Positions 1 to 64,000 of a stretch of DNA of 64,000 nucleotides are shown piece after piece. Location: NCBI GenBank assembly GCA_039621445.1, contig CP154954.1, positions 30,260,395 through 30,324,394 of the forward strand. Reading direction: 5' to 3'. Numbering within the stretch: position 1 is the first letter of the stretch; each line of letters starts with the position of its first letter. The DNA comes from Euglena gracilis (lineage: Eukaryota). The translations under genes and the position numbers were made by a program. Under the pieces are notes generated by a model that was given only the letters and a program-made list of their open reading frames with translations, was not told the DNA's origin and ran no database searches.

Positions 1-13
1 CCAGACCCTGCGC

Positions 14-214
14 AGCAGATAGACCAGTTTGATTTGGTGCTTCTTCGGGTCACGGTTCAGCTTCTCACAGACCAACGCCAACAAGTCCCGGTACAGGACG
101 TCAGGGGGTAGGGAGAGGCGGCGGCGCGTCGTGCGGCTCTGCCGCACATAGTTGACGAAGAAGGTGAGGTCCTCCAGCGTCTTGCGGGCCGGCTGGATGG
201 GGTCCCGGCTGGAC
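14..214 (-). CDS. SIN1: SIN1/Avo1-like protein, exon with RBD-like domain; gene continues beyond the window start
   Basis: Acceptor tttccctcggtcctccag|G at 215-216. Reads SSRDPIQPARKTLEDLTFFVNYVRQSRTTRRRLSLPPDVLYRDLLALVCEKLNRDPKKHQIKLVYL, resembling the ubiquitin-like RBD that follows CRIM in Sin1. The 3' end is set by an N3-CAG donor at 13-8 and is tentative. Confidence 0.65.
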
Positions 215-1815
215 CTGGAGGACCGAGGGAAATGAAGCGTTGCGGGATTTGAAAATGGTCGACCGGTTCTCTGGTTTCTGGTTTGAGGCAGCAAACGTTT
301 TCGAAAAGGAAACCACTGGACAAGTGCAGAGCCACTGGTCAAGGAAGGTGCCGGAGAAAAGTGCTTGGATATTCAGCTCCAGAATAATGGAAAGAGTTTG
401 CATAACTGCAGGATGGAGCAAAGCTGCAGAAAATAAAGAACCAGTATGAAAGGTTTCAGGTTCCCTCGCCGAAAGCCATGGGAATTCTCAGCCAATTGTT
501 TGAGGTGAAAATCCCCCCCAAAAAACCCTGGTCGATGAAAAAGTTGCAAGCCCAGGGCATGGCCGTGGCTGTGACACAGAACGGCAATCCTGGCAAATCC
601 TGCACAAGGCTTTTTTGACTGTGTTCCACCTTGGACAGATTGTCCCAAAATTTCCTGTCTGGTTTTGAGGAGGGAACAGGGGTTTGTTTAAGACTGGGGG
701 GGAGGGGGGTTCCCCACCCACCCATCCCCTGGGGGCCGGCCCCCGGGGGGGGGGGGGTGTCCCGGGGGACCTACTCTCGTTTTCCCGAAAATGGCAAAAA
801 ATCGCGAAAATGCTAAAAATAGCGGCGCCTTCGGCGCCAAAAGGTATATCCCCGGGGGTCCCCCAGGGGGGGGGGGGGCTCGGCTAGACCCACCCACCCT
901 AACCTTACCCCCCCAGGGTCCAAGACGAAAAAAAAATCCCCTGGATCTGAAGTCCAAATGAGAGCCGGTTGCCCCAGACCTGGGGGGGGGGGCTGCCGGC
1001 CTGCGCGGCTACGGGTCCCTCCTGGGGGGGGAGGGGTGCTCATGGCCATTCTCGACCCTTTTTCCTCAAAACTATCAGTCGGGCCTGGGCTGGCCCCAAC
1101 TTTATTTCAGCAGAGGGCAGAGGGGCGTCACACATTGGCTGGGCTGGACCCAGAGGAAGAGTTCCTCAGGCTAAAAAAAAAATGGCCCTGCTTCCGACTC
1201 CCCCCCCCCTAGGGGGATCACTTCCACTCTTCCACTCAATCACTTTTTTTCAGAAAGCCAGTCAGTCATTTTGGCTCCCTGGGATCATGCTTGTGCTTAC
1301 CGACCGGGGGGGGGGGTGCCTGCCCCTGGCAGGCACACCCGGGGGGGGGGGACCCAGAAAATTTTCATTGAAAATGGCCTTTTCCGGGCCCCTGGCGCCT
1401 TCGGCCGGGGTTTTGGGGGGGGGGGGTGCCTGCCTGCCCCTGCCCGTCCCTGGCGCCGAAGGCGCCAGGGACGGGCAGGGGCAGGCAGGCACCCCCCCAA
1501 AAACCTACCCCCCCCCGGGGGTCGGATTGGGTGCTATGTGGTGCCTGCCCCTAGCACCCCCCGCCCCGTGGGGTGGGCACCCGACTAAGCACAGGCCTGC
1601 CTGGGATCCAGTAAAAAAAATTCGACTACAAATGTGAGAAATATATATAAATAAACAAATAAATAATACGGTGCCTTCGGCGGCGAGTCACTTCGGTGGT
1701 TTATCGCCGACCACCCCCCTCTTGGGGGAGGGGGTTTGGATCAAAACCAGTCAGGCACCCCTCCCCTGGGGCAGGGGGTCGACCAGAGACTACTACAAGG
1801 TCCGGGGGCGGACAC

Positions 1816-1922
1816 CCGCTCTCGCTGCCGTCGCTGCAGCACATGACCAGCGTGTCCAGGCGGTTGACCTTGGAGTTCCAGTCCAGCGCCGGGACGTCCT
1901 CCTCGATGGTCCCGGTGTCATC
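1816..1922 (-). CDS. SIN1: SIN1-like exon, C-terminal part of CRIM domain
   Basis: ctgcag|GAT acceptor and GG|GTGTCC donor. Reads DDTGTIEEDVPALDWNSKVNRLDTLVMCCSDGSES, matching the CRIM motif (I/V)AEDDGEV(D/E)xDFP(P/A)LD. Phase 2 matches the next exon. Confidence 0.8.
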
Positions 1923-2680
1923 CTGCAGCAAGGCGGGCACCGGCGCAGGTTGGAATACCGCCATGGCAAGACGTGGTGGAACGGCGCGCGCCAGCGAAAC
2001 ACCGCTCACATGTGACCTCCACCTCCAACACAAAGTAACGGAGAGAAAATGGTTCCGGGCCGGTGGGGAGGGGCTCTGTTTCGGGTGGCAAAGCGCAAAA
2101 GGGATCTGAAAAGGGGGAGGAAACCCCACAAATTTATGCAATCCAGTGAAAATTCCAGATTCAAGCAACCCCTGAAATTGAGGCAAAAGGAAGGGGCAAA
2201 TATAGGAAATACGAAAGCGAAGCGTAAACAAACAAATAAACGCTGAATTTCTGCGGAAACCGGTTGAGGCTGCATGCGTGCATTTTCGCTCTGAAAAAAA
2301 GGCCTCGTCCTTCAATTGGACAAGGATAGACTTTTCTCTGTTGACTATGTGGTCCGAATTTAAGCAACCCCTCATCAGGTACGATGAAACCCAAGTTTCA
2401 GCAACCCCGAAATTTAAACAACCCCTTGAGCGGGCTGAAACATGCGTTGTTTAAATTGTTGGGGGGTGGGGGGTCACGTGACAGTGACCATCGCTGGCCA
2501 CCGTCTGCTTCTGTACAGCGAGTCCTTTTTAATCCACCCCCCCCCATACTCTGATTTTTATCATGGCAGGTCACTACCTGCATTCTCCTTTTCAACGGAC
2601 ATATTCAAACTTGGAAAGGCGGCCGTCAAGGGGGGTTTCAGCCAACAAAATCCGGCCAACCCATTCGCCGCGCCGCACAC

Positions 2681-2916
2681 CTCCGCCACCCGCAGCCGGT
2701 AGAAGTTGGGGTTGGTGTGGAAGAACAGCCGCTGCTCCGGCGCCACGTTCGCCTGCTCGCCCTGCAGCTGCTGCAGCGCGAGCACGATGACGTCCGGCGC
2801 CCGCGCCGTCTCCGGCACCGCGACGTGCAGCTTGTGGAGCAGCGGGCTGCCGTCGCCCGGGGCGGTGCAGGGGACGAACACCCGCTGCCACGGCGGCACG
2901 GGAAAGCTCGGGGGTT
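2681..2916 (-). CDS. SIN1: SIN1-like exon, main CRIM domain
   Basis: Reads PPSFPVPPWQRVFVPCTAPGDGSPLLHKLHVAVPETARAPDVIVLALQQLQGEQANVAPEQRLFFHTNPNFYRLRVAE. Donor GAG|GTGTGC joins in frame to DDTGTIEED. Acceptor is CTG-N6|A (non-conventional). Confidence 0.8.
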
Positions 2917-3256
2917 GGGTCACAGAGTTCACTTATGAGTGACGGCCCAGGGGAAACTTGTGACCCGGGGCCAAACCCACCCGCCTGCTTCTTTTGAAGA
3001 TTCACACATGACCCCCCCCCCCCCCCCCCCCCGAAGGGGTCGACCCACACGCCCACCAAACAACCAAAATGAGCTGAAAACTTTGGGGGGAAATCGACTG
3101 GGCCAGACTGACCTTTGGCGCAGCCCACACCAGAGCAGCGCCCCCCACTCTCGAAACCACACCAACCTGAACCGGGTCGGACCCCCCCCCACCAGATGGG
3201 GGCGGGATGGGGTCTGGCCGCCCAGACGGTTTCCGGGGTCCCATTTCGCCCTGTCC

Positions 3257-3355
3257 GCAGCTGCTGCATCCGCACGCGGTACGTCAGGCACTGGGCGAGG
3301 GCCTCCGTGATGCCCCCGACACACGAGTCTCCGACAGGGCACTGTTGCTTTGGCC
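3257..3355 (-). CDS. exon of the SIN1-like gene
   Basis: Reads PKQQCPVGDSCVGGITEALAQCLTYRVRMQQL. Acceptor gcCTGttcag|G satisfies both CTG-N5|R and AG; donor C|ggaCAG. Phases consistent on both sides. Confidence 0.7.
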
Positions 3356-4398
3356 CTGAACAGGCGCATGTAAGACCAAGGGGGGAGGGAGGGGGTCCTA
3401 CCAACCCACCCAGCCCAGCGAGGGACCTCCCAAGGGACCCCCCCAAAAAATGGGCTGTAAAAGTGCATTTATTTCCCAAAAAAAATCAGGCAGTTTGAGC
3501 CGAAACCCATCCGCAGGTCTACTTCCCGGACCCCCCCCTCCCGGGGGGAGTGGGGGTCCGGCCCCAGACCCACCCACCCCAGGCAGCAGGTGGGGGTCGG
3601 AACCCCCCATCCGGTCCAGGAGGGGGGTACCTTCATTTGCGGTCCTCAAACACCCATCCAAATTCTTTCAGTATTTGCAGAATTTTATGACAGCCATATG
3701 CGTGTGTCCCGTGCGCACAAATCCGACGGGACACACTGGAACACCTACCCCGGGGATCTTAACGGGAACCTCCAATCAGGTTCCAGTTTGAGGGACATAT
3801 GACCGCGGTCTGGGTGACCGGTTTTCTGGGAGACCGATTTGCCGGGCCGAAAAAGTTGGACCCCCCCAAACGGCCAAAAGTGCCATTTTGGGTACTTTTA
3901 GGGCAAAAACTTGTCAAAAATGCAAAAAAAATCTCGGCACAAGGTGCCTGAAGAAAAATGTTTGTCCTTTTAGGGGTCCCGGGTTCCCCGCCCGGGGGGT
4001 CGGTCCAGACCCCCCTGGCAGGTGGGGGGCGGGGTCGAACCATACAATTTTTTTCCAACCCCCCCCCGGGTCACTTCCACTCTCCCAAAAACCAGCCAGT
4101 CACTTTTTCTTTCTGGAAAACCAGTCAGTCACTGTCAAAACTTGACGAAAAGCACAAAAAAGGCCAATTTTTTCCCAGTGCCTTCGGTTACTTCAATGGT
4201 TTTTTGCAGACCCCCTCCAGGGGGAGGGAGTCCGAAAACCAGTCAGTCACTCTGAAAAAAAAAAAACAGTCGCCCACCCCCCGGGGGGAGGGTCAGCCAG
4301 TGACTGAACGATTGCATGGGCCGAACCCCCCCTCCGGCCAGGAGGGGGGGCACCCCCCACCTAAACCCCGTGCGCCCTCCTTATGTCGAAGCCTGATG
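3356..4398 (-). other. non-conventional intron that is a decayed copy of the CAGGGTTCGATATAAGG MITE
   Basis: catCAGGC...GCCTGttcag|G. 4321-4395 and 3800-4030 are homologous to MITE 19759-20152 in the same orientation. Confidence 0.75.
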
Positions 4399-4465
4399 TT
4401 GGCGCAGTGACCTGGGCGTCTATGCTGGGAGGTAGCTCCTTCTCGAAAGTCAGGTCCTCCTCCTC
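4399..4465 (-). CDS. exon of the SIN1-like gene
   Basis: ctcccacag|GAG acceptor. Reads EEEDLTFEKELPPSIDAQVTAP. Donor A|catCAGGC pairs with GCCTG at the intron 3' end; phase 1 fits. Confidence 0.65.
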
Positions 4466-4540
4466 CTGTGGGAGCAATAAAACACGTGGTACAAATTCTT
4501 GCTGCGAAGGAAAACTTGTGGCAGAGTCATTTTAAAAAAA

Positions 4541-4860
4541 AACAACGACGACGACGACGACGACGACAACAACAACAACAACAACAACAGCAACAACAAC
4601 AACAACAAAAGGAGTAATCACAATGATAATGATGATGATGATGGTGATGATAATGATAATGAAATGATAATGATGATGATCATGATGATGATGATGATGA
4701 CGACGACGACGACGATGATGATGATGATGATGATGACGACGACGACGACGACGACTACAGCGACGACGACGACGACGACGATGGCGACGACGACGACGAC
4801 GACGATGATGGCGACGACGACGACGACGACAACAACAACAACAACAACAACAACAACTAA
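4541..4860. repeat. compound trinucleotide microsatellite (GAC/AAC/GAT)
   Basis: Direct inspection. Confidence 0.95.
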
Positions 4861-7800
4861 TGGTAATAAGAAACAAAAAAGCAAATTGAGAAAAGATGCA
4901 AACAGGATCAGGACGGTCCCTAACCTAAAATTCCTGCCCCAATACGCTTCAACTGAAAAATAAGGATTTTTGACATGCAGGCGTCACTCTTCGTCCACTC
5001 CGCAATGGGAAGTGCCCCCTACGGTGGCAAATAACCTTAATGCTTAGGTTGACAGACTGGCAAGTAATGCATGATTTGCCCTGCTCTGGAAATATCTGGG
5101 CTTGCAGCAGGGGTTTCCTTAAGGATTCCCTTTGGGAGGATTCCAGGCCATACAATTGCTTACCGACCCGGGGGGGGGGGTATGGATTAGTTTGCATGAG
5201 GCTGACACTGTGTCTACAGCAACAATGTGTTTCCACCAAGGCCAACGGAGTTGTCTTGTTCAAGAAGGGAGGTGGCATAGAGCTGGACAATGGGTCAGGC
5301 ACAATTGAGGGGGCTGAGGATCACTAAAGATTGGAACCAATCTCCTTAAACCCTGTGAAACCATTTTCCAGGTACATTCAGTGCTTAAACACAGTGTCCT
5401 GGATTAGGTTCTGTCATTGGTATGTGAAGGTGCCCCCAAATACCTGGTGTGGGGGGTGGGAGTGATGTGCCAGAATCAAATTGTTGAATGCACCTGGGAT
5501 TATGGGCGGCAGTGGAATCCGATAAACACTTCACACAAAAGTTGGAATGAAGCGGAAACCAGTTTCGTCAGGGAGGAAGCGGAATCCCGCTTCCTCCCTG
5601 TGTGGGAAGATTTTGCGCTTTCTCTTTGGAAAGTGGTCCCCTGCTACCCACTGGTGGTAGAGACAGCAGAAATGGGACGTGCAGAGACTGATTAGGCTGC
5701 CTGTGTGTCTCCGTGAGCCTTCTGGGAGTACGGTGAGTGTGCAGTTCACCAAGTCATGTGCGGCTGAGAGTCGTCGGTGGGCCTTGAGGACAAAGACAGC
5801 TCTCCGGAGCCCCTCTCCTGACCAGTAGGCGGAGGTGGGCCATGAACATGGCCTGGGAGGAACAAACGGACGAAACCTCACGGATAAGACCCACCTGCCT
5901 GCGCTTTCGCCAGGGAAGAAAGGACTTGAGAGGGGGTATGGGACACAATTCCACATAGCTGGATATTTTTGGAGGGATTTGCATTGTATCTCAAGTTGAA
6001 AGGGGGCCTGTTTAATGGGGAAATGGCCCAGATTTTTCGCAAAGTCCTATCCGGACCATTTGGGCATGTTCTACGACTCAAGAAGATGCAGGTTCCATCA
6101 CAGCACAAGCTAAGCCTTTGTCCACTCACCAACACCCGAAACTCCATCACATACGGCCTAGGTTGAATTGTGTATGTGCCAGATGAAGGCTGCGGGCTCC
6201 GACTTCATCTCCCCCTTGTTTTCGTGCTCCTTCAGACCACTCAGGCCTTCGAAGTCATGGCCGCGAAAAATTAAAATCGTCCGGAGGAAGCGTGATTCCG
6301 CTTCCTCCTGGCCACTATGAAAATTTCAGGGGGTTTCTGCTGTATGCATTCTCCGAACCAGCGCCTACCCTTCATTTCCGCTGATTGACGTCAAATAAGG
6401 AAGCGGTTTTTGGCAACAATCGCTTCCTCTTCTCTTCTCTGTCCTCGTGAGGCCCCGTTTGGGTCATTTTGGGTTTCGGTGCCTCGGAGTGCAGTAGAAC
6501 TGGGCAGTGACGAAGCGGTTTTTCGCTTCATTTGAAAATTTTGTGCACTTTTTGCCGATTTCGGCTTGCACTCAAAAATTCATACCCCTTTTCGCTCATT
6601 TCAGTCTGCTATAGAGGTTCGTTACTCCAAGCCAAAACTCCGGCAGAAATGGCCCAAATACAGCCTCTTCCAAGAAAAGCTAAAAATTTTGGGGGTTCGG
6701 ACGAAGCGTTTTTCCGCTTCCTCCTCTTCCACTTTCCACAAACAGTCCAAAATTTTTGGGCAATTTTCGCCGCCTAAGTTTGCCCCTTTTTTTCATGTTT
6801 TGGGTCAAATTTCCTTTAAATTCCTGAGTGGCCGACCTCCCCGGGAGGGGAGGGGTAGTGACTGACTGGTTTCCCGAAAAGAAGTGACTGACTGGTTTCT
6901 CGAAAAATGGAGTGACCCCCTCCCCCCCCGGGTCGGTAAAAAAATTGTGTGCCCCCACCAGGCCTTCCCATTCTGCCCTGCCTGGAACAGGCAATTGCTT
7001 AAGCACTGACCGACCCCCCCCCCCGGGGGTGGGTGACTGGCCTACAGTGACCCCCCTAACTAAAGTGGAGTATGTGCCTGGCGGGCGCTTGGTGACCGGC
7101 GTCGTAAACAAGGTAAGTCCCGCCAGGCTCCGGCCACCTCCACGCACACAGACAAAAAGTGCCAGAGGCGAGCAACAGCGCCAGGCCAGAAGAAGGGATA
7201 AAAGGCACCAAAAAAACAGCCACAGTGCACACAGGGGGTGGGTGACTGGTTTTTTCAGAGTGACTGACTGGTTTTTGGCCCGGACCCCACCTGGCAACTT
7301 TCCCTCTCAAAGGAGCCTCAAAACACGGCATCCAGCAACTCACAGCAAAACAGCCCACTCAAAGTCATCACCAACATCCCTGTATTGAAGCCTTTTTGCC
7401 TTGGTTTCCCAATCAGTTCCATGTAAACACACCACCCATCCGCTCTCAGAACCATCCGAGATGGCACCACCACAATCAGCCTGAGTCCAGGCACATTTCA
7501 AGCACAATTCAGGCAGCCACCATTAAGCCGCTGGAGACCTCTCGTGAAGCCATAACTGACCCAGGGGTTGGACAACAGTGGATGGGCACTGAAGTCGTCA
7601 CCAATATCAGTCCCCAATATAAGTGGTATAGGGCGAGAACAGCCATCGCCGAACCTGCTCCCCACATGCAACTACTTTGTCTGGCCCACCCATAGGAAGC
7701 GGAAACACGCTTCCCCTGCCTTGTGCTTTCCAGCAGATGATTGCTGTTATAAGGCTTCTTTTTGTGACAATTTTTTTAATGTGGTTAAGACTTTGGATGA

Positions 7801-8476
7801 TGTCTTATGTTGATGAGGTTGATGCCAGTCTTAAAGGTGCCTACTTCTTGTGATATGCAATGGAGGAAGCGGAAAACTGCTTCCCTATAAAAAGTTTCAC
7901 AGGAAGCGGTAATCCGCTTCCGCTGATGTCAAAATTCAAAAAATATGTACACTTTTAGCTACTTCAAAAAGTTCAGGGGGAAGCGTTTTTTCACTTCCCC
8001 CCAAAAAGGAAGCAGATTCCCGCTTCCCCTCCTACACCATTAAAAAACCTCCAAAACTTTCAAGTCAACTCTGGCACCCAAAAATTTTGGGGGGTTTATT
8101 TGTTGCTATTTTCGGGTTGATTTCCAATGCGCCCAGTCAATTTTTTTTCATGGGCAATTTACGCCGCCTAAGCCAAATAGGGGGTCCGGGCCAAAAACCA
8201 GTCAGTCACTCTGAAAAAAACCAGTCAACCACCTCCCCCCCCCCGGGGGGGTCGACCAGTGACTAAATGATTGACTGGTGGGGGGGTCGACCCCCACCCG
8301 GGAGGTGGGGGGGTGACCCCCCACCCACCACAGATTTTCACCAATTCAGGGAAAACGGGGATTTTAGCCGGGGAAAATTTTTGAAAATTATTTTGAAAAA
8401 TGAACCCCAAATACATGATTTTTTGATGGAAACCCACATTTTTTCCCAAAAAAATCTCAAATTTTAGGGTTGAAAA

Positions 8477-8575
8477 TTATTATTACTATTTAGAAAATTA
8501 TTATTACTATTACTATTACTATTATTATTATTACTATTACTATTTATTTATTATTTATTACTATTATTATTACTT
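8477..8575. repeat. (ATT/ACT)n microsatellite
   Basis: Direct inspection. Confidence 0.9.
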
Positions 8576-9390
8576 TTTAGGAGGGGGGTCAAAAAATGCA
8601 GGTCAAGAAAATGGGACCAAATCTTGGAACATTCGAATTTTACTGAGAGTTTTTATTTTTGGAAATCTTTGGATTTTTGGTGGCATTTTTCGCTTCAATA
8701 ACCTCTCAAAATCAAAATTTTGAGCAATGTTGAAATTTTGGAAGGTGTGAAAAAAATGGGGTTTAGGGGGGTTTTTGGGGGGACCCCCTATACGGGTCCC
8801 AAAATAGGTCAAAAATACACCTAGCGCCGAAGGCGCCGGGAAAATTTTTTGGGATCCAAAAATTGGTGTTACCGGAAATACGGGAAGAGGTGGTGGGGGG
8901 GGGGGTCGACCCACCCACCATGCAGGGGGGGGGGGGGGGTCGACCCCCCAAAATCCAAAAATGGATCCAAAAAAAGATCGCCCAAATCCAACTGGTAGTC
9001 AACGAGCCTTGGAGGCAGGCCCCGACGAGGACAGGTCAGCGAGTACGGGATCAGAGGACAATGAGGGGGGATATAGCATTTTCGGCCCACTTGCCGAAAA
9101 AAATATTTTTCCAAATATTTGTCCGCAATCCTCGGGAAATATGTCGTACTTCAACAAATATGGAAAATGTAAAAAAAGGAACAGATCAGCGGGTCCAAGG
9201 GTAGGAGACCGGTTCCTATGTCCACTTGGCAGGTGTTGAAAAACACCAGTGGTGTAGGGGCCTTTCTGTTATTGGGGGGGGGGAGCGGTCCTTGAGGGGC
9301 CGGTCCTCTCCTTTAAAAAAAAATACCATCCCTTACGGACCGCCCTGAACAGGATAGCAAGGATCGTGCTCTGGCAAGGCTGCAGCGTGC

Positions 9391-9507
9391 CTGGTCGGAG
9401 CCTGCCTCCAGTGCGTCACCATCTGGGTCATTGTTAGGGGACTGCTGGAGCGACGTCTCAGAGAACGTCGCGGAAGAATCCAAATCTTCGGCAGCCCTCC
9501 TCCTTTT
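9391..9507 (-). CDS. probable exon of the SIN1-like gene
   Basis: Reads KRRRAAEDLDSSATFSETSLQQSPNNDPDGDALEAGSDQ. Donor CAG|GCACGC (GC-AG), phase 0. Acceptor is purine-rich and weak. Confidence 0.5.
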
Positions 9508-10247
9508 CTGCCTTCAACACCCTTCGGCATGAGGCCGATTGCACCCCACCCCCATCCCCCCCCCCCCGAACGTTGGGACACACGATGGCTCTTGGCGCAG
9601 TGAACCCGTCAAGTATTTAGGTTCTTTGCTGACTGAGGCTCCAAAAAATCATCATTTTCAGGCTTCCCAAAAACAGAAAAATTTTCCTTCGGCGCTTTGT
9701 GCCACGTGTAAACTGGTCTAAATCAAGGTTCCACTTGATTCTTGGTCTGATCTCATTCTTGTGCCTAAAACTGCAGTCAGGAATATTTGAGGGAAGTTTT
9801 CAACCGTCTCCAAGCCAACGGGCTCCATTTGGAGTTGCATGCCAATGTATTTTTAGCACTTTGCATGTATTTATGAGAGAAGAAATGGTGAAAAATCCAA
9901 TCTAAGACTCTCAGACTCTCACGTTGTCCTTTAGAGAACCTGAACAGTGTCTTCCTTCCTTGGCCTTGGAGCGCAGGATCTTTTTCACTTGAAAACATCA
10001 AATTTGAAAGTATGGAAACCCCAGGAAAATAAAAAAAATCCGAAACATCAAAATATGCAAACCCAGAAATCAAAAAAGCGCACAATAATGCATAAAAATG
10101 TGCAAAAATGCACGCAAAATCCACGCTTTACAACGCTCGAAAAAAAAGCAGGGTTTGGGGGGAAATTAAAAAAAAATGTGATAATGCATTGTGCGGATCA
10201 TCGGCAAGGCATCCATGCATTGGTTCCCTGCAACCCAAACGGGACAC

Positions 10248-10440
10248 CGAGGGTCGTTTCGCCCTCTTGTGCGATGGCAGCCGCCCATCGGCAGCGGCGG
10301 GCTGGCGGTCGGAGGTCAGGCAGCGGGCCTGCAGCATCCCCGCCAGGTCGTGCTCCAGCGGGGGGCTGAACGAGGAGGGCAGCTCCACCTGCCGCCCATG
10401 GAGCGTGATGGGCCGGGCCCGGGGCGCGACGCATGGGGAA
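10248..10440 (-). CDS. probable exon of the SIN1-like gene
   Basis: Pyrimidine-rich ctcccccatccag| acceptor. Reads SPCVAPRARPITLHGRQVELPSSFSPPLEHDLAGMLQARCLTSDRQPAAADGRLPSHKRAKRPS. Donor TCG|GTGTCC; GC3-rich codons. Confidence 0.65.
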
Positions 10441-10758
10441 CTGGATGGGGGAGGTAGAACAGCGGGAAATTGGAAAATCGCACAGAAAGCAAAAAAAAAA
10501 ATCCATTAGATTAAAACAAATGATAATTCTGTAAAATAAATGTTTAATAATATATTTATGGAACAAAACCAACATTAAAAAAACACAAAACGAAATGAAA
10601 TATAAAATTTGATAAAAGATTTAACATTAATCAAAACACATATATATTTTAAGTTCAATATGAAATATTCTTTTCATGATAAATACTATCCGTTTTGTTC
10701 ATATTTGCAGCCTGCTTGGATCTGGCGTGAGAGAGACAGCCTCCTCGGTGCGGTAAAC

Positions 10759-10844
10759 CCCGGCCGGGCCGCGTAGGTCGGCAGCCGCACATCAAACTTC
10801 CCGTCGCCGAAGTGGGGCAGCAGGTGGAGGTCCATCGGGCAGCC
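10759..10844 (-). CDS. probable exon of the SIN1-like gene
   Basis: Reads GCPMDLHLLPHFGDGKFDVRLPTYAARP with strong GC3 bias. Boundaries (gag|GGC and GG|GTTTAC) are tentative but phase-compatible. Confidence 0.55.
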
Positions 10845-12625
10845 CTCACGTCATGGTGGCCCTGGCTGCCTCGCACACACAAGGTGGCTGGCACATGTGG
10901 CAAGGTCTGAGGAAGGCGTTCGGGGAGTGCCGAGTGCCAGCTGGCGGGAAGCGCACCAGGGCACTCCGTGTCTTGATTTGCCCATAATGGCGATTGGGAG
11001 CGGTCGACGACTCGAACAGATTCCCAATGGGACAGACGTGGCCGAGGTAACAGCGAAATGGGCAGCGCTGTCTTGACACGTTGAATCTTGAGCTTCTTGC
11101 GCCTGACAGAGAGCGCTGGTTGCACAGTGCGGGGTACATTGTTCTGTAGCATCTCCCATTCGGGGCAAACTCCACAAGTTTCCCAAAGATGTGAGGAGCG
11201 CCCGCACATTCCAGTCCGTAAACTTTTCTGATCATCACAGGCACCAAAAAACTGGGTTCCAAACCAAAAAAAAGTTATAAACCCCCCCCCAAAAAATAAG
11301 ACCCGGGTCTTATTTTTGGGTCCGTTGCCGGAAACCTCCAGGGGGGGGGGGGTCTTATTTTGGGGGGGTCTTATTCTTGGAATTTTCCTTGACCGACCCG
11401 GGCCCGAAATAAACGAAATAAACATCATTTTTCAGGTTCCCAAAAACACTAAGAATTTTCCTTCAGCGCTTCGCGCCATGTGTAAATTTGTGTAAGTTGA
11501 CATTTAGCATGTTTTTTTGCACTTCAAGAATCTGAAATTTTTTGAAATTTCATCATTTTTGTGTGTGAAATTTGGGTTTTTGGCAATTTCACAGGGAAAA
11601 TTTTCACCGTCCCCGGCGCTTCGCGCCGTCAGGGGGGTCTTATTTATGGGGGGGGTCTTATTTTTGGATTTTTGCTCGATCGGCCCAGGGGGGTCTTATT
11701 TTTGGGGGGTCTTATTTTTGGGGTGGGTCTTATTTTTTGGGGGGGGTTACCCTCTCCCTTCTTCTTCCACCCTTTCAAGCATTTGGCTCCTGTTCCCAAA
11801 ATATCTGTAATATCATTCAGTCTATTTATGGGTTCCGGTTGTCCCAGTTCCGGAACAACTGGTTGAAGCCTTGATATCCCATGGTGGGCCTTTTTTCACA
11901 AGGTTTTGGGCACGCTCCGAGGCTGCTAGTACCAAGGGAAAAAAAGTTCCAGGAACTGCCAGTGGTTTCAGGAACTGCCAATCGGCTCCTTTCGAGATTT
12001 TTTTTTCTTGTTTCTTGTGATACTCAAGCTTCAAAACATCGCCTCTGTCGATCGCCGAAAACAAAAAAAATTGGAAAAAAAGGAGATTTGGGACATCTCT
12101 CTGGGGTCCAAAAAAACCAGCCCACAACGCCCCTGCTGGGAATAAAAACAGGGGGTGAATCTCACTTTTTTGCGACGAGAAATAAGGCATAAAAATGTCT
12201 GTTTGTTTGTGTGATTGCGCAAAGAAACCCTAAAAAGCTGAAGCGAGAAGACACATCTAACAAAAAACATCAGTTTCACTTTTTAGGCTTCACTTTTTCT
12301 GAAAAAAAAATTCAGGGGTTTTTTCATTCAGGACATGAAAACTCCTCAAAAAATTGTTTCCTGTGAAAACTTTGGCTGAGCCAAACCACCCCGGGGACAA
12401 GGCCCAGACCCATCCCCCCACCCCCTCCCATGGAAAGAACCACGAATTAACGGTTGTGATTGGGCCGCCTGCATGGGAAAGGCAAGTTCACAGGTAAAGA
12501 CCTTGGCAGGTCCTAAAAAAGAACTGACGTTTTGGAGGCCGAGACCATATATCACGTGTGGGATGAGACCAATCATCACAACGAAAGACTGAAACAGAAA
12601 TGAGCCATCACATCCAACTGCACGC

Positions 12626-12779
12626 CTCGTGTTCAACGGGTAAGGGGAACGGGAAGATGTCCAGACTTGCAGGCCACACCGCGACGGGCCAGACGTGTTT
12701 GCGGGACTCCAGCAACTCACAAACCCCCTGGGTGACATCAGGCGCGGTGAAGTGTGAGGCACGAGAATGCGAAATGGTC
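12626..12779 (-). CDS. probable exon of the SIN1-like gene
   Basis: ctctcag|G acceptor. Reads TISHSRASHFTAPDVTQGVCELLESRKHVWPVAVWPASLDIFPFPLPVEHE. Donor GAG|GCGTGC (GC-AG). Confidence 0.55.
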
Positions 12780-13730
12780 CTGAGAGTTCTGGCCTCTCTC
12801 AGACCTCACCCCCCCCCCCCGGCGCTTTGGCCCAGGCTTTGATGAAATCAAAGCTGGGAGGCTGACTTTGGAGGCCTTGGCATGAAACCTTGAAACCTGA
12901 CATGTATTCCCTTTACCCGTGTGAAGATGTATCTAACCCAGCGTTTCCTCTGCAGACCTGAATCACCACAGTTTGTTTGATAAATGAATGTCCACTGCCC
13001 CCCTCCCCCAAATAAATTTAAAACCCCTCTCCCAAACGACTTTGCAACCAAATGTCTTTGCAAAGGGGAAGGCTTTCCCCTTTGCAAAGGCTGTGCAAGA
13101 AAAATAATACGTGAGGAACGTGCACCTTTTTGGAAAAGGAGGAGGTGGTGCGCAAAAAGAAAAAAATCATCCAAAATGTAGAATCATCTGTAATGTCCGT
13201 AATGTATCCGTAAATGTATACGTAACCTTGTCCGATGAATTAATGTGTAAGGTTGTGTGACGCTTAAAGAAAAGTCGTCCATCCGTCCATCAATGGTTTG
13301 GGTTTGGGTATTTCCCAAATACCTTTGCACGGCCTGGGCCAAATAGATGGTCCATTAGCTAAGCAAGGGCAAAGTTTGTTTGGGGGGGGATGCAGACGTT
13401 TCTTTTAGGACCCGGAGGTGCGGACCCACCCACCCTGCCCCTCCCGGGGGGTCAGGGGACCCACTTTTGAGGGGTCAACTTTGGGTCCAAAAAATTTTTG
13501 GCGCTTCCGCCAGAAATAGAGGACACACCTCTGGCAAGGAACCCACTCGGTCCGACCCCCCAGGACCCAGCCCCCCACCCCCCCCCCTCCCCCCAGTCAC
13601 GAAACTGGAAAAAAAATCTCAAGGCGTGACAGGAAACTCAGGACTCAAGAAGTTTTGCTCAAGCTGGGTTCCTGTGCCAATGAAAACACATAATGTCCAG
13701 CACCATTTGCTGGCCGTGAAGGATGTTCGC

Positions 13731-13888
13731 CTGCTGTGTGACTGCGTGAGGATGCCAATGATTGGAAGGTCAAACACGTCCAGGCCACGGTGTGGTGCGG
13801 GTCGAAGTCAAGGTGTGTGTCTTGGTGGGGGGGGGGGGGCGTCAGCGACACGGTGAGCAACGTCACAGTCGCCCGCCGTGCTGATGGT
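13731..13888 (-). CDS. probable exon pair (13828-13888 and 13731-13803) separated by a candidate 24-nt intron
   Basis: Acceptor gccCTGtgatg|ACC (CTG-N5|R, phase 0). Reads TISTAGDCDVAHRVADAPPP / RPAPHRGLDVFDLPIIGILTQSHS. Donor AG|GCGAAC (phase 2) matches the next exon. The single in-frame TGA lies within 13804-13827. Confidence 0.5.
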
Positions 13889-16800
13889 CATCACAGGGCA
13901 GCTTAGGGCAGGGGGAGAGCGTCTGGCATTGAACCCACCGGGCACCGGGGCAGTGTGAACCCCCTCCGAATCTGAACATAACTTGGCCCGTTAGCCTCCC
14001 AGGAAAGGCAGGCATGGAAAAGCACCCCTCCCCCCCCCGGAGGTTTGCGAAGGGCAGTCCAGCCAGCGGCCAATTGGGTTGGGCCGATTCCCAACATCTC
14101 AGGAGAAAGCATATAAATACATCTGAGTTGGAATTTTTCCGACCAAATCAGTGGGATATCAAAAAAGCCTCAGTCGGGGATGACCATGCACAAGGTTAGG
14201 GTGCAACATGGAGCCTTGAAAACAATGGAAAACACAATCAATACAACAATAGAAGAAAAAAAACAGCACGAAAAACACAACGCAAAAAAAAACAACGAAA
14301 TTTCGATGTGAATGAATTTTAAGGTTTTCAGGCAGGCTTTTGCTAAAGGAAAGAAGGGGTCCAATGGCTGGCCCTTTCACTGGACACACTGGGCTAGCCT
14401 CCCCCACCCCCCCCCAGGGGGAAAGGCAGGGGTTCCCCGACAAGGAAAAGATTCCTCCGGCTGCGTACCGAGGTGGAAATGGGAGTTTTAAAGAGAGAGA
14501 GTTTTTTTTGCCTGATTTTGATCTATTAAAAAGAATCCCGAAAATGAAAAAAAATGGACATTAAGCCTACATCCAGGGGAAACAAAAAAAATAAAACGAC
14601 TGATTCTACATGCAAATTCTTGCACAATCCCAAAAAAAAAATGCGGAAAAAGTTTGGTGACACAGAAAGCTTATAATTATAAGCTTTAATTATTATTTAA
14701 ACAAAATGCTGAAGTCTTCAAAGTCAAAAACGGTGCCAGCAGAACACAAAAAAAAAGCAGGGGAAAAAACAAAAAAAACCAACAAGCTCGGGGGGGGGAT
14801 GCGCTACGGGCGCCAGCCTGACGCAAAAATGCGCAAAAATTTGCGCATTTTTGGAAGAAGGTGCACAACATGTGCAAAAGTCTGAAAGAATAAGCACAAG
14901 AATGACAAAACTGCAGAAATTACACAAAAATATAAAAAAAATGCCACCAAATTTTCAAAAATTATATGGATTTAAGAGATGTATACCAATTTGAAAGAAA
15001 AAAAATCAAAATAAAAAAATGCAAAACATTGTGAAAATGGTCAAAAATGCGAAAAAACAGGGTAAATCGCGAAAAAATGCGTCAAAGAGCAAAAAAAATG
15101 CGCTGAGAAAACCACCATGTCCCTATTTGAAACTCCCTCCTCGACAGAAGAAGCCTCTCGGATTTAGCACACAGTGCCGAACAGAAGCCTAAGCCTACTC
15201 AAACTCCCCTTCAGATTTTGGAGGGGGGAAATGCGGTTTGCATTTTTGCTTATTTTGAGCATTTTTTCAATTTTTCCAATAACACGCCTTTTTCGATTGA
15301 GGGGTTGAGTTCAAAACAATAAAAAAAAATTGTTAAAAAACAAAAGAAAAAGGTGTGTGTTTCTCCTGAAAAAAAACATTGCTTCGCACAAAAAAAAGCC
15401 AAACAAAAACTTTCCGGCGCCTTCGGCGCCAGGCCAGACACTTTTTCATTTTCAGGGACCCCACCCCGGGGGGGGGGGGGAGGGGTCTTGGCCAGAAAAA
15501 CAGTCAGTCAACCCCCCCCCGGGGGTGGGGTGGGACGGGTGTTGAGCAATGTTATGATCTTGAGCCCAAAAGTAAGTTCTTTTTGGACTCCCCCCGGAAG
15601 AGGATTGAATTCACATAAAGCAATTAATGGATTGCTTTCAACAACTGCAAAGAAAACAGTAAAATCTGGCAAAAAATGGCAAACATGGCAAAATGTTCAC
15701 AAAGGTTTAGTCGTTAGCTTGAAAGGCTGGATTATTCTTTCCGGTGTGAACCAGTTCAAGATGGAGTGACCAAATCCCCCCTCAAAGAGAGCGAACAGGA
15801 GACTGACGCCACAGCTCACTCCAGCTGAATTCCTGGAACCATGGAGGGGAGTCATTCTGGGGGCGGTGGAACCCACGCACCTCCAGGCACATACGGATTT
15901 GGGAAAACCCATGTGCGCACCCTACGGGCCAAAATATTGCGGATATTGTTGTGAGGATTGTTGGGATCAGGAGATTTCTCAGAAACCGGGGGGGGGGGGG
16001 CAGCCGGCTGGAAAAAAAGGTGCAGGCTAGCCACAAAACCCCCAGGGGGTGGGGGGTGCAGAGGGGGTGGATCCCACTGGCTGCCAGGCTGGACCTGACT
16101 GGCATCAGAAAAAAAGCCCAAATCCAGCCAAGTTTTTTGAGGTAAGTCCCCCCCAAAAAAACCCTCAAAAATGTCCATTTTTGATCCCTTTTTCCAAAAA
16201 CTTTCGATGAAAAATTTTATGTCAAGCCCAGCTTTGCCGGGCTTTGTTAACACCGACCCTGGGGGGGGGGGGGTCCGCAGCCCGGCTGGGAGCTTCTGGC
16301 TGGAAAAAAGGTGCTAGCTGGCTGGACCCTGAAACAAGATAGGGTGGCATAAGGAATCACCTGTCAGGATTCATCAAGATATGTCATTCATTGAACATTC
16401 ACTGGAGGTGCTTGGCGAGGCCCCCAGCAACACGCTTGCTGAGGCCCCGGCAGGAGACCTAACGTGCACACTGCCAGGGCGTCAAGGATGGCAATGCCAA
16501 GAGGTGGATGGCCATCGTCCTGTGAGTCTGTCCAGGGCACACCTCAGCCGGGCAACACTCTGGGCGATTGCAAGAAGAAGAAGAAGAAGAAGAAAACGAA
16601 ATTTAAAATGATTTTCCTCCTTTTTTTCCTTTTTCCTTTTTTTTTCCTCCTCCTTCCTCCTCCTCCTTTTTCCTCCTCCTCCTCCTGATTTTCTTGGGTC
16701 CTCCTCCTCCTTTTTTCCTCCTTTTTTTTTTTCCCCTCCTTTTTTTTTCCTCTCCTCCTGTTTTTTTTGATTTTTTCATTTTTTGGGGGGTGGGGGGCGT

Positions 16801-17106
16801 TTTGTGAGTCAGATGCTCCGGTGGTGTTGGGTGTGGTTACTCATGCCCCCCTTCGGGGCTTGGGCATCGTGATTATCGAAGTGAAGAATTCAATTCAAAG
16901 CATGTTACTAGGTGCCTTCGGGGGGGGGGGGGGCAAGCAAAAAGACCTGGTAGTATGTATCAAACAAAGAATCAGTTGCACATTGAAGGAAAAAAAATCA
17001 AAATAAATTGGTGGGAAAGCTCCAATTTCAGTCTTTAGACGATTGAAGCGATTGAAGCGTGCAGGGAGTGCTTGCAGGGAGCTCCGTGGCTAGCTGTGCC
17101 CTGCCT
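13889..17106 (-). other. non-conventional intron
   Basis: aggCAGGGCACAGCTAG...CTAAGCTGCCCTGtgatg|A, phase 0. Confidence 0.7.
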
Positions 17107-17171
17107 AACTTCGCTGACTGTGCTGTGAAGACAAGCCGCGGCCACCCAGCCCATATAGAGGTGCGCCGCCC
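17107..17171 (-). CDS. probable exon of the SIN1-like gene
   Basis: Reads AAHLYMGWVAAACLHSTVSEV. Donor GTT|aggCAGGGCA pairs over 7 bp with TGCCCTG at 13894-13900. Confidence 0.6.
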
Positions 17172-17276
17172 CTGCCTCCCCAGCCAGGGGATGCTGAAGG
17201 CCCCAAGGGCACCCCCGGCGGGGGGCACCCCCAGGAGGCAAGCTGGCCGGAGGGGGCAAGGGCAAGGGCAAGGCAC

Positions 17277-17325
17277 CCGAAGCGACTGGGGCGAGTGGGG
17301 ATGAAGTGGTCGGGCCGTGGGCGGG
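17277..17325 (-). CDS. probable exon of the SIN1-like gene
   Basis: tccctttcaag| acceptor, reads PAHGPTTSSPLAPVAS, G|GTGCCT donor; phase 1 fits the next acceptor. Confidence 0.5.
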
Positions 17326-17651
17326 CTTGAAAGGGAACGGGGATGGGCGGGCGCATTTCCGCAAGTGTCGTTCACACAAAATGTGCCCCTGGAGACCCGC
17401 TATCGCCCCCCCATATGGCTCAGTTTTGCGGCCCAAAACGGCCATTTTGGGGTGTTTTGGGGCTGTTTTTTTTTTCGGTCAAAAATCGATTTTTTCAAAA
17501 TATCTCGACAATGAAGCAAAATCAAAGGAGGACCAAAAATCACCACCAACCATGCTTGACTTTTTCCCCGACTCTTCGTGGAGCCCGAGTTACGGCCATT
17601 TTTTCAGCCAACGGTCGTCCAGCTAATGAGAATTTTGCACCAGAAACACAC

Positions 17652-17783
17652 CGACGCGGGCACAGGTGGGACCAGTTCCCTCTCTGCCGGGAGGGAAAGG
17701 GGGGGTCGGGGGGCCAACGGCAGGCCCCCTACTAGGAGCAGCGCTGCTGGCGCACCATCACGGGAGATAGGTATGCGGAGGGC
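17652..17783 (-). CDS. probable exon of the SIN1-like gene
   Basis: ccCTGcttcag|G acceptor; 132 nt reading ALRIPISRDGAPAALLLVGGLPLAPRPPLSLPAERELVPPVPAS; donor TCG|GTGTGT. Confidence 0.55.
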
Positions 17784-18461
17784 CTGAAGCAGGGGGTATT
17801 GTTGAAGGCTCCTGAAAAAAAAAATTTCAACTTACGCCTGAAAAAAGTACCCCCTAATCCTGGGTTAGGGGGACGGGTGGAGAGGCAGAGGGAAAGGGAA
17901 ACATGTGAGGGCCACATTTTCTCAACTTGCCGAAGCAGCCGAAGCAGCACTGGGTCCATTTCATTGTGCGAGATGTGCGCATGGAATTAACAACGCTCCG
18001 AGTTGTAAGCATCATCCGTGTTTGACAATCGCCCATATATCACCCGTGGCACTGCCCTCTCTTGGTTTATTTTGTCCATGCCCCCCCTTCAAAATCCGCC
18101 ACCTGTGAACCGGGCCCCCAGGTTGGCCGCCCAGGCACCCCTCCCATCGTGGCCCGGGCCGGGCGCCATTGGGAGGTCAGCCAACAAGGGTTCTCTTCCC
18201 TGTCTTCAAGTCAGACGGTGGTGTGCGGACCACCCGAGGCCCCTAACCCCTGCCCCAATTGGCCAACTGGGCTCTGGCCAATTTGGGGGGTGGGGCAAAT
18301 AGGGGGAGGGGGTCGCTGAGCTCTTATCTCTGTTGAGCAAGAGCGAAGCTTACCACCGGGGAAAAGGTGGGTCGAACTCCCCGCCAGGACATCCAAAGGT
18401 CCAAAAAAAATGGGGTCCACAACTGTGCATTCGGACGGAAGGCAAACGTTGGTATGGGCAC

Positions 18462-18548
18462 CACCCAATGCAAGGACCCGTGGGAGGCCGCTCCCGCCAG
18501 GGTTTGACGTTGGACCAGGTGGGGCAGGTGGTCCTCATCCTGGCTTGT
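18462..18548 (-). CDS. candidate exon
   Basis: cgttcccag| acceptor; reads TSQDEDHLPHLVQRQTLAGAASHGSLHW(V); GT donor after 18465 or 18462, both phase 0. Confidence 0.4.
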
Positions 18549-19758
18549 CTGGGAACGGTGGGTGAGGTTTTCAGAGATTTGGCATGCATCAGGTTAGGGA
18601 GTTGGGATTTATTGTTTTTGCTGCTCGGGCAAGGGCGTTTGGTGTGAGGTTGCATTGCGAACCTCGCTTCAACTCAGCGAAGGTTCCTGCACGAGGCTTT
18701 CGAAAGGCTGACGCAGGAAGCCACACACATATGGGTCCCACATCCCGAGGTCAATCGTCGACCTGGTGATGGACAAAGGTGCAAGATGCCAGAATTTCTT
18801 GGAGTGTTGTTTTCAAATTATTCAATTTTTTGTCAAATGGAAATAATAAGAATTGTGGCCTTTCCTCAGATGATCTCAGTGGCAAAACACACCAGAACCT
18901 TCACCACAGATTCGCTGACCTTCAATGACCTCCGGTGCACTTTTCTCCAGATCATACTTGTACTCATTTTCTTTAGAAAACCATCCCACCCACTAACCCA
19001 CCCAAACCACAAAAAATCAGCCAGAAAAACTCCTGAAAGGTCTTGTCCTGGCCTTTGGCCTTCCCGTTTTTCCAGGAGAGAAAATTTCAGGTCAATTTTT
19101 TCCTTTGGTGCCAATCATTCCTTGTCAGTCCAATATCTCAACCCACGTTCTTTTGTCATAATCCCATATAAACCAAACCAACGACAAGAAAAGAGGATTA
19201 GATCTGCATACCCTCCCAAAGTCCTGGGCATTAAAACGTTGGGGACATGAAACCCTATCCCACTGGTATGAACAGGCCTCCCACCATCTTAGCGTTATGC
19301 CCAAGGATAGTAGTATGGGCTGCAAATTGTAATTCTCAAACACACATGCCCCCCCCTTGATCGCATCCCCCCATATTTGAGCCTCGAGATCTGGATTTTC
19401 AAATGCTGAAGTTTTTGGTGGGCTTTGGGGGGACCCCCCTAATTGACCCCCCATGATTGCATGATTGGCCCTCGTCTTGGTCGGAGGGCCAATCGGGGGG
19501 TAATCATTGGCATGACACATGTTAACTCAATACAGATGATTATTTTTTATTGGGTTTATTCTTTGTCCGCTTTCCATTTCTCAGAATTGAAGGTTCAAAA
19601 ACAAACTTCTGCAGAAAAAATGTTGCAATAATGCACCATTGCCCAAGCAAGGCAGCTGCAGTCAACAGAGTATAAATGATGGAGGGCACTGAAAGCGTTT
19701 CGAAGCTTCCATATGCCACTCCATTTTGTCCCAAGGTCATCAGGACTGGAGGGGGGGG

Positions 19759-20152
19759 CAGGGTTCGATATAAGGACAGGTGGGGGGGGGTCCGGACCCC
19801 CACCCCTGCGGGCCAGGAGGGGGGGGGGTGGGGGGGGACACCCCCCCACCTAAACAGTGGCGCGGTCCGGGTGACCGAAAAAAATTGACCCCCCAAAACG
19901 ACCAAAAGTGCCATTTTGGGCACTCTTGGGGCAAAAATTTGCAAAAAAAATGCAAAAAATTTTCGGCGCAAAGCGCCGGAGGAAAAAATTGACCCTTTTT
20001 GGGGGGTCCCGGGTACCCCCCCCAGGGTCGGTCCGGACCCCCCTGGCAGGTGGGGGGGGGGGGGTCCGGACCCCCCTGCGGGCCAGGAGGGGGGGGGGGG
20101 TGGGGGACACCCCCCACCTAAACCATGTACGCCCTCCTTATATCAAACCCTG
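19759..20152. mobile_element. hAT-like MITE, family A (TIR CAGGGTTCGATATAAGG)
   Basis: TIRs cagggttcgatataagga / tccttatatcaaaccctg; flanked by G runs, so the TSD is uninformative. Confidence 0.85.
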
Positions 20153-21100
20153 GGGGGGGGGACAGAGCTGCATGGGAAGGCCAGGTGGACCAAAGGCAGG
20201 AAAAAACCCACCTTTAATGGTAATTTGCAAGCAGAATTTGGCGCAAAGACACCTCCGCACATGTGCACTACTTTGCAAAAAAAAATTTTGGTTCTATCAG
20301 CACCAGCGGCCAACCATTTCATCAATATGTTTATTTCGCTATTTGTTGGGTTGATCCTTTGACTTGGTTTTTTGATGCAGTCACTGTTGTCCATTTTGGA
20401 TTGCCTGGCTTCCAGGTGACCAGGCCAAAAGAAACCAAGACCAGCGCCCCCTTTCAGAAGCGCCATCAATGTCAATGCACACATTCAAAATCCTTTCCGA
20501 CTTCCTACCAAGCCCTGGGGACCAGCCATTGGATTTTTGTGAAGTGCAAAAAAAAATGGAATGCCTCAACAACGAGGTAAACGGTGGCAACGCAGTGGGG
20601 GAGTGTGGTCATCTGTGCCATTCTGAAATCAAGAAAAAAACTGTCTGGGGTCGAGTTCCTTCAATGCAGGCTGTTTCTCTCTCACCAGAGGAACGGCATC
20701 TGCTCCAAAAGAATGAACAATGAACAAGCTCCAAGGAAATGAACCAAAAACAAAAAGCAGGCTGACATTCCATTTACAAAAAAAATAATATATATGGCAG
20801 CAAGATTTTACTTCCCCCCCCCGGGGGCCAAGTAAAATCTCCGGGAGGGTGTCAATGAAAAACTTTGGGTTAATGATGGAATAGGGTAAGGGTTTGGCGT
20901 TCGGCCTAACTTGGCCTGACTTATGGACGGGTGTCAGGTGTACAAGTTAGGCCGAACTCCAAACCTTAACCCCCACTTCTCAATAACGCAAAGAAATTTT
21001 GGACCCCTTTGGGGATATACATGCACGTATGAGTATATATATATATATATATATATGTATGGCAGGTGGGAACTATAAGACCCCCGGGTGGGGTCCTAAA

Positions 21101-21983
21101 CTATATCTATATCTATATCTATATCTATATCTATATCTATATCTATATCTATATCTATATCTATATCTATATCTATATCTATATCTATATCTATATCTAT
21201 ATCTATATCTATATCTATATCTATATCTATATCTATATCTATATCTATATCTATATCTATATCTATATCTATATCTAGTCTATATCTATATCTATATCTA
21301 TATCTATATCTATAAATATATCTATATATATATATGTCTGCATCTATTATGTCTGCATATCATATGTATGTGTGTTTATATATATGGCAGGTGGGAACTA
21401 TAAGACCCCCCCCGGGGGGGGTCCTGAACTTCACCCCGCGATGGACACCCTTTATTTGAAGGTATAGGGGGAGGTGCGCACATGCTGATTTGTGCCAATT
21501 GGCAACGTGGCGCTAATCGGCTATGTTGCGCAACATAGCCAATTAGCGCAACATAGCCAATTAGCGCAAATTAGCATGTGCGCGCCTAACCCTATACCTT
21601 CAATAATGGGGGTGTCCAGATATAGATATAGATATAGATATAGATATGGATATAGATATAGATATAGATATAGATATAGATCTAGATATAGATATAGATA
21701 TAGATATAGATATAGATATAGCTATAGATATAGCTATAGATATAGATATAGATATAGATATAGATATAGATATAGATATAGATATAGATATAGATATAGA
21801 TATAGATATAGATATAGATATAGATATAGATATAGATATAGATATAGATATAGATATAGATATAGATATAGATATAGATATAGATATAGATAGAGATATA
21901 GATAGAGATATAGATAGAGATATAGATATAGATATAGATATCAATGTAGACATAGATACAAAAAGATATAGAAATAGATATAG
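21101..21983. repeat. (TCTATA)n and inverted (TAGATA)n tracts around a hairpin MITE (21442-21618)
   Basis: Direct inspection; MITE arms tggacaccc..tgaaggtataggg / ccctataccttca..gggtgtcca. Confidence 0.9.
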
Positions 21984-22246
21984 AAACCCGAGGGGGGTTG
22001 TTATTTGGGGGGGATTCTAATTGGGGGGTTAATACACCTCCACAGAGGAAAGGGAAAAGGCAACGTGATAGACCCCACGCCAGCTGTGGGCGAAAACCCT
22101 AAGGAGCAAGCACACGCGGGGGCTTCCTCATGCTGCACACGCGAACAACCTTAGGCACCGCCCACCACAAGGCACACGCCATCGCACAAGGTGCGGTGAG
22201 AGGCAGAGACAGCAGCATGCCCGAGCAACATTGTTCAGAAGGACAC

Positions 22247-22263
22247 CCTGGGGGGGCTGCCAT
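22247..22263 (-). CDS. candidate 17-nt micro-exon
   Basis: Strong acceptor cctttcttttgtag| and donor AGG|GTGTCC (same hexamer as two other donors in this gene). Reads (D)GSPPR; phases bridge the neighbours. Confidence 0.35.
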
Positions 22264-23471
22264 CTACAAAAGAAAGGTGCTGATTGCAGGATTACATTTC
22301 ATTGCAAGGTGATGATTGCTGATTGTGTTTCTTAAGTACCCCCCAGCCGGCCAGCTGGAAAAAAAGGTGCTAGCTGGACCCTCCCCCCAAGGGTGGGTCC
22401 AGGGAGGTTCCTGCTGGCTGCCAGGCTGGACCCCTCTGGCACCCAAAAACAGGTGTAAAAAAATCCCAAATCCAGCTGGGTTGGCATTTGTTTCAGCCAT
22501 TGAGGTGAAAATCCAATACCAAAAACAGCCATTTTTTGGCCGTTTGTTGACCCCCCCCTTTTCAAAAAAGATTGGTCCAGCCCGGCTTTGCCGGGCTGTG
22601 AGATCTCCATAACCACTCCCCCCCTGTTGTCCCAACAACCTGCTCCCAGAAGGCAATTTGAATGTGCAAAGGAATTCCATTGGCCCGGTCAAAAATCCTC
22701 TGTTGGCCGGGGCCCAGGAACAAAGAGGGGGGCAATAGGGGGGGGGTACCACTCGACCCCCAGGGGGGGTCCACACACACATGCGCGCGCACGCGCGCAC
22801 GCACGCACGTATACACAAGGGGGGGGTGCTGGCTGGAAAAAAAAGGTGCTGGTTGGCTGCACCCCCCCCGGACAGGGTGGGATCCGGCTGAAGAAATTCC
22901 CTGGCCGGCTGGACCCAGTTGGGTCCAGCCAGCCCTTGACGAAATGGTTGGTCCGGGCTGGGGGGATTTTCAAAAAATCAAATCAAAAATCAAAAAAAAA
23001 ACTCATATTATAAATGATTGCCACATTTTCATTGGTTCAATTAAGCCGAAATCAAAGGCACACATTTCTGTTCCAATAGCTTTTTTTGTTATTTTTTTTT
23101 GAAAATAATAGCAAAGGTACAAAAAAAACGAGAAGGCAACTATTTTGCCATACTTTCACAATAATTTTTACCTTGCTGTTGCATGTCAATTAGGAATTAT
23201 TTTCGTTCATTTTTTGAAAAGAAGCCCAAAGAAAGAAATGAAAAATCTATTTTTATTCAGAATGATTTGAATATGTCAATCCAAAAAAAAGCAAAGTACA
23301 AACAAAGTACTGGAGAAAGAGAGCTTCTTGGGGTTATTTTGGATTTTAGATTTTCAAGGAATAGGTTATCTCGACAATGCACAGTGCTTTTGCAGGCTGG
23401 TGAATTTGAAGTCAACGGTCTGAAGCCCATCAGCTGCATTTGCAGCTCCAAGGGCTTGAAGCATGCGGGAC

Positions 23472-23500
23472 CTTGCTTGTGTCCGTGCATCCTCTTGGGC
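23472..23500 (-). CDS. candidate 29-nt exon
   Basis: cacag|G ... CAAG|GTCCCG; reads (W)PKRMHGHKQ; phase 2 in and phase 1 out fit the neighbours. Confidence 0.35.
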
Positions 23501-24318
23501 CTGTGTGTTCGCAAGAGTTGGAATCAAGCAACCCAGATTGGAAAAGGCTGGACTACAACGGGGACTGAACAAAGCATGCTGAAAATGCAATTAAAATTGT
23601 ATCACAAAGACAAAACATGTTTGCATCGATGCACGCGAAAATGGGGGAAATCAAAAATGCAGGTAAGATGAGCAGATTTGGGGGGAAGAGACAAAATTTC
23701 GAGGTTCTCTTGTCTCTGTGACATGAAACCCCTTCTTCCTCTTGACTCAGATTCGGAGGCGCGGCATGTCTGACGAGGACGCTCGGCCACCGGGGGGGAG
23801 GGGGGTGCCCATTTTGCCGTGCCGTGGTGGGGGTTGGACCCGGGTGGGGGGGTGCCGAACCTCCTTCAGGGTCGAAGATTTCCCTGGTCGGGGGGGCATC
23901 ATTGGGGGAAAAAATTATTGGTGACACAGGGGAGAACATGTCAACCTTGAAAACCCTCAAAAATTGAAAATATCATAGTTATGGTCAAGTCTCAGACGGG
24001 TTTGAGGCTTTCAAAACAAACAAACAAACAAACAAAAGACTGACCCAAAATCCCTTCGTTGTTCTCCATGAAAACTTGGCTCGTTCATTGGCCCTTAGTT
24101 TCCCTGCTCGTTCAAACAAGTTCGTTGGACATGACTCTTATGAGAAAGAGAACAACCGTGGAGCCTCAATCAACCACTCCACATGACGAGGCAAGCGCCC
24201 GGGCATGGGCAAGACGAGCCCCAACACCATGGCCGGAAACCACAGTGAGAAAGCCCAAGGAAGGACCAGCAGCAACGACAGCTGGACGGGCCGCCGGCCA
24301 AACTGGGACTGCGCACAC

Positions 24319-24434
24319 CAGTGCCGGAGCTGGGCCCCGCAGGGCGCCAGCAGCTGCTGGATTGCCGGCGCGGTACGGGCTTGGATGGGGTGGAGGAAGC
24401 CGTCGACCACGCTTTGCCTCCACAGGGCCAGGCC
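24319..24434 (-). CDS. probable exon, same gene or an upstream minus-strand gene
   Basis: ccgctttgcag| acceptor; reads GLALWRQSVVDGFLHPIQARTAPAIQQLLAPCGAQLRH; donor TG|GTGTGC. Confidence 0.55.
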
Positions 24435-26462
24435 CTGCAAAGCGGTTGGAATGGGTGCAGGTTTTGGAGCAAGGTCGGTGGGCACAAGCGGCAGGTCAAC
24501 AGCAATCAATTGTGTTTTAATGCGCAGTTTGTCGAGCCCCAAAAACTATCATAGGTGCAGTGGACATGAACTTCCGACCGCTGTGGTGCCAATGGACAAA
24601 CAATTTGAAACCAATACTTTTGAGGGGGGTGGTAAAATGCTCCTTTTGTTGTCTTATACCCAGAGCCATCTTATTCTTTGTGATGAAAATTCAAAAGTTC
24701 AGGGAAAATGGTCCATGCTGGCGGCAAAATGGGACAGAGATGCTAACTCTTTGGGCTGCACCAAAAGAAAAGGAGTTGAAACAAAATTAAGTTTCAAATA
24801 TTTTTCTTTTAAAAACGAAATGCAGATAATGAAATGATTTTAGATCTTAGAATCCCCCAAGTAAATGTTTATTGGGCAACAATTACAGGACAAAAATTAC
24901 GGAAAAATTGTGTGGTTTTCCATAATTTTTGTTTCCAGTAATTTTTGTCCGCACTGTATGGTAGCTTTTTTCGATTTAGAAAACTTTGGGCATTTTTGTC
25001 AGTTTTGGTGACTTTTTCGAAGAAAAATGCCAAAAAAAAACTGGGGAAGCTCCAGGGGGTTGGAAATAGGGGATGGGGGTAAAATAGGGGACTGGCATGG
25101 CCAGGGGGTTCAAAATGGGGGGTGGGGGTAAAATGGGGTTGGCACACGAGCACCGGCTAAGGGGGGGGGGGGGTTGGAGCCGAAGGAACCAGAAAAACTT
25201 TTCGGGCGTTTTCACGTTTGTGGTCGACTCCTTGGAGTCCAGGGGTTGGTGGGGGCGAGTCTTGCATTTGAGGGGGGGGGGGATTCAATAAGGGAGGGGG
25301 TCATCTTTCTGTACAGTGAAAGCAGAATGTTCACGAGAAACGGGTGCTCCAAAGAGCCAAGGTGAAGAAAAAAGCAAACACACACGCAACAACGACATGG
25401 TGTTTGAAACAGGTGGCCCTGTGGCTGAGACCGACCCCCCCCCCCAATATAAGGGGAGTTTAGCTCCTGAGGTGGGGGGGGGGGGTCATACCATGCCCCA
25501 ACCCCCGATAGTGTCCCATACCCAGCAGCTTTCGGCACACAGCCGCAGAATTCAGTCACGTTGGATGGTACTCTTATTCTGGACGATCGTGTGGTCAGAA
25601 ATTTGAAATATCTCTTGGTCAGATGTCGCAATCAATTTTCTGTTTTGCACCTCGATCTAAAGCTCTTTTCAAAGGCGTTCAACAAGTGCCACAGAATTAA
25701 ACCGGGCCGTGTGGCACCCTTGTTCAGAAATACACCTATAAATGCATATGAGATGTGTTGCACAGAAAGCGCATTTTTCCATTTCACATTAAAAATGGCA
25801 CACTGGAGCACAATGGAATGGTATGGTGAACTGAATTGCATGCACACCCTTAGGCTCTAAACCGTAAACAAGCATCGTGGGGTCTGTTGGGGGGGGGGGG
25901 CAGGCGCCCCCACGATTCACAATTTGGCACCCAGTACCCGCCCCAAAGTACCCCCCAAAAACATGGCTTTAAGCCCATATCACCTTTTCCAGGACCAGCA
26001 GGTTTCCTGAACGCAATCCCGGATACTGCTGTGGTATTTTTACAGAGTTGGTTTCTGGTTCACGATTAGCAGGGCAATATTTGGACCCCCCCCAAATAAC
26101 CCGCTGATACTTGTAAACAGCCTGTTCACGATTTACAAGGAATTTTGGGGGTCAAAATAACGCGCTGATGATCACGAGCAGGCTGTCCAAGATTACCCAT
26201 AACGAGAACCGTGTCCCAGGCACAGCCCGAACCGGCGTCTGAGGAATCACGGTCAATTTCGACCCAAATACCCAAGTTTTGGACACTTTTGGGCGACTTT
26301 GGCCCAAATTGGCCGCCGGGCAAAATTGGTAGATTTCACACTTCTGTTGCCATGTTGCCCATCAAAAGCTCTTCTGAAGGGCTTTTGACAGATGGCCACA
26401 GAATTCAACCATAATGCATGGAGCTCTCATTTCAGCAATCTTGTATTCCAGAAATTGACGTA

Positions 26463-26831
26463 CCATGCCCCCCCCCGGGCTATTCCCGTCCCCGGGACCC
26501 TTTACAGCCCAATGGGAACAGTACGGGGGGAACAGCTGGGGGGGGGGGGAGACCTAGGTCCCCCCCCCGAGCTATTCCCATACCCGACCCTCGGGCAGGC
26601 AACCCAAAAGGGGTCATTTTTGGCAACTTTTTTGGATGTTCGCAAAAAAATGGTCAATTTTGAGCACATTTGCCAAAAAGTGATTTTTGAAAACGTCCCA
26701 AAAACGTCGATTTTTGAGCACTTTTTTGGGAAGTTTGTAAAAAGTGCTATGACAGCGAGCTATTCCCGTCCCCCTATGGGAGCTCGGGGGGGGGGGGGGG
26801 GGACAGCTCGGGGGGGGGGGGGGGGGCATGG
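26463..26831. mobile_element. MITE CCATGCCCC...GGGGCATGG with TA TSD (Tc1/mariner-type)
   Basis: ta|ccatg...catgg|ta; related copy at 29984-30142; an empty-site paralog of the host repeat lies near 36360. Confidence 0.75.
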
Positions 26832-28969
26832 TATTAATTTGTTAAATCCCAGCTCAAATACTATTTAGCATATCAATCGAAAGCTCTCACCAATACCTTT
26901 CGCTTCGAACCCTCAGAACTCAGCCACACTGCAAAGCGCTCTGAAAATCACCGATCGCGTGTTCCGATCAGTCTTCACAAATTCAAAAATCCACTGCTCA
27001 TCTGCCATGTTGCCCCTTAATTGAAAGCTCTGTTCAAGGGCTTTCAGCAGCTGGCCTTAGATATCAGCCATGCTACTGATGTTCTATTTCAGAAATTCCC
27101 CAAAATTGGCCAAAGGGAAATGATTGCCTAAAAACAACCAATTTCTGGCCGAAGACACTCAAAAAGCTGCTCAGATATGATTACCACAATGTCCACAAAC
27201 CTTTTGGACACTTTCGCCCCTCCCCCCTGCCCGGGCAAATGGAGCCCGGGCATCAACCAAATGGGGGGGTGAGGATAACGTGGTAATGGGTGCATATGGG
27301 TGATACTCACAATTTTTATACAGAGAATCACCAGAATGGGGAGTTTTCTGCGGAGAGTCCAAAAATTACCCTAATTGAACTCCCTAATTGAGAAAAAGGG
27401 AGTCCAATGGAGAGGTCCCACTGTGAAAAAGGGGAAACCCGCCCACCCTAACAGAAGCGCGGGGCCGCTACAAGCGCAGGGTCCAAATAAAAGCACCCCC
27501 CCCCCGCCGTCGAAGAGGGCGGTCCACTACAAGTGCACCCCCCATTTTGATGAGATTTTTAAAGGAAATCGACAAAAAATCGGGCAGGCAGGGTCCAAAT
27601 AGAAGCACACCCCCTGCCGCCAGAGACGGCAGTCCGCTATTAACGCACCCGTGCTTCTATTAGGGGGGGGGGGGGGGTTACTGGAAAGAAATGTGTTGAG
27701 AAGGACTGTAATGAAGACCTGAATCTGTGTTGACGATGTAAGAACGGCCGCCAGCAATGGGAATGAGCTTGCTAACAAACTCTCCTTCTCTGATTTGCAG
27801 CACTTACCCATGTCGTCATGATGAAGACTGAAACCTCGGCGCCAGCCAAACCAGGAGGAGAAAAGCCATGTCGAGCCAGTGGAGTTTAGCATTGGTGCCC
27901 TGCCAAGAAGGAGAATGCTGAGAAACTTGGAAAATTAATCATCAAGCGATAAACCACGGTGAACGTGACCCCAGCCCATATGTCACCCCCCCCTAATTGC
28001 CGCTCCCCTCCCAAGCTCTTATCGCTTTATGGGTAAGAGCGAAGCTTACCCCTGGGGAAAGGGAGGGTCTAACCCCCCCCTCTCCCCCCGCCCCCCCCCC
28101 CGGTCGGTGCCACCTCGGGAACCGGCAGATTATCACCATGATCCCGGCTCCGTTCTCGGAATTTTTTTTCAATTGCGAGCGACTGGATTTCTAGTTTCTG
28201 AATCACCTCCGTTTGACCCCCAACTCCCCGCTAGGCCTGAGTTATTCACATGTGAAGGGGTCCAAACTGGGTAGGATTGGCACTCCCTCTTCCGACTCTG
28301 CCATTTCGCCAGGGTCCAAAAATCAGTCAAAAAATCGATTTTTCGAAAATGTCTCAAGAAAACGTACATCATCTCCGGAAATGTAGGTGTGACAAAATGT
28401 ACCCCCGGAGGCCCTCTATTGACGCCCGTTCGCTGTTTTGGCCGCCGATGCGCCTGGCCCGTGTTCCGGCGCGCTTTTGCAGCCCAAAACGGCCATTTTG
28501 GGATGTTTTGGGGGTTGTTTTTCGGTCAAAAAATCGATTTTCTTCAAAATATCTCGACAATGAAGCAAAATCAAAGAAAATGTCCGGAGAGTAAAAATGA
28601 AGCCCTTGGAATACCCTATCCAACCATGATTTACTTTTCCCCCAACTCTTCGTGCAGCCCGAGTTAGAGCCATTTTTCGGCCAAGTTTGGCCCATTTCAA
28701 GAGCCCTTTGGGGGTCAATGTTTCCAAAATATCTTTGAAATGAAGCAAACTCGAAGGAAATGTCCGGAGACCTAATTTGAAGACCTTAAATTGCTCAACA
28801 GTATTTTGATTTCCCCGCAACTCCCCCCCACCTTGCCCGAGTTACGGCCATTTTTCGGCCAATTTTGGCCATTTTGTACAGTTTTGGCCTGTTTTGACCC
28901 GGCCATTTTCGGCCATTTTCTGGCTTGGAATCTCTAACTCATTATTTCAACGCACCCCAACAAGGTTGT

Positions 28970-29960
28970 CCCAAATGGTGGACTTTCGCTGCAGAGCTCC
29001 TTCGGTGTTGGGCCTTCCTGCTGCCATGGACATCCTACCCAACGATGCGGATCATTGATTGCGGGCAGCCCTCAGCGACCTCGGTCAAATGGCTCCACTG
29101 CCACAATGGGTTGATGACAAGAACCTGATCCCTCAGGCACAGTGTCCGCACAATTTGCAGCGGTGGTGGAATCAAGAAAGCATGCTTGCTCGCCAAAAAG
29201 CACTCCGTGACACACTAAATGGACCAGCTGCTGTACGGTTTGCTAGCCAAAGCCAACCGTACGCTATGGCATGGGCCGCTGTGACACCATAGCAGGGTAT
29301 GCGCACCCTGCTGTCCACGGCTGAATTTGGATGTTCACTTCGTTGGTCCCTTGGAATGTCTCTGACACCAATGGAAACGGACCCCAACACTTGTCCCAAA
29401 TGCTTTGGACCGTGAGATTTTCTTGGACATCACCTCGTTTGCTGCAAATCAAACTTCATCGACTGGCGGCACGGGGCTGTCCAGGACTCCCTGACAACCA
29501 CAACTCAGAAAGCTGGTTTCACAGCCCGCAAAGAACAAAGAGCTGATGACTGTTCCCGCCCAGGAGACATTTTCATTCCTCGCTTGGACAGCGATGGCGC
29601 CGTGGCACGGATGTGACAATACAACACACCCCTCCACAAAGTCACCCACCGCGGAACACAGAAAGCCTGTCTCAATGGCAAACACGACAGGATATCGAAA
29701 AGCATGCCAAATATGATGCAACTGGCCAACACCTGTGTTGGCGTTTGGTGCCATTTTTGATGGACTGCAACAGGGCATGGGACAAGAAGCTTTTCTTGAT
29801 GTCCACCCTTCTAAAGGCCCTTCTTGGGCAGCGGGAAGGGTGGCAGCGTCGCGCCGCGGAGGCAAACATCTAACACGAGAGATCAGCAGACAGCTTGTTT
29901 GGAGCTTGTATTCTTCCAAAGACGAACTCGGGCTGTCTTCTTTCCACTCTCTATGTTCGT
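28970..29960 (+). mobile_element. decayed CRE-like non-LTR fragment
   Basis: Across frameshifts: LPQWVDD..RFASQSQPYAMAW..CPKC..GHHLVCC..RHGAVQD..KEQRADDCSRPGDIFIPR. Confidence 0.75.
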
Positions 29961-30245
29961 GTTTGAAGGCCTTTGGGCAAATACCATGCCCCCCCCATAT
30001 AAGACGCCCCCCCCCCATATAACAACTCTCCCTGGCCAACCAAAGGCCGGCCCTTTGGCCGGGACCAACCCCCCCCATATTAGACCCCCCCTGGGATTTT
30101 GGCTCCCGATAGGGGGGGGGGTCTTACATTGGGGGGGCATGGTAACCTTGACCAATCCAGATATCAGGTGACCTGAACACCAAGCAATATCAAACTCCCT
30201 CCTTTTAATCCTACCACATGCTACTGAAACAAACACTTTCCTGAA

Positions 30246-30412
<167 letters not shown>

Positions 30413-30414
30413 AC

Positions 30415-30997
30415 CAGGGGAGGGGAAATGCGCTCGCCCGGCCTCGGAAAAAATGCGCAAAAATGCGCAAAAATGCGCAAAAATGCGCAAAAAAATGCGC
30501 AAAAAAATGCGCAAAAATGTGCAAAATCCGAGAAAAAATGCGCAAAGATCACGAAAATGCAAAAATTACCCAAAAACATGCAAAAATGGCACCAAATTTG
30601 AAGAAATTATGTAGAATAATGAGGAAAATGTAAGTTTCAAAAAAAGTCGAAAATTTCAAATTTTTGCAAAAAATTGCAAAAATGGTCAAAAAATGGGAAA
30701 ATTTTGGAAAATCACGAAAAATGTGCCAAAAAAAAAAAAAGAAAAAAAAATAAAAAAAAAAAAAAAACAAAAAAATAAAAAAATTAAAAAAAAAAAAAAA
30801 AATAAAAAAAATAAAAAAAAAATAAAAAAATTTTAAAAAATAACAAAAAAATATAAAAAAAAAAAAAAAAATGCGCTGAAAAAAATGAAAAAAATGCGCA
30901 AAAAATGCGAAAAAATGCGCAAAAATGCGCATTTTTGGAAAATTTGAAAAAATGCGCAAAAAATGCGAAAAAATGCGAAACGCATCCCCCCCCCCTG
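30415..30997. mobile_element. MITE CAGGGG..ATGCG / CGCAT..CCCCTG with AAAATGCGC repeats
   Basis: CAG...CTG termini; GATATAC on both flanks (7 bp). Confidence 0.75.
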
Positions 30998-31029
30998 GAT
31001 ATACATAATTTTTATACATATATACATAC

Positions 31030-32350
31030 CGGTGCTGGCCTTATTCCGATGCAGCCTTATGTCGGACTCCTTTAAATCGTATTCAGTTTTTTGCGAACAA
31101 AATCCCGACGAACGCGGCCTGTTTGCGTGATAAAACCCTGACCTCATTTCACCATTTACGACTTTTCTCACCCACGGTATTAGGACTCCCGATGCTTTCG
31201 CGTTCTTTTTGACTAATTTTTTTTGATCTGTGTCAATTTCTTTCAATTCATATTGTTTTTGATTCAATTTTTCAATTTGATTCAATGCTCATCCAATGTT
31301 TCATGTTTTTCTCTTTTCTTTGCAGACTGATATGGACCAGTTCATCATAAGGACAAGGCAGGACATCGAGGACAAGGAGCTGGCTGCCATATCGGCCGAA
31401 AGAGCCCGGCTCCGGGGCGGACAGAAGCACAGCAATCGCCCTCCAGCCAGATTGTCGGCAAGCCGAACATCCTCCCCCCCTCCGACCTACCTCGGGGGCT
31501 CGACTTTGGGATGATTGGATTTTTTTCCGAACCTCCCCCTTTTTGCCCTTCGGTGGGGATTTGCTCTTGGGTCGTGGTTCGGGGTTGGTTTGGACTACCA
31601 CCGCCTTGGTCTTTAAGGGCTTGAGGCTGGTCTTCGCCGTTTCCAACACGGGAAATTGCCCAAAGGCTCGGCGGGTGATGTCCAACTCTTCGGTTGTCCG
31701 AAGGCGAGAAACCACAAACACAAAGATGTCGTCCCCCGACATTTCATACTCGTGCCTTGTAAAATTCATGCATGCTCAATTCATTGTGGCTCCGTGAAGT
31801 GCCAAAAGCCTCTCCCTCCAGGCCTCGCTTGGGGTTTCGATCACATAGCCAGAAGCACACTCATGAACAGTCGGAAGTGCCCGAAAATAAGCTTCAATGT
31901 CGGCAAAAACTGCCGGACTACTCACCCTTGTGGGGAAAGTGACCCGAGTCCATGGGCGACTCACCCTCCGTTGTGCCGTCTCGTAAATCAACCGTTCCTG
32001 GAGTGACGGCGACAGTTTAGGAAAAATCATCCTCCGCTCTTCAGCGGAGCTCCGCTCTGGGACGTCCCCCCGAAACAATTTACATTCTCCTCGAACCGCC
32101 GCCAATCCTGCAGGGTGATCCCCGCCCTGTCCTCACCAATCCTACGCTTTCCAACTTTGTCGGTGTTGCTTCAGGGAGTCTATGCCAAACTCCCGCCGGA
32201 GTTACTGGCGGAAACCTGCCAAAGTCAGCCTCAACTTCGCCTTAGTTGCTTCATCAAGGCAACTTTTGAACTCCTGAAGCAACACAAAATCTGAGGGGGG
32301 TGCTGGGGAAGTTTCGGCCATAACTTGCTCGAGCTCCTCCCATTCCCCGA
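31030..32350 (-). pseudogene. decayed intronless coding region, possibly retroelement gag/ORF1
   Basis: Consecutive protein-like segments broken by stops and frameshifts (WEELEQVM..VLLQEFKSCLDEAT..LRREFGID..LQDWRRF..FPKLSPSLQERLIYE..CSACRQSG). Family not recognised. Confidence 0.4.
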
Positions 32351-33829
32351 ACTTAGAAAAGTCCTTGGCCAGGCCAAAAAAAAAGAGGACAGGGCATCCT
32401 GCGCCACACGTCCGTGTTGATAGGATGAGTCAGATATAATGGAAATGGGTTTGAGGGCACAGCAATGCGCAATGATAATGGGGGGGAGGGGCGGGGGGGG
32501 GGAGGGGGGCGCCGCCCCCCCCCCCCCCCACCAGTGATGATCAATTAACCGTCAAAACGGGGACCAACCGATTAATTGCGATTAACTGGGGGTCCCGGCT
32601 CGATTAACCAAACCATCCGAGGGGGAAAAAACAACATAGCTGAAGAAGAATTCCTCGTCGAAAAGGTTTGGGATCAAAATGACAAGATGCCAAGGGGCAT
32701 CAGATTCATTCTGATGAACATCAGCGCATCAACAGATGGCTCAGACAAGCGGTTACGGAGGTGACTATGGATGTGTTTGAGGTGCGACCAGGAATGTACA
32801 AAAGCCAAAGAAGCAAATTCTTACAGCAGTCATTTATGACAATTGAATTGGAGATTTTCTCAAAAGTTAGGGAGTGGAAGAAAATTATATTCATATTCTG
32901 AAAAAACCTGTGTTGGAGTGGGCAAGCAATTAACCGAAAATCGATTAATTGCGATTAATTGACCCCCCCACAAAAGATCGATTAACTGGGGGGGTCACAA
33001 ACGATTAACCAAACTTCGATTAGCCAAACAACCTTGCCCGCACCGCGGTGGCCGTAGGCCACCGGACCCCTCATCGGTGGTCGTGGGCCTTGATAATGTC
33101 TATCTGGGCTCCCATTTTTCACGGAAAAAAATTTTTCCACGAAAAAAAAAACCAAAAATTTCAGGTTTAAGTTGTTTTCAGGAGTGGTGATAAAACTGCA
33201 AATTCAAAAAAACTGCCCCAAATTTTGGCACACTCAAATTTTATTGACATTTTTAATTTTATTGACATTTTTTCTCTTGGAAAATTTTTGGGATTTTCAA
33301 ACATTTTTTTGCTTCAAAAACCTACGAGATTCAAACCTTTGAGAAAATTGTGAAATTTGGAAGGTGTGAAAAATGCGGTTTTGGGCCAACACAGGTCCCA
33401 AAATGGGTCCAAAATACACCCAGTGGGGTGGGTGTGGGGGATGGTGTGGGGGGGGGGGGGGAGGGTTGGCGTTTTTTTTTGTTTTTTTTTAATAAAAAAA
33501 TGTTTTTTTTAAAAAAAACGCCAAAAAAAACATCAAAAAAAACAAAAAGAAATTTTCATTGAAAAAAACTCGTTATGAAACACCCAAACCATACTTCGAA
33601 GCCTACTAAGTTCAAAAATTGCCCCAAAATGGTCAAAAACATCCAAAAAGTGCAAAAAAATGCAACTTTATGACTTTTTTTTCATTTTTTGTAAATATCT
33701 TCCAAACATTGTCTTCGTTCCTTCCAGGCATTTGTGAAAAAATGAGCTGTGAAAGCAAAAAAAAAAAACATGCCGCCTCATGTCTTTTCTGGGGGAAAAT
33801 CAACATGGGGTCTTATAGTTCCCACCTGC

Positions 33830-33881
<52 letters not shown>

Positions 33882-34211
33882 CCCCCCCCCCATTATGTAC
33901 CCCCCCCATTGTACCCCCTGGGGGGTGGGGGGAGGTAATGGGGGGCTCACATGCTAAAGAATTTCCTCATCCAAAACTTTTCTCAAAAATCGGAATTTCC
34001 CAAAAAGGGCTCAAAAATCGACGTTTTTGGGACGGTTTCAAATGACCATGTGCCAAAAAATTGACCATTTATTGCGAACATCCAAAAAGTTGCCAAAAAT
34101 GACCCCTTTTCGTGGGACCTGGGTACCCCCCCCCCATTGTGTACCTCCCCCCCATTGTGTACCTCCCCCCCAATTTCGGCCCTCCCGGGGGGAGGTACAT
34201 AATGGGGGGGG

Positions 34212-34215
<4 letters not shown>

Positions 34216-34309
<94 letters not shown>

Positions 34310-34312
34310 GTA

Positions 34313-34356
<44 letters not shown>
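34216..34356. repeat. (TA)n microsatellite; another at 33835-33880
   Basis: Direct inspection. Confidence 0.95.
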
Positions 34357-34358
<2 letters not shown>

Positions 34359-34929
34359 TGATTACCACCCCCCCCCCTTGTGTCCCACGACCTCTCCCCG
34401 GGAGGCCCGACGGACAATAAGGGGGGGGGGAATAAAGGGGGGGGTACCAAAGGAATTTTTTGCCGGGCCAAAAAATCCCTGTCGCCGTGGAGGCCCGACC
34501 GGACAATAAGGGGGGGGACAATAAGGGGGTACCAAAGGGGGGGGACAAAAGGGGGGGGGGGGTATATGTATGTATATGGTGCTCCGGTGGGTCAGAAATG
34601 TACATTCCACATCATCCCAAGGGGACTCAGTGGGACGTTCTATGTACAACATGTACAACACAGATAGAGGTCAAACGGAAGAATGTGAATGTGCTTGTTA
34701 CAAAGGTGAGGTTGAACGTCATCTGACAACTATTGTAGACGGAAGAGTATGTGCGTGCTTGTTACAAAGGTGAGGTAAGGTGGAGCCGTGCAAACATCGT
34801 GTGATTGTCAAGGTTAGATGTATTGGTAAGGGGAACCCCGCACTTTCGCCTCTTTGTGTTGTCGAATATTGATACCTTGTCGACCCGTGTCGCATTTTTG
34901 GCATTCTTTAGCTGGTTTGTGTGCCGTTT

Positions 34930-35301
34930 GTTCCATGAATGGTGAATGGTTTGTTTCAAGGGCCGTACGGCCGACTGGTTAAGCCAGTTTTGTGGTGGAG
35001 ATTGCACGGAGATTGCAGGAGGCATTTATGGAGAGTATGGCCAATGGGAGGAGGTGGTTGAAGAAGCATTTTGAAAATCGGTGGACAAGTCAGTGAAGAA
35101 GCTCCCAACCAGCTGTTTTGATATTTCCCTTGCCAATGTGGGTGACAGCCCCTGCCATACCTCTGCCTCCACTTGTCGTTGCAACCAGCCCTCCCTTTGG
35201 CCCAAAAGCCGTGGAATGAAGACATCACCAGGGCGGGAGTTGTCCTCAGCACGTTGCTCCTTTTTAGCCTGAAATCCAGCCCGTTGAGCGAGGGATGTCA
35301 A
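34930..35301 (-). mobile_element. internally deleted 3' end of the same CRE-like family
   Basis: AGFQAKKEQRAEDNSRPGDVFIPR..LLGQREGWLQRQ..REISKQL, homologous to 29510-29900. Confidence 0.7.
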
Positions 35302-36824
35302 GGGGGGTGGTGCGGGTCATGGGGGGGTCACGGGGGGGGGTTACCGGGGGAAGTATGCCACTTTGGAGGTAGCGGGAGGCAGCATCCATGATGTTGCATC
35401 CCATCACGAGAGGGGCGGCACGCATCCTGAAATCGGTGATTTTCGGGTCAAAAAGTGGTTATTTCTGGCCATTTGGGCCATTTTTTGAACAAAAAAAGTG
35501 CTTTTTGGTCCGAAAGTGGTCATTTTGGGTGATTTATATGTCCAAATGGTCATATTTTTTTCATTTTTTGAAAGAAAATTTTGTTAGGATTTTCTTGACC
35601 GTCACATTTTTTTGGGATGCATTTTGGGCCATTTTTGATGGCCCAAAATGGCCATTTTTTGAAAAAATGGCCAAAAAATTCTGTTTTGGGTGTGGAAATG
35701 CACCAATTTGTTGGCACTTTTTTTAGGGGACAATATTTTTAGCCATTTTGGGTTTGAAGGTGCGTTGGGCGTTGGGTGCCAAAAAGGGGTTTGGTTGTCC
35801 AAATGGAAGGTGTGGTGAGGACAGGGTTGACGTTTTTTTTTGGTTTTTTTTTAAAAAAAGAACAAACCAATGGGACATATTTTGGGTCAAAATTCAAACG
35901 CCAAAAAAAAACGCCATTGTTTGGGTTGAATTTTTTTTCACCTCAAATCTTTGGATTTCTTTCCATTTTTTTACCATGTCAACCAGAAAATTGATGACAA
36001 GCGACCAAACCCGCCATCTGATACGAAAACTGTGTCCAGAACGCCGGTTTGGGCGTGAAGCCGTGTTCCAGAACGCCGGTTCGGGCGGCCCGAACCAGCG
36101 TTCTGGAACACGGCTTCACGCCCGAACCGGCGTTCTGGAACACGGCTTCACGCCCGATACCCATTTTTTCGAACATTTTGGAGCATTTTTGGGCTCCTTT
36201 GGGCGTATGGCCATGTCGATCGGCCGATTGAAGTTTTCACAGGTCTGGTGCCATGTTACCCATCAATCGAAAGCTCTTCTGAAGGGCTTTTGACAGATGG
36301 CCACAGGATTCAGCCATTATGCACACAGCGCTTATTTTCAGCGATCGTGCATTCCCAAATTTGACATCTTAATTTGTGAAAGCCCACACCTCAGGTGCCA
36401 TACAGCATATCAATCGAAAGCTCTCGCCAAGAGCTTTCATTTGGTACCCACAGAACTCAGCTACACTGCAGAGCACTCTAAAAATCAGCGATCGCATTTT
36501 CCGACCCTGGGGGGTCGGCACGCTGTGGCGAGGTTTCCGGCTAGGGGGGGGGGAGGGGGGGTTTTGGCGTGGCGAGGGGGTCCCGGATGGGGGGGGAGGG
36601 GTGCGCGGGGGTTTGCCAAGAAAAATCTCTTTGGCGGGCCTCACATGGCGTGGCGAGGGGGTCTGAAAAGGGGGGGGGGGGGGGGGAAAACGTGGCGAGG
36701 GGGTCGGTGAGGGTGGCGGGAGGGGTGTGCCGACCCCCCCCTGTTTGCAAAGTCGAAATTCCTATGTTTCACCAGCCATGTTGCCCATCGATCGAAAGCT
36801 CTTCGCAGGGGCTTTGTATGCCGC

Positions 36825-36990
36825 CTTGAAAGATTGTTGAATTTGCAGCAGAGCAAGTAGTGACCGGAGACATCCAGACTGCCATGGCATTTTGGGGAAA
36901 GCAAAGAGGCATTGGAAGCGGGTTCAGTGAGAGCTATTCCGATGCTCCAACGCAAGAGGCAACAAAATTCAGCAGAAGGCAACAGAGGGG
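36825..36990 (-). mobile_element. short CRE-like zinc-knuckle fragment
   Basis: PKCHGSLDVSGHYLLCCKFNNLSRRH. Confidence 0.55.
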
Positions 36991-37361
36991 GTGTCTGGGA
37001 CGCGGGGGGGGGACGCGGGGGGGACGCGGGGGGGGATGCGGGGGGGGGGGGCGGGGGGGGGGCGCCATTTTTGTGACGGTGAAATTAGGAATTTGCTGCG
37101 AGATTTTTTTCGCCAAATTAGGATTCTACCACAACAAATTAGGACAAACCCACCCCAAATTAGGAATCACCCACCACAAATTAACGTGACCCCCCCTAAA
37201 TGGCCCCCCCCCCTTGGGAGCGTTTTGACCCCCCTGGCGACAATTAGGGGGGGGTGACAATTAGGGGGGTTACTCAATTTACCCTACCCGTCCATGGGTC
37301 CATGGGTAACCCCCCCCCTAATTGTCGTCCCCCAAGGGGGGGGGGGCGACAATTAGGGGGG

Positions 37362-39285
37362 GGGTCGCTGAGCTCTTATCCCTTTATGGGTAAGAGCGAA
37401 GCTTACCACCGGCGAAACCCCCCCCGAACCCCCCCGCCCCCCCCCCCCCGGGTCGGGGCCACCTCGGGAACGGACGGATTATCACCATGAGCGACTGGAT
37501 TCCTAGTTTCCGAATCACCCGGGTTTGACCCCCAACTCCCCGCCAGGCCCGAGTTATTCACGCACGAAGGGGTCCAAACTCGGTAGGATTTACCAGGGTG
37601 TGACGTGGAGCTGAGCTCTTTGGGAGACCACCCCGGCCCGGTGGCCCGGGAAAAAAACGGTCATTTTCGGCTCAAAAACAGGTTTTCCGGGTCAGGGAGG
37701 CCAAAAAACATCGTTTTGGGCAAAAAGAAAATTTTCGATTTTTTTTGACTTTTTTGACCCGGTTTTGACCCAAAATCAATGGGTTGGCGGCCCAAAACGG
37801 GGCGCTGGCGGTCAAAAAACGCTCATTTTCGGCACAAAAACAGTTTTTCCGGGTCAGGGAGGTCCAAAAACATGGTTTTACGCAAAAAAAAATTTGATTT
37901 TTTTTGACTTTTTGGGCCCGGTTTTGACCCAAAGTCAATGGGTTGGCAGCCCAAAACGGGGCGCTGGAGGGTCGAAAAACACTCATTTTTGGCTCGAACA
38001 CACCTTTCTCGGGTCCAGGAGGTCAAAAAACATAGTTTTGGGCAAAAAAAATTCCATTTTTTTTTGGTTTTTTTTGACCCAAAAATGGCTAAGTTCACCG
38101 GCCAGGGGGGTGGGCCCCAGCCAAAGGGGCATGGGCCCAAAAACACTTTTTTTGATGTTCTGAAGTGAAAAAAAGTGTTTTTGAGCGTCAAAATTTTGGG
38201 TCCCGGACCCCCCTCGCCCTGCCGCCCTCGGACCCGCCGCAGGGGTCCCCCGAATACCCAAAACTGGCCCAAAATCGCACAACCAGGCCACGGGAACCCC
38301 AAAAAACGGTCAACCCCCCCCCTTAAACCTAATGATTTGACCCCTGGTTTGGGTCCCAAATCCTCGTCTAGCCCGAGATACGGCCAATTTACGGTTTCGG
38401 GCCCAAACAGGCCCGAAATGGCCAAAACTGGCCCAAAATCCCAAATCTCGGGCTAGGCGAGGAGTTGGCCCAAACCGCGCATACCGATCGATAGGGCGTC
38501 CAAAAGTTGTGGAAGGACGTCCTCTTTACTTTTCCTCAACTTCACAGCGTTTTTGAGATATTTTGAATTTTGAAAGCCCGGCAGCCCTCGAACCCCACCC
38601 CTGCAGGGGTCCCCGAATACCCAAAAATGGCCCAAAATCGCACAACCAGACCCCAAGAACCCCAAAAAACGGTCAACCCCCCCCTAAACCTAATGATTGA
38701 CCCCCTGGTTTGGGTCCCAACTCCTCGTCTAGCCCGAGATACGGGCAAATTACGGTTTCGGGCCCCGAGCGGGCCCGAAATGGCCAAAACTGGCCAAACT
38801 GGCCCAAAACCACAAAACGGCCGTATCTCGGGCCAGGCGAGGAGTTGGCCCAAACCGCGCATACCGATCGATCGGGCGTCCCAAAGTTGTGGAAGGACGT
38901 CCTGATTGGATTTTCTGTACCCCAAAGTGAATAGCCTATCGGTTAGGGGACGATCCCCAGTTTCTCCAGAGCCCTTTCGGTAACCCGCAACTCCCCGCCA
39001 GTCCGGAGATATGGCCCGAGCAAAAAAGTTGTCTACCGTTTTTTTTTCTGGGGAAATTGCAGGGTCGTTTTGGGGTCAAAAAATCGAAAAATTCAAAATA
39101 GCTCGAAAACGCTGCGGAGTTGCGAAAAAGTAATGAACATCGATAATCCTCGGGTGCCCCGACCTACCCAGGGGGGGGCGGGGGGGGGGGGGGGGGTGGG
39201 CGGGGGAGGCGGCGGGGGTCCGACCCCCCCTCGCCGGGGTGGTGAGCTTCGCTCTTACTCTAAAGAGATAAGAGCTCAGCGACCC
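37362..39285. mobile_element. TIR element GGTCGCTGAGCTCTTATC...TAAGAGCGAAGCT
   Basis: About 45-bp inverted ends; further left-end copies at about 18311 and 28014; internal tandem duplication of about 370 bp at 38170-38900. Confidence 0.65.
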
Positions 39286-40002
39286 AACCCCCCTGGATAA
39301 GCCCCCCCCCTTTGGACTCTGCCATTTCGGCCAAAAAATGTCAATTTTCAAAATATCTCCAAAATGAAGCCAAGTCAAAGGAAATGTCCGGAGACCTAAT
39401 TTGAAGCCCTTGGAACGCCCCATCTACTGGTATTTTGATTTCCCCGCAACTCCCCGCCTGGCCCGAGATACGGCCGTTTTTTGGCCAATTTAGGCCATTT
39501 TAGGCCATTTTAGGCCATTTTGTACACTTTTTCCACTGTTTGACTCCGCCGTTTTCGGCCAAAAAATCGAAAAAAATCGAATTTTTTTTTTGCCCGAAAC
39601 GATGCTTTTGGCCTCCCGGACCCAGAAAAAACCTGTTTTTCAGCCGAAAACGAGCGTTTTCCGACCCGCCGGCGCCCTGTTTTGGGCCGCCGACCCATTG
39701 ACTTTGGGTCAAAACCGGGTCGAAAAAGTCGAAAAAAAAATCAAAAAATTTTTTTGGCCCGAAACGATGTTTTTTGGCCTCCTGGACCCAGAAAAACGGT
39801 TTTTGTGCCGAAAATGAGCGTTCTTCGACCCGCCAGCCCCCCGTTTTGCGCCACCCGCCGGGGCGCCGGGCCAGGCCAGGCGGCCGGACCGCCGGGCCGC
39901 CGGCCGGGCCGGGCCGCCGGCTGGGCCAGGCCGCCGGGCCGATGGCAGGCCGGGCCGGGCCGGGTTGGTCTCCCAAAGAGCACAGCTCTAAGTCACACCC
40001 TG
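37594..40002. mobile_element. TIR element CAGGGTGTGAC...GTCACACCCTG
   Basis: About 37-bp imperfect TIR ending GCTCTTTGGGAGACCA plus long inverted subterminal repeats; no TSD recognisable. Confidence 0.65.
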
Positions 40003-41907
40003 GTGACATATAGGGAGGGGGGTCACGTTAGGAATCACCCACACCAAATTAGGAATCACCAACCTCAAATTTGCCTGAAATTAGGAATCAGCCTTCTAAA
40101 TTTGGCTGTCTCGAGAACAAAATTTTGGTTCCAAAGTGGGACGCGGGGGGGGACGCTGGGGGGACGCGGGGGGGACGCGGGGGACCCCCAGAGTGCGTGT
40201 TGTAGTGGAAGGAATTGCTGATGCCCATGCCGTTGCGTGTGGTTGACATTGGCTGGCGAATTGCACCTGTTCCACACGTGACAAAGACTTGCTTAATTTT
40301 GACTGTCTTGCAGTGGCTAACTGAGAGTTCCACCATTTTTGGGATGTGTGTGGGCTTTGGAGATCAGGCGGGGAACTTGGGTTTGCTGCGGACCCCCCCA
40401 CCCCCCCATAATACAGGCCGAAACCTAGATGACACCGAGAAACTCAGAAAACAGCCCAAAACCCAACCACATCCGAAAACCCAAAACAACAACCTATAAC
40501 CCCAGATGGAAGCAAAAAAACCACACGCCCCCCAGAAACTCAAACCCAACCCAAACCCACCAGAACCCAGCCCAAAAAGCCGCAGACTCACACGAAAAAA
40601 CCAAAAAAAACAGCCCAAAAACCCCTCTCGCCTCCTTTAAAAAAGTTACTAGTGCTAGGGACATTTTTGCCAGTGGCAAAAGCTTTGAAAAAAATTGAAT
40701 GCACATTCTTGGTCATTTTTAGGGGCTTTTTGGTCATCTTTGCCAAAAAAAGATGACAAAATATGTTTGCAGTCCCGATCATAGTCCCGATCCACTTCAA
40801 AAACATTCAAGAGCAATGAAACAAAAAAACATGGAAAAATGAATTATCGTTAACATGGGGAAGAGGGGGGCGACGAGGGTGGAGGGATGAGGCCTGGGGG
40901 GGGGGGGGGACAGCCCACTAAAAACTCACCCATTCTGACCATCTCCCTTGGGAAAAAAAGGCACCCCCACCCGTGTCAGTTGGGGCGGGGGGTGAATTTG
41001 CCAGTGGGCGCCGAGCTTTGCTACACCTCTATCCGCCCTTTGCCATCAAAAGAACACCTGCCCCGGTGACTCAGCTTGCTTGCGACGGGCTCCCTTCACC
41101 AATGTGCCCTGCGAGAAGGGAATTGGCTGATTCAAATCGGATGTTCAAAAACTCTTTCCACAATGGACAAACCACAACACCTGTTTGGCAAACCAATCAC
41201 CTGGATGGGTGGGCGAAAGCGTCCAAAGAACAAAGCAATGACAAAACAGAACAAAAAATATTGTTTTTTTTTGGGTGTTGTTCAATTTCCACTTCACCCC
41301 CTAAGAATGCATACATTGTTTGTTCCACGCCACTGGGATTTCTCACTTCGAACTCTTAATTTTGCCCACAATAAGACATTTATGGATCCCCCCCATTTTT
41401 CAGCTTCAACCCAGAATGAGACAGGAGAGCGAAGCAGGCCAGCACACCCTTGGCGTCCAGGGTCGAAGACAAGATGTGAGCTGGAAACACTGCCCCAATG
41501 GTTCATACCCTGCCAACTGTCTCCGGACAGCAATCGCAGGCATGACGAAGACCACTCCACCATGGTGTGGTGCCACCACACGCAGCACAAAAATGGGCGC
41601 CATGAACACCACACCCATTTCAGTTGTATCCGTTCCACACGATTGCCCGGTTTCTTTTCATTTATCACCTTCTTTTCTTCTGAACCAGTGCAGGGGGGGG
41701 GAAATGCGCTGGGCGGCCCTCGGAAAAAATGCGCAAAAAATGCGCTGAGTTTGTACATTCCTAATGGAAAAAAGACTTAGAAAAATTTCCAACAATGAGC
41801 CCAAAATTAAACCAAAATCACCAAAAACAGCTGAAATGAAGGCATTTTTGGCCAAAAAAAGGCGTCACTCTCTGTTCAACATAACCAACAAGGTCAGCCA
41901 TGGCTCC

Positions 41908-44590
41908 CAGACCTGGCCTGGGGGGGGGGGGGGGGTAGTGGGCCGACCCTAGGGTCGGCCCAATACGACCCTAGGGTCGCTAGGGTCGCTAAAGTCGTTA
42001 AGGTCGACCCCCCCCCCAGGCTGTGGAGTGGGCCGACCCTAGGGTCGCCCGTCCTAGGGTCGTGGGCCGACCCTAGGGTCGACCCTAGGGTCGGCCCACC
42101 CCACGACCTCGCCCCCCCCCCAAAAAAAATGTGGAGAATTTTTTTTACCCATTTGAACAGGAATTCAAGTTGGACTTGAGGTTGGACTTGAGGTCGTTTT
42201 GGGGGGCAAGTCCCTTGTGTTTTGAAATTGTTTTGGGGGTAAATCCCTTGTGTTGTCCAACTGATCGAGGGCCCGAAAATAATAAAATCCCTTGTGTCTC
42301 CAAGTCGTTTTGGGGGGCAAATCCCTTGTGTTGTTCAACCGATCGAGGGCCCCAAAATAATAAAATCCCTTGTGTCTCCAAGTCGTTTTGGGGGGCAAAT
42401 CCCTTGTGGTTCCAAATCGTTTTGGGGGTAAATCCGTTGTGTTGTTCAATTGATCGAGGGCCCCAAAATAATAAAATCCCTTGTATCTCCAAGTCGTTTT
42501 GGGGCAAATCCCTTGTGTCTCCAAGTCGTTTTGGGGGGCAAATCCCTTGTGTTGTTCAACCGATCGAGGGCCCCAAAATAATAAAATCCCTTGTGTCTCC
42601 AAGTCGTTTTGGGGGGCAAATCCCTTGTGGTTCCAAATCGTTTTGGGGGGTAAATCCGTTGTGTTGTTCAATTGATCGAGGGCCCCAAAATAATAAAATC
42701 CCTTGTATCTCCAAGTCGTTTTGGGGGGCAAGTCCCTTGTGTTTCCAAGTTGTTTTGGGGGGTAAATGCGTTGTGTTGTTCAATTGATCGAGGGCCCCAA
42801 AATAATAAAATCCCTTGTGTCTCCGAGTCGTTTTGGGGGCAAATCCCTTGTGGTTCCAAATCGTTTTGGGGGTAAATCCGTTGTGTTGTTCAACCGATCG
42901 AGGGCCCCAAAATAATAAATCCCTTGTGTCTCCAAGTCGTTTTGGGGGGCAAATCCCTTGTGTTTCCAAGTCGTTTTGGGGGGGCAAATCCCTTGTGTTG
43001 TTCAACCGATCGAGGGCCCCAAAATAATAAAATCCCTTGTGTCTCCGAGTCGTTTTGGGGGGCAAATCCCTTGTGTTTTGAAATTGTTTTGGGGGCAAAT
43101 CCCTTGTGTTGTCCAACTGATCGAGGGCCCCAAAATAATAAAATCCCTTGTGTTTCCAAGTCGTTTTGGGGGGCAAATCCCTTGTGTTGCCAAGTCGTTT
43201 TGGGGGGGAAATCCCTTGTGTTGTCCAACCGATCGAGGGCCCCAAAATAATAAAAATCCCTTGTGTCTCCAAGTCGTTTTGGGGGGCAAATCCCTTGTGT
43301 TGCCAAGTCGTTTTGGGCGGCAAATCCCTTGTGTTGTTCAACCGATCGAGGGCCCCAAAATAATAAAATCCCTTGTGTCTCCAAGTCGTTTTGGGGGGCA
43401 AATCCCTTGTGTTTCCAAGTCGTTTTGGGGGGCAAATCCCTTGTGTCTCCAAGTCGTTTTGGGGGGGAAATCCCTTGTGTTGTCCAACCGATCAAGGGCC
43501 CCAAAATAATAAAAATCCCTTGTGTCTCCAAGTCGTTTTGGGGGGGCAAATCCCTTGTGTTGCCAAGTCGTTTTGGGCGGCAAATCCCTTGTGTTGTTCA
43601 ACCGATCGAGGGCCCCAAAATAATAAAATCCCTTGTGTCTCCAAGTCGTTTTGGGGGGCAAATCCCTTGTGGTTCCAAATCGTTTTGGGGGTAAATCCGT
43701 TGTGTTGTTCAATTGATCGAGGGCCCCAAAATAATAAAATCCCTTGTGTCTCCAAGTCGTTTTGGGGGGCAAGTCCCTTGTGTTTCCAAGTTGTTTTGGG
43801 GGGTAAATCCCTTGTGTTGTCCAACTAATCGAGGGCCCAAAATAAAAAAAACCCCTTGTGTCTCCAAGTCGTTTTGGGGGGCAAGTCCCTTGTGTTGTTC
43901 AACCGATCGAGGGCCCCAAAATAATAAAATCCCTTGTGTCTCCAAGTCGTTTTGGGGGGGAAATCCCTTGTGTCTCCAAGTCGTTTTGGGGGGCAAATCC
44001 CTTGTGTTGTTCAACCGATCGAGGGCCCCAAAATAATAAAATCCCTTGTGTCTCCAAGTCGTTTGGGGGGGCAAATCCCTTGTGGTTCCAAATCGTTTTG
44101 GGGGTAAATCCGTTGTGTTGTTCAATTGATCGAGGGCCCATAAATAACAAAATCCCTTGTGTCTCCAAGTCGTTTTGGGGGGCAAGTCCGTTGTGTTTTC
44201 AAATCATTTTGGGGGGGCAAATCCCTTGTGTTGCTCAACCGTTCAAGGGCCCCAAAATCACCAAATCCCTTATGTCACGTAGTGATTTTGGGGTGTATTT
44301 TAGCATCAGTAATCAATATTAATTTTTCTTAGTTTTGTTTTCTTTGTATTTGAAGGCCTAAAACATCAAAAAAAAATTCGAAATTTTTTTGATAGGGGGG
44401 GCGAGGTCGTGGGGTGGGCCGACCCTAGGGTCGACCCTAGGGTCGGCCCACGACCCTAGGATGGGCGACCCTAGGGTCGGCCCACTGCGACCCTAGCGAC
44501 CTTAGCGACTTTAGCGACTTTAGCGACCCTAGGGTCGTATTGGGCCGACCCTAGGGTCGGCCCACTACCCCCCCCCCCAGGCCAGATCTA
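41908..44590. mobile_element. foldback-like element with about 200-bp inverted arms made of GACCCTAGGGTC palindromes
   Basis: 41908-42130 is the reverse complement of about 44386-44590; 11-bp direct repeat GTCAGCCATGG at 41893-41903 and 44597-44607. Confidence 0.75.
42193..44270. repeat. compound minisatellite of about 34-bp and 44-bp monomers sharing the prefix AAATCCCTTGTGT
   Basis: A: aaatcccttgtgtctccaagtcgttttggggggc; B: aaatcccttgtgttgttcaaccgatcgagggccccaaaataata; interspersed as AB and AAB units. Confidence 0.95.
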
Positions 44591-45125
44591 CCCCCCGTCA
44601 GCCATGGTGTCTCTTACTTGTGACCAGGGGAGTAGGATTCAATGCGGGGTCTCTGGAAACCCTAATGTCCTCATCATCATTGGATGAATACCCACACCTC
44701 ATCACCCAAAGCTTTTTTTTGAATATGGACAAAATGCCTCCAAAAGTGTAAAAAAAGGTGGGAAAATGGAAAAAATGCGCAAAAAAATTCTTTCAAAAAG
44801 GGGCAGAACAGAGCACAAATCAAACAACATAACTCAGCGTCAATGCAACATTGGTCAAGGAGCAATTTAATAATATACAATCAAAATCAAAAACACCAAA
44901 ATGAAACTGCAACATGTAAAAAAAGCCAGAAATTCTTAAGATGCAAAAAAATGCGCGAAAAAATCGAAAAAAAATGCGCAAAAAATGCGAAAAAATGTGC
45001 ATTTTCCCAAAAATCCGGAAAATGCGCAAAAATGCGAAACGCATTTCCCCCCCCTGCCAGTGCAGCGGATCGTTTTGGACCGGGGAAACGCTGGCAGTGG
45101 GACGGGGGCGAGATGGGGTAGGGAC

Positions 45126-45234
45126 GCGGTGCGGCGTAGACCAGGCTGTGCAGGGCGGGGCTGCCGAACAGCTCCAGCCCCTCGTCCTCGCTGCGCAGGT
45201 GGGGCAGGCTCCCCCGGCGGCGGGCAAAGCGGTC
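45126..45234 (-). CDS. isolated exon, 3' boundary uncertain
   Basis: gccccctcgcag|GAC acceptor; reads DRFARRRGSLPHLRSEDEGLELFGSPALHSLVYAAP with very high GC3. Linkage to the SIN1-like gene is not demonstrated. Confidence 0.5.
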
Positions 45235-45990
45235 CTGCGAGGGGGCGGGCAAACAGGGCAGTCCAGAAATGAAGCAAAAAAGACCAGGGTGAGCTCCGGG
45301 CGCTGGAAATTCTTTGGGAATGCACCAAGACGTCCCAATATTGGGGGGGGGGGGCACAGGCAATTTGAAAATTATTGGCCTTTTCCTTGCACAATAATCC
45401 GGGAAAAAAACTGATTTTCTAGGCTTTGCCATGGCAGCTGGATTGGGGATCTGAATTGGTTTGAGTTGAATTGGTTTGAGGGACACCTGTGGAGGTCATC
45501 TAGCACCTATGGTCATCCAGAGTCCCAGGCCCAATCGTGCCCAGTCACCCCCAGCACGCCAACAGAGATCCCAACCATCCCAACTTTGAGGGAGGTTGTT
45601 TGGTTGGCCATTTGTTGTTTGGCCACATTCTGGCGTTCTTTGCCCACTTTTTGCCCACTTTTAGCCCACTTTGGGCTGCTTCAACTTCTGGCTGTCACGA
45701 CACCCTAACCCTAACGCTGGCCGCTTTTTTGCTGGGGGTCCACGACTAAAAAAAACCCCTGGTTCGGATACTTTTTGCTGGTTTTGACAATTCTTGGCCA
45801 ATTTCGCCAACGTTTGGTTGTTTGCTTTTGACTGCTTTTAGCAGCTTTCTGAAGCCTTTTGAGGACACTCTTGCCAACTCTTTTTTGCTCAGTGGCCAAC
45901 AATGGCCCCAAAGTGGCCAAAAGAAGCTAAAAAATGGCCTGAAAATCGCCCAGTCACAGAATGCAACATACGGGGGCCGTCAGTCAAAGC

Positions 45991-46438
45991 CAGGCTTTTG
46001 CTTAAGGGCCCCGGGGGGGGGGGGGTGCTGGCTAGCCAATCGGCTAGACACTGGAAAAAGTGGACTAGCTAGACCCCCCCTCCCCCCACTAGGGGGGGGG
46101 GGGTCCGGGGGTCCCCTGGACTGGGAATTTTTTTTTCCTCCAGCGCACAGCGCCGGAGGAAAAATGAGGTTTTTAACAGGTTTTTGGCTGATTTTGTTCC
46201 AAAAATTCCCCAAAATGGCCAAAATGGGCATTTTTGGCCATTTTTGGGGGGTCCCAAAAAAAATTTTGGCGCTTCGCGCCGGTCACTGGAAAATTTTTTT
46301 CCACTAGCTAGCCCTGCTAGCAGACCCCCTCCGGGGGGGGGTCTGCTAGAAAACCCACTAGCCAAATTTGGACTAGCTGCAGTCCAGCCCCCCCCGGGGG
46401 GGGGGGGGGGGTACTGCAATCCCTTAAGCAAAAGCCTG
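45991..46438. mobile_element. hAT-like MITE (TIR CAGGCTTTTGCTTAAGGG), 8-bp TSD
   Basis: Perfect 18-bp TIR; TSD GTCAAAGC at 45983-45990 and 46439-46446. Confidence 0.9.
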
Positions 46439-48814
46439 GTCAAAGCCACTCCTGCCCAGTCATTTCATAGGTGCTTGGAGGTCATCCAATCGAGCCGATG
46501 GGTGTCATTGCAAAAGCTCCGGATCAAAATCAACATTTTTAATCCTCCCCTCCAAGCTGCCTCCTGTCAGAATTTCACAATACCCAACTTTCTTGACCTA
46601 CTGCAAGAATTTTACCAAAATTACCAAAACACTGAAAACCTTGAATCAACTCATCCAGGGTTTTTTTTTTAAAACCGGGTGGGAGGGGTTGGCACCCACC
46701 CACCCCCAGAGGTGAGCCCCCCCTGGGGGGGGGCCCACCCACTTTTGCCCGAAAATAGCCAAAAAATGCCAAAAATAGCACCTTTTCAAAAATTTTCGGC
46801 GCCAAAAAAGATGTACCCACCAGCCCGTACCCCAACCCCCCGGGGGGGATCCAAGGGACAAGCCAAGGCTCTACGGGGAAGGCAGGTGGGGGAAGTCGAA
46901 TCCCCCCCCCAGGCAAAGCCGGGTTGCTGGGTCGAGCCCTCCCAACCATACAATTGCTTACCGACCCCCCCCGGGGGGGGGGGGAGGGGGGGTCACTCCA
47001 CTTTTTTAAAAACCAGTCAGTCACTCATTTTCAAAAAACCAGCCAGTCGGCCACTCAGAAAAACGGCCACTTTCCAGTCACTTTAGGCCCAAAATTTTTT
47101 TCCGGCGCCTTCGGTCACTCAAGCCACTTTTGCCCACTCCTGGCCGACCCCCCCCCCGGGGGGGGGGGGAGGGGTCCGGGCCAAAAACCAGTCAGTCACT
47201 CTGAAAAAACCAGTCACCCACCCCCGCGGGGGGGGGGGGGGTCGGTCAGTGCTTAAGCAATTGCCTGCACCCAACCCACCACAGCACCAAACAAACGAAT
47301 CATTATCCAAAACAGTGTTCCAATCTAGCGGGCTTGCCATTCAGGAGCTGGGGCCGTGGCTGCAGCATCGCCCAGCATCGGAACCCCACCTCTGGTCTCC
47401 AAAAATCCAGCATCGCCCAGCATCATCAGAGGTGCTTGCTGATGCTGAACATGATACCCACTGGAGGGGAAAATCCCCCGTCCACAGAGCACATGCATTT
47501 GGCTCTCAGCAAAACCATTTGCACGAAAACATTTTGTGGGCTTTCTTTCCTTTCCTTTTGGTGCAACGCACGGCAATCTGGAACTGATTTCCTGGGCTTT
47601 GCCATTGTGCCGAAATTGGGGATCTGAATTGGTCTGAGGGTCACCTGTGGAGGTCATCCAATCGAGCCGATGGGTGTCATTGCAAAAGCTCCGGATCAAA
47701 ATCAACATAATCAATCCTCTCTTCCAAGCTGATTCATTTCACAATCCCCATGAGCTGGATCAACTAACTCATCCTTGCCTGGATGAGCCAGGGCTGGTAC
47801 GGGGAAGGCGGGTGGGGGAAATTGAGCCCTCTCCAGGCAAAGCCACCCAACCCACCACAGCACCACACACAAACGAATCATTATCCAAAACAGCATTCCC
47901 GCCAGTCCAGCGTGCTTGCCATTCAGGAGGAGGGGCCGTGGCTGCCGGTGGAGGTCATCCAATCGAGCCTATGGGTGTCATTGCAGAGCTCCGGGCCAAA
48001 CAGCAAAGCTAATCCTCCCTCCCACCACACTGGCAGCCGTGGATGGCCGCCCCACCCGTTTTCTGTGGCCCTGGAGGGACGGATGCTGATCAGCCAGGGG
48101 AATCATTGTGCCATCACAGTGTGAACTCTGGTGTTGAGAAATATGATGTGCATCATGCAAACTTTTGCGCCTTGTCGGCTGTCAGTCCACCCAATGCCAA
48201 TTCAGGGTAACTGCATGTGAACAAACATCTGGGGCAAGACAATTGCGTTCTTGAAGGGACAATCCATCTCAAGCCATTGGGGCCATCAGACTCCAGACTC
48301 CGTACATGAATCACAATTCATTTCGGTGGTGTGCAACGGTGGTGGTCATCACAAGGCACAGCGGCCACACATCTGGGGATGAATCCACCTGAACAAGTGG
48401 GGGATGTCCAGCCTTGTGGGGGGGGGGGGGGCTGTGAAATGGTCGCCTCCGGGGGGGTTTGGCGTGGCGAGGGGGGCCCGGATGGGGGGGGAGGGGTGCG
48501 CGGGGGTTTTCCAAGAAAATTTTCTTTGGCGCGGCTGACATGGCGTGGCAAGGGGGTCGGGAAGGGGGTGGGAGGGGGTAAAATGGCATGGCGAGGGGGT
48601 CGGTGAGGGGGGGGGAGGGGTGTGCCGACCCCCCCCCAGGACAGCTCAAAACCCCAGAACACACCCAAACCAAAAACCCAGAGCACACCAAAAAACCTCT
48701 TCATTGGAAATACGTGGACGAACTTCACCGGTGAACTTCACCGGTGAACTTCACCAGGGAAGTTTCTCCATGAAATTCCTTTAGGGGCAGAGCCCCCAAC
48801 CCCTGCCAAACCTC

Positions 48815-49569
48815 CTTTGTGCAGCTTGAATCAATGTGCAATCTTCCAGCCATTGCGGCAATGGAGCAACGGGTCCCAAAAGTGTCACAGCTTCTTGGAA
48901 GCAAGCAAGAGCATCCACTGGGGCGCGTTGGAAGGCTGATGGGATGCCCAAAGTATCAGGACCCCTCCTGATGTGAACAATTCCGGCAATGCGGGCTGGT
49001 ACTCTAACAGAGCTGGGATCTGAAATACCCAAGCCAACCAGGCGGATGGGAAGGGTGATTTGTTCCCACCGTTGTGGAGTACAGGGTGCTCCCAATAGAC
49101 CCTCGAAGCAATTGCGCAGGGTGGTGCAAGTGCTGAAGGCTGCGCATTCGGGACGACCCATCGACAATGAGGAGGCAGGAATTCGCAGGAGAACAGGCAA
49201 CGCCGAGTATCTTGCTCCATAGCTGGCGTTTTTTTTTGTTTTTTTTATTAAAAAAAAACGGGCAAAAAAAACGGCAAAAAAAACAAAGGGGAAAATGATG
49301 GTCCAAATTTTGCCTTTGATCGCAAGGGTGAACCAATCTTGAGAGAGGACAGCCTTCAGGAAGGCCCAAAGGGAGTGTAAGGTCAGCCATCTTGGATTTG
49401 CATTAAAGTTCCGTAATAATGTCACAAAAGTGCAAGTGACCTGGACAACTGACCCACGAGGAATGTGCACCAAGGTGGGCCCCAAACCAATTTCTTCAAA
49501 AGAAGGCGACAATGCTGCCCCGCCATCTGGGAATGCCCCCGGGGAAACAGAGCAAGACATAGCTGGCAC
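48815..49569 (-). mobile_element. decayed CRE-like non-LTR fragments
   Basis: TLVHIPR..LWAFLKAVL and WEQITLPIRLVGLGI..PLPQWLED (LPxxxGGLG post-RT motif). Confidence 0.7.
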
Positions 49570-49757
49570 TTCGTTTAAACGAAGTCAAAAAAAAACACGT
49601 TTTTTGGCCGTGCCAACCCCCCCTTCAAAAATCGGCCAAAAACCGGCGCCGAAAGCGCCGGGAAAAAAGTTTTAAGGCCTTTTTTTGGGTCTAAAAGGCC
49701 ATTTTTGGTGTCAAATTTTCATCTGTCTGGGGGGGGGGGGGTCCCGAAAATCCCAAC

Positions 49758-51015
49758 TGAAACCGTGTTCAATCCACGATGTACAGCGTCGTGGAAAACC
49801 GTGTTCAGTTCACGTGTACAGCAAAAAAACGTGTTCTGAACACGTTTTTTGACGCCGTACACCTGGACGAACACGGTTTTCTGTGCAAAAAAAAAGTGTT
49901 CTGAATACGGTTTTCGACACCGTACACGCGTTCAGAACACGGTTTTCTGTGAGAAAACCGTGTTCTGAACACGTTTTCTGGCACCGTACACGTGGACGAA
50001 CACGGTTTTCTGCCAGGAAACCGTGTTCACTGTGAAATGTGAAAAAATGTGTGATTACTGAGACCGTGAGAGGGATGATCGCAAACAAGGAGAATGGGCT
50101 CCCTTCCATCCGGCAGCTTTCTCGTCCAAAGCCTTCGCTGCCAGAGGGGCAAAGAAGGCTGGGGAGGAGGCCACAATTGGTGGGCCGTTGCGATCTGACA
50201 CCCTGTATTCAAACACAAGGGAATTCAGGTACGCACGAAAGGACGAAATTGGCATGGAACGAACACGAATATTGGTGCCAGCCCTCTCTGTACGTACAGC
50301 AACGCATGCCAACTGCTGCTGAGGAGTTGAGTACAACTCCCGAGCATCAATACACCAGCGTGCCCACCCCAAAAAAACATACGTCCTGGCGTACTGTGTA
50401 CTGGTGTACGTGGCGTGCTGCACCCCATGGGCTGCGCATACCCCCATGTACTCTGTGAAACAATTTAGGGCAGCCATTCGTTCCCGACGGTAATCTTTTA
50501 CTGAGGTATTTCACCAAGCAAAGCGTCAACTTCCTCAGCTGGAGAGTTCACCTTTTGGAGGGCATCCACAAACTCCTTTACCGAGGGAGGGGAGGGCATC
50601 TGGCACTCAGCGAGGTTAGCCAGGCGCAACATGGCTGAGAACGAAGAAAGCAGGAGAGGAAAAGGGGGGAAATCCAAAAGTGAACACGTTTTTTGACGCC
50701 GTACACGTGGACGAACACGGTTTTCTGTGAGAAAACCGTGTTCTGAACACATTTTTTGACACCGTACACGTGTTCAGAACACGGTTTTCCGTGAGAAAAC
50801 CGTGTTCTGAACACGTTTTCTGACACCGTACACGTGGACGAACACGGTTTTCTGCCAGAAAACCGTGATCTGAAAACGTTTTTTGTCAAAAAGCGTGTTG
50901 CCCCATTTTCGTACATGTGTTCACTATAATCGCATTTTTTTTTGCGCGAATCACGTGGACTTGAACACGGTTTTCCACATGACGCTGTACATCGTGGACT
51001 ACGAACACGGTTTCA
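49758..51015. mobile_element. TIR element with many GAAAACCGTGTTC / GAACACGGTTTTC subterminal repeats
   Basis: Inverted ends of about 55 bp (tgaaaccgtgttc...ccacgatgtacagcgtc); about 650-bp unique core with decayed coding-like sequence. Confidence 0.7.
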
Positions 51016-51289
51016 ATTTTGTTTCGTGATCTGATTCCGCTTTTTCACAAAAAAACGGGGGCGCCTTCAGCGCCCCCGGTTTTTTGGTGAAAAAGCGGGA
51101 TCAGATCACGAAACACTTTACAGTACAGGGGGGGAGGGGGGGGTCCCCCAAAAACCCCAACTGTACTGCCGTCTCCCCATTGGGCGCACGTAGATCGGAA
51201 GGTTGCAGAGCGTGCCTGTACGTACCTCCAACATCCCAGTAAAAATCCGCATTGCCAGAGCCACCTCCACCACCTGCGCGCACTCGTCT

Positions 51290-51610
51290 TGTAGCCTGAA
51301 ATGAAGAAAGTGTCGACAAGGAGCGCCTTCTCAACCGGGTCGAAACTCTTGTCGGACACAGTGCCATCTCCGAGGCATGTCGTGCCACATGGAAAACTGT
51401 GCTGATGGCGCGACCACTTCGCCCATCAGCACTACTCTCCGGGGATGTGCAACCAAATCCAGGCCCGGCAACAAGCAGCAATGCCGTTCCACAAGCAGCA
51501 CCCCTCCACCGCGCCTGCCCTTTCTTCCTCAGTTGCACATTTCAAACCTTTGATGAAGCAGCCATGCAACATCATGTTGATCGGATTCACGTATCCAGAG
51601 CGCAAATTCC
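51290..51610 (+). mobile_element. non-LTR retroelement fragment with 2A-like peptide and C2H2 zinc finger
   Basis: LLSGDVQPNPGP (51432-51467), then CPFFLSCTFQTFDEAAMQHHVDRIH. Confidence 0.6.
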
Positions 51611-51629
51611 GAAGAGACTTTGGCCGATT

Positions 51630-52034
51630 GCCATCCTGCCATGTGGCCAGCAGCAGGTCGGCGGGCCGTAGAGAGGTATTTGGCTGATTGGGTACCGGAA
51701 CCTCACGCTGGACACTTTGGCTGTTTGTGGACAAGAGGTTGAATGAAGCGTCCTGGACGGCGTTGTGTTTGTTGGCAAAATTATTCCGGATGCAGCACAT
51801 CTCGTGGTCACCGTGGACGTCAGTGACGCTCTGGCATCCTGCGCACGTGCCGCTTAAGTCTGCCAGAGGCAGCCCCAACCACCATTTCAGCCCGATGCGG
51901 TAGTCTTCAGCATCAATCGTCGTGTGGAGGGCCTCGTGGGGTGCCACTGCCATCCATCCATGACCGACACCATGGGCCTGTTCCATCAGGCGGGCCTGGT
52001 CTCTCGGCAAGGTTCGGTTTAGCAGGCCGTCCAC
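51630..52034 (-). mobile_element. CRE-clade (RLE) non-LTR retrotransposon C-terminal fragment
   Basis: WMAVAP..LKWWLGLPL..CAGC..DVHGDHEMCC..KHNAVQD..REV..LRPADLLL: CCHC knuckle plus PD-(D/E)xK endonuclease pattern. Confidence 0.85.
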
Positions 52035-54270
52035 CGTGGCACGTGATATCTAGGTCTGCCACCACTGCTGTGACGTGTGGTATCAAGAGGCGGAAGCGAA
52101 GGAAGCAGGTGTGAGCAATCGTTGGCTCTCGGGGTGTTGAGTCCAAGTGCGGACACCCCACCACCCAACTACGCGAATATGCTGAAATCTTGGCGCGATG
52201 CATTGCATTTTCCTAACTCTCTTCATCAGACCAGACCAGACGCGCGCCGCCAAAACATTATATATTCGGCAGCACTTCGTTCCCCTGCGTCATATGTTCA
52301 ACGTGAGCCGTTCGTTCCCCTTTCGCTATCTTGCTGACTACCAACAGCACAGGGGGGCAGGAAATTTTCCCTTGTGGCGGCCAACAAAGATGTCCAGCAG
52401 GATGCAACAATTGTGTATTTCAGCTGTGAGCCTCGTGGGAGCCAGCCAGCACCTTTTTCCAAGGCAGAATGCTGGTCGAAATCCCCAGAACACCTTCAAA
52501 AACACCATTTTCAGCGATCCGCATCAAAAAATTTTCGGTTAAGCCTGGCTTCACCAGGATGGCCCCAACTTTGGTGCTGTTTTTAAGATGTCAGGCTAAA
52601 GTGGGCCTAAATTTCGGCCTACTTCTAACCCAACTCCTTCAACAACCCTAAACTTTCCACTTAGAAAAACAGTACCCTCAGTCTGAATAAAACTTTCTTT
52701 GGCTTTTTTTTGCCCCTTCGAGGCAGGCATCATACCACTGTGCCAAAAAATACCTTTGAACTGTCATGAGCCCGATCTCCGAGGACTTCAACTTCGATGT
52801 CGCAGTCTTTTCGATGGCAGAGTCCTTTGTGTGGAAGTATTTCGAGAAAGATCATACTGGGCGTGTATTTTTTGAGGTTGCTTTTTGTGTGTGTGTTTTT
52901 TTTGAATTTATAACAATCTTTTTTTCAAAAAAAAAAGTCCACGAGGGTTTGGAGGGAAGGAAGAATTACTGACCGCCCATGTTGGTCAATCACCTCTTGG
53001 GCAACAGGCCAAAACAAAGAGAATCCTCTGGCCCAGGGAATGAGTGTGCCATCTTTTGTGTCTAGTGCCTTTGTTTGCAACCTGACCTTGAAAAATTTTA
53101 TGTTACACCTAACACCTGAGATTTTAACACTTCACACCTCTAATTTTGTACTTTCGGTCAATTTTTTTTGCACTTTATCTCAAGAATGTTTGCACATGCC
53201 AACAATTTGTCTGCACTTTATCTCAAAAATGTTTGCACTGAATCCCAAAAATATTTGCGTCCGTTCCGAAAATTTTTGCGCTCGGATCGGGTGTTTTGCA
53301 CAGTTGTCCTTTGAAACTCCAATCGAAATGGATCTTTTTCCATAAAATGACGGAGGGCAAATTTTTCCGAAACAAGTGCAAACATTTTTGGGATGCAGTG
53401 CAAAAATTTTTGAGGCCTTTGGGCAATTTTTTTAGGGCGCTGGGCAAAATTTTGACAGGTCGTGGGCAAACATTTCAGACGCTAGGTGTAGTGATATTTG
53501 TTTGAAGCCCCCCCCCCCCCCGAATGTTCTGTGTGTTCGTTCGAAGGTCCGCAATGGAATATTCGAGGCAGCCTCACCACTGGACCCCTCCTTTTTCCTT
53601 ACCCTCACCCCCCCCCCCATTTGGCTGATGGCCGGGCTCCCCTTTGGACCCACCTAACCAATTGGGGGGGGGGCATTTTGGCTCGTGCAAGCAACGACAT
53701 TGGGGGGCGCTTGGGAGCTTGGAAAATGGAAAAGGTGCTGGCTGGACCGGGGGGGGGGGGTAGGGGTGTGGTACTGGTGGCTGGCCCAAGTGATATGCAA
53801 AACCTGGCAGCCCATGTTTTGACGAGGCACATTTTTTGTTGGCCAAAAAAATACAGACAAATTTGAATGATGTCAAAGAAAACGTGTGCCCCCCCCCCCG
53901 CTTCCTGAACCACCCCCATGGTCAAATGTCATTTTTGCATGGTTGGCCCCCATGTATGGTTGGCCAACACCCCCTCCCAAATTGATGGACCTTCCCTACA
54001 ACATTGTAATTGAAAGTACCCCCAGGTTCCTTTTTAAGGCTCCAGGTCGCCCCACCCAAAGTCGGGACGCATTAGGGTATTTCAAAAAAAAATTCTTCAC
54101 AGCTTCGCCCCAAAATTGAAACCGCCTCATATTACCCTCACCCCCTGGGCGATTCCCTTATTCTGGTTCTCATCGTGTTTCACCGCAGTTACAGGTATCT
54201 GGGCTCCTCCAAGTGGTATTTAAAACAGTTATTTCTTTGTTTGGCGTAGAATGGCAGGACTCTCACAATA

Positions 54271-54284
54271 ATTTTGTTTTTCAG
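54271..54284 (+). promoter_or_regulatory. polypyrimidine tract and AG splice acceptor 8 nt before the UGDH ATG (SL trans-splice or 5'UTR cis acceptor)
   Basis: attttgtttttcag|ggcacaaaATG. Confidence 0.55.
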
Positions 54285-54292
54285 GGCACAAA

Positions 54293-54379
54293 ATGGCTGA
54301 CTTCAAAGTGAAGATTTTGTGCATTGGCGCTGGGTACGTTGGTGGTCCAACGATGGCAGTCATCGCTTTCAAATGTCCC
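54293..54379 (+). CDS. UGDH: UDP-glucose 6-dehydrogenase, coding exon 1
   Basis: Reads MADFKVKILCIGAGYVGGPTMAVIAFKCP, with the NAD-binding GAGYVG motif and GPT..VIA.KCP typical of eukaryotic UGDH. Confidence 0.95.
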
Positions 54380-57300
54380 TGACAGGGTTTCACATCCCAG
54401 CAAAGACAGGAGGAGACCGTGACTTGGGGGTTGGGTGAAGAAACCCCTGGTTTTGGTCTCGAGATGGGACCACTGCAAGTTCAGCCTCCCCGGATGGCCT
54501 GGCGAAGCTGGATTGAATATTTTTTGAAAAAAAGAGTGAGAATGGCATGGCAATTTGAGGGATTTCGGTTTTAAGCTTTCAGTTCCAAATTTTTGGCGGA
54601 AAAATTCCAACCCACTGGATTCGGGCCCCGGGCGGATATTGGCCATGCTTGCTCTGGAGGTTGGGCCGACCTAGGTCGGCACGGCCCAACCATGCTGTTA
54701 TCGACCTCTGGAGGTCGACAGAAATGGCCACTGCACCGCATTACCTCCCCCCCTTTTCAAAGAACTGGTCGGCCCGACCTGTTGCAGTTGCCGACCATAT
54801 GGTCGGCCTGACCAATTGGAGGTCGGGCCGACCATATGGTCGGTAGAAATGACCTCAATGGTTTTCCTTTTCAAAAGCATCCATCCAAACCCTTGGCCAA
54901 ACCCCGGAACATAAGAAGGCCATTTTCGCATATACCCTCACCCCCCCTAATTGCCCCCCCCCCCCCAATTGGCTAATTGAGGGTCCCGTTGGACGGTCCA
55001 TTAGCCAATTTGGGGGGGGGGTCGGGCTTATTGCCCATTGGCCGGGGTTATCCCCCCCTAATTGTCCCCCCCCTAATTGGCTACCACACCCCCCCTTATT
55101 TGCCCCCCCCCCCTTAATTGAGCATTTGGGTCCGGGGAGGAAATTTTTTTAGGCGCCGAAGGCGCCGAAAAAAATTTTTGCCCTCTCGCAAAGCCAAATT
55201 TTCGACCCCCCCCCTTATTTGAGCATTTGGGGGGTCCCTTAGCCCGTGGGTGTGCTCAAATAAGGGGGGGGTAATTGGGGGTCCGAAGGAGCCCGGCCAT
55301 TAGCCAAATAGGGGGGGTGAGGGTACCCATAAGCTAGGGGGCATTGCAAAACAATTCCTGGTGGCGTTAACCCGTGGCCAAAAAGAATTTCTGACGTTAT
55401 TTGAAGGGTTATATGAGTTGGGTTAGGGTTATGATTCTTATGCAAACAGCAGAACATTTCCTGCTCAACGTTGTTAGATTGGTCTCTACAAGGTTCCCAG
55501 CAATCCCAAAGAGCCGCCCAACTTGGGTTAAAAACATGGGGGGACCTGAGCGAGGCGCCAGCAAGGGTCCCCCCATGTGCATTAACCCCAGTTGGGCGGC
55601 TCTTTGGGGTAGCTGGTACCGTGTAGGAGCCAATTTATCCCGTTTCTGAACAGCCGGCTGCAGCCCTCAAAAAATTTTCAGGCTTCAAAAAGAGGCACTT
55701 GCCAATGGAGCCCTGGATTCGGGCTTTCTTGCCTGTTTTCGAGGTGCCAGCCCGGTTCAGCTGCCAGTAGACCCCTTTTCCAGCCAGCACCTTTTTTCCC
55801 CTAGCGGTAACCCCCCCAGGGTCTTTAAGGAAACCCCTGGACTGAACCATTATTTCCAGAGTGGAAGTGTTGATTTTTGAGTCATTTTGGTCCCGGTGGC
55901 CAGAGACCGACCCTGGAGGGGTTGGGGAGTTGGGTGATTGGTTTTCCAGATCCCCCCCCCCCGGGGGGTGTTGCTGAGCAACGGTATAATTCTGATTAAG
56001 GATGTCAAGAATAAAACAACCTGTTTTTGAAACCGTGTTTGGGCCGATTTCGAGACTTTAAAAGTCTTAAATCTTCGCCCAAAACACGGTTTCAAACAAG
56101 AACAGTGTTTTGGGCCAAGGTTTTAGGAGGGCCCAGGGGCGACCACGGCGCCTTCGGCGCCGCGGTCCCCGCCCCTGGGCTCCCCCTAACTCTTGGCCCA
56201 AACACAGTTCTTGCCACAGTACCCGCCCCCCCCCCCCTTGTCCCCTTGTCCACCGACCACCCCTACATACCGACCACCCCCCGGTCGGGGGTTGCAGGTT
56301 GGGGGGGGGTGTACGACCACCCCCCGGTCGGGGGTTGCAGGTGACCACCAAAATGTTTTTACCTCTCATGTGCTTGTCGACCAGCTTTTTTCCCGTGTTT
56401 CCTGTCCATTGAGTGTTCCTCGTGTTCCCTCCGGGGAGTCCTGTTTTGTTTGAGCATAGCACCTCTGTTGTTGCTATGGTTATTGGTCCCTTACCTCATG
56501 GGGAGAAATATTACCGTTATGAAATTGCACCTTTTTTTGGCTTTTGGTTTTGTTTTGGCCCTAGTGGTACGACCACCCCCGGTCGGGGGTTGCAGGTTGG
56601 GGGGGGGTGTACGACCACCCCCCGGTCGGGGGTCGTAGGAACCCGGCCGTTGGACAAGGGGGGGGGGGGCGGGTACAACAAGGCAATGGTTTTGCCAAAT
56701 AAAAGTTTCATGCATGCTTTTTTGTTGGTTTTGGGGGGTTAAACATGTTTCTCAGTCTGAAGTGTTTGTTTTGAACAACATCTTTGGCCCTGACCCCCAA
56801 GGGTGCATGGAGAGAGCCAGGGTGGTCTATACGGGACGGGATTTTTCTTTTTTTTTCCTGTTCAGGACGGCCCTGAAGCCCTCAGGCCTAAGAGTCTGTC
56901 TGCCAAGGGCAGAACTGGGGGGCGTGAACCGGGTCGGGAGGAGCCCAGGTAACCGCGGTGTAACCGCAGTGAGAGCAAGAGCAAAGGTATCAGTATCAGT
57001 CCAATGCTTCATGACAAGGGGGTTGGAGGGGGGGGAAGCCCCCCCCCCCAAATGAGACCTGGGATTTTTTGGGTCCGTTACTTGAAAACTGCAGGGGTTC
57101 TTATTTTTGGGGGATCTTATTTTTGGATTTTTTTTGACCAACCTGGACCCAAAGACATCATTTTCCAGGTTCCCAAAAAAACCAAAAGTTTTCCTTCGGC
57201 GCTTCGCGATACGCGTAAATTGGTTCAATTCATCTTTTAGCCTGTTTTTGGAACTCAAATATCCCAAATTGTTGACAGGTGGAATCCAAACCAAGATCAT

Positions 57301-57649
57301 CGTGTGAATTGAAAGAGAATTTTGACCTCCATTACCTTGCGGTTACACCGCGGTGTGACCGCGGTGCAACCGCGGTGATAACCGCGGTGTGGGCTCCTCC
57401 TCAAAAACAAAAAGGTCGAAACATGCATTTTCGACCTTTTGGGTGGATGGGCGATAGTCCAAGGATGCCGGAAATCACATTTTCTGCCGAATTCGAGCCG
57501 CTTTTGCCAAAATTTGGCTCTTTTTTGCCCATTCTTCCTCTGGGGTTTCATTGAATGTGCTGGGACAGCAGATTTATTTTATTCTTTTTATCTTCCCCCT
57601 GGGGAGAGCACAGGAGGTAACAGTTCGTCTCATCGGAAGCCCTGTGACA
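54380..57649 (+). other. non-conventional intron (UGDH intron 1)
   Basis: tgaCAGGGTTTC...GAAGCCCTGtgaca|G, with CAG at +4..+6 and CTG at -8..-6 and a terminal helix of about 10 bp. Joins CCC|GAT (KCP-DVKV). Confidence 0.9.
54935..55323. mobile_element. MITE CCCTCACCCCCCCTA...TAGGGGGGGTGAGGG with TA TSD
   Basis: TIRs flanked by TA; partial copies near 53600 and 54133. Confidence 0.7.
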
Positions 57650-57837
57650 GATGTCAAGGTTACCATCCATGATATCAATCAGGCGCGGATTGATGCCTGG
57701 AACTCAGACCAACTTCCAATCTATGAACCGGGACTGGAGGAGATTGTAAAGCAGCAGCGTGGCAAGAACCTTTTCTTCACCACCAGCTTCGATGAGGAAC
57801 TCCAAGAAGCGGACATTGTGTTTATGTCTGTGAACAC
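57650..57837 (+). CDS. UGDH: UDP-glucose 6-dehydrogenase, exon 2
   Basis: Reads DVKVTIHDINQARIDAWNSDQLPIYEPGLEEIVKQQRGKNLFFTTSFDEELQEADIVFMSVN(T). Confidence 0.95.
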
Positions 57838-59042
57838 ATTCAGGGAGTGGCATTAAAGGGAGAAGAATGCTGGAATGATTGTGAAAGAAGTGTGACTAAC
57901 CCCCCCCCCCGATGGTGGAGGGTGGTGTGGGCTTTTTGGGAATCCCCCCACAAGTCACACGGAGAGTCGGCAGGGGGGTTTGGGGTGGTGTACATGCCAC
58001 TGGGACGGTGTTGCCAACAGGTAAATGCCGCTGTGTAAACCCTGTCAGGTGCATGTGCATGATGGTGTGTGTGTGTGGCAAACCCCGAACTGCCCCAAGA
58101 GAACGCTGGAACAAAGAACAACTGAACAGTGTTTCTTCCAGTCTGGCCGAATACAGACAAGCTGTGGGCAACCACATTTTGGTGAAAAGACTCCGATGGG
58201 TGGTGGTGGTATTGCAATTTTCTCTCTCGGTAGGGTCAAGGGTAAGCTTCTATAAAGGCCCCAAAAATTAAAAAGAAATTGCAAAAAAAAATTGTAAAGA
58301 AAATGGTGGCCTGGATGAGATGATGATTCAAAAAAGAACCTGGATTCTGGGATGGAAAGCTGCAAAATATTATGGTGTGGGACAGTGGGATCTGCCTACA
58401 AGCCTCAGGTAACCAAAAGTCAGGATTACATTTTCTGGGACCCAAGAAATCACATACCCCCTTCCCCCCTTGTCCAAGACACAGCGTGTCGTTGACACCC
58501 CCCTGTCAATGACTCTTTTCTGGAGCACATTTTTTCTCTTGTATTTTTTTTTAAGGATATTCAGCCAAGTCATTTGAAAATTGTGTCACATCTGCTTGCC
58601 ATTTCTTTATTTGTTTTTCCCTATGAATTTGGTGATTTGGTGCAATATGAGGGGTCAAATGGTGCAATTTGTGGAGGACATGGTCATTGGGCCATCAAAA
58701 AGTTCGTTGTCATTGTCCGTGCTGTTGACAGAGCTTGTCGTTGACATCCCCCCATGTCAACAGCAACAGCAACAGCTTTCCTGGTGCGTGCCTTGGCCAA
58801 GGGGAGGGGAGGTGGGTACCTTGTGAAAATGGCTGAAGGCCATGCCGCAGGCAACAGCCCTTCATTGAAGAGAGCACCATCAGAGACCATGGCAGATTAA
58901 CGGTCCCCCACTAGGGGGCGCCAATTTTTGCAATGGGTCGAAAATTAAGCAGTCAAAAAACGCATTTTCTCAGACCACAATTTTAGAGAAAGTTGGTCGA
59001 TTTTGGGGAGCAATTTCAGGCATACTTGGACCATTGCCCATC

Positions 59043-59963
59043 CAAGGCTGGTAATTTTTTGATTGATCTTGCATTTGGGGGGGGTGCGATATTTTGCGAG
59101 ATATTGCACCGTCTTGCGATATTGGCGATATTTCCGATATTTGCGATGTTATTGCTGATATTGCAATATATTGCGGTTATTTTTTAAGCTCCCCCCCCCC
59201 CGGAAAAATGTTAGTCACAACCTTGGCCAGCGGAATTCAGCCTTTCGCCATTCACCCTAATACAGAACCCTCCAAAACAGTAAGTGCCCTCGGTTACTGG
59301 AATTTCCAGTGCCTCATTGATGACACCCCAAGATTCCTCTACAATGGGATCCACCACAATGTCATCTTCATTGTCAGAGTCAACTAAAATCTGACCTTCA
59401 AACAGCTGCCCTGATTTTTGGAACGCTGACGTTGTCACAGGCACGGTTGACAGTGAAAAAAGAACGGAGCAAAATTTGTCAAATGCCCTGCGGGGAGGTC
59501 TGAGGGCAACCGCGCGGGCGGTGTTCGGCCCAAAGGGTGTGTTGGGGTTGCGGGGGGGGGGGTCGGGGGAGGAACGGGGTTTGCGTCATGCGTGACTTGT
59601 GTGACGTCATTCTTTCCTCTAATTTTAGAACCCAATCAGGAATTTGCGTGCCATTTGGGTCCAAAAATAGGTCCAATTAGGAATTTGGGACAAATTATTC
59701 ATACTTTTGATTCCTAACTGAGTGGCAAATTCCTAGTTAATCCGAATTTTTTGTACTTTTCTTTGAATCCAGAATCGGGTTCAGAGAGGGGTCGGGGGGG
59801 GGGGCGGGGGGGGGGCGCGGAGGAAACGCCCAAAATGGGGATTTTCAGGAGAAGGGCAAAAAAAGAGGGGGTGCGATATTTTTGCGAGATATTGCACCCC
59901 TTGGCGATATTTTCGATATTTGCGATATTTGCGATACTGTGCGATATCCAATTACCAGCCTTG
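59043..59963. mobile_element. TIR element CAAGGCTGGTAATT...AATTACCAGCCTTG, apparent 7-bp TSD
   Basis: 14-bp perfect TIR; flanks GCCCATC / CCCCATC; subterminal GCGATAT repeats at both ends. Confidence 0.8.
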
Positions 59964-60044
59964 CCCCATCCACCCATCCAGGTGCGCCGACCCCGCCCCC
60001 GACATTTTGAGGAGAGGGTGAGGAGGAGATACATGGGTGCAACC

Positions 60045-60577
60045 CAGGGTTCAATATAAGGAGGGCGTATATGGTTTAGGTGGGGGTTGTGTCCCCCTCC
60101 ACCCCCCCCCCTCCTGGCCCGCGGGGGGGGGGGGTCCGGACCACCCCCCCCCCACCTGCAAGGGGGGTCCAGACCGACCCTCGGGGGGTACCCGGGACCA
60201 GGGTTCGATATAAGGAGGGCGTACATGGTTTTGGTGGGGGGGTGCCCCCCCCCCCCCCCCCCCTCCTGGCCCGCAGGGGGGGGTCCGGACCCCCCCCCCC
60301 CCACCTGTCCTTATATCGAACCCTGCCCGGGACCCCCCCCCCAAAAAGGGTCAATTTTTTCCTCCGGCGCTTTGCATTTTTTTGCATTTTTGGCCAATTT
60401 TTGCCCAAAAAGTGCCCAAAATGGCACTTTTGGTCGTTTTGGGGGGTCAAAAATTTTTCGGTCACCCTGACCGCGCCACTGTTTAGGTGGGGGGGTGTCC
60501 CCTCCCCCACCCCCCCCCCTCCTGGCCTGCAGGGGGGGTCCGGACCACCCCCCCTCCTTTCCTTATATCGAACCCTG
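60045..60577. mobile_element. hAT-like MITE, family A, 8-bp TSD
   Basis: TSD GTGCAACC at 60037-60044 and 60578-60585; CAG...CTG termini. Confidence 0.9.
60199..60325. mobile_element. 127-bp family A MITE nested in another family A copy
   Basis: TIR cagggttcgatataagga / tccttatatcgaaccctg; TSD CCCGGGAC at 60191-60198 and 60326-60333. Confidence 0.9.
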
Positions 60578-60948
60578 GTGCAACCTCATGGAAACCTCTG
60601 GACTGATTATGCATATTATGCACTGAACAAACACTATGCACTGTTTTCTTCAAATTTAAGGTTTAATTTCTTTAAATTAAGGTTCACCTTTTTCATTTTA
60701 AACTGTAGCTTTGGTACAAATATTGAAATTTCATTTCACGCCGCTCATGGAGGTGGTCACCCCTGCATGTTCCTCCAACAACTGTGGGCAAACCAAATCC
60801 CAAAAAAGAAAATGAAAAAATGGCATATGAACCAGAGAACAGAAAAAGCACAAAAACCGAAAAAAAATCAAAAATCAAAATCAATATTCATGCATACAAT
60901 CTTGGGCATTGGTGAAATTTGTGCAGCAGAAAGTTGGTGGATTCCTGC

Positions 60949-61210
60949 CAGGCTTCTGTTTGTTTTGGAAAGTTGCACCCCCCGGGGGGTTGTGGGCCGG
61001 CAGGAGGGTAGGGCACCTTCAACCCCCCCCCCCCGTGAGCCGGTTTCGGGGTGGGTAGTGCTAAAATGGCCGTTTTCAAGGGGAATTTGCCTGTGTCAGC
61101 AGGCACCACGTGCCGAAACCGACCCCCCCCCTGGGGTGGGGGGGGTGCTGCCGTGGACAGCAGGCACCATAGCACAAGGCACCCCCCCGGGGTTGGTAAA
61201 AAGAAGCCTG
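60949..61210. mobile_element. hAT-like MITE (TIR CAGGCTTCT), 8-bp TSD
   Basis: TSD ATTCCTGC / ATCCCTGC (7/8) at 60941-60948 and 61211-61218. Confidence 0.8.
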
Positions 61211-61222
61211 ATCCCTGCTCAC

Positions 61223-61303
61223 ACCCACCAAGTTGCATGGGATTGGCAAAGGGCGAGCGGCAGATCTTAAGTACATTGAAGGTGCTGCCCGTCGTATTGC
61301 AAC
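61223..61303 (+). CDS. UGDH: UDP-glucose 6-dehydrogenase, exon 3
   Basis: Reads (T)[26 protein letters not shown], completing the SVNTPTK and GxAADL motifs. 3' boundary uncertain by a few nt. Confidence 0.9.
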
Positions 61304-63283
61304 GATCAAGGATGGTTCAGCCACACAGTGTGGCGACCTGGAATTGATCCTGGTCTGAAGTGGATCCATTTTTTAAACAAGCAAGTGACCAAATTTGCAC
61401 ACCCTCTTTGCATGAAACCCTGGGGGTCTACATTGTCCAAATATTTACTGGCCCCCAACGATTGTGTTGACCTTCCAGCTTTTCAAAAAACATGTTTTTT
61501 GAACCTTGAAAAAGAAAAGTGTAAAATGTCGTGTTTTTGAAAAAATTCTTTTTTCTTTTTTAAAAAAAACCGAAGTGTGGCACGCAGCTTCGCTTGTCCA
61601 ACCCCCCCCCCGGGATTTAAAAATTCTCCTTTTTTACCTCTGACCCCCCCCCCGGGAAACTGTTACCCACCTCCGTATTTGCTGACAGTTTCCCGGGGAG
61701 GGGTAGATGCCCAAGAGGTTATTATTTTTTATATTTTTTTCCTCCAGTGCTTTGCAGAGTGTATTTTAGAATTTTAGACATATTTTGCACAGCATTGCCC
61801 CAAGCCGCACGTTTGACCAATTGGGGCAGGGGATTCTTTCCCCTGGTGGTACGCTATATGCCTGACAAAATCGGTAACTCTTTTCAAGAGGGGAGGTAAG
61901 CTTGGAAGGACACCAGGGGTTTTTTTTAGTTGTGGACCCCCGGTGGGTCCGGCCGGGCCCCCCCCCCCCCCCAGGGGGTCCCCCCAGAGGGGGGGGGGAT
62001 ATACTTTTTGGCGCCAAAAATATTTGAAAAGGTGCTATTTTTAGCACTTTTCGCGATTTTTCGACCATTTTTTTTGTGGGTCCCCCAGGACCCCCCCAGG
62101 GGATGGGTGGGTGGGGGGACCCCCGTCCCCCCCCCCCCCCGGTCTTAAATAAATCAAGAGCGGGAGAGGGTTGGGTGGGTGGGGGCCATACCATTGCCAA
62201 GCACGTCGACCCCCCCCCCATTCCCTGCATGGTGGGTGGGGGGGTCGACCACCCCCCCCCACCCTCTGCATGGTGGGTGGGGGGGGGGTCGACCACCCCC
62301 CCCCCACCACCTCTTCCCGTGTTTCCGGGAGCACCAATTTTTGGACCCGAAAAAAATTTTCCGGCGCCGGGTGTTTTTTTGACCCGTTTTGGGACCCATA
62401 TAGGGGGTCCCCCCCAAAAAACACCCAAAAACCGCATTTTTTCACACCTTCCAAAAATTCAACATTTTCTCAAAATGTTGATTTTGAGAGGTTTTTGAAG
62501 CAAAAAAATGCCATTGAAAGTCCAAAAAATTTCAACGAGAAAAAATGGCAGTAAAATTTGACTGTGCCAAAATTTTGTCCACTTTTTTTGACCTTCGTTT
62601 TTTTCACCCCCCTCCTAAAAACTACCAATTTTTAACCCTGAAATTTTTGATATTTTTTTGTGAAAAAAATGTGGGTTTCCATCAAAAAATCATGTGTTTT
62701 GGGTTCATTTTTCAAAAAAAAATTCAAAAATCTTCCCGGCCAATATCCCCTTTTTCCTGAAATCGGTGAAAATGCTGTGGTGGGTGGGGGGGGTCGACCC
62801 CCCCCACCTCCCGGGTGGGGGGGTCGACCACCCCCCCCCCCCCACCAGGCCTTCCCGTTCTGCCCTGGGGGGGTTGTCAGGATTGGCCGACGTGGCCACC
62901 TGGCGCCAAAGGCGCCGGATTTTTTTTTTTTGACCAAAAATGTTTTGATTTTTGGCCAATTTTGGCCGAGTAGCCAAAGTGACCAACCCCCTCCCCCAGG
63001 AAGGAGGTGGGAAGTGGGTGACTGGTTTTTGAAAAGTGACTGATTGGTTTTTTGAAAGTGGAAAGTAAGTAAGGGGGTCGGTAAACAATGGTATGGTCCG
63101 GTCCCTTATGTGGGGGGGGGTGTCCCTGCGGAAGCTTGGGCATGGGTTCCGGAGAGAAGCACCAGAAAAAATTGGGCAAGGCGGTCCCCTGCTGGGCTGG
63201 GTGGGGGGTCTTTAAAAGAAGCCGGGGGAGCACAATTGGTCGGCAATCCATGGCCCCTCTGAAGATTAAATCCTCCTTGCAAG
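61304..63283 (+). other. non-conventional intron, CAAGG...CCTTG variant (UGDH intron 3)
   Basis: gatCAAGGA...TCCTTGcaag|G; 1980 nt, restores frame. Exact junction can slide because TTGCAA is repeated at both ends. Confidence 0.65.
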
Positions 63284-63380
63284 GACTGTGAAGTCTGGCA
63301 ACAAGGTGGTTGTGGAGAAGTCCACAGTGCCTGTTCGCTGCAGCGTTGCCATTGAGCGAGTCTTGAAGGCATGCAGTGCT
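63284..63380 (+). CDS. UGDH: UDP-glucose 6-dehydrogenase, exon 4; gene continues past the window
   Basis: Reads TVKSGNKVVVEKSTVPVRCSVAIERVLKACSA with the conserved EKSTVPV motif; followed by an N3-CAG donor (gatCAGGG). Confidence 0.9.
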
Positions 63381-63609
63381 GATCAGGGTTTGACGTAAGG
63401 AGGTCGACCGCGCACCGTTTCGAACAATTGCCTTTTGTAACGATCCCCCCACTTTGCACCTATTGCATGCAAGAAGCTCTGGGAGTGTGGAAGCTGAGTC
63501 ACATGAAAATGAAATGCGAGTGGATGGACCGCTTCTAAGCAGAGGAGGGCACCATAAGGAACCTCCATGACTTTTCTTTTGATGATTGCCTCAAAAAACC
63601 CCTATCTGC

Positions 63610-63700
63610 GACCCACATAGGTCACACATTGGACCCACATAGGACACACTCTGGACCCACATAGGACACACACCCATAGACCCACATAGGACACACTCTG
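63610..63700. repeat. about 22-bp tandem repeat GACCCACATAGGACACAC..
   Basis: Four to five imperfect copies. Confidence 0.8.
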
Positions 63701-64000
63701 GCAATGACCCTCTCTGATTCAACCCTGACGACCCACAACGACCCATTGCTGTAATCATTGGTTATACTCTGTTCACATGTTTTGGGCATTAAAAATGCTC
63801 TCCACTTTCCTTGATTACCCCTCTTTCGTGTCAAGTCCAACAAAAATCACAAATATTGAGAACCAAACCTGGATTTTGAAAGCAGGTTGGCAAATTTAGC
63901 AGCACATCACTCCAGAATTAGGAATATGAAAATTATGGCAAAGAAGCATCTGGAAATTTTCTGGGTGTTTTACCAAACCACCCAGAAAGTTTGTTTGTTA

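Follow-up and report, generated by a model that had tools for sequence, protein, structure and literature searches.

MITEs with CAG...CTG ends and 8-bp target-site duplications as a plausible source of nonconventional introns in Euglena gracilis

Gene structures and intron borders

The window analyzed here, a 64,000-nucleotide stretch of Euglena gracilis DNA, encodes UGDH on the plus strand and a SIN1-like product on the minus strand, and contains members of two MITE families. RNA reads (X22, X23) and contigs (X5, X13) were aligned to positions 44001–64000, with 15 of the 304 joints listed, and support the following UGDH structure:

54285..54379, plus strand: exon 1, from leader-bearing reads and translation; spliced-leader acceptor AG at 54283–54284, ATG at 54293
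54380..57649, plus strand: intron 1, nonconventional, TGA-CAG...CTG-TGACA; RNA joint 54379 to 57650
57650..57837, plus strand: exon 2; Pfam PF03721 (E 2.5e-18), RNA joints
57838..61222, plus strand: intron 2, nonconventional, ATT-CAG...CTG-CTCAC, sliding over CACA; RNA joint 57834 to 61220
61223..61303, plus strand: exon 3; RNA joints
61304..63283, plus strand: intron 3, variant nonconventional, no CAG/CTG; RNA joint 61303 to 63284
63284..63380 (end may slide to 63382), plus strand: exon 4; RNA loose ends at 63382
63381..64000, plus strand: start of intron 4, GAT then CAGGGTTTGACGTAAGGAGG (63384–63403); RNA and terminus comparison

The UGDH mRNA carries a spliced leader: reads start at 54277 with leader letters, including two leader-tail mismatches at 54282–54283, and the presence of this leader identifies the window as euglenid nuclear DNA. 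The joint of intron 1 is fixed to the letter (X22, 516 reads; X23, 560 reads; X5 and X13, one contig each) and gives an exact N3-CAG...CTG-N5 structure in RNA; its TG..CA borders make it non-GT/C-AG, and its junction repeat extends to just 1/8. Intron 2, whose joint can slide by four letters (210 and 218 reads, and one contig each), is compatible with the same structure inside its sliding range, and has AT..AC borders in the N3/N5 register. The joint of intron 3 has two slidable letters (222 and 255 reads); here a CAAGGA/TCCTTG stem puts CAA/TTG in place of CAG/CTG, with spacers of 3+4 (or 2+5), and an imperfect 9-nt direct repeat, TTGCAA(C/G)GA (8/9), lies in a register that differs from the predicted one. 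A homology-based guess of 61323–63293 for this intron, with N3-CAG...CTG-N5 borders, is ruled out by the RNA joint. Loose ends at 63382 (335 and 369 reads, two contigs) indicate that exon 4 ends at 63380–63382; the 3' end of intron 4 lies beyond the window edge, and exon 5 begins GAC as against the GAT of intron 4, or 2/3 of the predicted repeat. The first bases of exons 2–5 are G, A, G, and G (or C after sliding), in keeping with an acceptor-exon purine. Terminal stem pairing, counted by hand, is 10/14 for intron 1, a weak 6/12 for intron 2, and 6+3 for intron 3. Piles of RNA reads at 46992, 59794–59815, and 60244–60263 were rejected as poly-G/poly-C read artefacts.

The SIN1-like gene lies outside the RNA-covered region, and its intron borders were placed by homology to a relative of 71–96% identity; a protein search at near length recovered no SIN1 product from the same locus. 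Its relevant features are:

2884..3256, minus strand: intron 3, GGA-CAGGGCG...CGCCGTG-GCAGC; homology
3330..4417, minus strand: intron 2, GCC-CAGGTCACTG...CAGTGCCCTG-TCGGA; tblastn with P0001 and junction enumeration
3847..4395, minus strand: truncated family A MITE copy within intron 2; terminus and copy matches

The earlier note had proposed four introns with N3-CAG...CTG-N5 borders, of which two are the RNA-supported UGDH introns 1 (exact) and 2 (compatible). The third, at 3356–4398, is probably wrong, as the transcript-derived homologue P0001 fits 3330–4417 better (alignment score 176 vs. 156); the 3356–4398 version would add 15 residues missing from both P0001 and P0002. The better-supported intron also fits N3-CAG...CTG-N5, with 9/10 stem pairs. 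The fourth, at 13889–17106, has no gene support; it falls outside the SIN1 gene, and the ORFs scanned there had no Pfam match. A motif common to the end of SIN1-like intron 2 and the borders of 13889–17106, CAGGGCAC, is weakly enriched (7 occurrences vs. 2.85 expected, a count attained in 3 of 100 shuffles). SIN1-like intron 3 fits the CAG/CTG pattern in part, with CAG paired to GTG, and the 8 nt before CAG (GCTGCGGA) and the 8 nt after GTG (GCAGCGGG) agree at 6/8 positions in the predicted register, for which binomial arithmetic gives a chance of ~0.004. SIN1-like exons 3 and 4 both begin with the purine G.

MITEs and their possible superfamily

Five MITEs in the window bear target-site duplications (TSDs), exact over 8 bp in four and 7/8 in the fifth. 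Four of the five have CAG...CTG ends, and the remaining one has a CAT left end. These elements, and a sixth with homopolymeric flanks, are as follows (no strand assigned):

1286..1599: family B-like MITE, left CAT..., right ...CTG, exact TSD CCTGGGAT; in a conventional SIN1 intron
19759..20152: 394-bp family A MITE, G8 flanks; terminus and pair scan
45991..46438: family B MITE (CAGGCTTTTGCTTAAGG...), exact 8-bp TSD GTCAAAGC
60045..60577: family A MITE, exact 8-bp TSD GTGCAACC (60037–60044, 60578–60585)
60199..60325: 127-bp family A MITE nested in 60045–60577, exact TSD CCCGGGAC
60949..61210: 262-bp CAG...CTG MITE, TSD ATTCCTGC/ATCCCTGC (7/8); pair scan and RNA

The coordinates and exact 8-bp TSDs that the earlier note had given for three young MITEs (45991–46438, 60045–60577, and 60199–60325) are confirmed; the TSD of 19759–20152 is uninformative because its flanks are G8. 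Inverted repeats are ~20 bp and start CAGGG or CAGGC. A scan of the window for CAG...CTG pairs whose inverted repeats agree at 10/12 positions or more returned 153 pairs, with flanks identical at 8/8 positions in four (one of them G8), 7/8 in one, 6/8 in two, and at most 5/8 in 146. The family A terminus occurs eight times in the window at no more than three mismatches, as compared with zero expected. Five metagenome loci that match this terminus were rejected as chance, since in all of them TAAGGAGG is followed by ATG within 10 nt and can be read as a bacterial ribosome-binding site. As RNA, the 127-nt MITE at 60199–60325 is predicted to fold into a hairpin with a CAG:CTG pair (−93.6 kcal/mol, z −4.5). 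RNA contigs diverge at 46440, beside the family B MITE.

CAG-type ends are typical of hAT elements, and the MITEs described here resemble Ac/Ds-type non-autonomous hAT elements in their 8-bp TSDs (four exact and informative, one 7/8), short terminal inverted repeats (TIRs) with ends of the CAG/TAG type, small size, and nesting. CA and TG are inverted rather than direct, and so belong to the element and not to the TSD. However, 8-bp TSDs are not exclusive to hAT, and the hAT target preference nTnnnnAn is not clearly evident in a sample of five TSDs (T at position 2 in three, A at position 7 in two). Pfam identified no transposase domain in the 245 ORFs of at least 100 aa, nor in the 150 of 291 shorter ORFs scanned (those from 9.5–33 kb), which gave no Pfam match of any kind. 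It is quite possible, if not what we would expect, that a non-hAT superfamily with 8-bp TSDs (e.g., Merlin or P) mobilizes these MITEs, which would change the label and not the mechanism. From the E. gracilis assembly, two families of Merlin elements that make 8-bp TSDs are reported, Merlin TSDs being 8–9 bp in length; Merlin ends, however, begin with GG, and the elements here have CAGG...CCTG (PMC8101967).

Intron ends compared with MITE ends

The clearest correspondence between an intron and a MITE is at UGDH intron 4, where CAGGGTTTGACGTAAGGAGG is identical to the family A terminus at 17 of 20 positions; because RNA places the end of exon 4 at 63380–63382, this family A-like terminus lies at +4 of the intron. 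It ranks eighth among the 1986 CAG-starting words, with only family A ends above it. Compared in the same way with the family A terminus, the other eight supported intron ends rank 71 to 1216 of 1986 and show little or no similarity to MITE termini beyond that expected by chance, leaving one clear MITE end in nine. The earlier note had taken intron ends to be MITE ends on two examples, and the second of these probably fails: the family A terminus at 4376–4395 is genuine, but it lies 22 nt inside the better-supported intron, 3330–4417. As homologues favor these borders, the fragment at 3847–4395 probably sits within the intron and not at its end; one of its termini is missing, and it includes a 283-bp unrelated stretch (4035–4317), deduced from the interval that separates two matches. 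The outer 300 nt of UGDH introns 1–3 have no family copies, or short internal matches only, elsewhere in the window.

Junction repeats of 4/8 carry no evidential weight, as they are equally present in three conventional introns. Introners are expected to be many near-identical copies that themselves form introns, each with a TSD for which splicing compensates; here, one intron end matches a MITE family, and one intron retains, in register, a TSD at 6/8. Across the 64 kb, no complete MITE was seen serving as an intron, nor was any MITE with flanking TSDs seen within an exon, or seen spliced out among the 15 of 304 RNA joints listed. Those 15 joints likewise include no back-joints at intron ends, such as circular intron RNA would give. 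All young MITEs here lie within introns or between genes. One of them, at 60949–61210, inserted into the CTG motif of UGDH intron 2, where the CTG now used (61215–61217) comes from the right TSD copy of this element.

Discussion

The introns described above are closest in kind to the nonconventional introns of euglenids (Milanowski model), for which Nomura et al. (2025) give the code 5'-N3CDG-/-CH'GN5-6|R. UGDH introns 1, 2, and 4 (5' end) and SIN1-like introns 2 and 3 resemble that code in having CAG at +4..+6 and CTG or GTG at −8..−6; they share with euglenid nonconventional introns terminal pairing and non-GT/AG borders, and the removal of the UGDH introns is seen in RNA reads. UGDH intron 3 falls outside the code. 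No new kind of intron is involved; the addition is that the same DNA holds recognizable MITE families with 8-bp TSDs and one intron end that shows homology to a MITE terminus. Earlier publications already contain the N3/N5 code, the idea of a MITE origin, and the finding of an 8-nt repeat where an intron was newly gained; the link between 3+5 and 8, that is, between the spacers and the TSD length, was not found in the published literature. The code and its sufficiency in synthetic introns are taken from print: given no more than spacers of 3 and 5 nt, CAG/CTG, terminal pairing, and an acceptor-exon purine, wholly synthetic introns of 50 bp are spliced after knock-in to an exon of E. gracilis (PMC12501133). 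In the same study a 3' spacer of 6 nt is tolerated, the code fits only 61.2% of nonconventional introns, and 69.1% of them are slidable (PMC12501133).

Taken together with this code, the MITEs suggest a route by which introns could arise. Non-autonomous DNA transposons of families A and B, mostly with CAG...CTG ends and inverted repeats of ~20 bp, duplicate 8 bp of target on insertion. The non-spliceosomal machinery of Euglena reads a terminal stem based on CAG:CTG and cuts 3 nt ahead of this stem and 5 nt beyond it, such that a MITE landing in an exon would be a ready-made nonconventional intron. Excision of 3 nt, the element, and 5 nt would remove the element along with one TSD copy and restore the original mRNA, provided that the transcript strand has a purine at TSD position 6. 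Some nonconventional introns, at least, may have been born in this way, later losing recognizable ends and TSDs. The MITEs have all the cis features that the published code calls for (CAG/CTG, long terminal pairing, and 3+5 equal to an 8-bp TSD), so that their precise removal from RNA, along with one TSD copy, is a sound prediction. The arithmetic advanced in the earlier note holds, although one of its two pairings of an intron end with a MITE end probably does not, and the idea that such transposons seed new introns is plausible, testable, and partly supported. We lean, by a small measure, toward the reading that MITEs insert as ready-made nonconventional introns and have seeded at least some of those present.

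The same geometry could have the opposite history, in which an old 3/5 stem machinery and its introns came first and fitting MITEs survived in genes as mimics; most nonconventional introns would then not descend from MITEs, and MITEs would not have shaped the machinery. The eight of nine intron ends that are not recognizable as MITE ends agree with this account, as do the limited fit of the published code and the existence of variants like UGDH intron 3. In diplonemids, too, noncanonical introns bearing inverted repeats are reported (PMC12621601). Nevertheless, lineage-specific nonconventional introns are still arising, including a strain-specific gapC intron of E. agilis whose junctions carry 8-nt direct repeats (PMC4770533), and one intron supported by RNA has a family A terminus at precisely +4. 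We regard the opposite history as unlikely. Less likely still is coincidence, in which ordinary transposons litter introns, CAG/CTG reflects the need for a stem, repeats reflect double-strand-break repair (proposed by the authors reporting the gapC repeat), and the family A end at UGDH intron 4 marks an insertion at the border of a pre-existing intron. The MITE at 60949–61210 shows that insertion at an intron's own motif happens, and both the intronic or intergenic position of young MITEs and junction repeats no higher than in conventional introns fit with coincidence; however, the chance of CAG landing exactly at +4 is about one per intron length, and three independent accidents (the terminal trinucleotides, the long terminal stem, and the equality of 3+5 with TSD length) would be needed.

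Seeding of introns by MITEs would place Euglena alongside the introners of Micromonas, Aureococcus, dinoflagellates, and Amoebophrya, in which DNA transposons with TIRs and TSDs become introns and the TSD likewise helps to define what is removed (PMC11282704, PMC7789003). Introners of the first three groups use the spliceosome, and the repeats of Amoebophrya are 3–5 nt; the Euglena case differs in a 3/5 rule measured from a stem, which agrees with an 8-bp TSD, and in needing no splice site in element or target apart from one purine.

A further and more doubtful extension, which we put forward tentatively, is that non-spliceosomal splicing in Euglena reverses, in the RNA, the insertion of a single class of DNA transposon, the 3/5 offsets mirroring a hAT-like 8-bp staggered cut. 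If TSD length explains the geometry, then the N3/N5 code, the 8-nt repeat at a new intron, and frequent junction repeats, along with the Y|R pattern reported for both junctions of nonconventional introns, would share one cause. Every exonic insertion would be instantly silent and become an intron, and co-adaptation, possibly involving a transposon-derived component of the machinery, would account for the ~70% nonconventional introns of Euglena. Introns in this lineage could then be born from transposons without need of a spliceosome.

MITEs and their target-site duplications

The transposons in the window are real: a 20-nt terminus of MITE family A is present in eight copies at three or fewer mismatches, against zero expected. 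A survey of CAG...CTG pairs separated by 40-4000 bp and carrying inverted repeats that match at 10/12 or better returned 153 pairs, whose 8-nt flanks match at 8/8 (n=4), 7/8 (n=1), 6/8 (n=2), or at most 5/8 (n=146). Elements with target-site duplications (TSDs) and the remaining pair at 8/8 are as follows.

45991-46438: MITE, flanks 8/8, TSD GTCAAAGC
60045-60577: MITE, flanks 8/8, TSD GTGCAACC
60199-60325: MITE nested in 60045-60577, flanks 8/8, TSD CCCGGGAC
19759-20152: CAG...CTG pair, flanks 8/8 but G8, uninformative
60949-61210: MITE of 262 bp, flanks 7/8, TSD ATTCCTGC/ATCCCTGC (60941-61218 with TSDs)
1286-1599: family B-like element, exact 8-bp TSD

The 8-bp TSDs that an earlier note had described for the first three MITEs are exact at all three, and repeat lengths other than exactly 8 fail to match there. 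A scan ignoring terminal letters recovered no further convincing element class; its other matches came from low-complexity DNA or from larger inverted repeats with palindromic flanks. Fold prediction for the 127-nt MITE as RNA gives a hairpin with CAG:CTG at its base (-93.6 kcal/mol, z -4.5). A large inverted repeat at 41955-44548 has arms holding CCCTAGGG-type palindromic units ~2.3-2.6 kb apart, and its ORFs returned no Pfam match. Over the MITE-rich stretches 46002-47335, 60009-60675, and 62010-62676, RNA contigs have a word depth of 293-1080, at least that of the UGDH mRNA contig (271 and 612); MITE-family sequence is therefore abundant in transcriptome assemblies, reflecting many loci or stable excised RNA in runs that are only presumed to be RNA.

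PMC12501133 gives the nonconventional intron code as 5'-N3CDG-/-CH'GN5-6|R, with a 5' spacer of exactly 3 nt required and a 3' spacer optimum of 5 nt. The code is met by 61.2% of nonconventional introns, 69.1% are slidable, and fully artificial 50-bp introns with 12 bp of pairing were spliced out of an E. gracilis exon. The same paper calls intron origin unclear and suggests MITE-like elements. In other papers, a MITE origin is proposed (PMC3935182), TSD-like repeats are mentioned (PMC11282704), and Y|R is described at both junctions, along with a new strain-specific gapC intron that has eight-nucleotide direct repeats and for which break repair is invoked (PMC4770533). E. gracilis Merlin elements also have 8-bp TSDs, but end in GG (PMC8101967). 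Neither a hAT assignment of the present MITEs nor a link between 3+5 and the TSD of CAG...CTG MITEs was found in a search of openly available article text.

Introns of the UGDH gene

The window is euglenid nuclear DNA. UDPG_MGDP_dh_N at 57458-57853 is the sole Pfam domain over the curated cut-off among 245 stop-to-stop ORFs of at least 100 aa; neither these nor 150 of the 291 ORFs of 55-99 aa left after filtering contained a transposase domain. Positions 44001-64000 were compared with reads from two raw RNA runs and with two sets of contigs. UGDH reads start at 54277 and are preceded by extra letters TTTCTGAGTGTCTATT, which match the Euglena gracilis spliced leader, joined at AG 54283-54284 (region 54277-54295); the 5' UTR before the ATG is only 8 nt. 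Exon positions 57661, 61268, and 63326 carry an alternative letter in 30-70% of RNA reads, pointing to expression of two alleles or of gene copies that are nearly identical.

54380-57649, plus strand: intron 1, RNA joint 54379->57650, no sliding, 516 and 560 reads; TGA-CAG...CTG-TGACA
57838-61222, plus strand: intron 2, RNA joint 57834->61220, 4 slidable letters
61304-63283, plus strand: intron 3, RNA joint 61303->63284, 2 slidable letters
63380-63382, plus strand: end of exon 4 (5' end of intron 4), loose ends at 63382 in 335 and 369 reads and two contigs, continuing CACCTCTGCCACATTTGAAG...

The borders proposed for intron 1 agree exactly with its RNA joint; those proposed for intron 2 fit the N3/N5 spacers and are allowed by its joint, but as only one of several readings. 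Within intron 2, the 262-bp MITE is inserted in the CTG motif, which its TSD duplicated, and the copy now placed 5 nt from the 3' border that RNA defines is the right-hand one.

Borders of intron 3 guessed from homology were overruled by the RNA joint. Its stem is CAAGGA/TCCTTG, with spacers of 3+4 (or 2+5) and CAA/TTG in place of CAG/CTG. An 8/9 direct repeat, TTGCAA(C/G)GA, at 61297-61305 and 63277-63285 overlaps the 3' stem, and its single mismatch places the cut after the seventh repeat letter, not the fifth. Neither the TSD model nor the code in print accommodates such a geometry.

From the loose ends, intron 4 begins GAT, then CAGGGTTTGACGTAAGGAGG, so that the family A-like terminus claimed for this intron starts at +4 from an RNA-anchored exon end. 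The terminus shares 17/20 identity with that of family A; among the 1986 words of the window that start with CAG it is eighth, with only family A ends ranking higher. Similarity of the intron to family A does not extend past these 20 nt; its 3' end lies beyond the window.

Introns of the SIN1-like gene

1-9492, minus strand: SIN1-like (TORC2 subunit) gene; three of its introns are conventional (GC-AG or GT-AG), two nonconventional
3330-4417, minus strand: intron 2 (outer borders), from homology; GCC-CAGGTCACTG...CAGTGCCCTG-TCGGA, 9/10 stem

Six exons were recovered at 71-96% identity (local tblastn), and ORF 2564-2932 is 90% identical to the homologue P0001 (476 aa, transcript-derived, Pfam PF16979 and PF16978). 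The first, conventional intron contains ~400 bp of trinucleotide-type low-complexity sequence (4535-4960), which in more than one frame encodes long runs of D/N/T/M or V/I/H/R, hence weak sub-threshold Pfam hits.

Between exons 2 and 3, every in-frame border pair was enumerated and scored against P0001. The intron previously placed at 3356-4398, with a family A terminus at +4, scores 156 and adds 15 residues missing from P0001 and from a second homologue, P0002; a score of 176 is shared by several shorter products, among which only 3330-4417 obeys N3-CAG...CTG-N5. The terminal stem of 3356-4398 is only 5 bp, as compared with 9/10 for 3330-4417. Homology thus favors 3330-4417, and the most likely position of the family A terminus (4376-4395) is 22 nt within the intron rather than at its border; the other end of this family A copy is missing. 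Another intron proposed earlier, 13889-17106, falls outside the SIN1-like gene and has no protein match in its support. Its chosen border coincides with the right end of a CAG...CTG pair at 16533-17103, which has 11/12 inverted repeats (CAGGGCACACCT/CAGGGCACAGCT) and no TSD (2/8).

P0002, which appears to have been read from genomic DNA, is continuous across the sites of introns 2 and 3 and so lacks both nonconventional introns. It diverges past RVAE, the site of a GT-AG intron in the window, and seems to share that one conventional intron. The comparison agrees with published work, in which conventional introns are conserved and nonconventional ones lineage-specific.

Candidate TSD remnants and the proposed origin of introns

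If introns arose from such insertions, their two junctions are predicted to be identical over positions -5 to +3; matches in this register were scored for each intron.

UGDH intron 1, nonconventional: 1/8
UGDH intron 2, nonconventional: 4/8
SIN1-like intron 2 (outer borders), nonconventional: 4/8
SIN1-like intron 3, nonconventional: 6/8 (GCTGCGGA vs GCAGCGGG)
Three conventional SIN1-like introns: 4/8 each

Because conventional introns also reach 4/8, that value carries no meaning. The expected 8-nt junction repeat is therefore approached by SIN1-like intron 3 alone (6/8; ~0.004 by chance, binomial arithmetic), whose 3' motif is GTG, not CTG. The proposal that intron ends are MITE ends holds clearly for one of nine supported ends, that of UGDH intron 4; the other eight are not recognizable, ranking 71 to 1216 of 1986 against the family A terminus.

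The arithmetic behind the proposal stands: the TSD length of the MITEs equals the summed spacers (3+5=8), and the elements meet all published cis requirements. It follows, near-deductively, that an exonic MITE insertion is predicted to be precisely reversed at the RNA level. Such reversal would additionally require a purine at TSD position 6, present in 8 of 10 element-orientation cases (five TSDs, counted by hand). Three observations support MITE insertion as having made Euglena introns: the RNA-anchored end of UGDH intron 4, the 6/8 match at SIN1-like intron 3, and the 8-nt repeat described in print for a new gapC intron. Most intron ends in the window are not recognizable MITE ends, and one UGDH intron breaks the rule.

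Follow-up and report, generated by a model that had tools for sequence, protein, structure and literature searches.

The window analysed here is a stretch of 64,000 nt (64 kb) from Euglena gracilis contig CP154954.1, and it carries exons and introns of the gene for UDP-glucose 6-dehydrogenase (UGDH; Table 1). The third intron of this gene is a nonconventional, hairpin-guided intron without GT-AG borders. RNA reads and contigs mapped to the window join 61303 directly to 63284 and skip 1980 nt (3 x 660) with the ends GA..AG. This joint is carried by one contig in run X1 and one in run X6 (two of three RNA contig runs), and by 222 raw reads (110 + 112) in X21; run X2 has loose ends compatible with the joint, and a contig spanning it is absent there. 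Canonical intron 2 has 210 reads in X21, an equal level, where such junction counts derive from mature mRNA and cannot gauge splicing efficiency. A loose end past 63382, found in four of four RNA runs, continues as the next UGDH exon. Because its borders are not GT-AG and its excision from the mRNA is exact, intron 3 falls within the broad definition of euglenid nonconventional introns used by Milanowski.

The Euglena gracilis transcript protein P0001 (EukProt, EG_transcript_14324) is 100% identical to UGDH exons 2-4. It reads RRIATTVKSGNK at the exon 3/4 junction, within the longer stretch AARRIATTVKSGNKVVVEKS. The seven residues at the junction also occur in the four other aligned proteins, P0003 (euglenid), P0002, P0040, and P0042, so excision of intron 3 restores a length common to all five. 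P0002 and P0003 are known at the transcript level. Plant and animal UGDH enzymes have six residues at this site. The initial annotation, made from the sequence alone, had predicted this mRNA junction, and the RNA joint in X1, X6, and X21 together with P0001 bears it out; its sequence statements are correct throughout. The junctions that it had named as contradicting the prediction, including 61314/63268, are absent from P0001 and from the 15 joints listed, beyond which the RNA has 388 more. An alternative intron of 1983 nt, which would give RRIATVKSGNK, is ruled out by the same joint and protein.

Table 1. Positions of UGDH exons and introns, helix arms, flanks, and repeat elements in the window.
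Feature	Positions	Strand	Evidence or remark
MITE, CAGGCTTTTGCTTAAGGG ends	45991..46438		8-bp duplication GTCAAAGC, 8/8
UGDH intron 1, TGA-CAGGG..CCCTG-TGACA|G (3+5)	54380..57649	+	joint 54379->57650, 516 X21 reads
UGDH intron 2, ATT-CAGGGA..TCCCTG-CTCAC|A (3+5)	57838..61222	+	register fitting the code
921-bp CAAGG-ended element inside intron 2	59043..59963		14/14 inverted terminal repeat CAAGGCTGGTAATT
MITE, CAGGGTTCRATATAAGGA ends	60045..60577		8-bp duplication GTGCAACC, 8/8
127-bp MITE, same family as 60045-60577	60199..60325		8-bp duplication CCCGGGAC, 8/8
262-bp MITE, CAGGCTTCT ends	60949..61210		8-bp duplication ATTCCTGC/ATCCCTGC, 7/8
UGDH exon 3	61220..61303	+	joints 57834->61220 and 61303->63284; P0001 100%; 5' border can shift by 4 at most
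Left 7-nt flank CAACGAT, candidate duplication copy 1	61300..61306	+	5/7 vs right flank
UGDH intron 3	61304..63283	+	RNA joint, 1980 nt
5' helix arm CAAGGA	61307..61312	+	cofold pairs with 63274-63279
Nested repeat in intron 3, G/C-rich inverted ends	62205..62858		blastn, repeat search
3' helix arm TCCTTG	63274..63279	+	RNA cofold pairing with 5' arm
Right 7-nt flank CAAGGAC, candidate duplication copy 2	63280..63286	+	5/7 vs left flank
UGDH exon 4 (TVKSGNKVVVEKSTVPVRCSVAIERVLKACSAD)	63284..63382	+	joint into 63284; P0001 alignment

UGDH introns 1 and 2 have the canonical form N3-CAGGG..CCCTG-N5|R, with 8 nt outside the helix; by RNA, intron 2 is placed at 57835-61219 (joint 57834->61220), which can slide by 4. 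The window also contains CAG-ended MITEs, short inverted-repeat elements whose ends are shaped like nonconventional intron ends and which, by end motif and duplication length, we take to be hAT-like. All four informative CAG-ended MITEs are flanked by 8-bp duplications (8/8 in three and 7/8 in one). They are clearly multi-copy, one family being present three times within the window, and one of them, at 60045-60577, contains a nested copy of the same family. In intron 2, the 3' helix arm comes from the right duplication copy of the 262-bp MITE. A generic screen for terminal repeats plus duplications returned 10 of 789 candidates with a duplication, compared with 6-11 for shifted flanks, which is not above control; the elements used were therefore limited to those whose long perfect repeats could be read by eye.

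For euglenid nonconventional introns, the published code reads 5'-N3CDG-/-CH'GN5-6|R (Nomura et al. 2025, PMC12501133; Milanowski et al. 2014, 2016). The canonical form published is N3-CAG..CTG-N5, with a total of 8 and a strict 3-nt spacer at the 5' end. Intron 3 resembles code introns in lacking GT-AG borders, in its end-to-end helix and exact removal, in a possible 3-nt 5' spacer, and in the downstream purine, and the other introns of its gene obey the code. It differs in that the helix starts with CAA/TTG instead of CDG/CH'G, the 3' spacer is 4 nt instead of 5-6, and the sum is 7 instead of 8-9. Dataset S8 of PMC12501133 has no class like intron 3, which would be 'unclassified' there.

Cofolding of the intron 3 ends pairs CAAGGA with UCCUUG and predicts that 61343-52 and 63264-73 form a second helix, with a raw value of -25.8 kcal/mol for 51 + 51 nt. 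This predicted pairing supplies end-pairing inverted repeats able to bring the junctions together, a further feature of the broad Milanowski definition. The TCCTTG arm and 63280-63285 together make up a 12-nt palindrome, TCCTTGCAAGGA. The helix-bounded core measures 1973 nt and 7 nt lie outside the helix, which gives 1973 + 7 = 1980; the removed length thus equals that of a TIR-bounded core plus a duplication of 7. The joint slides by 2 nt, with the borders 61304-63283, 61305-63284, and 61306-63285 equally possible. For this reason, the data set the sum at 7 but not its split, which may be 3+4, 2+5, or 1+6. Of the proposed overhang of 3+4=7, the sum therefore holds, while the 3+4 division is one choice within the slide. 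Positions +4 to +6 read CAA for a start at 61304 or AAG for a start at 61305, in neither case CDG, and the 3' end reads TTG plus 4 nt or CTT plus 6 nt instead of CH'G plus 5-6 nt. The first base of exon 4 is a purine in two registers (G63284 or A63285) and C63286 in the third.

The sequences beside the helix can be compared as remnants of a target-site duplication. In the left 7-nt flank, CAAC is retained in the mRNA and GAT forms the 5' spacer; in the right flank, CAAG forms the 3' spacer and GAC opens exon 4. The 5/7 match between them falls in the one register set by the RNA junction, and a longer comparison of 61297-61306 with 63277-63286 gives 8/10. Chance was gauged with 887 CAAGG..CCTTG pairs lying 40-8000 bp apart within the window. 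Terminal repeats at least as good as those of intron 3 (10 or more of 14) were found in 53/887 pairs, 7-nt flanks agreeing at no fewer than 5 positions in 28/887, and both features in 3/887, including intron 3 and the 921-bp element. The decayed 7-bp duplication proposed in the initial annotation would correspond to this 5/7 match, a weak one that 28/887 control pairs also reach. In UGDH introns 1 and 2, hardly any trace of a duplication is left (1/8 and 4/8). Short repeats border 84% of the introns of E. agilis (PMC12501133), so a slide of 2 nt is ordinary. The helix is required for splicing whatever the origin of the intron, and it is thus not independent evidence of a transposon.

The CAAGG-ended element inside intron 2 is flanked by GCCCATC and CCCCATC, a 7-bp duplication with a 6/7 match (chance probability about 0.001 for a single register). 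Its terminal repeat and flanks are as initially described, and a subterminal inverted repeat of 69 nt (88%) is also present. A duplication of 8 bp was rejected at 3/8 in register. A duplication of 9 nt reaches 7/9 on the same diagonal but requires AAGG..CCTT ends; in either reading, subtracting the TIR-bounded length of 921 from the diagonal offset of 928 gives 7. The window contains no second copy of this element and no further CAAGG element, the only other candidate among the 887 pairs being a G-rich low-complexity pair at 57015-58472. A metagenome scan with the 23-nt tip of the element gave no matches, and its ORFs gave no Pfam families. Likewise, no Pfam family was found in 150 of the 205 ORFs of at least 105 aa in the window. 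The others lie at 19.9-20.4 kb (2), 34 kb (2), and 37-38 kb (2), in a tandem-repeat stretch at 42.1-44.3 kb (15), at 44.9-45.3 kb (1), and from 52.9 kb on (33).

The proposal that intron 3 matches this neighbouring TIR family is carried by the 5' tip, CAAGGATGGT, where 9/10 bases agree with the tip of the element. The 3' tips agree at 7/10 positions overall and at 2/5 beyond CCTTG. The best blastn match between intron 3 and the element covers 36 nt with 81% (E = 4e-4), and the remaining matches are short, mostly homopolymer runs, with E of at least 0.005. When the ends are aligned with anchoring, z stays at or below 1.1, compared with 3.5 for the element's own two ends. By blastn and anchored alignment, the two share no subterminal or internal sequence above low-complexity matches, and a family link, based on 9/10 tip bases, would be weak. 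What they would have in common is the duplication length, 7 in the element (6/7) and 7 for the candidate duplication of intron 3 (5/7), with one case each.

For intron 3, we propose hairpin-guided excision with a 7-nt geometry that stems from an origin as an inverted-repeat transposon with a 7-bp duplication, an explanation to which we give about an even chance. The ends of the pre-mRNA would pair through the two arms of Table 1, with the second helix in support. The euglenid splicing machinery would then cut so that 7 nt beyond the helix are lost in all, most likely 3 nt at the 5' side and 4 nt at the 3' side, ahead of purine G63284, and the exons would be joined. Any circular product of this excision is putative. 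The most likely reason for a correct mRNA despite the shorter geometry would be that a transposon making 7-bp target duplications entered the exon, as loss of the element plus one duplication copy would return the pre-insertion sequence. If such an insertion took place, the empty site would read ..ATTGCAACGACTGTG...

Within the window, the outside length agrees with the duplication length in both end classes. The CAGGG introns (n = 2) have 3+5 = 8 and the CAG-ended MITEs (n = 4) have 8-bp duplications, and the CAAGG intron (n = 1) has 7 nt outside the helix and the CAAGG element (n = 1) a 7-bp duplication. The CAG-ended MITEs differ from the CAAGG case in their CAGG ends and 8-bp duplication. 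The claim that overhang length tracks the duplication length of the parent transposon agrees with these counts, which include only one CAAGG element and one CAAGG intron. An old transposon insertion as the source of the 7-base geometry fits on very few cases and is, as an interpretation, partly supported. With one intron and one element behind it, the case amounts to a lead and falls short of a result. A stronger form of the idea is that cut geometry falls into classes mirroring the duplication length of the founder transposon (8 for CAG-ended, 7 for CAAGG-ended), with an excision machinery that is mechanistically linked to, or derives from, the way those transposons make staggered cuts, beyond mere filtering by selection; this we consider very unlikely.

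A simpler account is that intron 3 is an ordinary, possibly old, nonconventional intron outside the code, in which the 7 reflects tolerance in the 3' spacer and the similarity of the flanks and of 9/10 tip bases is due to chance. This is a possibility of some weight, although we think it less probable than a transposon origin. Introns off the code are common according to PMC12501133: about 39% of nonconventional introns (61.2% fit, E. agilis), with 28.9% of all introns 'unclassified'. In the same source, knock-ins with a 3' spacer one base short still splice at about 20%, and a 4-nt spacer may thus be simple tolerance. The chance rates of 53/887 and 28/887 point in the same direction, as do the unrelated bodies and 3' tips of intron 3 and the element. 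In addition, intron 3 is long and full of nested repeats and is hence not young. On the other hand, chance would have to account for a threefold coincidence, in which the sum of 7 equals the duplication of the only CAAGG element, 4/4 MITEs have 8, and both CAGGG introns have 8, and also for 5/7 matching flanks in the single register fixed by RNA. Moreover, the junction reads (222 vs 210 for intron 2) are unlike those of an intron spliced with 20% efficiency, which such mature-mRNA counts cannot measure.

The cut itself may follow another register, N3-AAG..CTT-N6|A, with the intron at 61305-63284, spacers of 3 and 6 as published, and nothing special about a 7-nt overhang. As a reading of the mechanism, it fits either origin. 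Because of the 2-nt slide, the 61305/63284 borders yield an identical mRNA, the code permits N5-6, and exon 4 would start with the purine A63285; in the 3+4 register, CA stands at +4,+5 and CT at -8,-7, as in canonical introns. The deviations from the code would be A-U for C-G as the first pair, plus an extra C-G pair formed from spacer bases. Nevertheless, the helix plainly reaches C61307-G63279, and single substitutions within CAG or CTG abolished knock-in splicing in PMC12501133, the available part of which reports no compensated changes at positions 1 and 3. We regard this register as possible but less likely than not. The least probable reading is family-specific excision, in which a transposase-derived factor acts on the RNA hairpin and the introns of each family are cut with their own stagger (8 or 7). 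All that favours it here is the match of outside length to duplication length in two end classes, and Milanowski et al. (PMC3935182) posed a 'transposition-related?' removal mechanism as a question. No transposase gene was found among the element ORFs or the 150/205 ORFs compared with Pfam, and selection against frame-breaking insertions is a simpler account of the length match. Fully synthetic 50-nt introns are spliced (PMC12501133), so a family-specific body is not needed.

A second geometry class, if the length outside the helix and that of the duplication both change from 8 to 7 in it, would provide a natural control. Such a control would separate removal of an element plus one duplication from a machinery that always cuts 3+5. 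That euglenid nonconventional introns stem from MITEs is a hypothesis already published, first raised in the 2013-14 tubulin-gene paper (PMC3935182); only the 7-base variant is new. Intron 3 is a natural, well-spliced exception to the published code and could be used directly in the knock-in assay that already exists.

Introners, or transposon-derived introns, are reportedly the subject of Huff et al. 2016. They are known in Micromonas, Aureococcus, and dinoflagellates (PMC11282704). According to the available part of that source, introners and intron 3 are alike in that the removed length corresponds to an inverted-repeat element plus one duplication copy and the pre-insertion mRNA is regained. 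They differ in that introners are removed by the spliceosome at GT/AG sites taken from the element and its duplication, whereas an RNA hairpin and other machinery would set the cuts in intron 3. Furthermore, introner families consist of many near-identical copies, whereas intron 3 has no second copy in the 64-kb window. By blastn, only its nested repeats recur there, with 62239-62837 being 81-85% identical to 8277-8949 on the opposite strand. The general transposon model draws support from the following intron of the gene, UGDH intron 4: its 5' arm is identical at 19/23 positions to the TIR of the MITE family with 8-bp duplications, and it ranks with true members of that family among 224 CAGGG sites.

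A UDP-glucose 6-dehydrogenase (UGDH) gene lies with its 5' part in the last 10 kb of the window, on the + strand. Exon 2, used as a query, matched EukProt EG_transcript_14324 (P0001) with 100% identity, as well as euglenid relatives such as Eutreptiella (P0003), so that the source is Euglena gracilis or cannot be told from it by this gene. Contig runs X1, X2, and X6 (presumed RNA) and the raw RNA-seq run X21 were aligned to positions 44001-64000, and three of the joints listed (15, with 388 further), i.e., gaps in the RNA-to-DNA alignment, belong to UGDH. The initial annotation had predicted the mRNA junction of intron 3, an intron closed by a CAAGGA..TCCTTG helix, and this prediction held in its T form, both in the joint and in P0001, which reads AARRIATTVKSGNKVVVEKS there. 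The junctions named as refuting alternatives were found neither among these 15 listed joints nor in P0001. No X2 contig spans the joint, but X2 does have loose ends compatible with it, at 61305 and 63277. Seven residues also occupy the intron 3 site in the aligned proteins P0002, P0003, P0040, and P0042, of which only P0003 carries a euglenid name; excision therefore brings back the length common to these four and P0001. A 1983-nt intron leaving six residues was rejected, as the RNA joint is 3 nt shorter and P0001 has seven. Exon 4 ends at 63382, where all four runs go on into sequence absent from the window.

Positions of UGDH features and of inverted-repeat elements in the window
Feature	Position	Strand	Skipped (nt)	Ends	Slide	Support or duplication
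UGDH open frames	54272-54382, 57458-57856, 61212-61358, 63270-63398	+				Conserved motifs of the enzyme
Intron 1 joint	54379->57650		3270	TG..CA	0	516 X21 reads
Intron 2 joint	57834->61220		3385	CA..CT	4	X1 and X6 contigs, 210 reads
Intron 3 joint	61303->63284		1980	GA..AG	2	X1 and X6 contigs, 222 reads
CAAGG element	59043-59963					7-bp duplication
CAG-ended MITE	45991-46438					8-bp duplication, 8/8
CAG-ended MITE	60045-60577					8-bp duplication, 8/8
CAG-ended MITE	60199-60325					8-bp duplication, 8/8
CAG-ended MITE	60949-61210					8-bp duplication, 7/8

A code for nonconventional introns, 5'-N3CDG-/-CH'GN5-6|R, has been described by Nomura et al. (PMC12501133). In the knock-ins of that paper, neither +1 nor -1 was tolerated in the 5' spacer, and shortening the 3' spacer by one base left transcript at about 20%. 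Introns 1 (TGA-CAGGG..CCCTG-TGACA|G) and 2 (after a slide by 3, ATT-CAGGGA..TCCCTG-CTCAC|A) both conform, with 3+5 = 8 nt beyond the helix. Intron 3 reads GAT-CAAGGA..TCCTTG-CAAG|G, with 3+4 = 7 nt beyond the helix; given the 2-nt slide of the junction, the total is fixed but its split is not. Its alternative register, 61305-63284 (ATC-AAG..CTT-GCAAGG|A), has the published spacers of 3 and 6, but an A-U first pair and an additional C-G pair within the spacers. Whichever register is taken, intron 3 departs from the published signature at one point. Such a departure is not rare among nonconventional introns; the signature fits 61.2% of those in E. agilis, and 28.9% of all introns are unclassified in Dataset S8, where a CAA class is absent (PMC12501133). 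Cofolding of the intron 3 ends predicted two helices, that of 6 bp and another in which 61343-52 pairs with 63264-73.

The 3' junction of intron 3 lies in a perfect 12-nt palindrome, TCCTTGCAAGGA (63274-63285). Its 3' flank, CAAGGAC, matches the 5' arm, CAAGGAT, at 6/7 positions, and in intron 1 the first six bases, TGACAG (54380-54385), recur over the 3' junction (57645-57650). The repeat offsets differ (3 vs 0), and these repeats may be due to chance.

The CAAGG element, 921 bp in length and inside intron 2, has the TIR and the flanks GCCCATC/CCCCATC first described for it. The TIR is perfect over 14 nt, and a 69-nt inverted repeat (88%) lies subterminally. Its duplication length is the difference between the repeat diagonal (928) and the TIR-bounded length (921); an 8-nt duplication was rejected, with a match of only 3/8 in that register. 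A fifth MITE (19759-20152) sits in poly-G and is uninformative for duplication length. In the window, end motif, duplication length, and intron length outside the helix are concordant, 8/8 for CAG and 7/7 for CAAGG. The proposal that the overhang equals the duplication length of the parent transposon thus agrees with both end classes here, the second comprising one intron and one element. Selection alone would give the same agreement, since for an insertion in an exon to persist, the removed length has to equal the element plus one duplication.

Descent of intron 3 from the neighbouring TIR family was suggested by its 5' tip, which is indeed 9/10 alike. However, the 3' tips past CCTTG agree at 2/5 positions, blastn of the bodies gave no significant similarity except 36 nt (81%, E = 4e-4), and anchored end alignments reached z <=1.1, compared with 3.5 between the two ends of the element itself. 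The supposed decayed 7-bp duplication matches at 5/7, which has some weight (about 0.01-0.03) since it was examined in the single register fixed by RNA; yet among 887 CAAGG..CCTTG pairs in the window, flanks were as good in 28, the repeat was at least that of intron 3 in 53, and both applied in 3. Repeats at intron borders are ordinary in Euglena (84% of E. agilis introns; PMC12501133), and the duplication trace is 1/8 for intron 1 and 4/8 for intron 2. The CAAGG case is numerically weak. Origin of the 7-nt overhang from a transposon with 7-bp duplications is plausible and, for one intron and one element of putative kinship, consistent within the window. No second copy of either was found within the 64-kb window, and a metagenome scan with the element tip gave no match.

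Intron 4 begins directly after exon 4 and extends beyond the window. Its 5' arm at 63384-63406 (CAGGGTTTGACGTAAGGAGGTCG, window 63383-63406) shares 19/23 bases with the TIR that characterizes the CAGGGTTCGATATAAGGAGGG MITE family, which has copies at 19759, 60045, and 60199 and makes 8-bp duplications; among 224 CAGGG sites, the arm ranks alongside true family copies. This putative intron-transposon tie is much stronger than the CAAGG one; together with a MITE insertion in intron 2, it lends the general transposon model support within UGDH itself. The MITE at 60949 went into the 3' arm of the intron 2 helix (60941-61218) with the duplication ATTCCTGC/ATCCCTGC, and the present arm TCCCTG, partner of CAGGGA, is the downstream duplication copy. 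This insertion would have been tolerated because the duplication rebuilt the arm. The 533-bp MITE copy (60045-60577) contains the 127-bp copy (60199-60325) of the same family, each with a perfect 8-bp duplication.

A MITE origin of euglenid nonconventional introns has been hypothesized (PMC3935182; PMC12501133), and a review describes duplication-like repeats as frequent at their borders (PMC11282704). Among the papers listed in searches of the open full-text literature, none tied duplication length to spacer sum, and none described a CAAGG intron class. The transposon origin is an already known idea and the 7-nt CAAGG variant is the new part, a promising lead that could be followed genome-wide at low cost.

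Many RNA molecules start at 54277, and nearly all reads differ from the DNA at 54282-54283 (180/181 and 181/181); 54277-54283 looks like the site at which the UGDH mRNA receives its spliced leader. Joints and loose ends are also numerous at long poly-G/poly-C runs (46992, 59794-59815, 60244-60266, and 62119). They include joints between opposite strands as well as skips of 12.8 kb and of 1.85 kb, and are artefacts of repeats or homopolymers rather than products of splicing. A Pfam scan of 150 of the 205 window ORFs of at least 105 aa found no family and so no further gene to supply introns, and the DNA upstream of UGDH (1-52539) looks repeat-rich and gene-poor. A tandem array at about 42100-44200 came to light through its numerous CCTTG sites when the CAAGG..CCTTG pairs were counted; its units measure about 80-110 bp, and each ends in ..AATAAAATCCCTTG, then TGTCTCCAA. 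About 600 bp of intron 3 (62239-62837) are 81-85% identical to 8277-8949 on the other strand, 54 kb upstream, and look like a further nested repeat family, as they are bounded by G/C-rich inverted repeats centred on GGTCGACC.
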